Assembly: GCA_964016885.1 (NCBI GenBank)
Contig: OZ024743.1
Span: 205,468,001-205,532,000 of the forward strand
Source: Eledone cirrhosa
Taxonomy: Eukaryota
Direction of reading: 5' to 3'
Length of the DNA: 64,000 nucleotides
The notes under the pieces were generated by a model. The model was given only the letters and a program-made list of their open reading frames with translations. It had not been told where the DNA came from and made no database searches. Position numbers and translations under genes: made by a program. Below, in pieces: positions 1-64,000 of this stretch; position 1 is the stretch's first letter; each line of letters begins with the position of its first letter.

Positions 1-1871
1 TTATCTCCCCTTGGACGGCTGGAAATTATCTCCCCTTGCACTGCTGGAAATTATCTCCCCTTGGACGGCTGGAATTTATCTGCCTTTGATTTTGTTTTTA
101 CAAATTATCTTCCCCTGATTTTTTTTTCAAATTATCTCCACCTGATTTTTTAAAAAATTATCTCCCCTTGGACGGCTGGAAATTATCTCCCCTTGGACGG
201 CTAGAAATTATCTCTCTTTGGACGGCTGGAAATTATCTCCTCTTGATTTTTTTTACAAATTATCTCCCCCTGATTTTTTTTACAAATCTCCCAGTGATTT
301 TTTTTTTAAATTATCTCCCCTTCGCTGGCTGGAAATTATCTCCCCTTGGACGGCTAGAAATTATCTCTCTTTGGACGGCTGGAAATTATCTCCCCTTGAT
401 TTTTTTTACAAATTATCTCCCCCTGATTTTTTTTTACAAATTATCTCCCCCTGATTTTTTTTTACAAATTATCTCCCCCTGATTTTTTTTTACAAATTAT
501 CTCCCCCTGATTTTTTTTACAAATTACCTCTTTTGGACGGCTGGAAATTATCTCCTCTTGGACGGCTGGAAATTATCTCCCTTTGGACGGCTGGAAATTA
601 TCTCCCCTTGGACGGCTGGAAATTATCTCCCCTTGGACGGCTAGAAATTACCTCTCCTTGGACGGCTGAAAATTATCTCCCCTTGGACGGCTGCAAATTA
701 TCTCCCCTTGATTTTTTTTACAAATTATCTCCCCCTGATTTTTTTTTACAAATTATCTCCCCCTGATTTTTTTTTACAAATTATCTACCCCTGATTCTTT
801 TTACAAATTATCTCCCCCTGATTTTTTTTTACAATTTATCTCCCCCTGATTTTTTTTTACAAATTATCTCCCCCTGATTTTTTTTTTACAAATTATCTCC
901 CCCTGATTTTTTTACAAATTATCTCCCCCTGATTTTTTTTACAATCTCCGCCTGATTTTTTTTTAAATTATCTTCCCTTGGCTGGCGGGAAATTATCTCC
1001 CCTTGGACGGCTGGAAATTATCTCCCCTTGCACGGCTGGAAATTATCTCCCCTTGGACAGCTGGAAATTATCTGCCCTTGATTTTGTTTTTACAAATTAT
1101 CTCCCCCTGATTTTTTTTACAAATTATCTCCACCTGATTTTTTAAAAAATTATCTCGCCTTGGACGGCTGGAAATTATCTCCCCTTGGCTGGAAATTATC
1201 TCCCCTTGGACGGCTAGAAATTATCTCTCTTTGGACGGCTGGAAATTATCTCCCTTTGATTTTTTTACAAATTATCTCCCTCTGATTTTTTTTACAAATC
1301 TCCCCCTGATTTTTTGAAAAAAAATTATCTCCCCTTCGCTAGCTGGAAATTATCTCCCCTTGGACACTGCAAATTATAGCCCCTTGGAGGGCTGGAAATT
1401 ATCTTCCCTTGGACAGCTGGAAATTATCTCCCCTTGATTTTTTTTACAAATTATCTCCCCCTGATTTTTTTTTACAAATTATCTCCCCCTGATTTTTTTT
1501 TTACAAATTATCTCCCCCTGTTTTTTGACAAATTATCTCCCCCTGATTTATTTTACAAATTATCTCCGCCTGACTTTTTAAAATATTATCTTCCCTTGGC
1601 TGGCGGGAAATAATCTCCCCTTGGACGGCTGGAAATTATCTGACCTTGATTTTGTTTTTACAAATTATCTCCCCCTGATTTTTTTTACAAATTATCTCCT
1701 TCTGATTTTTGAAAAGATTATCTCCCCTTCGCTGGCTGGCAATTATCTCCCCTTGGACGCTGGAAATTATAGCCCCCTGATTTTTTTACAAATTATCTCC
1801 CCCTGATTTTTTTTTACAAATTATCTCCACCTGATTTTTTTTTTACAAATTATCTCCCCTTGGACGGCTGG

Positions 1872-1896
1872 AAATTATCTCCCCTTGGACGGCTGG
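1872..1896 (+). repeat. Representative G-type monomer, AAATTATCTCCCCTTGGACGGCTGG (25 bp)
   Basis: Read directly. Occurs in runs of 1 to ~10 (e.g. ~3820-4092). ORF starts spaced by 25/50 bp (7649/7674, 168/218) agree with the period. Confidence 0.98.
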
Positions 1897-4800
1897 AAAT
1901 TATCTCCCCTTGGACGGCTAGAAATTACCTCTCCTTGGACGGCTGAAAATTATCTCCCCTTGGACGGCTGGAAATTATCTCCCCTTGATTTTTTTTTACA
2001 AATTATGTCCCCGTGATTTTTTTTTACAAATTATCTACCCCTGATTTTTTTTTTACAAATTATCTCCCCCTGATTTTTTTTACAAATTATCTCCCCCTGA
2101 TTTTTTTTTTACAAATTATCTCCCCCTGATTTTTTTACAAATTATCTCCCCCTGATTTTTTTACAAATTATCTCCGCCTCATTTTTTTAAATATTATCTT
2201 CCCTTGGCTGGCGGGAAATTATCTCCCCTTGGACGGCTGGAAATTATCTCCCCTTGGAAGGATGGAAATTATCTCCCCTTGGACGGCTGGAAATTATCTC
2301 CCCTTGCACTGCTGGAAATTATCTCCCCTTGGACGGCTGGAAATTATCTGCCCTTGATTTTGTTTTTACAAATTATCTCCACCTGATTTTTTTTTCAAAT
2401 TATCTCCACCTGATTTTTTAAAAAATTATCTCCCCTTGGACGGCCGGAAATTATCTCCCCTTGGACGGCTAGAAATTATCTCTCTTTGGACGGCTGGAAA
2501 TTATCTCCTCTTGATTTTTTTTACAAATTATCTCCCCCTGATTTTTTTTACAAATCTCCCAGTGATTTTTTAAAAAAAAATTATCTCCCCTTCGCTGGCT
2601 GGAAATTATCTCCCCTTGGACGGCTAGAAATTATCTCTCTTTGGACGGCTGGAAATTATCTCCCCTTGATTTTTTTTACAAATTATCTCCCCCTGATTTT
2701 TTTTTACAAATTATCTCCCCCTGATTTTTTTTTACAAATTATCTCCCCCTGATTTTTTTTACAAATTATCTCCCCTTGGACGGCTGGAAATTATCTCCCC
2801 TTGGCTGGAAAATATCTCCCCTTGGACGGCTAGAAATTATCTCTCTTTGGACGGCTGGAAATTATCTCCCCTTGATTTTTTTTACAAATTATCTCCCCCT
2901 GATTTTTTTTACAAATCTCCCAGTGATTTTTTTAAAAAAATTATCTCCCCTTCGCTGGCTGGAAATTATCTCCCCTTGGACGGCTGGAAATTATCTCCCC
3001 TTGGACGGCTGGAAATTATCTCCCCTTGGACGGCTAGAAATTACCTCTCCTTGGACGGCTGGAAATTATCTCCCATTGATTTTTTTACAAATTATCTACC
3101 CCTGATTTTTTTTTACAAATTATCTCCCCCTGATTTTTTTTACAAATTATCTCCCCCTGATTTTTTTACAAATTATCTCCGCCTGATTTTTTTAAATATT
3201 ATCTTCCCTTGGCTGGCGGGAAATTATCTCGCCTTTGACGGCTGGAAATTATCTCCCCTTGGAAGGATGGAAATTATCTCCCCTTGGACGCTGGAAATTA
3301 TAGCCCCTTGGAGGGCTGGAAATTATCTTCCCTTGGCCGGCTGGAAATTATCTCCCCTTGATTTTTTTTACAAATTATCTCCCCCTGATTTTTTTTTACA
3401 AATTATCTCCCCCTGATTTTTTTTTACAAATTATCTCCCCCTGATTTTTTTTACAAATTATCTCCGCCTGATTTTTTTAAAAAAATTATCTCCCCTTGGA
3501 CGGCTGGAAATTATCTCCCCTTGGACGGCTGGAAATTATCTCCCCTTGGACGGCTAGAAATTACCTCTCCTTGGACGGCTGAAAATTATCTCCCCTTGGA
3601 CGGCTGGAATTTATCTCCCCTTGGACGGCTGGAAATTATCTCCCCTTGCACTGCTGGAAATTATCTCCCCTTGGACGGCTGGAAATTATCTCCCCTTGAT
3701 TTTTTTTACAAATTATCTCCCCCTGATTTTTTTTTACAAATTATCTCCCCCTGATTTTTTTTACAAATTATCTCCCCTTGATTTTTTTTTACTAATTATC
3801 TCCCCCTGATTTTTTTTACAAATTAGCTCCCCTTGGCTGGCTGGAAATTATCTCCCCTTCGAGGCTGGAATTTATCTTCCCTTGGACGGCTAGAAATTAC
3901 CTCTCCTTGGACGGCTGGAAATTATGTCTCCTTGGACGGCTGGAAATTATCTCCCCTTGGACGGCTGGAAATTATCTCCCCTTGGACGGCTGGAAATTAT
4001 CTCCCCTTGGACGGCTAGATATTACCTCTCCTTGGACGGCTGGAAATTATCTGCCCTTGGACGGCTGGAAATTATCTCCCCTTGGACGGCTGGAAATTAT
4101 TTCCCCTTGATTTTTTTTACAGATTATCTCCCCCTGATTTTTTTTTACAAATCTCCCCCTAATTTAAAAAAAAATTATCTCCCCTTCGCTGGCTGGAAAT
4201 TATCTTCCTTTGGACGGCTGGAAATTATAGCCGCTTGTAGGGCTGGAAATTATCTCCCCTTGGACGGCTGGAAATTATCTCCCCTTGATTTTTTTTACTA
4301 ATTATCTTACCCTGAATTTTTTTTACAAATTATCTCCGCCTGATTTTTTTAAAAAAATTATCTCCCCTTGGCTGGATGGAAATTATCTCCCCTTGGACGG
4401 CTGGAAATTATCTCCCCTTGATTTCTTCTACAAAGTATCTACCCCTGATTTTTTTTTTACAAATTATTTCTCCCTGATTTTTTTTTACAAATATCTCCCC
4501 TTGGCTGGCTGGAAATTACCTCCCCTTGGCTGGCTGGAAATTATCTCCCCCTGATATTTTTTTACAAATTAGCTCCCCCTGATTTTTTTTTACAAATTAT
4601 CTCCCCCTGATTTTTTTTTACCAATCTACCCCTGATTTAAAAAAAAAATTATCTCCCCTTCGCTGGCTGGAAATTATCTCCCCTTGGACGGCTGGAAATT
4701 ATCTCCCCTTGGAAGGATGGAAATTATCTCCCCTTGGACGGCTGGAAATTATCTCCCCTTGCACGGCTGGAAATTATCTCCCCTTGGACGGCTAGAAATT

Positions 4801-6613
4801 ACCTCTCCTTGGACGGCTGAAAATTATCTCCCCTTGGACGGCTGGAAATTATCTCCCCCTGATTTTTTTTAAAAATTATCTCCCCTTGCACGGCTGGAAA
4901 TTATCTCCCCTTGGACGGCTGGAAATTATCTGCCCTTGATTTTGTTTTTACAAATTATCTCCCCCTGATTTTTTTTACAAATTATCTCCACCTGATATTT
5001 AAAAAAATTATCTCCCCTTGGACGGCTGGAAATTATCTCCCCTTGGCTGGAAATTATCTCCCCTTCGCTGGCTGGAAATTATCTCCCCTTGGACGCTGGA
5101 AATTATAGCCCCTTGGAGGCTGGAAATTATCTTCCCTTGGACGGCTGGAAATTATCTCCCCTTGATTTTTTTTACAAATTATCTCCCCCTGATTTTTTTT
5201 TACAAATTATCTCCCCCTGATTTTTTTTTTACAAATTATCTCCGCCTGATTTTTTTTTTTAAATTATCTCCCCTTGGACGGCTGGACATTATCTCCCCTT
5301 GGACGGCTGGAAATTATCTCCCCTTGGACGGCTAGAATTTACCTCTCCTTGGACGGCTGAAAATTATCTCCCCTTGATTTTTTTTACAAATTATCTCCCC
5401 CTGATTTTTTTTTTTACAAATTATCTCCCCCTGATTTTATTTTACATATTATCTACCCCTGATTTTTTTTTACAAATTATCTCCGCCTGATTTTTTTACA
5501 AATTATCTCCCCCTGATTTTTTTACAAATTATCTCCCCCTGATTTATTTTACAAATTATCTCCGCCTGATTTTTTTAAATATTATCTTCCCTTGGCTGGC
5601 GGGAAATAATCTCCCCTTGGACGGCTGGAAATTATCTCCTCTTGGAAGGATGGAAATTATCTCCCCTTGGACGGCTGGAAATTATCTCCCCTTGCACGGC
5701 TGGAAATTATCTCCCCTTGGACGGCTAGAAATTATCTCTCTTTGGACGGCTGGAAATTATCTCCCCTTGATTTTTTTTACAAATTATCTCCCCCTGATTT
5801 TTTTTACAAATCTCCCAGTGATTTTTTAAAAAAAATAATCTCCCTTTCGCTGGCTGGAAATTATCTCCCATTGGACGCTGGAAATTATAGCCCCTTGGAG
5901 GGCTGGAAATTATCTTCCCTCGGACGGCTGGAAATTATCTCCCCTTGATTTTTTTTACATATTATCTCCCCCTGATTTTTTTTTAACAAATTATCTCCCC
6001 GATTTTTTTTTACAAATTATCTCCCCCTGATTTTTTTTTTACAAATTATCTCCGCCTGATTTTTAAAAAAAAATTATCTCCCCTTGGACGGCTGGAAATT
6101 ATCTCCCCTTGGACGGCTGGAAATTATCTCCCCTTGGACGGCTGGAAATTATTTCCCCTTGATTTTTTTTTACAAATTATCTCCCCCTGATTTTTTTTAC
6201 AAATCTCCCCCTAATTTAAAAAAAAATTATCTCCCCTTCGCTGGCTGGAAATTATCTCCCTTTGGACGGCTGGAAATTATAGCTGCTTGTAGGGCTGGAA
6301 ATTATCTCCCCTTGGACGGCTGGAAATTATCTCCCCTTTATGTCTTCTACAAATTATCTACCCCTGATTTTTTTTTTACAAATTATCTCCGCCTGATTTT
6401 TTTTTACAAATTATCTGCGCCTGATTTTTTTTTACAAATTAGCTCCGCCTGATTTTTTAAAAAATTATCTCCCCTTGGACGGCTGGAAATTATCTCCCCT
6501 TGGACGGCTGGAAATTATCTCCCCTTGGACGGCTAGAAATTATCTCACTTTGGACGACTGGAAATTATCTCCCCTTGGACGGCTGCAAATTATCTCCCCT
6601 TGATTTTTTTTAC

Positions 6614-6640
6614 AAATTATCTCCCCCTGATTTTTTTTAC
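6614..6640 (+). repeat. Representative T-type monomer, AAATTATCTCCCCCTGATTTTTTTTAC (27 bp with T8; T tract mostly 7-11)
   Basis: Read directly. Occurs in runs of up to ~9 (e.g. ~6590-6830, ~700-965). Confidence 0.98.
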
Positions 6641-8179
6641 AAATTATCTCCCCCTGATTTTTTTTTACAAATTATCTACCCCTGATTTTTTTACAAATTA
6701 TCTCCCCCTGATTTTTTTTTACAAATTATCTCCCCCTGATTTTTTTTACAAATTATCTCCCCCTGATTTTTTTTTACAAATTATCTCCCCCTGATTTTTT
6801 TACAAATTATCTCCCCCTGATTTTTTTAAAAATTATCTTCCCTGGGCTGGCGGGAAATTATCTCCCCTTGGACGGCTGGAAATTATCTTCCCTTGCACGG
6901 CTGGAAATTATCTCCCCTTGGACAGCTGGAAATTATCTGCCCTTGATTTTGTTTTTACAAATTATCTCCCCCTGATTTTTTTTACAAATTATCTCCACCT
7001 GATTTTTTAAAAAATTATCTCCCCTTGGACGGCTGGAAATTATCTCCCCTTGGCTGGAAATTATCTCCCCTTGGACGGCTAGAAATTATCTCTCTTTGGA
7101 CGGCTGGAAATAATCTCCCTTTGATTTTTTTACAATTTATCTCCCTCTGATTTTTTTTACAAATCTCCCCCTGATTTTTTTAAAAAATTTATCTCCCCTT
7201 CGCTGGCTGGAAATTATCTCCCCTTGGACACTTGAAATTATATCCCCTTGGAGGGCTGGAAATTATCTTCCCTTGGACGGCTGGAAATTATCTCCCCTTG
7301 ATTTTTTTTACAAATTATCTCCCCCTGATTTTTTTTACAAATTATCTGCCCCTGATTTTTTTTTACAAATTATCTCCGCCTGATTTTTTTTTAAATTATC
7401 TCTCCTTGGACGGCTGGAAATTATCTCCCCTTGATTTTTTTTACAAATTATCTCCCCCTGATTTTTTTTTACAAATTATCTACCCCTGATTTTTTTTTAC
7501 AAATTATCTCCCCCTGATTTTTTTTACAAATTATCTCCCCCTGATTTTTTTTTTACAAATTATCTCCCCCTGATTTTTTTACAAATTATCTCCCCCTGAT
7601 TTTTTTTTCAAATTATCTCCGCCTGATTTTTTTAAATATTATCTTCCCTTGGCTGGCGGGAAATTATCTCCCCTTGGACGGCTGGAAATTATCTCCCCTT
7701 GGAAGGATGGAAATTATCTCCCCTTGGACGGCTGGAAATTATCTCCCCTTGCACTGCTGGAAATTATCTCCCCTTGGACGGCTGGAAATTATCTCCCCTT
7801 GGCTGAAAATTATCTCCCCTTGGACGGCTAGAAATTATCTCTCTTTGGACGGCTGGAAATTATCTCCCCTTGATTTTTTTACAAATTATCTCCCCCTGAT
7901 TTTTTTACAAATCTCCCAGTGTTTTTTTTTTTAAATTATCTCCCCTTCGCTGGCTGGAAATTATCTCCCCTTGGACGCTGGAAATTATAGCCCCTTGGAG
8001 GGCTGGAAATTATCTTCCCTTGGACGGCTGGAAATTATCTCCCCTTGATTTTTTTTACAAATTATCTCCCCCTGATTTTTTTTACAAATTATCTCCCCCT
8101 GATTTTTTTTTACAAATTATCTCCCCCTGATTTTTTTTACAACTTATCTCCGCCTGATTTTTTAAAAAAAATTATCTCC

Positions 8180-8810
8180 CCTTGGACGGCTAGAAATTAC
8201 CTCTCCTTGGACGGCTGAAAATTATCGCCCCTTGGACGGCTGCAAATTATCTCCCCTTGATTTTTTTTACAAATTATCTCCCCCTGATTTTTTTTTACAA
8301 ATTATCTCCCCCTGATTTTTTTTACAAATTATCTCCCCCTGATTTTTTTTTACAAATTATCTCCCCCTGATTTTTTTTACAAATTATATCCCCTTGGCTG
8401 GCTGGAAATTATCTCCCCTTGGAGGCTGGAATTTATCTCCCCTTGGACGGCTAGAAATTACCTCTCCTTGGACGGCTGGAAATTATGTCTCCTTGGACGG
8501 CTAGAAATTACCTCTCCTTGGACGGCTGAAAATTATCTCCCCTTGGACGGCTGGAAATTATCTCCCCTTGATTTTTTTTACAAATTATCTCCCCCTGATT
8601 TTTTTTTACAAATTATCTCCCCCTGATTTTTTTTACAAATTATCTCCCCCTGATTTTTTTTTACAAATTATCTCCCCCTGATTTTTTTTACAAATTATAT
8701 TCCCTTGGCTGGCTGGAAATTATCTCCCCTTGGAGGCTGGAATTTATCTCCCCTTGGACGGCTAGAAATTACCTCTCCTTGGACGGCTGGAAATTATGTC
8801 TCCTTGGACG
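8180..8810 (+). repeat. Local ~0.3 kb tandem duplication inside the long HOR subfamily
   Basis: The module ending ...TTGGAGGCTGGAATTTATC...AATTATGTCTCCTTGG repeats at offset 311 here (8468/8779) and 283 at ~16.5-17.1 kb and ~21.2-21.8 kb (21491/21774). The difference is one 28-bp T-type monomer. Confidence 0.85.
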
Positions 8811-9639
8811 GCTGGAAATTATCTCCCCTTGGACGGCTGGAAATTATCTCCCCTTGGACGGCTGGAAATTATCTCCCCTTGGACGGCTAGATATTACCTC
8901 TCCTTGGACGGCTGGAAATTATCTGCCCTTGGACGGCTGGAAATTATCTCCCCTTGGACGGCTGGAAATTATTTCCCCTTGATTTTTTTTACAAATTATC
9001 TCCCGCTGATTTTTTTTTACAAATCTCCACCTAATTAAAAAAAAAATTATCTCCCCTTCGCTGGCTGGAAATTATCTTGCTTTGGACGGCTGGAAATTAT
9101 AGCCGCTTGTAGGGCTGGAAATTATCTCCCCTTGGACGGCTGGAAATTATCTCCCCTTGATTTTTTTTACTAAGTATCTCACCCTGATTTTTTTTTACAA
9201 ATTATCTCCGCCTGATTTTTAAAAAAAAATTATCTCCCCTTGGCTGGATGGAAATTATCTCCCCTTGGACGGCTGGAAATTATCTTCCCTTGATTTCTTC
9301 TACAAATTATCTACCCCTGATTTTTTTTTTACAAATTATCTCTCCCTGATTTTTTTTTACAAATATCTCTCCTTGGCTGGCTGGAAATTATCTCCCCTTG
9401 GCTGGCTGGAAATTATCTCCCCCTGATATTTTTTTACAAATTAGCTCCCCCTGATTTTTTTTACAAATTATCTCCCCCTGATTTTTTTCACAAATTATCT
9501 CCCCCTGATTTTTTTTACAAATTATCTCCCCTGATTTAAAAAAAAAAATTATCTCCCCTTGGACGGCTGGAAATTATCTCCCCTTGGACGGCTGGAAATT
9601 ATCGCCCCCTGATTTTTTTTTTACAAATTATCTCCACCT

Positions 9640-10640
9640 GATTTTTTTTACAAATCATCTCAGCCTGATTTTTTTAAAATATTATCTCCCTTGGCTTGCT
9701 GGAAATAATCTCCCCTTGGACGGCTATAAATTATCTCTCCTTCGACCGCTGGAAATTATCTCCCCTTGATTTTTTTACAAATTATCTCCCCCTGATTTTT
9801 TTTTACCAATCAACCCCTGATTTAAAAACAAAAATTATCTCCCCTTCGCTGGCTGGAAATTATCTCCCCTTGGACGGCTGGAAATTATCTCCCCTTGATT
9901 TTTTTTACAAATTATCTACCCCTGATTTTTTTACAAATTATCTCCCCCTGATTTTTTTTACAAATTATCTCCCCCTGATTTTTTTTTTTACAAATTATCT
10001 CCGCCTGATTTTTTTAAAATTATCTCCCCTTGGCTGGATGGAAATTATCTCCCCTTGGACGGCTGGAAATTATCTCCCCTTGGAAGGATGGAAATTATCT
10101 CCCCTTGGACGGCTGGAAATTATCTCCCCTTGCACGGCTGGAAATTATCTCCCCTTGGACGGCTGGAAATTATGTCCACCTGATTTTTTTTTACAAATCA
10201 TCTCCGCCTGATTTTTTTAAAAACTTATCTCCCTTGGCTTGCTGGAAATTATCTCCCCTTGGACGGCTATAAATTATCTCTCCTTCGACGGCTGGAAATT
10301 ATCTCCCCTTGATTTTTTTACAAATTATCTCCCCCTGATTTTTTTTTACCAATCAACCCCTGATTTAAAAAAAAAATTATCTCTCCTTCGCTGGCTGGAA
10401 ATTATCTCCCCTTGGACGGCTGGAAATTATCTCCCCTTGATTTTTTTTACAAATTATCTACCCCTGATTTTTTTACAAATTATCTCCCCCTGATTTTTTT
10501 TTACAAATTATCTCCCCTTGATTTTTTTTTTTTTACAAATTATCTCCGCCTGATTTTTTTTAAATTATCTCCCCTTGGCTGGATGGAAATTATCTCCCCT
10601 TGGACCGCTGGAAATTATCTCCCCTTGCACGGCTGGAAAT
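9640..10640 (+). repeat. Local ~0.55-0.6 kb diverged duplication (AAATCATC...GGCTTGCTGG...GGCTATAAA...TTCGAC module)
   Basis: ORF offsets of 543 (9696/10239), 592 (18008/18600) and 594 (22664/23258). Confidence 0.85.
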
Positions 10641-13600
10641 TATCTTCCCTTGGACGGCTAGAAATTACCTCTCCTTGGACGGCTGAAAATGATCTCCCCT
10701 TGGACGGCTGGAAATTATCTCCCCCTGATTTTTTTTACAAATTATCTCCCCTTGCACGGCTGGAAATTATCTCCCCTTGGACGGCTGGAAATTATCTGCC
10801 CTTGATTTTGTTTTTACAAATTATCACCCCCTGATTTTTTTTACAAATTATCTCCACCTGATATTTTAAAAAATTATCTCCCCTTGGACGGCTGGAAATT
10901 ATCTCCCCTTGGCTGGAAATTATCTCCCCTTGGACGGCTAGAAATTATCTCTCTTTGGACGGCTGGAAATTATCTCCCCTTGATTCTTTTTACAAATTAT
11001 CTCCCCCTGATTTTTTTTACAAATCTCCCAGTGATTTTTTAAAAAAAATTATCTCCCCTTCGCTGGCTGGAAATTATCTCCCCTTGGACGCTGGAAATTA
11101 TAGCCCCTTGGACGCTGGAAATTATCTTCCCTTGGACGGCTGGAAATGATCTCCCCTTGATTTTTTTACAAATTATCTCCCCTGATTTTTTTTTACAAAT
11201 TATCTCCCCCTGATTTTTTTTTTACAAATTATCTCCCCTTGGACGGGTGGAAATTATCTCCCCTTGGACGGCTTGAAATTATCTCCCCTTGGACGGCTAG
11301 AAATTACCTCTCCTTGGACGGCTGAAAATTATCTCCCCTTGATTTTTTTTACAAATTATCTCCCCCTGATTTTATTTTACATATTATCTACCCCTGATTT
11401 TTTTTTACAAATTATCTCCACCTGATCTTTTTTACAAATTATCTCCCCCTGATTTTTTTTTTTACAAATTATCTCCCCCTGATTTTTTTACAAATTATCT
11501 CCCCCTGATTTTTTTTTCAATTTATCTCCGCCTGATTTTTTTAAATATTATCTTCCCTTGGCTGGCGGGAAATTATCTCCCCTTGGACGGCTGGAAATTA
11601 TCTCCCCTTGGAAGGATGGAAATTATCTCCCCTTGGACGGCTGGAAATTATCTCCCCTTGCACTGCTGGAAATTATCTCCCCTTGGACGGCTGGAAATTA
11701 TCTCCCCTTGGCTGGAAATTATCTCCCCTTGGACGGCTAGAAATTATCTCTCTTTGGACGGCTGGAAATTATCTCCCCTTGATTTTTTTACAAATTATCT
11801 CCCCTTGATTTTTTTTACAAATCTCCCAGTGATTTTTTTTTAAAAATTATCTCCCCTTCGCTGGCTGGAAATTATCTCCCCTTGGACGCTGGAAATTATA
11901 GCCCCTTGGAGGGCTGGAAATTATCTTCCCTTGGACGGCTGGAAATTATCTCCCCTTGATTTTTTTTACAAATTATCTCCCCCTGATTTTTTTTTACAAA
12001 TTATCTCCCCCTGATTTTTTTTTACAAATTATCTCCCCCTGATTTTTTTACAACTTATCTCCGCCTGATTTTTTTAAAAAAATTATCTCCCCTTGGACGG
12101 CTGGAAATTATCTCCCCTTGGACGGCTGGAAATTATCTCTCCTTGGACGGCTAGAAATTACCTCTCCTTGGACGGCTGAAAATTATCTCCCCTTGGACGG
12201 CTGGAAATTATCTCCCCTTGATTTTTTTTACAAATTATCTCCCCCTGATTTTTTTTTACAAATTATCTCCCCCTGATTTTTTTACAAATTATCTCCCCCT
12301 GATTTTTTTTTACAAATTATCTCCCCCTGATTTTTTTTACAAATTATATCCCCTTGGCTGGCTGGAAATTATCTCCCCTTGGAGGCTGGAATTTATCTGC
12401 CCTTGGACGGCTAGAAATTACCTCTCCTTGGACGGCTGGAAATTATGTCTCCTTGGACGGTTGGAAATTATCTCCCCTTGGACGGCTGGAAATTATCTCC
12501 CCTTGGACGGCTGGAAATTATCTCCCCTTGGACGGCTAGATATTACCTCTCCTTGGACGGCTGGAAATTATCTGCCCTTGGACGGCTGGAAATTATCTCC
12601 CCTTGGACGGCTGGAAATTATTTCCCCTTGATTTTTTTTACAAATTATCTCCCCCTGATTTTTTTTTACAAATCTCCACCTAATTAAAAAAAAAATTATC
12701 TCCCCTTCGCTGGCTGGAAATTATCTTCCTCTGGACGGCTGGAAATTATAGCCGCTTGTAGGGCTGGAAATTATCTCCCCTTGGACGGCTGGAAATTATC
12801 TCCCCTTGATTTTTTTTACTAAGTATCTCACCCTGATTTTTTTTTACAAATTATCTCCGCCTGATTTTTAAAAAAAAATTATCTCCCCTTGGCTGGATGG
12901 AAATTATCTCCCCTTGGACGGCTGGAAATTATCTTCCCTTGATTTCTTATACAAATTATCTACCCCTGATTTTTTTTTACAAATTATCTCTCCCTGATTT
13001 TTTTTTACAAATATCTCCCCTCCGCTGGCTGACAAATCATCTCCGCCTGATTTTTTTAAAAACTTATCTCCCTTGGCTTGCTGGAAATTATCTCCCCTTG
13101 GACGGCTATAAATTATCTCTCCTTCGACGGCTGGAAATTATCTCCCCTTGATTTTTTTACAAATTATCTCCCCCTGATTTTTTTTTACCAATCAACCTCT
13201 GATTTAAAAAAAAATTATCTCTCCTTCGCTGGCTGGAAATTATCTCCCCTTGGACGGCTGGAAATTATCTCCCCTTGATTTTTTTTACAAATTATCTACC
13301 CTGATTTTTTTACAAATTATCTCCCCCTGATTTTTTTTTACAAATTATCCCCCCCTGATTTTTTTTTTTACAAATTATCTCCGCCTGATTTTTTTAAAAT
13401 TATCTCCCCTTGGCTGGATGGAAATTATCTCCCCTTGGACGGCTGGAAATTATCTCCCCTTGCACGGCTGGAAATTATCTTCCCTTGGACGGCTAGAAAT
13501 TACCTCTCCTTGGACGGCTGAAAATTATCTCCCCTTGGACGGCTGGAAATTATCTCCCCCTGATTTTTTTTACAAATTATCTCCCCTTGCACGGCTGGAA

Positions 13601-15699
13601 ATTATCTCCCCTTGGACGGCTGGAAATTATCTGCCCTTGATTTTGTTTTTACAAATTATCTCCCCCTGATTTTTTTTACAAATTATCTCCACCTGATATT
13701 TTAAAAAATTATCTCCCCTTGGACGGCTGGAAATTATCTCCCCTTGGCTGGAAATTATCTCCCCTTGGACGGCTAGAAATTATCTCTCTTTGGACGGCTG
13801 GAAATTATCTCCCCTTGATTCTTTTTACAAATTATCTCCCCCTGATTTTTTTTACAAATCTCCCCCTAATTTAAAAAAAAATTATCTCCCCTTCGCTGGC
13901 TGGAAATTATCTCCCCTTGGACGCTGAAAATTATAGCCCCTTGGAGGCTGGAAATTATCTTCCCTTGGACGGCTGGAAATTATCTCCCCTTGATTTTTTT
14001 ACAAATTATCTCCCCCTGATTTTTTTTTACAAATTATCTCCCCCTGATTTTTTTTTACAAATTATCTCCCCTTGGACGGGTGGAAATTATCTCCCCTTGG
14101 ACGGCTTGAAATTATCTCCCCTTGGACGGCTAGAAATTACCTCTCCTTGGACGGCTGAAAATTATCTCCCCTTGATTTTTTTTACAAATTATCTCCCCCT
14201 GATTTTTTTTTTTACAAATTATCTCCCCCTGATTTTATTTTACATATTATCTACCCCTGATTTTTTTTTACAAATTATCTCCACCTGATCTTTTTTACAA
14301 ATTATCTCCCCCTGATTTTTTTTTTACAAATTATCTCCCCCTGATTTTTTTACAAATTATCTCCCCCTAATTTATTTTACAAATTATCTCCGCCTGATTT
14401 TTTTAAATATTATCTTCCCTTGGCTGGCGGGAAATAATCTCCCCTTGGACGGCTGGAAATTATCTCCCCTTGGAAGGATGGAAATTATCTTCCCTTGGAC
14501 GGCTGGAAATTATCTCCCCTTGCACGGCTGGAAATTATCTCCCCTTGGACGGCTGGAAATTATCTCCCCTTGGATGGCTAGAAATTATCTCTCTTTGGAC
14601 GGCTGGAAATTATCTCCCCTTGATTTTTTTTACAAATTATCTCCCCCTGATTTTTTTTACAAATCTCCCAGTGATTTTTAAAAAAAAATTATCTCCCTTT
14701 CGCTGGCTGGAAATTATCTCCCCTTGGACGCTGGAAATTATAGCCCCTTGGAGGGCTGGAAATTATCTTCCCTTGGACGGCTGGAAATTATCTCCCCTTG
14801 ATTTTTTTTACATATTATCTCCCCCTGATTTTTTTTACAACTTATCTCCGCCTGATTTTTTTAAAAAAATTATCTCCCCTTGGACGGCTGGAAATTATCT
14901 CCCCTTGGACGGCTGGAAATTATCTCTCCTTGGACGGCTAGAAATTACCTCTCCTTGGACGGCTGAAAATTATCTCCCCTTGGACGGCTGGAAATTATCT
15001 CCCCTTGATTTTTTTTACAAATTATCTCCCCCTAATTTTTTTTACAAATTATCTCCCCCTGATTTTTTTTACAAATTATATTCCCTTGGCTGGCTGGAAA
15101 TTATCTCCCCTTGGAGGCTGGAATTTATCTCCCCTTGGACGGCTAGAAATTACCTCTCCTTGGACGGCTGGAAATTATGTCTCCTTGGACGGCTGGAAAT
15201 TATCTCCCCTTGGACGGCTGGAAATTATCTCCCCTTGGACGGCTGGAAATTATCTCCCCTTGAACGGCTAGAAATTACCTGTCCTTGGACGGCTGAAAAT
15301 TATCTCCCCTTGGACGGCTGGAAATTATCTCCCCTTGATTTTTTACAAATTATCTCCCCCTGATTTTTTTTACAAATTATCTCCCCCTGATTTTTTTTTA
15401 CAAATTATCTACCCCTGATTTTTTTTACAAATCTCCCAGTGATTTTTTTAAAAAATTATCTCCCCTTCGCTGGCTGGAAATTATCTCCCCTTGGACGCTG
15501 GAAATTATAGCCCCTTGGAGGGCTGGAAGTTATCTTTCCTTGGAGGGCTGGAAATTATCTTCCCTTGGACGGCTGGAAATTATCTCCCCTTGATTTTTTT
15601 TACAAATTATCTCCCCCTGATTTTTTTTTACAAATTATCTCCCCCTGATTTTTTTTTTACAAATTATCTCCGCCTGATTTTTTTTAAAAATTATCTCCC

Positions 15700-18600
15700 C
15701 TTGGACGGCTGGAAATTGTCTCCCCTTGGACGGCTGGAAATTATCTCCCCTTGGACGGCTAGAAATTACCTCTCCTTGGACGGCTTAAAATTATCTCCCC
15801 TTGATTTTTTTTTACAAATTATCTACCCCTGATTTTTTTTTACAAATTATCTACGCCTGATTTTTTTTTCCAAATTATCTCCCCCTGATTTTTTTTTACA
15901 AATTATCTCCCCCTGTTTTTTTTTACAAATTATTTCCCCCTGATTATTTTACAAATTATCTCCGCCTGATTTTTTTAAATATTATCTTCCCTTGGCTGGC
16001 GGGAAATTATCTCCCCTTGGACGCCTGGAAATTATCTCCCCTTGGAAGGATGGAAATTATCTCCCCTTGGACGGCTGGAAATTATCTCCCCTTGCACTGC
16101 TGGAAATTATCTCCCCTTGGACGGCTGGAAATTATCTCCCCTTGGCTGGAAATTATCTCCCCTTGGACGGCTAGAAATTATCTCTCTTTGGACGGCTGGA
16201 AATTATCTCCCCTTGATTTTTTTACAAATTATCTCCCCCTGATTTTTTTACAAATCTCCCAGTGTTTTTTTTTTAAAATTATCTCCCCTTCGCTTGCTGG
16301 AAATTATCTCCCCTTGGACGCTGGAAATTATAGCCCCTTGGAGGGCTGGAAATTATCTTCCCTTGGACGGCTGGAAATTATCTCCCCTTGATTTTTTTTA
16401 CAAATTATCTCCCCCTGATTTTTTTTTACAAATTATCTCCCCCTGATTTTTTTTTACAAATTATCTCCCCCTGATTTTTTTTACAACTTATCTCCGCCTG
16501 ATTTTTTTAAAAAAATTATCTCCCCTTGGACGGCTAGAAATTACCTCTCCTTGGACGGCTGAAAATTATCTCCCCTTGGACGGCTGGAAATTATCTCCCC
16601 TTGATTTTTTTTACAAATTATCTCCCCCTGATTTTTTTTTACAAATTATCTCCCCCTGATTTTTTTTACAAATTATCTCCCCCTGATTTTTTTTTACAAA
16701 TTATCTCCCCCTGATTTTTTTTACAAATTATATCCCCTTGGCTGGCTGGAAATTATCTCCCCTTGGAGGCTGGAATTTATCTCCCCTTGGACGGCTAGAA
16801 ATTACCTCTCCTTGGACGGCTGGAAATTATGTCTCCTTGGACGGCTAGAAATTACCTCTCCTTGGACGGCTGAAAATTATCTCCCCTTGGACGGCTGGAA
16901 ATTATCTCCCCTTGATTTTTTTTACAAATTATCTCCCCCTGATTTTTTTTACAAATTATCTCCCCCTGATTTTTTTTTACAAATTATCTCCCCCTGATTT
17001 TTTTTACAAATTATATCCCCTTGGCTGGCTGGAAATTATCTCCCCTTGGAGGCTGGAATTTATCTCCCCTTGGACGGCTAGAAATTACCTCTCCTTGGAC
17101 GGCTGGAAATGATGTCTCCTTGGACGGCTGGAAATTATCTCCCCTTGGACGGCTGGAAATTATCTCCCCTTGGACGGCTGGAAATTATCTCCCCTTGGAC
17201 GGCTAGATATTACCTCTCCTTGGACGGCTGGAAATTATCTGCCCTTGGACGGCTGGAAATTATCTCCCCTTGGACGGCTGGAAATTATTTCCCCTTGATT
17301 TTTTTTACAAATTATCTCCCGCTGATTTTTTTTTACAAATCTCCACCTAATTAAAAAAAAATTATCTCCCCTTCGCTGGCTGGAAATTATCTTGCTTTGG
17401 ACGGCTGGAAATTATAGCCGCTTGTAGAGCTGGAAATTATCTCCCCTTGGACGGCTGGAAATTATCTCCCCTTGATTTTTTTTACTAAGTATCTCACCCT
17501 GATTTTTTTTACAAATTATCTCCGCCTGATTTTTAAAAAAAAATTATCTCCCCTTGGCTGGATGGAAATTATCTCCCCTTGGACGGCTGGAAATTATCTT
17601 CCCTTGATTTCTTCTACAAATTATCTACCCCTGATTTTTTTTACAAATTATCTCTCCCTGATTTTTTTTTACAAATATCTCTCCTTGGCTGGCTGGAAAT
17701 TATCTCCCCTTGGCTGGCTGGAAATTATCTCCCCCTGATATTTTTTTACAAATTAGCTCCCCCTGATTTTTTTTACAAATTATCTCCCCCTGATTTTTTT
17801 CACAAATTATCTCCCCCTGATTTTTTTTACAAATTATCTCCCCTGATTTAAAAAAAAAAAGTATCTCCCCTTGGACGGCTGGAAATTATCTCCCCTTGGA
17901 CGGCTGGAAATTATCGCCCCCTGATTTTTTTTTTACAAATTATCTCCACCTGATTTTTTTTACAAATCATCTCAGCCTGATTTTTTTTAAATATTATCTC
18001 CCTTGGCTTGCTGGAAATTATCTCCCCTTGGACGGCTATAAATTATCTCTCCTTCGACGGCTGGAAATTATCTCCCCTTGATTTTTTTACAAATTATCTC
18101 CCCCTGATTTTTTTTTACCAATCAACCCCTGATTTAAAAACAAAAATTATCTCCCCTTCGCTGGCTGGAAATTATCTCCCCTTGGACGGCTGGAAATTAT
18201 CTCCCCTTGATTTTTTTTACAAATTATCTACCCCTGATTTTTTTACAAATTATCTCCCCCTGATTTTTTTTACAAATTATCTCCCCCTGATTTTTTTTTT
18301 TACAAATTATCTCCGCCTGATTTTTTTAGAATTATCTCCCCTTGGCTGGATGGAAATTATCTCCCCTTGGACGGCTGGAAATTATCTCCCCTTGGAAGGA
18401 TGGAAATTATCTCCCCTTGGACGGCTGGAAATTATCTCCCCTTGCACGGCTGGAAATTATCTCCCCTTGGACGGCTAGAAATTACCTCTCCTTGGACGGC
18501 TGAAAATTATCTCCCCTTGGACGGCTGGAAATTATGTCCACCTGATTTTTTTTACAAATCATCTCCGCCTGATTTTTTTAAAAACTTATCTCCCTTGGCT

Positions 18601-21600
18601 TGCTGGAAATTATCTCCCCTTGGACGGCTATAAATTATCTCTCCTTCGACGGCTGGAAATTATCTCCCCTTGATTTTTTTACAAATTATCTCCCCCTGAT
18701 TTTTTTTTACCAATCTACCCCTGATTTAAAAAAAAATTATCTTTCCTTCGCTGGCTGGAAATTATCTCCCCTTGGACGGCTGGAAATTATCTCCCCTTGA
18801 TTTTTTTTACAAATTATCTACCCCTGATTTTTTTACAAATTATCTCCCCCTGATTTTTTTTTACAAATTATCTCCCCTTGATTTTTTTTTTTTACAAATT
18901 ATCTCCGCCTGATTTTCTTAAAATTATCTCCCCTTGGCTGGATGGAAATTATCTCCCCTAGGACGGCTGGAAATTATCTCCCCTTGCACGGCTGGAAATT
19001 ATCTTCCCTTGGACGGCTAGAAATTACCTCTCCTTGGACGGCTGAAAATTATCTCCCCTTGGACGGCTGGAAATTATCTCCCCCTGATTTTTTTTACAAA
19101 TTATCTCCCCTTGCACGGCTGGAAATTATCTCCCCTTGGACGGCTGGAAATTATCTGCCCTTGATTTTGTTTTTACAAATTATCTCCCCCTGATTTTTTT
19201 TACAAATTATCTCCACCTGATATTTTAAAAAATTATCTCCCCTTGGACGGCTGGAAATTATCTCCCCTTGGCTGGAAATTATCTCCCCTTGGACGGCTAG
19301 AAATTATCTCTCTTTGGACGGTTGGAAATTATCTCCCCTTGATTCTTTTTACAAATTATCTCCCCCTGATTTTTTTTACAAATCTCCCAGTGATTTTTTA
19401 AAAAAAATTATCTCCCCTTCGCTGGCTGGAAATTATCTCCCCTTGGACGCTGGAAATTATAGCCCCTTGGATGCTGGAAATTATCTTCCCTTGGACGGCT
19501 GGAAATTATCTCCCCTTGATTTTTTTACAAATTATCTCCCCCTGATTTTTTTTTACAAATTATCTCCCCCTGATTTTTTTTTTACAAATTATCTCCCCTT
19601 GGACGGGTGGAAATTATCTCCCCTTGATTTTTTTACAAATTATCTCCCCCTGATTTTTTTTTACCAATCTACCCCTGATTTAAAAAAAAAAATTATCTCC
19701 CCTTCGCTGGCTGGAAATTATCTCCCCTTGGACGGCTTGAAATTATCTCCCCTTGGACGGCTAGAAATTACCTCTCCTTGGACGGCTGAAAATTATCTCC
19801 CCTTGATTTTTTTACAAATTATCTCCCCCTGATTTTTTTTACAAATCTCCCAGTGATTTTTTTTAAAAAATTATCTCCCCTTCGCTGGCTGGAAATTATC
19901 TCCCCTTGGACGCTGGAAATTATAGCCCCTTGGAGGGCTGGAAATTATCTTCCCTTGGACGGCTGGAAATTATCTCCCCTTGATTTCTTTTACAAATTAT
20001 CTCCCCCTGATTTTTTTTTACAAATTATCTCCCCCTGATTTTTTTTTACAAATTATCTCCCCCTGATTTTTTTTACAACTTATCTCCGCCTGATTTTTTT
20101 AAAAAAATTATCTCCCCTTGGACGGCTGGAAATTATCTCCCCTTGGACGGCTGGAAATTATCTCTCCTTGGACGGCTAGAAATTACCTCTCCTTGGACGG
20201 CTGAAAATTATCTCCCCTTGGACGGCTGGAAATTATCTCCCCTTGATTTTTTTTACAAATTATCTCCCCCTGATTTTTTTTTACAAATTATCTCCCCCTG
20301 ATTTTTTTTACAAATTATCTCCCCCTGATTTTTTTTTACAAATTATCTCCCCCTGATTTTTTTTACAAATTATATCCCCTTGGACGGCTGGAAATTATCT
20401 CCCCTTGGACGGCTGGAAATTATCTCCCCTTGGACGGCTAGAAATTACCTCTCCTTGGACGGCTTAAAATTATCTCCCCTTGATTTTTTTTTACAAATTA
20501 TCTACCCCTGATTTTTTTTTACAAATTATCTACGCCTGATTTTTTTTTCCAAATTATCTCCCCCTGATTTTTTTTTACAAATTATCTCCCCCTGTTTTTT
20601 TTTACAAATTATTTCCCCCTGATTATTTTACAAATTATCTCCGCCTGATTTTTTTAAATATTATCTTCCCTTGGCTGGCGGGAAATTATCTCCCCTTGGA
20701 CGCCTGGAAATTATCTCCCCTTGGAAGGATGGAAATTATCTCCCCTTGGACGGCTGGAAATTATCTCCCCTTGCACTGCTGGAAATTATCTCCCCTTGGA
20801 CGGCTGGAAATTATCTCCCCTTGGCTGGAAATTATCTCCCCTTGGACGGCTAGAAATTATCTCTCTTTGGACGGCTGGAAATTATCTCCCCTTGATTTTT
20901 TTACAAATTATCTCCCCCTGATTTTTTTACAAATCTCCCAGTGTTTTTTTTTTAAAATTATCTCCCCTTCGCTGGCTGGAAATTATCTCCCCTTGGACGC
21001 TGGAAATTATAGCCCCTTGGAGGGCTGGAAATTATCTTCCCTTGGACGGCTGGAAATTATCTCCCCTTGATTTTTTTTACAAATTATCTCCCCCTGATTT
21101 TTTTTTACAAATTATCTCCCCCTGATTTTTTTTTACAAATTATCTCCCCCTGATTTTTTTTACAACTTATCTCCGCCTGATTTTTAAAAAAAAATTATCT
21201 CCCCTTGGACGGCTAGAAATTACCTCTCCTTGGACGGCTGAAAATTATCTCCCCTTGGACGGCTGGAAATTATCTCCCCTTGATTTTTTTTACAAATTAT
21301 CTCCCCCTGATTTTTTTTTACAAATTATCTCCCCCTGATTTTTTTTACAAATTATCTCCCCCTGATTTTTTTTTACAAATTATCTCCCCCTGATTTTTTT
21401 TACAAATTATATCCCCTTGGCTGGCTGGAAATTATCTCCCCTTGGAGGCTGGAATTTATCTCCCCTTGGACGGCTAGAAATTACCTCTCCTTGGACGGCT
21501 GGAAATTATGTCTCCTTGGACGGCTAGAAATTACCTCTCCTTGGACGGCTGAAAATTATCTCCCCTTGGACGGCTGGAAATTATCTCCCCTTGATTTTTT

Positions 21601-24600
21601 TTACAAATTATCTCCCCCTGATTTTTTTTACAAATTATCTCCCCCTGATTTTTTTTTACAAATTATCTCCCCCTGATTTTTTTTACAAATTATATCCCCT
21701 TGGCTGGCTGGAAATTATCTCCCCTTGGAGGCTGGAATTTATCTCCCCTTGGACGGCTAGAAATTACCTCTCCTTGGACGGCTGGAAATTATGTCTCCTT
21801 GGACGGCTGGAAATTATCTCCCCTTGGACGGCTGGAAATTATCTCCCCTTGGACGGCTGGAAATTATCTCCCCTTGGACGGCTAGATATTACCTCTCCTT
21901 GGACGGCTGGAAATTATCTGCCCTTGGACGGCTGGAAATTATCTCCCCTTGGACGGCTGGAAATTATTTCCCCTTGATTTTTTTTACAAATTATCTCCCG
22001 CTGATTTTTTTTTACAAATCTCCACCTAATTAAAAAAAAAATTATCTCCCCTTCGCTGGCTGGAAATTATCTTGCTTTGGACGGCTGGAAATTATAGCCG
22101 CTTGTAGAGCTGGAAATTATCTCCCCTTGGACGGCTGGAAATTATCTCCCCTTGATTTTTTTTACTAAGTATCTCACCCTGATTTTTTTTTACAAATTAT
22201 CTCCGCCTGATTTTTAAAAAAAAATTATCTCCCCTTGGCTGGATGGAAATTATCTCCCCTTGGACGGCTGGAAATTATCTTCCCTTGATTTCTTCTACAA
22301 ATTATCTACCCCTGATTTTTTTTACAAATTATCTCTCCCTGATTTTTTTTTACAAATATCTCTCCTTGGCTGGCTGGAAATTATCTCCCCTTGGCTGGCT
22401 GGAAATTATCTCCCCCTGATATTTTTTTACAAATTAGCTCCCCCTGATTTTTTTTACAAATTATCTCCCCCTGATTTTTTTCACAAATTATCTCCCCCTG
22501 ATTTTTTTTACAAATTATCTCCCCTGATTTAAAAAAAAAAAGTATCTCCCCTTGGACGGCTGGAAATTATCGCCCCCTGATTTTTTTTTTACAAATTATC
22601 TCCACCTGATTTTTTTTACAAATCATCTCAGCCTGATTTTTTTAAAATATTATCTCCCTTGGCTTGCTGGAAATTATCTCCCCTTGGACGGCTATAAATT
22701 ATCTCTCCTTCGACGGCTGGAAATTATCTCCCCTTGATTTTTTTACAAATTATCTCCCCCTGATTTTTTTTTACCAATCAACCCCTGATTTAAAAACAAA
22801 AATTATCTCCCCTTCGCTGGCTGGAAATTATCTCCCCTTGGACGGCTGGAAATTATCTCCCCTTGATTTTTTTTTACAAATTATCTACCCCTGATTTTTT
22901 TACAAATTATCTCCCCCTGATTTTTTTTACAAATTATCTCCCCCTGATTTTTTTTTTTTACAAATTATCTCCGCCTGATTTTTTTAGAATTATCTCCCCT
23001 TGGCTGGATGGAAATTATCTCCCCTTGGACGGCTGGAAATTATCTCCCCTTGGAAGGATGGAAATTATCTCCCCTTGGACGGCTGGAAATTATCTCCCCT
23101 TGCACGGCTGGAAATTATCTCCCCTTGGACGGCTAGAAATTACCTCTCCTTGGACGGCTGAAAATTATCTCCCCTTGGACGGCTGGAAATTATGTCCACA
23201 TGATTTTTTTTACAAATCATCTCCGCCTGATTTTTTTAAAAACTTATCTCCCTTGGCTTGCTGGAAATTATCTCCCCTTGGACGGCTATAAATTATCTCT
23301 CCTTCGACGGCTGGAAATTATCTCCCCTTGATTTTTTTACAAATTATCTCCCCCTGATTTTTTTTTACCAATCTACCCCTGATTTAAAAAAAAATTATCT
23401 CTCCTTCGCTGGCTGGAAATTATCTCCCCTTGGACGGCTGGAAATTATCTCCCCTTGATTTTTTTTACAAATTATCTACCCCTGATTTTTTTACAAATTA
23501 TCTCCCCCTGATTTTTTTTTACAAATTATCTCCCCTTGATTTTTTTTTTTTACAAATTATCTCCGCCTGATTTTCTTAAAATTATCTCCCCTTGGCTGGA
23601 TGGAAATTATCTCCCCTAGGACGGCTGGAAATTATCTCCCCTTGCACGGCTGGAAATTATCTTCCCTTGGACGGCTAGAAATTACCTCTCCTTGGACGGC
23701 TGAAAATTATCTCCCCTTGGACGGCTGGAAATTATCTCCCCCTGATTTTTTTTACAAATTATCTCCCCTTGCACGGCTGGAAATTATCTCCCCTTGGACG
23801 GCTGGAAATTATCTGCCCTTGATTTTGTTTTTACAAATTATCTCCCCCTGATTTTTTTTACAAATTATCTCCACCTGATATTTTAAAAAATTATCTCCCC
23901 TTGGACGGCTGGAAATTATCTCCCCTTGGCTGGAAATTATCTCCCCTTGGACGGCTAGAAATTATCTCTCTTTGGACGGCTGGAAATTATCTCCCCTTGA
24001 TTCTTTTTACAAATTATCTCCCCCTGATTTTTTTTACAAATCTCCCAGTGATTTTTTAAAAAAAATTATCTCCCCTTCGCTGGCTGGAAATTATCTCCCC
24101 TTGGACGCTGGAAATTATAGCCCCTTGGACGCTGGAAATTATCTTCCCTTGGACGGCTGGAAATTATCTCCCCTTGATTTTTTTACAAATTATCTCCCCC
24201 TGATTTTTTTTTACAAATTATCTCCCCCTGATTTTTTTTTTACAAATTATCTCCCCTTGGACGGGTGGAAATTATCTCCCCTTGATTTTTTTACAAATTA
24301 TCTCCCCCTGATTTTTTTTTACCAATCTACCCCTGATTTAAAAAAAAAAATTATCTCCCCTTCGCTGGCTGGAAATTATCTCCCCTTGGACGGCTTGAAA
24401 TTATCTCCCCTTGGACGGCTAGAAATTACCTCTCCTTGGACGGCTGAAAATTATCTCCCCTTGATTTTTTTTACAAATTATCTCCCCCTGATTTTTTTTT
24501 ACATATTATCTACCCCTGATTTTTTTTTACAAATTATCTCCACCTGATCTTTTTTACAAATTATCTCCCCCTGATTTTTTTTTTACAAATTATCTCCCCC

Positions 24601-25450
24601 TGATTTTTTTTTCAAATTATCTCCGCCTGATTTTTTTAAATATTATCTTCCCTTGGCTGGCGGGAAATTATCTCCCCTTGGACGGCTGAAAATTATCTCC
24701 CCTTGGAAGGATGGAAATTATCTCCCCTTGGACAGCTGGAAATTATCTCCCCTTGCACTGCTGGAAATTATCTCCCCTTGGACGGCTGGAAATTAGCTCC
24801 CCTTGGCTGGAAATTATCTCCCCTTGGACGGCTAGAAATTATCTCTCTTTGGACAGCTGGAAATTATCTCCCCTTGATTTTTTTACAAATTATCTCCCCC
24901 TGATTTTTTTTACAAATCTCCCAGTGATTTTTTTTTAAAAATTATCTCCCCTTCGCTGGCTGGAAATTATCTCCCCTTGGACGCTGGAAATTATAGCCCC
25001 TTGGAGGGCTGGAAATTATCTTCCCTTGGACGGCTGGAAATTATCTCCCCTTGATTTCTTTTACAAATTATCTCCCCCTGATTTTTTTTTACAAATTATC
25101 TCCCCCTGATTTTTTTTTACAAATTATCTCCCCCTGATTTTTTTTACAACTTATCTCCGCCTGATTTTTTTTTAAAAATTATCTCCCCTTGGACGGCTGG
25201 AAATTATCTCCCCTTGGACGGCTGGAAATTATCTCTCCTTGGACGGCTAGAAATTACCTCTCCTTGGACGGCTGAAAATTATCTCCCCTTGGACGGCTGG
25301 AAATTATCTCCCCTTGATTTTTTTTACAAATTATCTCCCCCTGATTTTTTTTTACAAATTATCTCCCCCTGATTTTTTTTACAAATAATCTCCCCCTGAT
25401 TTTTTTTTACAAATTATCTCCCCCTGATTTTTTTTACAAATTATATCCCC
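15700..25450 (+). repeat. Adjacent tandem pair of ~4.7-5.1 kb HOR units (about 15700-20379 and 20380-25450)
   Basis: ORF offsets of 4679 (15992/20671, 16812/21491) and 4656-4658 (17896/22552, 19314/23972). Shared rare variants GGCTTAAAA, TACGCCTG, GACGCCTGG, TTGTAGAGC, CCCTAGG. Confidence 0.93.
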
Positions 25451-26232
25451 TTGGCTGGCTGGAAATTATCTCCCCTTGGAGGCTGGAATTTATCTCCCCT
25501 TGGACGGCTAGAAATTACCTCTCCTTGGACGGCTGGAAATTATGTCTCCTTGGACGGTTGGAAATTATCTCCCCTTGGACGGCTGGAAATTATCTCCCCT
25601 TGGACGGCTGGAAATTATCTCCCCTTGGACGGCTAGATATTACCTCTCCTTGGACGGCTGGAAATTATCTGCCCTTGGACGGCTGGAAATTATCTCCCCT
25701 TGGACGGCTGGAAATTATTTCACCTTGATTTTTTTTACAAATTATCTCCCCCTGATTTTTTTTTACAAATCTCCACCTAATTAAAAAAAAAATTATCTCC
25801 CCTTCGCTGGCTGGAAATTATCTTCCTCTGGACGGCTGGAAATTATAGCCGCTTGTAGGGCTGGAAATTATCTCCCCTTGGACGGCTGGAAATTATCTCC
25901 CCTTGATTTTTTTTACTAAGTATCTCACCCTGATTTTTTTTTACAAATTATCTCCGCCTGATTTTTAAAAAAAAATTATCTCCCCTTGGCTGGATGGAAA
26001 TTATCTCCCCTTGGACGGCTGGAAATTATCTTCCCTTGATTTCTTCTACAAATTATCTACCCCTGATTTTTTTTTTACAAATTATCTCTCCCTGATTTTT
26101 TTTTACAAATATCTCCCCTTCGCTGGCTGACAAATCATCTCCGCCTGATTTTTTTAAAAACTTATCTCCCTTGGCTTGCTTGAAATTATCTCCCCTTGGA
26201 CGGCTATAAATTATCTCTCCTTCGACGGCTGG

Positions 26233-28575
26233 AAATTATCTCCCCTTGATTTTTTTACAAATTATCTCCCCCTGATTTTTTTTACCAATCTACCCCTGAT
26301 TTAAAAAAAAATTATCTCTCCTTCGCTGGCTGGAAATTATCTCCCCTTGGACGGCTGGAAATTATCTCCCCTTGATTTTTTTTACAAATTATCTACCCTG
26401 ATTTTTTTACAAATTATCTCCCCCTGATTTTTTTTTACAAATTATCTCCCCCTGATTTTTTTTTTTACAAATTATCTCCGCCTGATTTTTTTAAAATTAT
26501 CTCCCCTTGGCTGGATGGAAATTATCTCCCCTTGGACGGCTGGAAATTATCTCCCCTTGCACGGCTGGAAATTATCTTCCCTTGGACGGCTAGAAATTAC
26601 CTCTCCTTGGACGGCTGAAAATTATCTCCCCTTGGACGGCTGGAAATTATCTCCCCCTGATTTTTTTTACAAATTATCTCCCCTTGCACGGCTGGAAATT
26701 ATCTCCCCTTGGACGGCTGGAAATTATCTGCCCTTGATTTTGTTTTTACAAATTATCTCCCCCTGATTTTTTTTACAAATTATCTCCACCTGATATTTTA
26801 AAAAATTATCTCCCCTTGGACGGCTGGAAATTATCTCCCCTTGGCTGGAAATTATCTCCCCTTGGACGGCTAGAAATTATCTCTCTTTGGACGGCTGGAA
26901 ATTATCTCCCCTTGATTCTTTTTACAAATTATCTCCCCCTGATTTTTTTTACAAATCTCCCCCTAATTTAAAAAAAAATTATCTCCCCTTCGCTGGCTGG
27001 AAATTATCTCCCCTTGGACGCTGAAAATTATAGCCCCTTGGAGGCTGGAAATTATCTTCCCTTGGACGGCTGGAAATTATCTCCCCTTGATTTTTTTACA
27101 AATTATCTCCCCCTGATTTTTTTTTACAAATTATCTCCCCCTGATTTTTTTTTTACAAATTATCTCCCCTTGGACGGGTGGAAATTATCTCCCCTTGGAC
27201 GGCTTGAAATTATCTCCCCTTGGACGGCTAGAAATTACCTCTCCTTGGACGGCTGAAAATTATCTCCCCTTGATTTTTTTTACAAATTATCTCCCCCTGA
27301 TTTTTTTTTTTACAAATTATCTCCCCCTGATTTTATTTTACATATTATCTACCCCTGATTTTTTTTTACAAATTATCTCCACCTGATCTTTTTTACAAAT
27401 TATCTCCCCTTGATTTTTTTTACAAATTATCTCCCCCTGATTTTTTTTACCAATCTACCCCTGATTTAAAAAAAAATTATCTCTCCTTCGCTGGCTGGAA
27501 ATTATCTCCCCTTGGACGGCTGGAAATTATCTCCCCTTGATTTTTTTTACAAATTATCTACCCTGATTTTTTTACAAATTATCTCCCCCTGATTTTTTTT
27601 TACAAATTATCTCCCCCTGATTTTTTTTTTTACAAATTATCTCCGCCTGATTTTTTTAAAATTATCTCCCCTTGGCTGGATGGAAATTATCTCCCCTTGG
27701 ACGGCTGGAAATTATCTCCCCTTGCACGGCTGGAAATTATCTTCCCTTGGACGGCTAGAAATTACCTCTCCTTGGACGGCTGAAAATTATCTCCCCTTGG
27801 ACGGCTGGAAATTATCTCCCCCTGATTTTTTTTACAAATTATCTCCCCTTGCACGGCTGGAAATTATCTCCCCTTGGACGGCTGGAAATTATCTGCCCTT
27901 GATTTTGTTTTTACAAATTATCTCCCCCTGATTTTTTTTACAAATTATCTCCACCTGATATTTTAAAAAATTATCTCCCCTTGGACGGCTGGAAATTATC
28001 TCCCCTTGGCTGGAAATTATCTCCCCTTGGACGGCTAGAAATTATCTCTCTTTGGACGGCTGGAAATTATCTCCCCTTGATTCTTTTTACAAATTATCTC
28101 CCCCTGATTTTTTTTACAAATCTCCCCCTAATTTAAAAAAAAATTATCTCCCCTTCGCTGGCTGGAAATTATCTCCCCTTGGACGCTGAAAATTATAGCC
28201 CCTTGGAGGCTGGAAATTATCTTCCCTTGGACGGCTGGAAATTATCTCCCCTTGATTTTTTTACAAATTATCTCCCCCTGATTTTTTTTTACAAATTATC
28301 TCCCCCTGATTTTTTTTTTACAAATTATCTCCCCTTGGACGGGTGGAAATTATCTCCCCTTGGACGGCTTGAAATTATCTCCCCTTGGACGGCTAGAAAT
28401 TACCTCTCCTTGGACGGCTGAAAATTATCTCCCCTTGATTTTTTTTACAAATTATCTCCCCCTGATTTTTTTTTTTACAAATTATCTCCCCCTGATTTTA
28501 TTTTACATATTATCTACCCCTGATTTTTTTTTACAAATTATCTCCACCTGATCTTTTTTACAAATTATCTCCCCC
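26233..28575 (+). repeat. 1,165-bp tandem duplication within macro-copy 1
   Basis: Identical ORFs at offset 1165 (26515/27680, 27014/28179, 27195/28360); ACCAATC at 26284 and 27449. Confidence 0.95.
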
Positions 28576-30239
28576 TGATTTTTTTTTTACAAATTATCTC
28601 CCCCTGATTTTTTTACAAATTATCTCCCCCTAATTTATTTTACAAATTATCTCCGCCTGATTTTTTTAAATATTATCTTCCCTTGGCTGGCGGGAAATAA
28701 TCTCCCCTTGGACGGCTGGAAATTATCTCCCCTTGGAAGGATGGAAATTATCTTCCCTTGGACGGCTGGAAATTATCTCCCCTTGCACGGCTGGAAATTA
28801 TCTCACCTTGGACGGCTGGAAATTATCTCCCCTTCGCTGGAAATTATCTCCCCTTGGATGGCTAGAAATTATCTCTCTTTGGACGGCTGGAAATTATCTC
28901 CCCTTGATTCTTTTTACAAATTATCTCCCCCTGATTTTTTTTACAAATCTCCCAGTGATTTTTAAAAAAAAATTATCTCCCTTTCGCTGGCTGGAAATTA
29001 TCTCCCCTTGGACGCTGGAAATTATAGCCCCTTGGAGGGCTGGAAATTATCTTCCGTTGGACGGCTGGAAATTATCTCCCCTTGATTTTTTTTACATATT
29101 ATCTCCCCCTGATTTTTTTTACAACTTATCTCCGCCTGATTTTTTTAAAAAAATTATCTCCCCTTGGACGGCTGGAAATTATCTCCCCTTGGACGGCTGG
29201 AAATTATCTCTCCTTGGTCGGCTAGAAATTACCTCTCCTTGGACGGCTGAAAATTATCTCCCCTTGGACGGCTGGAAATTATCTCCCCTTGATTTTTTTT
29301 ACAAATTATCTCCCCCTGATTTTTTTTACAAATTATCTCCCCCTGATTTTTTTTACAAATTATATTCCCTTGGCTGGCTGGAAATTATCTCCCCTTGGAG
29401 GCTGGAATTTATCTCCCCTTGGACGGCTAGAAATTACCTCTCCTTGGACGGCTGGAAATTATGTCTCCTTGGACGGCTGGAAATTATCTCCCCTTGGACG
29501 GCTGGAAATTATCTCCCCTTGGACGGCTGGAAATTATCTCCCCTTGATTTTGTATACAAATTATCTCCCCCTGATATTTTTTTACAAATTATCTGCCCCT
29601 GATTATTTTTTACAAATTATCTCCCCCTGATTTTTTTTTACAAATCTCCACCTAATTAAAAAAAAAATTATCTCCCCTTCGCTGGCTGGAAATTATCTCC
29701 GCTTGGACGCTGGAAATTATAGCCCCTTGGAGGGCTGGAAGTTATCTTCGCTTCGAGGGCTGGAAATTATCTTCCCTTGGACGGCTAGAAATTATCTCCC
29801 CTTGATTTTTTTTACAAATTATCTCCCCCTGATTTTTTTTTTACAAATTATCTCCGCCTGATTTTTTTTTTAAATTATCTCCCCTTGGACGGCTGGAAAT
29901 TATCTCCCCTTGGACGGCTGGAAATTATCTCCCCTTGGACGGCTAGAAATTACGTCTCCTTGGACGGCTGAAAATTATCTCCCCTTGGACGGCTGGAAAT
30001 TATCTCCCCTTGATTTTTTTTTACAAATTGTCTCCCCCTGATTTTTTTTTACAAATTATCTACCCCTGATTTTTTTTTACAAATTATCTCCCCCTGATTT
30101 TTTTTACAAATTATCTCCCCCTGATTTTTTTTTACAAATTATCTCCCCCTGATTTTTTTTACAAATCTCCCCCTAATTTAAAAAAAAATTATCTCCCCCT
30201 GAATTTTTTTACAATCTCCGCCTGATTTTTTTAAATATT

Positions 30240-33200
30240 ATCTTCCCTTGGCTGGCGGGAAATAATCTCCCCTTGGACGGCTGGAAATTATCTCCCCTTG
30301 GAAGGATGGAAATTATCTCCCCTTGGGCGGCTGGAAATTATCTGACCTTGATTTTGTTTTTACAAATTATCTCCCCCTGATTTTTTTTACAAATTATCTC
30401 CTTCTGATTTTTGAAAAAATTATCTCCCCTTGGACGGCTGGAAATTATCTCCCCTTGGCTGAAATTATCTCCCCTTGGACGGCTAGAAATTATCTCTCTT
30501 TGGACGGCTGTAAATTATCTCCCCTTGATTTTTTTTACAAATCTCCCAGTGATTTTTTTAAAAAAATTATCTCCCCTTCGCTGGCTGGAAATTATCTCCC
30601 CTTGGACGCTGGAAATTATAGCCCGCTGATTTTTTTACAAATTATCTCCCCCTGATTTTTTTTTACAAATTATCTCCACCTGATATTTTTTTACAAATTA
30701 TCTCCGCCTGATTTTTTTTTTAAATTATCTCCCCTTGACGGCTGGAAATTATCTCCCCTTGGACGGCTGGAAATTATCTCCCCTTGATTTTTTTTTACAA
30801 ATTATGTCCCCCTGATTTTTTTTTACAAATTATCTACTCCTAATTTTTTTTTACAAATTATCTCCCCCTGATTTTTTTTACAAATTATCTCCCCCTGATT
30901 TTTTTTTACAAATTATCTCCCCCTGATTTTTTTGCAAATTATCTCACCCTGATTTTTTTACAAATTATCTCCGCCTGATTTTTTTAAATATTATCTGCCC
31001 TTGGCTGGCGGGAAATTATCTCCCCTTGGACGGCTGGAAATTATCTCCCCTTGGAAGGATGGAAATTATCTCCCCTTGGACGGCTGGAAATTATCTCCCC
31101 TTGCACTGCTGGAAATTATCTCCCCTTGGACGGCTGGAATTTATCTGCCTTTGATTTTGTTTTTACAAATTATCTTCCCCTGATTTTTTTTTCAAATTAT
31201 CTCCACCTGATTTTTTAAAAAATTATCTCCCCTTGGACGGCTGGAAATTATCTCCCCTTGGACGGCTAGAAATTATCTCTCTTTGGACGGCTGGAAATTA
31301 TCTCCTCTTGATTTTTTTTACAAATTATCTCCCCCTGATTTTTTTTACAAATCTCCCAGTGATTTTTTTTTTAAATTATCTCCCCTTCGCTGGCTGGAAA
31401 TTATCTCCCCTTGGACGGCTAGAAATTATCTCTCTTTGGACGGCTGGAAATTATCTCCCCTTGATTTTTTTTACAAATTATCTCCCCCTGATTTTTTTTT
31501 ACAAATTATCTCCCCCTGATTTTTTTTTACAAATTATCTCCCCCTGATTTTTTTTTACAAATTATCTCCCCCTGATTTTTTTTACAAATTACCTCTTTTG
31601 GACGGCTGGAAAGTATCTCCTCTTGGACGGCTGGAAATTATCTCCCTTTGGACGGCTGGAAATTATCTCCCCTTGGACGGCTGGAAATTATCTCCCCTTG
31701 GACGGCTAGAAATTACCTCTCCTTGGACGGCTGAAAATTATCTCCCCTTGGACGGCTGCAAATTATCTCCCCTTGATTTTTTTTACAAATTATCTCCCCC
31801 TGATTTTTTTTTACAAATTATCTCCCCCTGATTTTTTTTTACAAATTATCTACCCCTGATTTTTTTTACAAATTATCTCCCCCTGATTTTTTTTTACAAT
31901 TTATCTCCCCCTGATTTTTTTTTACAAATTATCTCCCCCTGATTTTTTTTTTACAAATTATCTCCCCCTGATTTTTTTACAAATTATCTCCCCCTGATTT
32001 TTTTTACAATCTCCGCCTGATTTTTTTTTAAATTATCTTCCCTTGGCTGGCGGGAAATTATCTCCCCTTGGACGGCTGGAAATTATCTCCCCTTGCACGG
32101 CTGGAAATTATCTCCCCTTGGACAGCTGGAAATTATCTGCCCTTGATTTTGTTTTTACAAATTATCTCCCCCTGATTTTTTTTACAAATTATCTCCACCT
32201 GATTTTTTAAAAAATTATCTCGCCTTGGACGGCTGGAAATTATCTCCCCTTGGCTGGAAATTATCTCCCCTTGGACGGCTAGAAATTATCTCTCTTTGGA
32301 CGGCTGGAAATTATCTCCCTTTGATTTTTTTACAAATTATCTCCCTCTGATTTTTTTTACAAATCTCCCCCTGATTTTTTGAAAAAAAATTATCTCCCCT
32401 TCGCTAGCTGGAAATTATCTCCCCTTGGACACTGCAAATTATAGCCCCTTGGAGGGCTGGAAATTATCTTCCCTTGGACAGCTGGAAATTATCTCCCCTT
32501 GATTTTTTTTACAAATTATCTCCCCCTGATTTTTTTTTACAAATTATCTCCCCCTGATTTTTTTTTTACAAATTATCTCCCCCTGTTTTTTGACAAATTA
32601 TCTCCCCCTGATTTATTTTACAAATTATCTCCGCCTGACTTTTTAAAATATTATCTTCCCTTGGCTGGCGGGAAATAATCTCCCCTTGGACGGCTGGAAA
32701 TTATCTGACCTTGATTTTGTTTTTACAAATTATCTCCCCCTGATTTTTTTTACAAATTATCTCCTTCTGATTTTTGAAAAGATTATCTCCCCTTCGCTGG
32801 CTGGCAATTATCTCCCCTTGGACGCTGGAAATTATAGCCCCCTGATTTTTTTACAAATTATCTCCCCCTGATTTTTTTTTACAAATTATCTCCACCTGAT
32901 TTTTTTTTTACAAATTATCTCCCCTTGGACGGCTGGAAATTATCTCCCCTTGGACGGCTGGAAATTATCTCCCCTTGGACGGCTAGAAATTACCTCTCCT
33001 TGGACGGCTGAAAATTATCTCCCCTTGGACGGCTGGAAATTATCTCCCCTTGATTTTTTTTTACAAATTATGTCCCCGTGATTTTTTTTTACAAATTATC
33101 TACCCCTGATTTTTTTTTTACAAATTATCTCCCCCTGATTTTTTTTACAAATTATCTCCCCCTGATTTTTTTTTTACAAATTATCTCCCCCTGATTTTTT

Positions 33201-33840
33201 TACAAATTATCTCCCCCTGATTTTTTTACAAATTATCTCCGCCTCATTTTTTTAAATATTATCTTCCCTTGGCTGGCGGGAAATTATCTCCCCTTGGACG
33301 GCTGGAAATTATCTCCCCTTGGAAGGATGGAAATTATCTCCCCTTGGACGGCTGGAAATTATCTCCCCTTGCACTGCTGGAAATTATCTCCCCTTGGACG
33401 GCTGGAAATTATCTGCCCTTGATTTTGTTTTTACAAATTATCTCCACCTGATTTTTTTTTCAAATTATCTCCACCTGATTTTTTAAAAAATTATCTCCCC
33501 TTGGACGGCCGGAAATTATCTCCCCTTGGACGGCTAGAAATTATCTCTCTTTGGACGGCTGGAAATTATCTCCTCTTGATTTTTTTTACAAATTATCTCC
33601 CCCTGATTTTTTTTACAAATCTCCCAGTGATTTTTTAAAAAAAAATTATCTCCCCTTCGCTGGCTGGAAATTATCTCCCCTTGGACGGCTAGAAATTATC
33701 TCTCTTTGGACGGCTGGAAATTATCTCCCCTTGATTTTTTTTACAAATTATCTCCCCCTGATTTTTTTTTACAAATTATCTCCCCCTGATTTTTTTTTAC
33801 AAATTATCTCCCCCTGATTTTTTTTACAAATTATCTCCCC
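30240..33840 (+). repeat. Diverged ~2.3 kb periodicity (also seen at 1-2770)
   Basis: ORF offsets of 2268 (218/2486, 31001/33269, 31283/33551) and 2363 (30323/32686). Marker TCTGACCTTG at ~1639, ~30341, ~32704. Confidence 0.8.
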
Positions 33841-36800
33841 TTGGACGGCTGGAAATTATCTCCCCTTGGCTGGAAAATATCTCCCCTTGGACGGCTAGAA
33901 ATTATCTCTCTTTGGACGGCTGGAAATTATCTCCCCTTGATTTTTTTTACAAATTATCTCCCCCTGATTTTTTTTACAAATCTCCCAGTGATTTTTTTAA
34001 AAAAATTATCTCCCCTTCGCTGGCTGGAAATTATCTCCCCTTGGACAAATTATCTGCCCTTGATTTTGTTTTTACAAATTATCTTCCCCTGATTTTTTTT
34101 TACAAATTATCTCCCCCTGATTTTTTTTTTACAAATTATCTCCGCCTGATTTTTTTTTAAATTATCTCCCCTTGGACGGCTGGAAATTATCTCCCCTTGG
34201 ACGGCTGGAAATTATCTCCCCTTGGACGGCTAGAAATTACCTCTCCTTGGACGGCTGGAAATTATCTCCCATTGATTTTTTTACAAATTATCTACCCCTG
34301 ATTTTTTTTTACAAATTATCTCCCCCTGATTTTTTTTACAAATTATCTCCCCCTGATTTTTTTACAAATTATCTCCGCCTGATTTTTTTAAATATTATCT
34401 TCCCTTGGCTGGCGGGAAATTATCTCGCCTTTGACGGCTGGAAATTATCTCCCCTTGGAAGGATGGAAATTATCTCCCCTTGGACGCTGGAAATTATAGC
34501 CCCTTGGAGGGCTGGAAATTATCTTCCCTTGGCCGGCTGGAAATTATCTCCCCTTGATTTTTTTTACAAATTATCTCCCCCTGATTTTTTTTTACAAATT
34601 ATCTCCCCCTGATTTTTTTTTACAAATTATCTCCCCCTGATTTTTTTTACAAATTATCTCCGCCTGATTTTTTTAAAAAAATTATCTCCCCTTGGACGGC
34701 TGGAAATTATCTCCCCTTGGACGGCTGGAAATTATCTCCCCTTGGACGGCTAGAAATTACCTCTCCTTGGACGGCTGAAAATTATCTCCCCTTGGACGGC
34801 TGGAATTTATCTCCCCTTGGACGGCTGGAAATTATCTCCCCTTGCACTGCTGGAAATTATCTCCCCTTGGACGGCTGGAAATTATCTCCCCTTGATTTTT
34901 TTTACAAATTATCTCCCCCTGATTTTTTTTTACAAATTATCTCCCCCTGATTTTTTTTACAAATTATCTCCCCTTGATTTTTTTTTACTAATTATCTCCC
35001 CCTGATTTTTTTTACAAATTAGCTCCCCTTGGCTGGCTGGAAATTATCTCCCCTTCGAGGCTGGAATTTATCTTCCCTTGGACGGCTAGAAATTACCTCT
35101 CCTTGGACGGCTGGAAATTATGTCTCCTTGGACGGCTGGAAATTATCTCCCCTTGGACGGCTGGAAATTATCTCCCCTTGGACGGCTGGAAATTATCTCC
35201 CCTTGGACGGCTAGATATTACCTCTCCTTGGACGGCTGGAAATTATCTGCCCTTGGACGGCTGGAAATTATCTCCCCTTGGACGGCTGGAAATTATTTCC
35301 CCTTGATTTTTTTTACAGATTATCTCCCCCTGATTTTTTTTTACAAATCTCCCCCTAATTTAAAAAAAAATTATCTCCCCTTCGCTGGCTGGAAATTATC
35401 TTCCTTTGGACGGCTGGAAATTATAGCCGCTTGTAGGGCTGGAAATTATCTCCCCTTGGACGGCTGGAAATTATCTCCCCTTGATTTTTTTTACTAATTA
35501 TCTTACCCTGAATTTTTTTTACAAATTATCTCCGCCTGATTTTTTTAAAAAAATTATCTCCCCTTGGCTGGATGGAAATTATCTCCCCTTGGACGGCTGG
35601 AAATTATCTCCCCTTGATTTCTTCTACAAAGCATCTACCCCTGATTTTTTTTTTACAAATTATTTCTCCCTGATTTTTTTTTACAAATATCTCCCCTTGG
35701 CTGGCTGGAAATTACCTCCCCTTGGCTGGCTGGAAATTATCTCCCCCTGATATTTTTTTACAAATTAGCTCCCCCTGATTTTTTTTTACAAATTATCTCC
35801 CCCTGATTTTTTTTTACCAATCTACCCCTGATTTAAAAAAAAAATTATCTCCCCTTCGCTGGCTGGAAATTATCTCCCCTTGGACGGCTGGAAATTATCT
35901 CCCCTTGGAAGGATGGAAATTATCTCCCCTTGGACGGCTGGAAATTATCTCCCCTTGCACGGCTGGAAATTATCTCCCCTTGGACGGCTAGAAATTACCT
36001 CTCCTTGGACGGCTGAAAATTATCTCCCCTTGGACGGCTGGAAATTATCTCCCCCTGATTTTTTTTAAAAATTATCTCCCCTTGCACGGCTGGAAATTAT
36101 CTCCCCTTGGACGGCTGGAAATTATCTGCCCTTGATTTTGTTTTTACAAATTATCTCCCCCTGATTTTTTTTACAAATTATCTCCACCTGATATTTAAAA
36201 AAATTATCTCCCCTTGGACGGCTGGAAATTATCTCCCCTTGGCTGGAAATTATCTCCCCTTCGCTGGCTGGAAATTATCTCCCCTTGGACGCTGGAAATT
36301 ATAGCCCCTTGGAGGCTGGAAATTATCTTCCCTTGGACGGCTGGAAATTATCTCCCCTTGATTTTTTTTACAAATTATCTCCCCCTGATTTTTTTTTACA
36401 AATTATCTCCCCCTGATTTTTTTTTTACAAATTATCTCCGCCTGATTTTTTTTTTAAAATTATCTCCCCTTGGACGGCTGGAAATTATCTCCCCTTGGAC
36501 GGCTGGAAATTATCTCCCCTTGGACGGCTAGAATTTACCTCTCCTTGGACGGCTGAAAATTATCTCCCCTTGATTTTTTTTACAAATTATCTCCCCCTGA
36601 TTTTTTTTTTTACAAATTATCTCCCCCTGATTTTATTTTACATATTATCTACCCCTGATTTTTTTTTACAAATTATCTCCGCCTGATTTTTTTACAAATT
36701 ATCTCCCCCTGATTTTTTTACAAATTATCTCCCCCTGATTTATTTTACAAATTATCTCCGCCTGATTTTTTTAAATATTATCTTCCCTTGGCTGGCGGGA

Positions 36801-39800
36801 AATAATCTCCCCTTGGACGGCTGGAAATTATCTCCCCTTGGAAGGATGGAAATTATCTCCCCTTGGACGGCTGGAAATTATCTCCCCTTGCACGGCTGGA
36901 AATTATCTCCCCTTGGACGGCTAGAAATTATCTCTCTTTGGACGGCTGGAAATTATCTCCCCTTGATTTTTTTTACAAATTATCTCCCCCTGATTTTTTT
37001 TACAAATCTCCCAGTGATTTTTTAAAAAAAATAATCTCCCTTTCGCTGGCTGGAAATTATCTCCCCTTGGACGCTGGAAATTATAGCCCCTTGGAGGGCT
37101 GGAAATTATCTTCCCTCGGACGGCTGGAAATTATCTCCCCTTGATTTTTTTTACATATTATCTCCCCCTGATTTTTTTTTACAAATTATCTCCCCGATTT
37201 TTTTTTACAAATTATCTCCCCCTGATTTTTTTTTTACAAATTATCTCCGCCTGATTTTTAAAAAAAAATTATCTCCCTTTGGACGGCTGGAAATTATCTC
37301 CCCTTGGACGGCTGGAAATTATCTCCCCTTGGACGGCTGGAAATTATTTCCCCTTGATTTTTTTTACAAATTATCTCCCCCTGATTTTTTTTACAAATCT
37401 CCCCCTAATTTAAAAAAAAATTATCTCCCCTTCGCTGGCTGGAAATTATCTCCCTTTGGACGGCTGGAAATTATAGCTGCTTGTAGGGCTGGAAATTATC
37501 TCCCCTTGGACGGCTGGAAATTATCTCCCCTTTATGTCTTCTACAAATTATCTACCCCTGATTTTTTTTTTACAAATTATCTCCGCCTGATTTTTTTTTA
37601 CAAATTATCTGCGCCTGATTTTTTTTTACAAATTAGCTCCGCCTGATTTTTTAAAAAATTATCTCCCCTTGGACGGCTGGAAATTATCTCCCCTTGGACG
37701 GCTGGAAATTATCTCCCCTTGGACGGCTAGAAATTATCTCACTTTGGACGACTGGAAATTATCTCCCCTTGGACGGCTGCAAATTATCTCCCCTTGATTT
37801 TTTTTACAAATTATCTCCCCCTGATTTTTTTTACAAATTATCTCCCCCTGATTTTTTTTTACAAATTATCTACCCCTGATTTTTTTACAAATTATCTCCC
37901 CCTGATTTTTTTTTACAAATTATCTCCCCCTGATTTTTTTTACAAATTATCTCCCCCTGATTTTTTTTTACAAATTATCTCCCCCTGATTTTTTTACAAA
38001 TTATCTCCCCCTGATTTTTTTAAAAATTATCTTCCCTGGGCTGGCGGGAAATTATCTCCCCTTGGACGGCTGGAAATTATCTTCCCTTGCACGGCTGGAA
38101 ATTATCTCCCCTTGGACAGCTGGAAATTATCTGCCCTTGATTTTGTTTTTACAAATTATCTCCCCCTGATTTTTTTTACAAATTATCTCCACCTGATTTT
38201 TTAAAAAATTATCTCCCCTTGGACGGCTGGAAATTATCTCCCCTTGGCTGGAAATTATCTCCCCTTGGACGGCTAGAAATTATCTCTCTTTGGACGGCTG
38301 GAAATAATCTCCCTTTGATTTTTTTACAATTTATCTCCCTCTGATTTTTTTTACAAATCTCCCCCTGATTTTTTTAAAAAATTTATCTCCCCTTCGCTGG
38401 CTGGAAATTATCTCCCCTTGGACACTTGAAATTATATCCCCTTGGAGGGCTGGAAATTATCTTCCCTTGGACGGCTGGAAATTATCTCCCCTTGATTTTT
38501 TTTACAAATTATCTCCCCCTGATTTTTTTTACAAATTATCTGCCCCTGATTTTTTTTTACAAATTATCTCCGCCTGATTTTTTTTTAAATTATCTCTCCT
38601 TGGACGGCTGGAAATTATCTCCCCTTGATTTTTTTTACAAATTATCTCCCCCTGATTTTTTTTTACAAATTATCTACCCCTGATTTTTTTTTACAAATTA
38701 TCTCCCCCTGATTTTTTTTACAAATTATCTCCCCCTGATTTTTTTTTTACAAATTATCTCCCCCTGATTTTTTTACAAATTATCTCCCCCTGATTTTTTT
38801 TTCAAATTATCTCCGCCTGATTTTTTTAAATATTATCTTCCCTTGGCTGGCGGGAAATTATCTCCCCTTGGACGGCTGGAAATTATCTCCCCTTGGAAGG
38901 ATGGAAATTATCTCCCCTTGGACGGCTGGAAATTATCTCCCCTTGCACTGCTGGAAATTATCTCCCCTTGGACGGCTGGAAATTATCTCCCCTTGGCTGA
39001 AAATTATCTCCCCTTGGACGGCTAGAAATTATCTCTCTTTGGACGGCTGGAAATTATCTCCCCTTGATTTTTTTACAAATTATCTCCCCCTGATTTTTTT
39101 GCAAATCTCCCAGTGTTTTTTTTTTAAAATTATCTCCCCTTCGCTGGCTGGAAATTATCTCCCCTTGGACGCTGGAAATTATAGCCCCTTGGAGGGCTGG
39201 AAATTATCTTCCCTTGGACGGCTGGAAATTATCTCCCCTTGATTTTTTTTACAAATTATCTCCCCCTGATTTTTTTTACAAATTATCTCCCCCTGATTTT
39301 TTTTTACAAATTATCTCCCCCTGATTTTTTTTACAACTTATCTCCGCCTGATTTTTAAAAAAAAATTATCTCCCCTTGGACGGCTAGAAATTACCTCTCC
39401 TTGGACGGCTGAAAATTATCGCCCCTTGGACGGCTGCAAATTATCTCCCCTTGATTTTTTTTACAAATTATCTCCCCCTGATTTTTTTTTACAAATTATC
39501 TCCCCCTGATTTTTTTTACAAATTATCTCCCCCTGATTTTTTTTTACAAATTATCTCCCCCTGATTTTTTTTACAAATTATATCCCCTTGGCTGGCTGGA
39601 AATTATCTCCCCTTGGAGGCTGGAATTTATCTCCCCTTGGACGGCTAGAAATTACCTCTCCTTGGACGGCTGGAAATTATGTCTCCTTGGACGGCTAGAA
39701 ATTACCTCTCCTTGGACGGCTGAAAATTATCTCCCCTTGGACGGCTGGAAATTATCTCCCCTTGATTTTTTTTACAAATTATCTCCCCCTGATTTTTTTT

Positions 39801-42800
39801 TACAAATTATCTCCCCCTGATTTTTTTTACAAATTATCTCCCCCTGATTTTTTTTTACAAATTATCTCCCCCTGATTTTTTTTACAAATTATATTCCCTT
39901 GGCTGGCTGGAAATTATCTCCCCTTGGAGGCTGGAATTTATCTCCCCTTGGACGGCTAGAAATTACCTCTCCTTGGACGGCTGGAAATTATGTCTCCTTG
40001 GACGGCTGGAAATTATCTCCCCTTGGACGGCTGGAAATTATCTCCCCTTGGACGGCTGGAAATTATCTCCCCTTGGACGGCTAGATATTACCTCTCCTTG
40101 GACGGCTGGAAATTATCTGCCCTTGGACGGCTGGAAATTATCTCCCCTTGGACGGCTGGAAATTATTTCCCCTTGATTTTTTTTACAAATTATCTCCCGC
40201 TGATTTTTTTTTACAAATCTCCACCTAATTAAAAAAAAAATTATCTCCCCTTCGCTGGCTGGAAATTATCTTGCTTTGGACGGCTGGAAATTATAGCCGC
40301 TTGTAGGGCTGGAAATTATCTCCCCTTGGACGGCTGGAAATTATCTCCCCTTGATTTTTTTTACTAAGTATCTCACCCTGATTTTTTTTTACAAATTATC
40401 TCCGCCTGATTTTTAAAAAAAAATTATCTCCCCTTGGCTGGATGGAAATTATCTCCCCTTGGACGGCTGGAAATTATCTTCCCTTGATTTCTTCTACAAA
40501 TTATCTACCCCTGATTTTTTTTTTACAAATTATCTCTCCCTGATTTTTTTTTACAAATATCTCTCCTTGGCTGGCTGGAAATTATCTCCCCTTGGCTGGC
40601 TGGAAATTATCTCCCCCTGATATTTTTTTACAAATTAGCTCCCCCTGATTTTTTTTACAAATTATCTCCCCCTGATTTTTTTCACAAATTATCTCCCCCT
40701 GATTTTTTTTACAAATTATCTCCCCTGATTTAAAAAAAAAAATTATCTCCCCTTGGACGGCTGGAAATTATCTCCCCTTGGACGGCTGGAAATTATCGCC
40801 CCCTGATTTTTTTTTTACAAATTATCTCCACCTGATTTTTTTTACAAATCATCTCAGCCTGATTTTTTTAAAATATTATCTCCCTTGGCTTGCTGGAAAT
40901 AATCTCCCCTTGGACGGCTATAAATTATCTCTCCTTCGACCGCTGGAAATTATCTCCCCTTGATTTTTTTACAAATTATCTCCCCCTGATTTTTTTTTAC
41001 CAATCAACCCCTGATTTAAAAACAAAAATTATCTCCCCTTCGCTGGCTGGAAATTATCTCCCCTTGGACGGCTGGAAATTATCTCCCCTTGATTTTTTTT
41101 ACAAATTATCTACCCCTGATTTTTTTACAAATTATCTCCCCCTGATTTTTTTTACAAATTATCTCCCCCTGATTTTTTTTTTTACAAATTATCTCCGCCT
41201 GATTTTTTTAAAATTATCTCCCCTTGGCTGGATGGAAATTATCTCCCCTTGGACGGCTGGAAATTATCTCCCCTTGGAAGGATGGAAATTATCTCCCCTT
41301 GGACGGCTGGAAATTATCTCCCCTTGCACGGCTGGAAATTATCTCCCCTTGGACGGCTGGAAATTATGTCCACCTGATTTTTTTTTACAAATCATCTCCG
41401 CCTGATTTTTTTAAAAACATATCTCCCTTGGCTTGCTGGAAATTATCTCCCCTTGGACGGCTATAAATTATCTCTCCTTCGACGGCTGGAAATTATCTCC
41501 CCTTGATTTTTTTACAAATTATCTCCCCCTGATTTTTTTTTACCAATCAACCCCTGATTTAAAAAAAAAATTATCTCTCCTTCGCTGGCTGGAAATTATC
41601 TCCCCTTGGACGGCTGGAAATTATCTCCCCTTGATTTTTTTTACAAATTATCTACCCCTGATTTTTTTACAAATTATCTCCCCCTGATTTTTTTTTACAA
41701 ATTATCTCCCCTTGATTTTTTTTTTTTTACAAATTATCTCCGCCTGATTTTTTTTAAATTATCTCCCCTTGGCTGGATGGAAATTATCTCCCCTTGGACG
41801 GCTGGAAATTATCTCCCCTTGCACGGCTGGAAATTATCTTCCCTTGGACGGCTAGAAATTACCTCTCCTTGGACGGCTGAAAATGATCTCCCCTTGGACG
41901 GCTGGAAATTATCTCCCCCTGATTTTTTTTACAAATTATCTCCCCTTGCACGGCTGGAAATTATCTCCCCTTGGACGGCTGGAAATTATCTGCCCTTGAT
42001 TTTGTTTTTACAAATTATCACCCCCTGATTTTTTTTACAAATTATCTCCACCTGATATTTTAAAAAATTATCTCCCCTTGGACGGCTGGAAATTATCTCC
42101 CCTTGGCTGGAAATTATCTCCCCTTGGACGGCTAGAAATTATCTCTCTTTGGACGGCTGGAAATTATCTCCCCTTGATTCTTTTTACAAATTATCTCCCC
42201 CTGATTTTTTTTACAAATCTCCCAGTGATTTTTTAAAAAAAATTATCTCCCCTTCGCTGGCTGGAAATTATCTCCCCTTGGACGCTGGAAATTATAGCCC
42301 CTTGGACGCTGGAAATTATCTTCCCTTGGACGGCTGGAAATTATCTCCCCTTGATTTTTTTACAAATTATCTCCCCCTGATTTTTTTTTACAAATTATCT
42401 CCCCCTGATTTTTTTTTTACAAATTATCTCCCCTTGGACGGGTGGAAATTATCTCCCCTTGGACGGCTTGAAATTATCTCCCCTTGGACGGCTAGAAATT
42501 ACCTCTCCTTGGACGGCTGAAAATTATCTCCCCTTGATTTTTTTTACAAATTATCTCCCCCTGATTTTATTTTACATATTATCTACCCCTGATTTTTTTT
42601 TACAAATTATCTCCACCTGAACTTTTTTACAAATTATCTCCCCCTGATTTTTTTTTTTACAAATTATCTCCCCCTGATTTTTTTACAAATTATCTCCCCC
42701 TGATTTTTTTTTCAATTTATCTCCGCCTGATTTTTTTAAATATTATCTTCCCTTGGCTGGCGGGAAATTATCTCCCCTTGGACGGCTGGAAATTATCTCC

Positions 42801-45800
42801 CCTTGGAAGGATGGAAATTATCTCCCCTTGGACGGCTGGAAATTATCTCCCCTTGCACTGCTGGAAATTATCTCCCCTTGGACGGCTGGAAATTATCTCC
42901 CCTTGGCTGGAAATTATCTCCCCTTGGACGGCTAGAAATTATCTCTCTTTGGACGGCTGGAAATTATCTCCCCTTGATTTTTTTACAAATTATCTCCCCC
43001 TGATTTTTTTTACAAATCTCCCAGTGATTTTTTTTTAAAAATTATCTCCCCTTCGCTGGCTGGAAATTATCTCCCCTTGGACGCTGGAAATTATAGCCCC
43101 TTGGAGGGCTGGAAATTATCTTCCCTTGGACGGCTGGAAATTATCTCCCCTTGATTTTTTTTACAAATTATCTCCCCCTGATTTTTTTTTACAAATTATC
43201 TCCCCCTGATTTTTTTTTACAAATTATCTCCCCCTGATTTTTTTACAACTTATCTCCGCCTGATTTTTTTAAAAAAATTATCTCCCCTTGGACGGCTGGA
43301 AATTATCTCCCCTTGATTTTTTTTACAAATTATCTCCCCCTGATTTTTTTTTACAAATTATCTCCCCCTGATTTTTTTACAAATTATCTCCCCCTGATTT
43401 TTTTTTACAAATTATCTCCCCCTGATTTTTTTTACAAATTATATCCCCTTGGCTGGCTGGAAATTATCTCCCCTTGGAGGCTGGAATTTATCTCCCCTTG
43501 GACGGCTAGAAATTACCTCTCCTTGGACGGCTGGAAATTATGTCTCCTTGGACGGTTGGAAATTATCTCCCCTTGGACGGCTGGAAATTATCTCCCCTTG
43601 GACGGCTGGAAATTATCTCCCCTTGGACGGCTAGATATTACCTCTCCTTGGACGGCTGGAAATTATCTGCCCTTGGACGGCTGGAAATTATCTCCCCTTG
43701 GACGGCTGGAAATTATTTCCCCTTGATTTTTTTTACAAATTATCTCCCCCTGATTTTTTTTTACAAATCTCCACCTAATTAAAAAAAAAATTATCTCCCC
43801 TTCGCTGGCTGGAAATTATCTTCCTCTGGACGGCTGGAAATTATAGCCGCTTGTAGGGCTGGAAATTATCTCCCCTTGGACGGCTGGAAATTATCTCCCC
43901 TTGATTTTTTTTACTAAGTATCTCACCCTGATTTTTTTTTACAAATTATCTCCGCCTGATTTTTAAAAAAAAATTATCTCCCCTTGGCTGGATGGAAATT
44001 ATCTCCCCTTGGACGGCTGGAAATTATCTTCCCTTGATTTCTTATACAAATTATCTACCCCTGATTTTTTTTTACAAATTATCTCTCCCTGATTTTTTTT
44101 TACAAATATCTCCCCTCCGCTGGCTGACAAATCATCTCCGCCTGATTTTTTTAAAAACTTATCTCCCTTGGCTTGCTGGAAATTATCTCCCCTTGGACGG
44201 CTATAAATTATCTCTCCTTCGACGGCTGGAAATTATCTCCCCTTGATTTTTTTACAAATTATCTCCCCCTGATTTTTTTTTACCAATCAACCTCTGATTT
44301 AAAAAAAAATTATCTCTCCTTCGCTGGCTGGAAATTATCTCCCCTTGGACGGCTGGAAATTATCTCCCCTTGATTTTTTTTACAAATTATCTACCCTGAT
44401 TTTTTTACAAATTATCTCCCCCTGATTTTTTTTTACAAATTATCCCCCCCTGATTTTTTTTTTTACAAATTATCTCCGCCTGATTTTTTTAAAATTATCT
44501 CCCCTTGGCTGGATGGAAATTATCTCCCCTTGGACGGCTGGAAATTATCTCCCCTTACACGGCTGGAAATTATCTTCCCTTGGACGGCTAGAAATTACCT
44601 CTCCTTGGACGGCTGAAAATTATCTCCCCTTGGACGGCTGGAAATTATCTCCCCCTGATTTTTTTTACAAATTATCTCCCCTTGCACGGCTGGAAATTAT
44701 CTCCCCTTGGACGGCTGGAAATTATCTGCCCTTGATTTTGTTTTTACAAATTATCTCCCCCTGATTTTTTTTACAAATTATCTCCACCTGATATTTTAAA
44801 AAATTATCTCCCCTTGGACGGCTGGAAATTATCTCCCCTTGGCTGGAAATTATCTCCCCTTGGACGGCTAGAAATTATCTCTCTTTGGACGGCTGGAAAT
44901 TATCTCCCCTTGATTCTTTTTACAAATTATCTCCCCCTGATTTTTTTTACAAATCTCCCCCTAATTTAAAAAAAAATTATCTCCCCTTCGCTGGCTGGAA
45001 ATTATCTCCCCTTGGACGCTGAAAATTATAGCCCCTTGGAGGCTGGAAATTATCTTCCCTTGGACGGCTGGAAATTATCTCCCCTTGATTTTTTTACAAA
45101 TTATCTCCCCCTGATTTTTTTTTACAAATTATCTCCCCCTGATTTTTTTTTACAAATTATCTCCCCTTGGACGGGTGGAAATTATCTCCCCTTGGACGGC
45201 TTGAAATTATCTCCCCTTGGACGGCTAAAAATTACCTCTCCTTGGACGGCTGAAAATTATCTCCCCTTGATTTTTTTTACAAATTATCTCCCCCTGATTT
45301 TTTTTTTTACAAATTATCTCCCCCTGATTTTATTTTACATATTATCTACCCCTGATTTTTTTTTACAAATTATCTCCACCTGATCTTTTTTACAAATTAT
45401 CTCCCCCTGATTTTTTTTTTACAAATTATCTCCCCCTGATTTTTTTACAAATTATCTCCCCCTAATTTATTTTACAAATTATCTCCGCCTGATTTTTTTA
45501 AATATTATCTTCCCTTGGACGGCTGGAAATTATCTCCCCTTGCACGGCTGGAAATTATCTCCCCTTGGACGGCTGGAAATTATCTCCCCTTGGATGGCTA
45601 GAAATTATCTCTCTTTGGACGGCTGGAAATTATCTCCCCTTGATTTTTTTTACAAATTATCTCCCCCTGATTTTTTTTACAAATCTCCCAGTGATTTTTA
45701 AAAAAAAATTATCTCCCTTTCGCTGGCTGGAAATTATCTCCCCTTGGACGCTGGAAATTATAGCCCCTTGGAGGGCTGGAAATTATCTTCCCTTGGACGG

Positions 45801-48800
45801 CTGGAAATTATCTCCCCTTGATTTTTTTTACATATTATCTCCCCCTGATTTTTTTTACAACTTATCTCCGCCTGATTTTTTTAAAAAAATTATCTCCCCT
45901 TGGACGGCTGGAAATTATCTCCCCTTGGACGGCTGGAAATTATCTCTCCTTGGACGGCTAGAAATTACCTCTCCTTGGACGGCTGAAAATTATCTCCCCT
46001 TGGACGGCTGGAAATTATCTCCCCCTGATATTTTTTTACAAATATCTCTCCTTGGCTGGCTGGAAATTATCTCCCCTTGGCTGGCTGGAAATTATCTCCC
46101 CCTGATATTTTTTTACAAATTAGCTCCCCCTGATTTTTTTTACAAATTATCTCCCCCTGATTTTTTTCACAAATTATCTCCCCCTGATTTTTTTTACAAA
46201 TTATCTCCCCTGATTTAAAAAAAAAAAGTATCTCCCCTTGGACGGCTGGAAATTATCTCCCCTTGGACGGCTGGAAATTATCGCCCCCTGATTTTTTTTT
46301 TACAAATTATCTCCACCTGATTTTTTTTACAAATCATCTCAGCCTGATTTTTTTTAAATATTATCTCCCTTGGCTTGCTGGAAATTATCTCCCCTTGGAC
46401 GGCTATAAATTATCTCTCCTTCGACGGCTGGAAATTATCTCCCCTTGATTTTTTTACAAATTATCTCCCCCTGATTTTTTTTTACCAATCAACCCCTGAT
46501 TTAAAAACAAAAATTATCTCCCCTTCGCTGGCTGGAAATTATCTCCCCTTGGACGGCTGGAAATTATCTCCCCTTGATTTTTTTTACAAATTATCTACCC
46601 CTGATTTTTTTACAAATTATCTCCCCCTGATTTTTTTTACAAATTATCTCCCCCTGATTTTTTTTTTTTACAAATTATCTCCGCCTGATTTTTTTAGAAT
46701 TATCTCCCCTTGGCTGGATGGAAATTATCTCCCCTTGGACGGCTGGAAATTATCTCCCCTTGGAAGGATGGAAATTATCTCCCCTTGGACGGCTGGAAAT
46801 TATCTCCCCTTGCACGGCTGGAAATTATCTCCCCTTGGACGGCTAGAAATTACCTCTCCTTGGACGGCTGAAAATTATCTCCCCTTGGACGGCTGGAAAT
46901 TATGTCCACCTGATTTTTTTTACAAATCATCTCCGCCTGATTTTTTTAAAAACTTATCTCCCTTGGCTTGCTGGAAATTATCTCCCCTTGGACGGCTATA
47001 AATTATCTCTCCTTCGACGGCTGGAAATTATCTCCCCTTGATTTTTTTACAAATTATCTCCCCCTGATTTTTTTTTACCAATCTACCCCTGATTTAAAAA
47101 AAAATTATCTTTCCTTCGCTGGCTGGAAATTATCTCCCCTTGGACGGCTGGAAATTATCTCCCCTTGATTTTTTTTACAAATTATCTACCCCTGATTTTT
47201 TTACAAATTATCTCCCCCTGATTTTTTTTTACAAATTATCTCCCCTTGATTTTTTTTTTTTACAAATTATCTCCGCCTGATTTTCTTAAAATTATCTCCC
47301 CTTGGCTGGATGGAAATTATCTCCCCTAGGACGGCTGGAAATTATCTCCCCTTGCACGGCTGGAAATTATCTTCCCTTGGACGGCTAGAAATTACCTCTC
47401 CTTGGACGGCTGAAAATTATCTCCCCTTGGACGGCTGGAAATTATCTCCCCCTGATTTTTTTTACAAATTATCTCCCCTTGCACGGCTGGAAATTATCTC
47501 CCCTTGGACGGCTGGAAATTATCTGCCCTTGATTTTGTTTTTACAAATTATCTCCCCCTGATTTTTTTTACAAATTATCTCCACCTGATATTTTAAAAAA
47601 TTATCTCCCCTTGGACGGCTGGAAATTATCTCCCCTTGGCTGGAAATTATCTCCCCTTGGACGGCTAGAAATTATCTCTCTTTGGACGGTTGGAAATTAT
47701 CTCCCCTTGATTCTTTTTACAAATTATCTCCCCCTGATTTTTTTTACAAATCTCCCAGTGATTTTTTAAAAAAAATTATCTCCCCTTCGCTGGCTGGAAA
47801 TTATCTCCCCTTGGACGCTGGAAATTATAGCCCCTTGGACGCTGGAAATTATCTTCCCTTGGACGGCTGGAAATTATCTCCCCTTGATTTTTTTACAAAT
47901 TATCTCCCCCTGATTTTTTTTTACAAATTATCTCCCCCTGATTTTTTTTTTACAAATTATCTCCCCTTGGACGGGTGGAAATTATCTCCCCTTGATTTTT
48001 TTACAAATTATCTCCCCCTGATTTTTTTTTACCAATCTACCCCTGATTTAAAAAAAAAAATTATCTCCCCTTCGCTGGCTGGAAATTATCTCCCCTTGGA
48101 CGGCTTGAAATTATCTCCCCTTGGACGGCTAGAAATTACCTCTCCTTGGACGGCTGAAAATTATCTCCCCTTGATTTTTTTTACAAATTATCTCCCCCTG
48201 ATTTTTTTTTTTACAAATTATCTCCCCCTGGTTTTATTTTACATATTATCTACCGCTGATTTTTTTTTACAAATTATCTCCACCTGATCTTTTTTACAAA
48301 TTATCTCCCCCTGATTTTTTTTTTACAAATTATCTCCCCCTGATTTTTTTACAAATTATCTCCCCCTGATTTTTTTTTCAAATTATCTCCGCCTGATTTT
48401 TTTAAATATTATCTTCCCTTGGCTGGCGGGAAATTATCTCCCCTTGGACGGCTGAAAATTATCTCCCCTTGGAAGGATGGAAATTATCTCCCTTTGGACG
48501 GCTGGAAATTATCTCCCCTTGCACTGCTGGAAATTATCTCCCCTTGGACGGCTGGAAATTAGCTCCCCTTGGCTGGAAATTATCTCCCCTTGGACGGCTA
48601 GAAATTATCTCTCTTTGGACGGCTGGAAATTATCTCCCCTTGGACGCTGGAAATTATAGCCCCTTGGAGGGCTGGAAATTATCTTCCCTTGGACGGCTGG
48701 AAATTATCTCCCCTTGATTTCTTTTACAAATTATCTCCCCCTGATTTTTTTTTACAAATTATCTCCCCCTGATTTTTTTTTACAAATTATCTCCCCCTGA

Positions 48801-51800
48801 TTTTTTTTACAACTTATCTCCGCCTGATTTTTTTAAAAAAATTATCTCCCCTTGGACGGCTAGAAATTATCTCCCCTTGGACGGCTGGAAATTATCTCTC
48901 CTTGGACGGCTAGAAATTACCTCTCCTTGGACGGCTGAAAATTATCTCCCCTTGGACGGCTGGAAATTATCTCCCCTTGATTTTTTTTACAAATTATCTC
49001 CCCCTGATTTTTTTTTACAAATTATCTCCCCCTGATTTTTTTTACAAATTATCTCCCCCTGATTTTTTTTTACAAATTATCTCCCCCTGATTTTTTTTAC
49101 AAATTATATCCCCTTGGACGGCTGGAAATTATCTCCCCTTGGACGGCTGGAAATTATCTCCCCTTGGACGGCTAGAAATTACCTCTCCTTGGACGGCTTA
49201 AAATTATCTCCCCTTGATTTTTTTTTACAAATTATCTACCCCTGATTTTTTTTTACAAATTATCTACGCCTGATTTTTTTTTCCAAATTATCTCCCCCTG
49301 ATTTTTTTTTACAAATTATCTCCACCTGTTTTTTTTTACAAATTATTTCCCCCTGATTATTTTACAAATTATCTCCGCCTGATTTTTTTAAATATTATCT
49401 TCCCTTGGCTGGCGGGAAATTATCTCCCCTTGGACGCCTGGAAATTATCTCCCCTTGGAAGGATGGAAATTATCTCCCCTTGGACGGCTGGAAATTATCT
49501 CCTCTTGCACTGCTGGAAATTATCTCCCCTTGGACGGCTGGAAATTATCTCCCCTTGGCTGGAAATTATCTCCCCTTGGACGGCTAGAAATTATCTCTCT
49601 TTGGACGGCTGGAAATTATCTCCCCCTGATTTTTTTACAAATCTCCCAGTGTTTTTTTTTTAAAATTATCTCCCCTTCGCTGGCTGGAAATTATCTCCCC
49701 TTGGACGCTGGAAATTATAGCCCCTTGGAGGGCTGGAAATTATCTTCCCTTGGACGGCTGGAAATTATCTCCCCTTGATTTTTTTTACAAATTATCTCCC
49801 CCTGATTTTTTTTTACAAATTATCTCCCCCTGATTTTTTTTTACAAATTATCTCCCCCTGATTTTTTTTACAACTTATCTCCGCCTGATTTTTTAAAAAA
49901 AATTATCTCCCCTTGGACGGCTAGAAATTACCTCTCCTTGGACGGCTGAAAATTATCTCCCCTTGGACGGCTGGAAATTATCTCCCCTTGATTTTTTTTA
50001 CAAATTATCTCCCCCTGATTTTTTTTTACAAATTATCTCCCCCTGATTTTTTTTACAAATTATCTCCCCCTGATTTTTTTTTACAAATTATCTCCCCCTG
50101 ATTTTTTTTACAAATTATATCCCCTTGGCTGGCTGGAAATTATCTCCCCTTGGAGGCTGGAATTTATCTCCCCTTGGACGGCTAGAAATTACCTCTCCTT
50201 GGACGGCTGGAAATTATGTCTCCTTGGACGGCTAGAAATTACCTCTCCTTGGACGGCTGAAAATTATCTCCCCTTGGACGGCTGGAAATTATCTCCCCTT
50301 GATTTTTTTTACAAATTATCTCCCCCTGATTTTTTTTACAAATTATCTCCCCCTGATTTTTTTTTACAAATTATCTCCCCCTGATTTTTTTTACAAATTA
50401 TATCCCCTTGGCTGGCTGGAAATTATCTCCCCTTGGAGGCTGGAATTTATCTCCCCTTGGACGGCTAGAAATTACCTCTCCTTGGACGGCTGGAAATTAT
50501 GTCTCCTTGGACGGCTGGAAATTATCTCCCCTTGGACGGCTGGAAATTATCTCCCCTTGGACGGCTGGAAATTAACTCCCCTTGGACGGCTAGATATTAC
50601 CTCTCCTTGGACGGCTGGAAATTATCTGCCCTTGGACGGCTGGAAATTATCTCCCCTTGGACGGCTGGAAATTATTTCCCCTTGATTTTTTTTACAAATT
50701 ATCTCCCGCTGATTTTTTTTTACAAATCTCCACCTAATTAAAAAAAAATTATCTCCCCTTCGCTGGCTGGAAATTATCTTGCTTTGGACGGCTGGAAATT
50801 ATAGCCGCTTGTAGAGCTGGAAATTATCTCCCCTTGGACGGCTGGAAATTATCTCCCCTTGATTTTTTTTACTAAGTATCTCACCCTGATTTTTTTTTAC
50901 AAATTATCTCCGCCTGATTTTTAAAAAATTATCTCCCCTTGGCTGGATGGAAATTATCTCCCCTTGGACGGCTGGAAATTATCTTCCCTTGATTTCTTCT
51001 ACAAATTATCTACCCCTGATTTTTTTTACAAATTATCTCTCCCTGATTTTTTTTTACAAATATCTCTCCTTGGCTGGCTGGAAATTATCTCCCCTTGGCT
51101 GGCTGGAAATTATCTCCCCCTGATATTTTTTTACAAATTAGCTCCCCCTGATTTTTTTTACAAATTATCTCCCCCTGATTTTTTTCACAAATTATCTCCC
51201 CCTGATTTTTTTTACAAATTATCTCCCCTGATTTAAAAAAAAAGTATCTCCCCTTGGACGGCTGGAAATTATCGCCCCCTGATTTTTTTTTTACAAATTA
51301 TCTCCACCTGATTTTTTTTACAAATCATCTCAGCCTGATTTTTTTAAAATATTATCTCCCTTGGCTTGCTGGAAATTATCTCCCCTTGGACGGCTATAAA
51401 TTATCTCTCCTTCGACGGCTGGAAATTATCTCCCCTTGATTTTTTTACAAATTATCTCCCCCTGATTTTTTTTTACCAATCAACCCCTGATTTAAAAACA
51501 AAAATTATCTCCCCTTCGCTGGCTGGAAATTATCTCCCCTTGGACGGCTGGAAATTATCTCCCCTTGATTTTTTTTACAAATTATCTACCCCTGATTTTT
51601 TTACAAATTATCTCCCCCTGATTTTTTTTACAAATTATCTCCCCCTGATTTTTTTTTTTTACAAATTATCTCCGCCTGATTTTTTTAGAATTATCTCCCC
51701 TTGGCTGGATGGAAATTATCTCCCCTTGGACGGCTGGAAATTATCTCCCCTTGGAAGGATGGAAATTATCTCCCCTTGGACGGCTGGAAATTATCTCCCC

Positions 51801-54800
51801 TTGCACGGCTGGAAATTATCTCCCCTTGGACGGCTAGAAATTACCTCTCCTTGGACGGCTGAAAATTATCTCCCCTTGGACGGCTGGAAATTATGTCCAC
51901 ATGATTTTTTTTACAAATCATCTCCGCCTGATTTTTTTAAAAACTTATCTCCCTTGGCTTGCTGGAAATTATCTCCCCTTGGACGGCTATAAATTATCTC
52001 TCCTTCGACGGCTGGAAATTATCTCCCCTTGATTTTTTTACAAATTATCTCCCCCTGATTTTTTTTTACCAATCTACCCCTGATTTAAAAAAAAATTATC
52101 TCTCCTTCGCTGGCTGGAAATTATCTCCCCTTGGACGGCTGGAAATTATCTCCCCTTGATTTTTTTTACAAATTATCTACCCCTGATTTTTTTACAAATT
52201 ATCTCCCCCTGATTTTTTTTTACAAATTATCTCCCCTTGATTTTTTTTTTTTACAAATTATCTCCGCCTGATTTTCTTAAAATTATCTCCCCTTGGCTGG
52301 ATGGAAATTATCTCCCCTAGGACGGCTGGAAATTATCTCCCCTTGCACGGCTGGAAATTATCTTCCCTTGGACGGCTAGAAATTACCTCTCCTTGGACGG
52401 CTGAAAATTATCTCCCCTTGGACGGCTGGAAATTATCTCCCCCTGATTTTTTTTACAAATTATCTCCCCTTGCACGGCTGGAAATTATCTCCCCTTGGAC
52501 GGCTGGAAATTATCTGCCCTTGATTTTGTTTTTACAAATTATCTCCCCCTGATTTTTTTTACAAATTATCTCCACCTGATATTTTAAAAAATTATCTCCC
52601 CTTGGACGGCTGGAAATTATCTCCCCTTGGCTGGAAATTATCTCCCCTTGGACGGCTAGAAATTATCTCTCTTTGGACGGCTGGAAATTATCTCCCCTTG
52701 ATTCTTTTTACAAATTATCTCCCCCTGATTTTTTTTACAAATCTCCCAGTGATTTTTTAAAAAAAATTATCTCCCCTTCGCTGGCTGGAAATTATCTCCC
52801 CTTGGACGCTGGAAATTATAGCCCCTTGGACGCTGGAAATTATCTTCCCTTGGACGGCTGGAAATTATCTCCCCTTGATTTTTTTACAAATTATCTCCCC
52901 CTGATTTTTTTTTACAAATTATCTCCCCCTGATTTTTTTTTTACAAATTATCTCCCCTTGGACGGGTGGAAATTATCTCCCCTTGATTTTTTTACAAATT
53001 ATCTCCCCCTGATTTTTTTTTACCAATCTACCCCTGATTTAAAAAAAAAAATTATCTCCCCTTCGCTGGCTGGAAATTATCTCCCCTTGGACGGCTTGAA
53101 ATTATCTCCCCTTGGACGGCTAGAAATTACCTCTCCTTGGACGGCTGAAAATTATCTCCCCTTGATTTTTTTTACAAATTATCTCCCCCTGATTTTATTT
53201 TACATATTATCTACCCCTGATTTTTTTTTTTACAAATTATCTCCCCCTGGTTTTATTTTACATATTATCTACCCCTGATTTTTTTTTACAAATTATCTCC
53301 ACCTGATCTTTTTTACAAATTATCTCCCCCTGATTTTTTTTTTACAAATTATCTCCCCCTGATTTTTTTACAAATTATCTCCCCCTGATTTTTTTTTCAA
53401 ATTATCTCCGCCTGATTTTTTTAAATATTATCTTCCCTTGGCTGGCGGGAAATTATCTCCCCTTGGACGGCTGAAAATTATCTCCCCTTGGAAGGATGGA
53501 AATTATCTCCCCTTGGACAGCTGGAAATTATCTCCCCTTGCACTGCTGGAAATTATCTCCCCTTGGACGGCTGGAAATTAGCTCCCCTTGGCTGGAAATT
53601 ATCTCCCCTTGGACGGCTAGAAATTATCTCTCTTTGGACAGCTGGAAATTATCTCCCCTTGATTTTTTTACAAATTATCTCCCCCTGATTTTTTTTACAA
53701 ATCTCCCAGTGATTTTTTTTTAAAAATTATCTCCCCTTCGCTGGCTGGAAATTATCTCCCCTTGGACGCTGGAAATTATAGCCCCTTGGAGGGCTGGAAA
53801 TTATCTTCCCTTGGACGGCTGGAAATTATCTCCCCTTGATTTCTTTTACAAATTATCTCCCCCTGATTTTTTTTTACAAATTATCTCCCCCTGATTTTTT
53901 TTTACAAATTATCTCCCCCTGATTTTTTTTACAACTTATCTCCGCCTGATTTTTTTAAAAAAATTATCTCCCCTTGGACGGCTGGAAATTATCTCCCCTT
54001 GGACGGCTGGAAATTATCTCTCCTTGGACGGCTAGAAATTACCTCTCCTTGGACGGCTGAAAATTATCTCCCCTTGGACGGCTGGAAATTATCTCCCCTT
54101 GATTTTTTTTACAAATTATCTCCCCCTGATTTTTTTTTACAAATTATCTCCCCCTGATTTTTTTTACAAATAATCTCCCCCTGATTTTTTTTTACAAATT
54201 ATCTCCCCCTGATTTTTTTTACAAATTATATCCCCTTGGCTGGCTGGAAATTATCTCCCCTTGGAGGCTGGAATTTATCTCCCCTTGGACGGCTAGAAAT
54301 TACCTCTCCTTGGACGGCTGGAAATTATGTCTCCTTGGACGGTTGGAAATTATCTCCCCTTGGACGGCTGGAAATTATCTCCCCTTGGACGGCTGGAAAT
54401 TATCTCCCCTTGGACGGCTAGATATTACCTCTCCTTGGACGGCTGGAAATTATCTGCCCTTGGACGGCTGGAAATTATCTCCCCTTGGACGGCTGGAAAT
54501 TATTTCACCTTGATTTTTTTTACAAATTATCTCCCCCTGATTTTTTTTTACAAATCTCCACCTAATTAAAAAAAAAATTATCTCCCCTTCGCTGGCTGGA
54601 AATTATCTTCCTCTGGACGGCTGGAAATTATAGCCGCTTGTAGGGCTGGAAATTATCTCCCCTTGGACGGCTGGAAATTATCTCCCCTTGATTTTTTTTA
54701 CTAAGTATCTCACCCTGATTTTTTTTTACAAATTATCTCCGCCTGATTTTTAAAAAAAAATTATCTCCCCTTGGCTGGATGGAAATTATCTCCCCTTGGA

Positions 54801-57800
54801 CGGCTGGAAATTATCTTCCCTTGATTTCTTCTACAAATTATCTACCCCTGATTTTTTTTTTACAAATTATCTCTCCCTGATTTTTTTTTACAAATATCTC
54901 CCCTTCGCTGGCTGACAAATCATCTCCGCCTGATTTTTTTAAAAACTTATCTCCCTTGGCTTGCTTGAAATTATCTCCCCTTGGACGGCTATAAATTATC
55001 TCTCCTTCGACGGCTGGAAATTATCTCCCCTTGATTTTTTTACAAATTATCTCCCCCTGATTTTTTTTACCAATCTACCCCTGATTTAAAAAAAAATTAT
55101 CTCTCCTTCGCTGGCTGGAAATTATCTCCCCTTGGACGGCTGGAAATTATCTCCCCTTGATTTTTTTTACAAATTATCTACCCTGATTTTTTTACAAATT
55201 ATCTCCCCCTGATTTTTTTTTACAAATTATCTCCCCCTGATTTTTTTTTTTACAAATTATCTCCGCCTGATTTTTTTAAAATTATCTCCCCTTGGCTGGA
55301 TGGAAATTATCTCCCCTTGGACGGCTGGAAATTATCTCCCCTTGCACGGCTGGAAATTATCTTCCCTTGGACGGCTAGAAATTACCTCTCCTTGGACGGC
55401 TGAAAATTATCTCCCCTTGGACGGCTGGAAATTATCTCCCCCTGATTTTTTTTACAAATTATCTCATCTTGCACGGCTGGAAATTATCTCCCCTTGGACG
55501 GCTGGAAATTATCTGCCCTTGATTTTGTTTTTACAAATTATCTCCCCCTGATTTTTTTTACAAATTATCTCCACCTGATATTTTAAAAAATTATCTCCCC
55601 TTGGACGGCTGGAAATTATCTCCCCTTGGCTGGAAATTATCTCCCCTTGGACGGCTAGAAATTATCTCTCTTTGGACGGCTGGAAATTATCTCCCCTTGA
55701 TTCTTTTTACAAATTATCTCCCCCTGATTTTTTTTACAAATCTCCCCCTAATTTAAAAAAAAATTATCTCCCCTTCGCTGGCTGGAAATTATCTCCCCTT
55801 GGACGCTGAAAATTATAGCCCCTTGGAGGCTGGAAATTATCTTCCCTTGGACGGCTGGAAATTATCTCCCCTTGATTTTTTTACAAATTATCTCCCCCTG
55901 ATTTTTTTTTACAAATTATCTCCCCCTGATTTTTTTTTTACAAATTATCTCCCCTTGGACGGGTGGAAATTATCTCCCCTTGGACGGCTTGAAATTATCT
56001 CCCCTTGGACGGCTAGAAATTACCTCTCCTTGGACGGCTGAAAATTATCTCCCCTTGATTTTTTTTACAAATTATCTCCCCCTGATTTTTTTTTTTACAA
56101 ATTATCTCCCCCTGATTTTATTTTACATATTATCTACCCCTGATTTTTTTTTACAAATTATCTCCACCTGATCTTTTTTACAAATTATCTCCCCTTGATT
56201 TTTTTTACAAATTATCTCCCCCTGATTTTTTTTACCAATCTACCCCTGATTTAAAAAAAAATTATCTCTCCTTCGCTGGCTGGAAATTATCTCCCCTTGG
56301 ACGGCTGGAAATTATCTCCCCTTGATTTTTTTTACAAATTATCTACCCTGATTTTTTTACAAATTATCTCCCCCTGATTTTTTTTTACAAATTATCTCCC
56401 CCTGATTTTTTTTTTTACAAATTATCTCCGCCTGATTTTTTTAAAATTATCTCCCCTTGGCTGGATGGAAATTATCTCCCCTTGGACGGCTGGAAATTAT
56501 CTCCCCTTGCACGGCTGGAAATTATCTTCCCTTGGACGGCTAGAAATTACCTCTCCTTGGACGGCTGAAAATTATCTCCCCTTGGACGGCTGGAAATTAT
56601 CTCCCCCTGATTTTTTTTACAAATTATCTCCCCTTGCACGGCTGGAAATTATCTCCCCTTGGACGGCTGGAAATTATCTGCCCTTGATTTTGTTTTTACA
56701 AATTATCTCCCCCTGATTTTTTTTACAAATTATCTCCACCTGATATTTTAAAAAATTATCTCCCCTTGGACGGCTGGAAATTATCTCCCCTTGGCTGGAA
56801 ATTATCTCCCCTTGGACGGCTAGAAATTATCTCTCTTTGGACGGCTGGAAATTATCTCCCCTTGATTCTTTTTACAAATTATCTCCCCCTGATTTTTTTT
56901 ACAAATCTCCCCCTAATTTAAAAAAAAATTATCTCCCCTTCGCTGGCTGGAAATTATCTCCCCTTGGACGCTGAAAATTATAGCCCCTTGGAGGCTGGAA
57001 ATTATCTTCCCTTGGACGGCTGGAAATTATCTCCCCTTGATTTTTTTACAAATTATCTCCCCCTGATTTTTTTTTACAAATTATCTCCCCCTGATTTTTT
57101 TTTTACAAATTATCTCCCCTTGGACGGGTGGAAATTATCTCCCCTTGGACGGCTTGAAATTATCTCCCCTTGGACGGCTAGAAATTACCTCTCCTTGGAC
57201 GGCTGAAAATTATCTCCCCTTGATTTTTTTTACAAATTATCTCCCCCTGATTTTTTTTTTTACAAATTATCTCCCCCTGATTTTATTTTACATATTATCT
57301 ACCCCTGATTTTTTTTTACAAATTATCTCCACCTGATCTTTTTTACAAATTATCTCCCCCTGATTTTTTTTTTACAAATTATCTCCCCCTGATTTTTTTA
57401 CAAATTATCTCCCCCTAATTTATTTTACAAATTATCTCCGCCTGATTTTTTTAAATATTATCTTCCCTTGGCTGGCGGGAAATAATCTCCCCTTGGACGG
57501 CTGGAAATTATCTCCCCTTGGAAGGATGGAAATTATCTTCCCTTGGACGGCTGGAAATTATCTCCCCTTGCACGGCTGGAAATTATCTCACCTTGGACGG
57601 CTGGAAATTATCTCCCCTTCGCTGGAAATTATCTCCCCTTGGATGGCTAGAAATTATCTCTCTTTGGACGGCTGGAAATTATCTCCCCTTGATTCTTTTT
57701 ACAAATTATCTCCCCCTGATTTTTTTTACAAATCTCCCAGTGATTTTTAAAAAAAAATTATCTCCCTTTCGCTGGCTGGAAATTATCTCCCCTTGGACGC

Positions 57801-58975
57801 TGGAAATTATAGCCCCTTGGAGGGCTGGAAATTATCTTCCGTTGGACGGCTGGAAATTATCTCCCCTTGATTTTTTTTACATATTATCTCCCCCTGATTT
57901 TTTTTACAACTTATCTCCGCCTGATTTTTTTAAAAAAATTATCTCCCCTTGGACGGCTGGAAATTATCTCCCCTTGGACGGCTGGAAATTATCTCTCCTT
58001 GGACGGCTAGAAATTACCTCTCCTTGGACGGCTGAAAATTATCTCCCCTTGGACGGCTGGAAATTATCTCCCCTTGATTTTTTTTACAAATTATCTCCCC
58101 CTGATTTTTTTTACAAATTATCTCCCCCTGATTTTTTTTACAAATTATATTCCCTTGGCTGGCTGGAAATTATCTCCCCTTGGAGGCTGGAATTTATCTC
58201 CCCTTGGACGGCTAGAAATTACCTCTCCTTGGACGGCTGGAAATTATGTCTCCTTGGACGGCTGGAAATTATCTCCCCTTGGACGGCTGGAAATTATCTC
58301 CCCTTGGACGGCTGGAAATTATCTCCCCTTGATTTTGTATACAAATTATCTCCCCCTGATATTTTTTTACAATTTATCTGCCCCTGATTATTTTTTACAA
58401 ATTATCTCCCCCTGATTTTTTTTTACAAATCTCCACCTAATTAAAAAAAAAATTATCTCCCCTTCGCTGGCTGGAAATTATCTCCGCTTGGACGCTGGAA
58501 ATTATAGCCCCTTGGAGGGCTGGAAGTTATCTTCGCTTCGAGGGCTGGAAATTATCTTCCCTTGGACGGCTAGAAATTATCTCCCCTTGATTTTTTTTAC
58601 AAATTATCTCCCCCTGATTTTTTTTTTACAAATTATCTCCGCCTGATTTTTTTTTTAAATTATCTCCCCTTGGACGGCTGGAAATTATCTCCCCTTGGAC
58701 GGCTGGAAATTATCTCCCCTTGGACGGCTAGAAATTACGTCTCCTTGGACGGCTGAAAATTATCTCCCCTTGGACGGCTGGAAATTATCTCCCCTTGATT
58801 TTTTTTTACAAATTGTCTCCCCCTGATTTTTTTTTACAAATTATCTACCCCTGATTTTTTTTTACAAATTATCTCCCCCTGATTTTTTTTACAAATTATC
58901 TCCCCCTGATTTTTTTTTACAAATTATCTCCCCCTGATTTTTTTTACAAATCTCCCCCTAATTTAAAAAAAAATT
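31066..58975 (+). repeat. Macro-unit copy 2, differing from copy 1 by scattered SNPs and several indels
   Basis: Rare variants occur in the same order as in copy 1, e.g. TCTGCCTTTGAT (~79/~31144), GACACTGCAAA (~1363/~32428), TTTATGTCTTC (~6337/~37531), TTCCGTTGG (~29052/~57837). Confidence 0.95.
55018..57360 (+). repeat. The same 1,165-bp tandem duplication within macro-copy 2
   Basis: ORF offsets of 1165 (55300/56465, 55799/56964, 55980/57145). Confidence 0.95.
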
Positions 58976-59459
58976 ATCTCCCCTTCGCTGGCTGGAAATT
59001 ATCTCCCTTTGGACGGCTGGAAATTATAGCTGCTTGTAGGGCTGGAAATTATCTCCCCTTGGACGGCTGGAAATTATCTCCCCTTGATTTTTTTTACTAA
59101 TTATCTCCCCCTGATTTTTTTTTACAAATATCTCCCCTTGGCTGCCTGGAAATTATCTCCCATTGGCAGGCTGGAAATGATCTCCCCTTGGACGGCTGGA
59201 AATTATCTCCCCTTGGACGCCTAGAAATTACCTCTCCTTGGACAGCTGTAAATTATCTCCCCTTGGACGGCTGGAAATTATCTCCCCTTGATTTTGTATA
59301 CAAATTATCTCCCCCTGATTTTTTTTTACAAATTATCTGCCCCTGATTATTTTTTTACAAATTAGCTCCGCCTGATTTTTTTTTTAAATTATCTCCCCTT
59401 GGACGGCTGGAAATTATCTCCCCTTGGACGGCTGGAAATTATCTCCCCTTGAACGGCTA

Positions 59460-62400
59460 GAAATTACCTCTCCTTGGACGGCTGAAAATTATCTCCCCTT
59501 GATTTTTTTTACAAATTATCTCCCCCTGATTTTTTTTTTTACAAATTATCTCCCCCTGGTTTTATTTTACATATTATCTACCCCTGATTTTTTTTTACAA
59601 ATTATCTCCACCTGATCTTTTTTACAAATTATCTCCCCCTGATTTTTTTTTTACAAATTATCTCCCCCTGATTTTTTTACAAATTATCTCCCCCTGATTT
59701 TTTTTTCAAATTATCTCCGCCTGATTTTTTTAAATATTATCTTCCCTTGGCTGGCGGGAAATTATCTCCCCTTGGACGGCTGGAAATTATCTCCCCTTGG
59801 AAGGATGGAAATTATCTCCCCTTGGACGGCTGGAAATTATCTCCCCTTGCACTGCTGGAAATTATCTCCCCTTGGACGGCTGGAAATTATCTCCCCTTGG
59901 CTGGAAATTATCTCCCCTTGGACGGCTAGAAATTATCTCTCTTTGGACGGCTGGAAATTATCTCCCCTTGATTTTTTTACAAATTATCTCCCCCTGATTT
60001 TTTTTACAAATCTCCCAGTGATTTTTTTTAAAAAATTATCTCCCCTTCGCTGGCTGGAAATTATCTCCCCTTGGACGCTGGAAATTATAGCCCCTTGGAG
60101 GGCTGGAAATTATCTTCCCTTGGACGGCTGGAAATTATCTCCCCTTGATTTCTTTTACAAATTATCTCCCCCTGATTTTTTTTTACAAATTATCTCCCCC
60201 TGATTTTTTTTTACAAATTATCTCCCCCTGATTTTTTTTACAACTTATCTCCGCCTGATTTTTTTAAAAAAATTATCTCCCCTTGGACGGCTGGAAATTA
60301 TCTCCCCTTGGACGGCTGGAAATTATCTCTCCTTGGACGGCTAGAAATTACCTCTCCTTGGACGGCTGAAAATTATCTCCCCTTGGACGGCTGGAAATTA
60401 TCTCCCCTTGATTTTTTTTACAAATTATCTCCCCCTGATTTTTTTTTACAAATTATCTCCCCCTGATTTTTTTTACAAATTATCTCCCCCTGATTTTTTT
60501 TTACAAATTATCTCCCCCTGATTTTTTTTACAAATTATATCCCCTTGGCTGGCTGGAAATTATCTCCCCTTGGAGGCTGGAATTTATCTCCCCTTGGACG
60601 GCTAGAAATTACCTCTCCTTGGACGGCTGGAAATTATGTCTCCTTGGACGGTTGGAAATTATCTCCCCTTGGACGGCTGGAAATTATCTCCCCTTGGACG
60701 GCTGGAAATTATCTCCCCTTGGACGGCTAGATATTACCTCTCCTTGGACGGCTGGAAATTATCTGCCCTTGGACGGCTGGAAATTATCTCCCCTTGGACG
60801 GCTGGAAATTATTTCCCCTTGATTTTTTTTACAAATTATCTCCCCCTGATTTTTTTTTACAAATCTCCACCTAATTAAAAAAAAAATTATCTCCCCTTCG
60901 CTGGCTGGAAATTATCTTCCTCTGGACGGCTGGAAATTATAGCCGCTTGTAGGGCTGGAAATTATCTCCCCTTGGACGGCTGGAAATTATCTCCCCTTGA
61001 TTTTTTTTACTAAGTATCTCACCCTGATTTTTTTTTACAAATTATCTCCGCCTGATTTTTAAAAAAAAATTATCTCCCCTTGGCTGGATGGAAATTATCT
61101 CCCCTTGGACGGCTGGAAATTATCTTCCCTTGATTTCTTCTACAAATTATCTACCCCTGATTTTTTTTTTACAAATTATCTCTCCCTGATTTTTTTTTAC
61201 AAATATCTCCCCTTCGCTGGCTGACAAATCATCTCCGCCTGATTTTTTTAAAAACTTATCTCCCTTGGCTTGCTTGAAATTATCTCCCCTTGGACGGCTA
61301 TAAATTATCTCTCCTTCGACGGCTGGAAATTATCTCCCCTTGATTTTTTTACAAATTATCTCCCCCTGATTTTTTTTTACCAATCTACCCCTGATTTAAA
61401 AAAAAATTATCTCTCCTTCGCTGGCTGGAAATTATCTCCCCTTGGACGGCTGGAAATTATCTCCCCTTGATTTTTTTTACAAATTATCTACCCTGATTTT
61501 TTTACAAATTATCTCCCCCTGATTTTTTTTTACAAATTATCTCCCCCTGATTTTTTTTTTTACAAATTATCTCCGCCTGATTTTTTTAAAATTATCTCCC
61601 CTTGGCTGGATGGAAATTATCTCCCCTTGGACGGCTGGAAATTATCTCCCCTTGCACGGCTGGAAATTATCTTCCCTTGGACGGCTAGAAATTACCTCTC
61701 CTTGGACGGCTGAAAATTATCTCCCCTTGGACGGCTGGAAATTATCTCCCCCTGATTTTTTTTACAAATTATCTCCCCTTGCACGGCTGGAAATTATCTC
61801 CCCTTGGACGGCTGGAAATTATCTGCCCTTGATTTTGTTTTTACAAATTATCTCCCCCTGATTTTTTTTACAAATTATCTCCACCTGATATTTTAAAAAA
61901 TTATCTCCCCTTGGACGGCTGGAAATTATCTCCCCTTGGCTGGAAATTATCTCCCCTTGGACGGCTAGAAATTATCTCTCTTTGGACGGCTGGAAATTAT
62001 CTCCCCTTGATTCTTTTTACAAATTATCTCCCCCTGATTTTTTTTACAAATCTCCCCCTAATTTAAAAAAAAATTATCTCCCCTTCGCTGGCTGGAAATT
62101 ATCTCCCCTTGGACGCTGAAAATTATAGCCCCTTGGAGGCTGGAAATTATCTTCCCTTGGACGGCTGGAAATTATCTCCCCTTGATTTTTTTACAAATTA
62201 TCTCCCCCTGATTTTTTTTTACAAATTATCTCCCCCTGATTTTTTTTTTACAAATTATCTCCCCTTGGACGGGTGGAAATTATCTCCCCTTGGACGGCTT
62301 GAAATTATCTCCCCTTGGACGGCTAGAAATTACCTCTCCTTGGACGGCTGAAAATTATCTCCCCTTGATTTTTTTTACAAATTATCTCCCCCTGATTTTT

Positions 62401-64000
62401 TTTTTTACAAATTATCTCCCCCTGATTTTATTTTACATATTATCTACCCCTGATTTTTTTTTACAAATTATCTCCACCTGATCTTTTTTACAAATTATCT
62501 CCCCCTGATTTTTTTTTTACAAATTATCTCCCCCTGATTTTTTTACAAATTATCTCCCCCTAATTTATTTTACAAATTATCTCCGCCTGATTTTTTTAAA
62601 TATTATCTTCCCTTGGCTGGCGGGAAATAATCTCCCCTTGGACGGCTGGAAATTATCTCCCCTTGGAAGGATGGAAATTATCTTCCCTTGGACGGCTGGA
62701 AATTATCTCCCCTTGCACGGCTGGAAATTATCTCACCTTGGACGGCTGGAAATTATCTCCCCTTCGCTGGAAATTATCTCCCCTTGGATGGCTAGAAATT
62801 ATCTCTCTTTGGACGGCTGGAAATTATCTCCCCTTGATTCTTTTTACAAATTATCTCCCCCTGATTTTTTTTACAAATCTCCCAGTGATTTTTAAAAAAA
62901 ATTATCTCCCTTTCGCTGGCTGGAAATTATCTCCCCTTGGACGCTGGAAATTATAGCCCCTTGGAGGGCTGGAAATTATCTTCCCTTGGACGGCTGGAAA
63001 TTATCTCCCCTTGATTTTTTTTACATATTATCTCCCCCTGATTTTTTTTACAACTTATCTCCGCCTGATTTTTTTAAAAAAATTATCTCCCCTTGGACGG
63101 CTGGAAATTATCTCCCCTTGGACGGCTGGAAATTATCTCTCCTTGGACGGCTAGAAATTACCTCTCCTTGGACGGCTGAAAATTATCTCCCCTTGGACGG
63201 CTGGAAATTATCTCCCCTTGATTTTTTTTACAAATTATCTCCCCCTGATTTTTTTTTACAAATTATCTCCCCCTGATTTTTTTTACAAATTATATTCCCT
63301 TGGCTGGCTGGAAATTATCTCCCCTTGGAGGCTGGAATTTATCTCCCCTTGGACGGCTAGAAATTACCTCTCCTTGGACGGCTGGAAATTATGTCTCCTT
63401 GGACGGCTGGAAATTATCTCCCCTTGGACGGCTGGAAATTATCTCCCCTTGGACGGCTGGAAATTATCTCCCCTTGATTTTGTATACAAATTATCTCCCC
63501 CTGATATTTTTTTACAAATTATCTGCCCCTGATTATTTTTTACAAATTATCTCCCCCTGATTTTTTTTTACAAATCTCCACCTAATTAAAAAAAAAATTA
63601 TCTCCCCTTCGCTGGCTGGAAATTATCTCCCCTTGGACGCTGGAAATTATAGCCCCTTGGAGGGCTGGAAGTTATCTTCGCTTCGAGGGCTGGAAATTAT
63701 CTTCCCTTGGACGGCTAGAAATTATCTCCCCTTGATTTTTTTTACAAATTATCTCCCCCTGATTTTTTTTTTACAAATTATCTCCGCCTGATTTTTTTTT
63801 AAAATTATCTCCCCTTGGACGGCTGGAAATTATCTCCCCTTGGACGGCTGGAAATTATCTCCCCTTGGACGGCTAGAAATTACGTCTCCTTGGACGGCTG
63901 AAAATTATCTCCCCTTGGACGGCTGGAAATTATCTCCCCTTGATTTTTTTTTACAAATTGTCTCCCCCTGATTTTTTTTTACAAATTATCTACCCGTGAT
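59460..64000 (+). repeat. Third partial copy of the ~24.4-30.1 kb segment, with only one copy of the 1,165-bp unit
   Basis: The offset to copy 2 is 6309-6310 (54236/60545, 55300/61610), then 5145 (56964/62109, 57518/62663). The difference is 1165. Confidence 0.9.

What the first reader, a model, noticed from the sequence alone, without database searches (positions are those of the whole stretch)
1..64000. Binary satellite: a constant 16-nt core with two unrelated alternative tails
Seen: nearly every monomer is AAATTATCTCCCC(C/T)TG followed by either GACGGCTGG (GC-rich, fixed 9 nt, contains a CpG) or ATTTTTTTTAC (poly-T, variable length). The tails are not point-mutation derivatives of each other, yet the core spacing stays ~25-28 bp. 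The array reads as a two-letter string in blocks of ~1-10. Inference: a conserved core and spacing with interchangeable linkers suggests a protein-bound motif array (centromeric, pairing-site, subtelomeric or eliminated-DNA type). Neutral mixing of two sister satellites by recombination through the shared core is equally possible. I do not recognise it as a described family and cannot check a database.
Basis: partly seen in the sequence, partly recalled or inferred. Interest (0 to 1): 0.75.

Follow-up and report, generated by a model that had tools for sequence, protein, structure and literature searches.

The report
Two-block octopod satellite with fossil layers
This window is part of a roughly 1-million-base array of two short repeat types that share a core and alternate in blocks, found mid-chromosome on five chromosomes of what is likely an octopus; the on/off pattern was likely copied from one old two-block unit rather than written by free tail swapping, the core is no better conserved than the tails, and related repeats at the array edges likely record the steps by which the satellite arose.

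Summary
The array is real: 2,474 monomers (1,308 A, 1,166 B) fill the window, part of a 0.97-Mb block on a 379-Mb chromosome of a likely octopod. The family totals about 16-18 Mb, found mid-chromosome on the four giant chromosomes and one small one. But the core is not constant (55% exact) and, matched for base type, is no more conserved than the tails (G/C sites 0.083 vs 0.088). The tails are not freely interchangeable: first-A, first-B and last-B units carry their own marks in all 12 array samples, so most junctions were likely inherited from one ancestral two-block cassette; only 12-21% look like later swaps through the core. Array edges hold related repeats on the same core (a 19-bp unit, a 25-bp unit with an AT spacer), likely older stages. 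Best reading: a neutrally evolving compound heterochromatic satellite; a centromere role is untested, and no array was found on most chromosomes. Not found in the papers searched. The scan already noted this satellite on other contigs of this genome.

The parts
1..64000 (+). Compound A/B satellite, part of one array at G000:C4:205,461.7-206,427.7 kb (right end at an assembly gap)
   Evidence: decomposition; edges; interior probes
155..179 (+). Canonical A monomer, 25 bp (AAATTATCTCCCCTTG + GACGGCTGG)
   Evidence: 308 exact copies in the window
410..437 (+). Canonical inner B monomer, 28 bp, C at position 14, poly-T tail ending in AC
383..409 (+). First-B junction unit (T at position 14, as in A)
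   Evidence: 750 of 826 first-B vs 64 of 3,188 other B units
284..307 (+). Last-B junction unit (degenerate core, no terminal AC)
   Evidence: 675 of 821 last-B vs 76 of 3,193 other B units
308..332 (+). First-A junction unit (tail with CT at positions 18-19; the C matches the A' edge-layer unit)
   Evidence: 546 of 863 first-A vs 27 of 3,175 other A units
2266..12120 (+). Block duplicated at about 33,488-43,315 (98.4% over 9,874 columns)
19868..30300 (+). Block duplicated at about 48,602-59,086 (two pieces, 97.7% and 99.0%)

Best explanation
This is a compound satellite of two related short units arranged in alternating blocks, which likely descends from one ancestral two-block cassette and likely grew without selection on its sequence by unequal exchange and kilobase duplications. 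Shown: units at block edges carry fixed marks in arrays on five chromosomes; run lengths vary freely; 5-10-kb pieces are duplicated without a fixed higher-order period; three array edges carry related repeats on the same 12-nt core, joined in register. Inferred: (1) a roughly 1.1-kb composite with 19-bp units was shortened to a composite of 25-bp A' units plus a 300-bp AT spacer; (2) an A core was once joined to a poly-T piece, possibly one unit of the neighbouring 13-bp poly-T satellite (about even odds), giving B; (3) B multiplied and the A/B cassette was amplified to megabases and spread between chromosomes; (4) misaligned exchange between like units now changes run lengths, and occasional A-with-B exchange through the core makes the minority of new junctions. 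The arrays are likely mid-chromosome heterochromatin, one of several satellite families there.
For: Junction marks hold in 12 of 12 array samples (8,160 monomers). Free swapping through positions 1-13 of the core would put C at position 14 in about 87% of A-to-B junctions (13 of 15 usable positions, my arithmetic); 101 of 860 have it. Core equals tail in divergence by base class: A-unit G/C sites 0.083 vs 0.088; rare one-step variants per site 11.8 (core G/C), 9.4 (tail G/C), 6.4 (core A/T), 7.0 (tail A/T). No link between A-run and B-run length (rho 0.01, n=533 outside the window; -0.11, p=0.07, n=300 inside); median cycle 185 bp in the window but 175-286 bp in the 11 other samples. Gap-free layered edge at C3:165.860-165.874 Mb: A/B, then A' plus spacer, then 19-bp units plus an 830-1,014-bp spacer. 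A' plus spacer also at the C1 right edge and inside the C1 array and at the C21 outer edge. The last A' before a spacer keeps the 19-mer's ending in 51 of 68 cases vs 6 of 1,125 others. The B-tail motif GA-T5-10-AA occurs 1,464 times in 26 kb of the neighbouring 13-bp satellite, 3 times in 118 kb of other probes, and its shorter form in 2 of 22 other tandem-repeat probes; one gap-free junction runs from a B tail into the decayed form of that satellite on the same strand.
Against: The direction of the series rests on edge position and junction marks; A' units are not more diverged than A units (0.054-0.073 vs 0.063-0.070), so age order is not shown by divergence. The 12-nt core survived every remodelling while the tail changed each time, which a binding site would also explain (though 'core' is defined after the fact). 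Core A/T sites vary less than tail A/T sites per monomer (0.026 vs 0.101 in A on only 2 tail sites; 0.009 vs 0.032 in B), though not in the rare-variant count for A. The B-tail match is low in complexity, and both contacts with the pure 13-bp satellite cross assembly gaps. Monomer counts are not independent events. No chromatin data.
Confidence: 0.72

Rival explanations
1. The arrays are the functional centromeres (or a protein-bound pericentromeric platform) of the giant chromosomes, and the core, which holds a GATA-type word (recalled motif), is a binding site kept through four tail remodellings.
For: Main arrays lie at 0.57, 0.60, 0.44, 0.54 and 0.50 of the length of C1, C2, C3, C4 and C21; megabase size, shared between chromosomes, older-looking layers at edges as in alpha satellite (PMC4496801, section 2.2); two-arm layout on C2 and C3; the core is common to four unit types.
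Against: No extra conservation of the core by base class. None of 134 fully listed rare-variant hits falls on C5-C28, and 1 of 100 listed does (C21); about 16 of an estimated 15-20 Mb is already placed. Several separate arrays per chromosome (C1: 251 and 279 Mb; C4: 140 and 205 Mb). A 196/227-bp satellite lies 6 Mb away on C4, and unchecked scan notes name other families as stronger candidates. Cycle length is not held near a nucleosome length.
Confidence: 0.15
2. The family began as a chromosome-end-associated composite repeat, and its arrays mark the seams where the four giant chromosomes were formed by fusion; amplification followed in the new interior heterochromatin. This can hold together with the best explanation.
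For: Four chromosomes of 379-443 Mb against at most 136 Mb for the others measured hold nearly all placed copies; about 40 kb of degenerate (CCCTAA)n lies 30-35 kb beyond the right arm on C2; opposite-facing arms on C2 and C3 do not share their rare variants in mirror order.
Against: No synteny test was possible. Both two-arm layouts have a 200-N gap at one inner edge, so their orientation rests on scaffolding. No telomere repeat was seen in the probes of either centre. C21 is small and has an array. Unchecked scan notes report many internal telomere-like blocks and inward-facing arrays as general in this genome. The telomere link of the parent repeat comes from a scan note and was not tested.
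Confidence: 0.2
3. Two sister satellites, pure A and pure B, are being mixed continually by recombination through the shared core.
For: Some junctions look new: 178 of 855 B-to-A junctions have an ordinary inner B, in 57 distinct combinations; 101 of 860 A-to-B junctions have C at position 14. Nematode satellites are joined at shared boxes (PMC3694981, section 13).
Against: 79-88% of junctions carry the same marks on five chromosomes. No pure B array was met; four exact B units in a row occur only 44 times in the genome, all inside mixed arrays where these were probed. The one pure A-type array seen (about 27 units, C1:231.58 Mb) ends in the start of the spacer and so looks like a moved piece of the composite.
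Confidence: 0.07
4. The pattern is an assembly or sequencing artefact.
For: Poly-T lengths are error-prone; six array edges examined end at 200-N gaps.
Against: Context-specific variants recur on five chromosomes; duplicated blocks share variants at 98-99%; four public runs of one organism hold 42-56% of the sampled words (one study, possibly the source, so not independent).
Confidence: 0.02

Closest known systems
Meloidogyne box-sharing satellites (17-bp Box 1, PMC3694981, abstract and section 13 read; 19-bp box, PMC8097292, abstract read)
   Same: Different monomers share one short motif, and monomer junctions fall at the motif.
   Different: There the box stays conserved among monomers only 32-64% alike, and the 19-bp box repeats are CenH3-bound; here the core is the inherited part of 19-28-bp units, is not more conserved than the tails, and most junctions are copies of old ones.
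Primate alpha satellite: A/B monomer types, irregular R1/R2 alternation in SF5, older layers at array edges (PMC4496801, section 2.2 read)
   Same: Two monomer types with a common frame and an alternative segment, irregular alternation, related older-looking layers at the edges.
   Different: 171-bp monomers with a known protein box and proven centromere role; here 25-28-bp units in blocks, no fixed higher-order repeat, no sequence likeness claimed.
Intermixed 'ditypic' centromere-candidate satellites (bioRxiv 10.64898/2026.09.17.752431, passages read)
   Same: Two related families intermixed in one region, shared across chromosomes.
Bovine 1.706 'patchwork' satellite and minisatellite variant-repeat (MVR) codes (recalled; searches returned no usable paper)
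   Same: Short related units in interspersed blocks that read as a binary string and change by unequal exchange.
   Different: Their variants differ by point changes; here one tail was replaced wholesale, and precursor-like layers survive.

Membership tests
Satellite DNA (compound type) | Long head-to-tail non-coding arrays | tested here: met
   0.97-Mb array, 2,474 monomers in the window; no Rfam match in bases 1-6,000; longest stop-free frame is low-complexity repeat
Satellite DNA (compound type) | Homogenised across loci, with local variants | tested here: met
   Same commonest monomers on C1-C4 and C21; 80-mer sharing 0.04-0.24 between arrays, 0.66 within the C1 array
Centromeric satellite | Bound by CENP-A | not testable with these tools
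   No ChIP run among the 23 runs listed
Centromeric satellite | One focal region on all or most chromosomes | tested here: not met
   Arrays found on C1-C4, C21 and two unplaced contigs only; 0 of 134 fully listed hits on C5-C28, 1 of 100 listed. Sampling is by clonal rare variants, so small or unassembled arrays can be missed
Centromeric satellite | Unit near nucleosome length | tested here: not met
   Cycle 170-195 bp in 32% of window cycles and 13% of 533 cycles elsewhere
Alpha-satellite-type higher-order repeat | Fixed multimer repeated at high identity | tested here: not met
   Variable run lengths and one-off 2-10-kb duplications at many offsets
Meloidogyne box-type satellites | Box conserved beyond the rest of the monomer | tested here: not met
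   Core G/C 0.083 vs tail G/C 0.088; rare variants per site similar
Meloidogyne box-type satellites | Box acts as the exchange point between unlike monomers | tested here: inconclusive
   12-21% of junctions fit exchange through the core; the rest are inherited
Telomeric or subtelomeric repeat | At chromosome ends | tested here: not met
   Arrays lie at 0.37-0.63 of chromosome length; 0 of 19 contig starts other than the array contig C123 held the core, and three began with (CCCTAA)n. Right-hand ends were not fetched
Transposon-carried tandem repeat | Unit found in dispersed element copies | tested here: not met
   One lone exact core in the first 231 Mb of C1. A diverged parent element is not excluded (lead)

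The most novel reading that the evidence does not exclude
The satellite descends from a chromosome-end-type composite repeat whose 12-nt core was kept through four tail replacements because a protein binds it, and its megabase arrays mark the fusion seams and working centromeres of the four giant chromosomes: the first centromere DNA of a cephalopod, with its birth series preserved in order at one gap-free edge.
Probability: 0.12. Interest if true: 0.75.

Novelty: new member of a known kind. Interest (0 to 1): 0.36.

Why it matters
No paper on cephalopod centromere or satellite sequences turned up in searches, so a 16-18-Mb family focused in the middle of four giant chromosomes is a ready FISH and ChIP probe. 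The 14-kb gap-free edge on C3 lays out three stages of one repeat lineage side by side, a rare record of how a kilobase composite shrinks into a short two-unit satellite. It also shows that a shared core with swapped tails need not mean a conserved binding site: here base composition and inheritance of junctions explain most of the look.

Tried and rejected
B tail derived from the 300-bp AT spacer: not supported (347 of 2,000 dinucleotide shuffles reach the score; 8-mer in 165 of 2,000; last-B tail 1,530 of 2,000), and the longer spacers lack the motif. Nucleosome-length cycle: window median 185 bp is local. Direct strand-switch junctions (core facing core within 30 nt): 0 in the genome for one of the two possible orientations. 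CpG methylation decay: TG 31 and CA 46 vs AG 133 and GG 119 among 2,835 A units, no excess. G-quadruplex: G4Hunter-type mean 0.40, maximum 1.2. Restriction to the four giant chromosomes: broken by C21. Mirror-copy arms: rare variants are arm-specific. A lone core-like motif at C2:248.480 Mb resembles the spacer end plus core (1 of 1,000 shuffles, but picked after the fact); not followed up. Two long-T patterns found nothing. Phage collection: no match. Paper searches by sequence words: two unrelated cancer papers for one word, none for four others. Scan look-ups for relatives and for the outer-layer spacer: nothing. No Dfam, Repbase or nt search was available.

Full report
Observation. The window is pure satellite. 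Dynamic-programming decomposition gives 2,474 monomers, 1,308 A and 1,166 B, in 298 distinct sequences, with A runs of 1-12 and B runs of 1-10. Types switch 603 times against a mean of 1,232 in shuffles. The description is right in outline but too clean: 1,353 of 2,472 whole units have the exact core, 523 of 1,307 A units the exact tail, 774 of 1,165 B units the canonical tail.

Where it is. The window is G000:C4:205,468,001-205,532,000 in a 3.0-Gb assembly. A retroelement frame 170 kb to the left has an Octopus bimaculoides protein as its closest named relative by identity (71% over half the query), and three contig starts are (CCCTAA)n; an octopod is likely, on this one protein plus recalled repeat motifs and scan notes. 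C1-C4 measure 443, 416, 379 and 379 Mb; the next largest measured are 136 and 135 Mb (six contigs among C1-C28 were not measured, and C16 is 0.8 Mb). The C4 array starts at 205,461.65 kb without a gap and ends at a gap at 206,427.7 kb. The exact core occurs 385,057 times; at 19-25 cores per kb that is 15-20 Mb. Pattern listings and probes place arrays at C1 251.19-252.2 (+) and about 279.17-279.33 (-); C2 245.586-248.283 (+) and 248.495-251.135 (-); C3 about 162.65-165.654 (+), 165.86-167.89 (-) and 168.747-169.105 (+); C4 about 140.1 (+) and 205.46-206.43 (+); C21 17.542-17.717 (-); and unplaced C123 and C1059. If each is continuous between probes the sum is about 16 Mb. Three searches listed all their hits (44, 6, 84), none on C5-C28; one search listed 100 of 105, one on C21; two searches listed 100 of 294 and 100 of 141. 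Hits are clonal, so small arrays may be missed.

The string has a grammar. In 12 samples (the window plus 11 sets from C1-C4 and C21; 4,072 A and 4,088 B; single-B blocks left out of the B counts) the first B of a block has T at position 14 in 750 of 826 cases against 64 of 3,188 other B; the last B lacks the terminal AC in 675 of 821 against 76 of 3,193; the last B has G or A at position 12 in 481 of 821 against 78 of 3,193; the first A has CT at positions 18-19 in 546 of 863 against 27 of 3,175. Each contrast holds in each sample. Free swapping through the core would give C at position 14 in most A-to-B junctions; 101 of 860 have it. Of 855 B-to-A junctions, 178 have an ordinary inner B. So exchange through the core likely happens, but most junctions are likely copies of one old pair. 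The joint table printed used too narrow a definition of the first-A mark and was redone.

The core is not specially conserved. In A, G/C sites vary at 0.083 in the core and 0.088 in the tail; rare one-step variants per site are 11.8 and 9.4 for G/C and 6.4 and 7.0 for A/T; in B 12.0 and 8.0, 5.4 and 7.8. The core looks constant mainly because 9-10 of its 16 sites are A or T. Against this, per-monomer rates at A/T sites are lower in the core (0.026 vs 0.101 in A, on two tail sites, one of them a junction mark; 0.009 vs 0.032 in B, where run-length changes disturb the alignment). Cycle length is not held: median 185 bp in the window, 240 bp elsewhere, with no compensation between A and B runs. 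Long-range order comes from single duplications, such as 2,266-12,120 to 33,488-43,315 at 98.4%, with many different offsets.

Related layers. A search for a one-base A variant (A', tail GCCGG instead of GACGG) led to a composite on C1: runs of A' broken by a core plus a 200-430-bp AT-rich spacer, as a 43-kb island and as the right edge of the array, joined to A/B in register within A runs. The same composite caps the outer edge of C21. At the inner edge of the C3 minus arm a gap-free series runs from A/B through about 10 kb of A' plus spacer to 19-bp units (TTATCTCCCCTT + GGCTCGA) with 830-1,014-bp spacers that contain the short spacer's end plus a GC-rich block. Junction units keep states of the next layer out: the last A' before a spacer ends like the 19-mer in 51 of 68 cases against 6 of 1,125, and the first A after B keeps the C of A'. 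This fits the order 19-bp, then A', then A/B, but divergence from consensus does not rank the layers, so the order is inferred. A scan note (e1-10328835) had proposed the middle-step reading, and I reuse it.

Origin of the B tail. Derivation from the spacer failed its shuffle test. A 13-bp satellite of form GGA-Tn-AAT flanks arrays on C2 and C3, and a decayed form lies left of the window's array and in the C2 centre. Its T runs are 5-10 long, like B's 6-11, and it holds the first-B string TTGA-T7-9-A 52 times in 26 kb against once in 118 kb of other probes. One gap-free junction passes from a B tail into the decayed form on the same strand. The match is simple sequence, so I give this about even odds.

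Function. Mid-chromosome position, size and layering resemble centromeric satellite, but no array was found on most chromosomes, some chromosomes have several, and they sit among many other satellites (7-, 9-, 13-, 16-, 33- and 196-bp units). The two-arm layout on C2 and C3 has centres of about 200 kb, each with a gap at one edge. A roughly 40-kb degenerate telomere tract lies beside the C2 right arm. These leave a fusion-seam reading open but untested. I commit to passive mid-chromosome heterochromatin shaped by unequal exchange (0.72).

Known systems and novelty. Closest are Meloidogyne box-sharing satellites (PMC3694981, abstract and section 13; PMC8097292, abstract), alpha-satellite A/B types and layers (PMC4496801, section 2.2) and intermixed ditypic satellites (bioRxiv 10.64898/2026.09.17.752431, passages, with no mention of cephalopods in the main text; supplements closed and could bear on novelty). 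PMC12682272 (passages) reports extensive fusions in octopod karyotypes and does not contain the word satellite. Bovine 1.706 and MVR codes are recalled only. Sequence-word searches and topic searches found no description of this repeat. It is a new member of a known kind. The scan reported the same satellite before on other contigs of this genome; those notes are not independent support.

Noticed in passing
G000:C3:165,859,974-165,863,272 (L238-L239): Outermost layer: 19-bp units on the same core with 830-1,014-bp spacers holding a GC-rich block with many GCGCATGCGC-like palindromes (recalled as an NRF1-type word).
   Followed up: partly
G000:C2:251.17-251.20 Mb (L173, L195-L197): About 40 kb of degenerate (CCCTAA)n with a recurrent TAACAGC variant, beside the array's right arm, preceded by a 7-bp satellite and a GC-rich element.
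   Followed up: partly
G000:C2:245.59-251.14 Mb and C3:162.65-167.89 Mb: Two-arm arrays of about 5 Mb with the C-rich strand pointing inward and centres of about 200 kb; each has an assembly gap at one inner edge.
   Followed up: partly
G000:C4:205,420-205,461 kb (L097-L102): About 41 kb of decayed CCATTAAAA-type repeat in alternating orientations, between a 7-bp satellite and the array; similar sequence lies in the C2 centre and left of the C4:140.1 Mb array.
   Followed up: partly
G000:C1:231.58 Mb (L033): About 27 A' units ending in the start of the spacer, inserted in a dispersed repeat whose uninterrupted form was seen in L165; likely a captured piece of the composite.
   Followed up: partly
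G000:C4:211.8-212.23 Mb (L168, L169): 196/227-bp satellite array about 6 Mb from the window.
   Followed up: no
G000:C3:162.8-163.1 Mb and 168.75-169.0 Mb (L175, L177, L180, L181, L224): The two plus-strand arrays show near-identical stretches by eye; a segmental duplication or a duplicated haplotype in the assembly.
   Followed up: no
G000:C2:248,480,001-248,480,060 (L156): Lone motif resembling the spacer end plus core next to a transposase-like fragment; possible distant source of the core.
   Followed up: partly
G000:C21:17,541,979 and C3:167.90-167.93 Mb: A 9-bp satellite (AAATTCCTA) abuts A/B arrays on two chromosomes, without a gap on C21.
   Followed up: no
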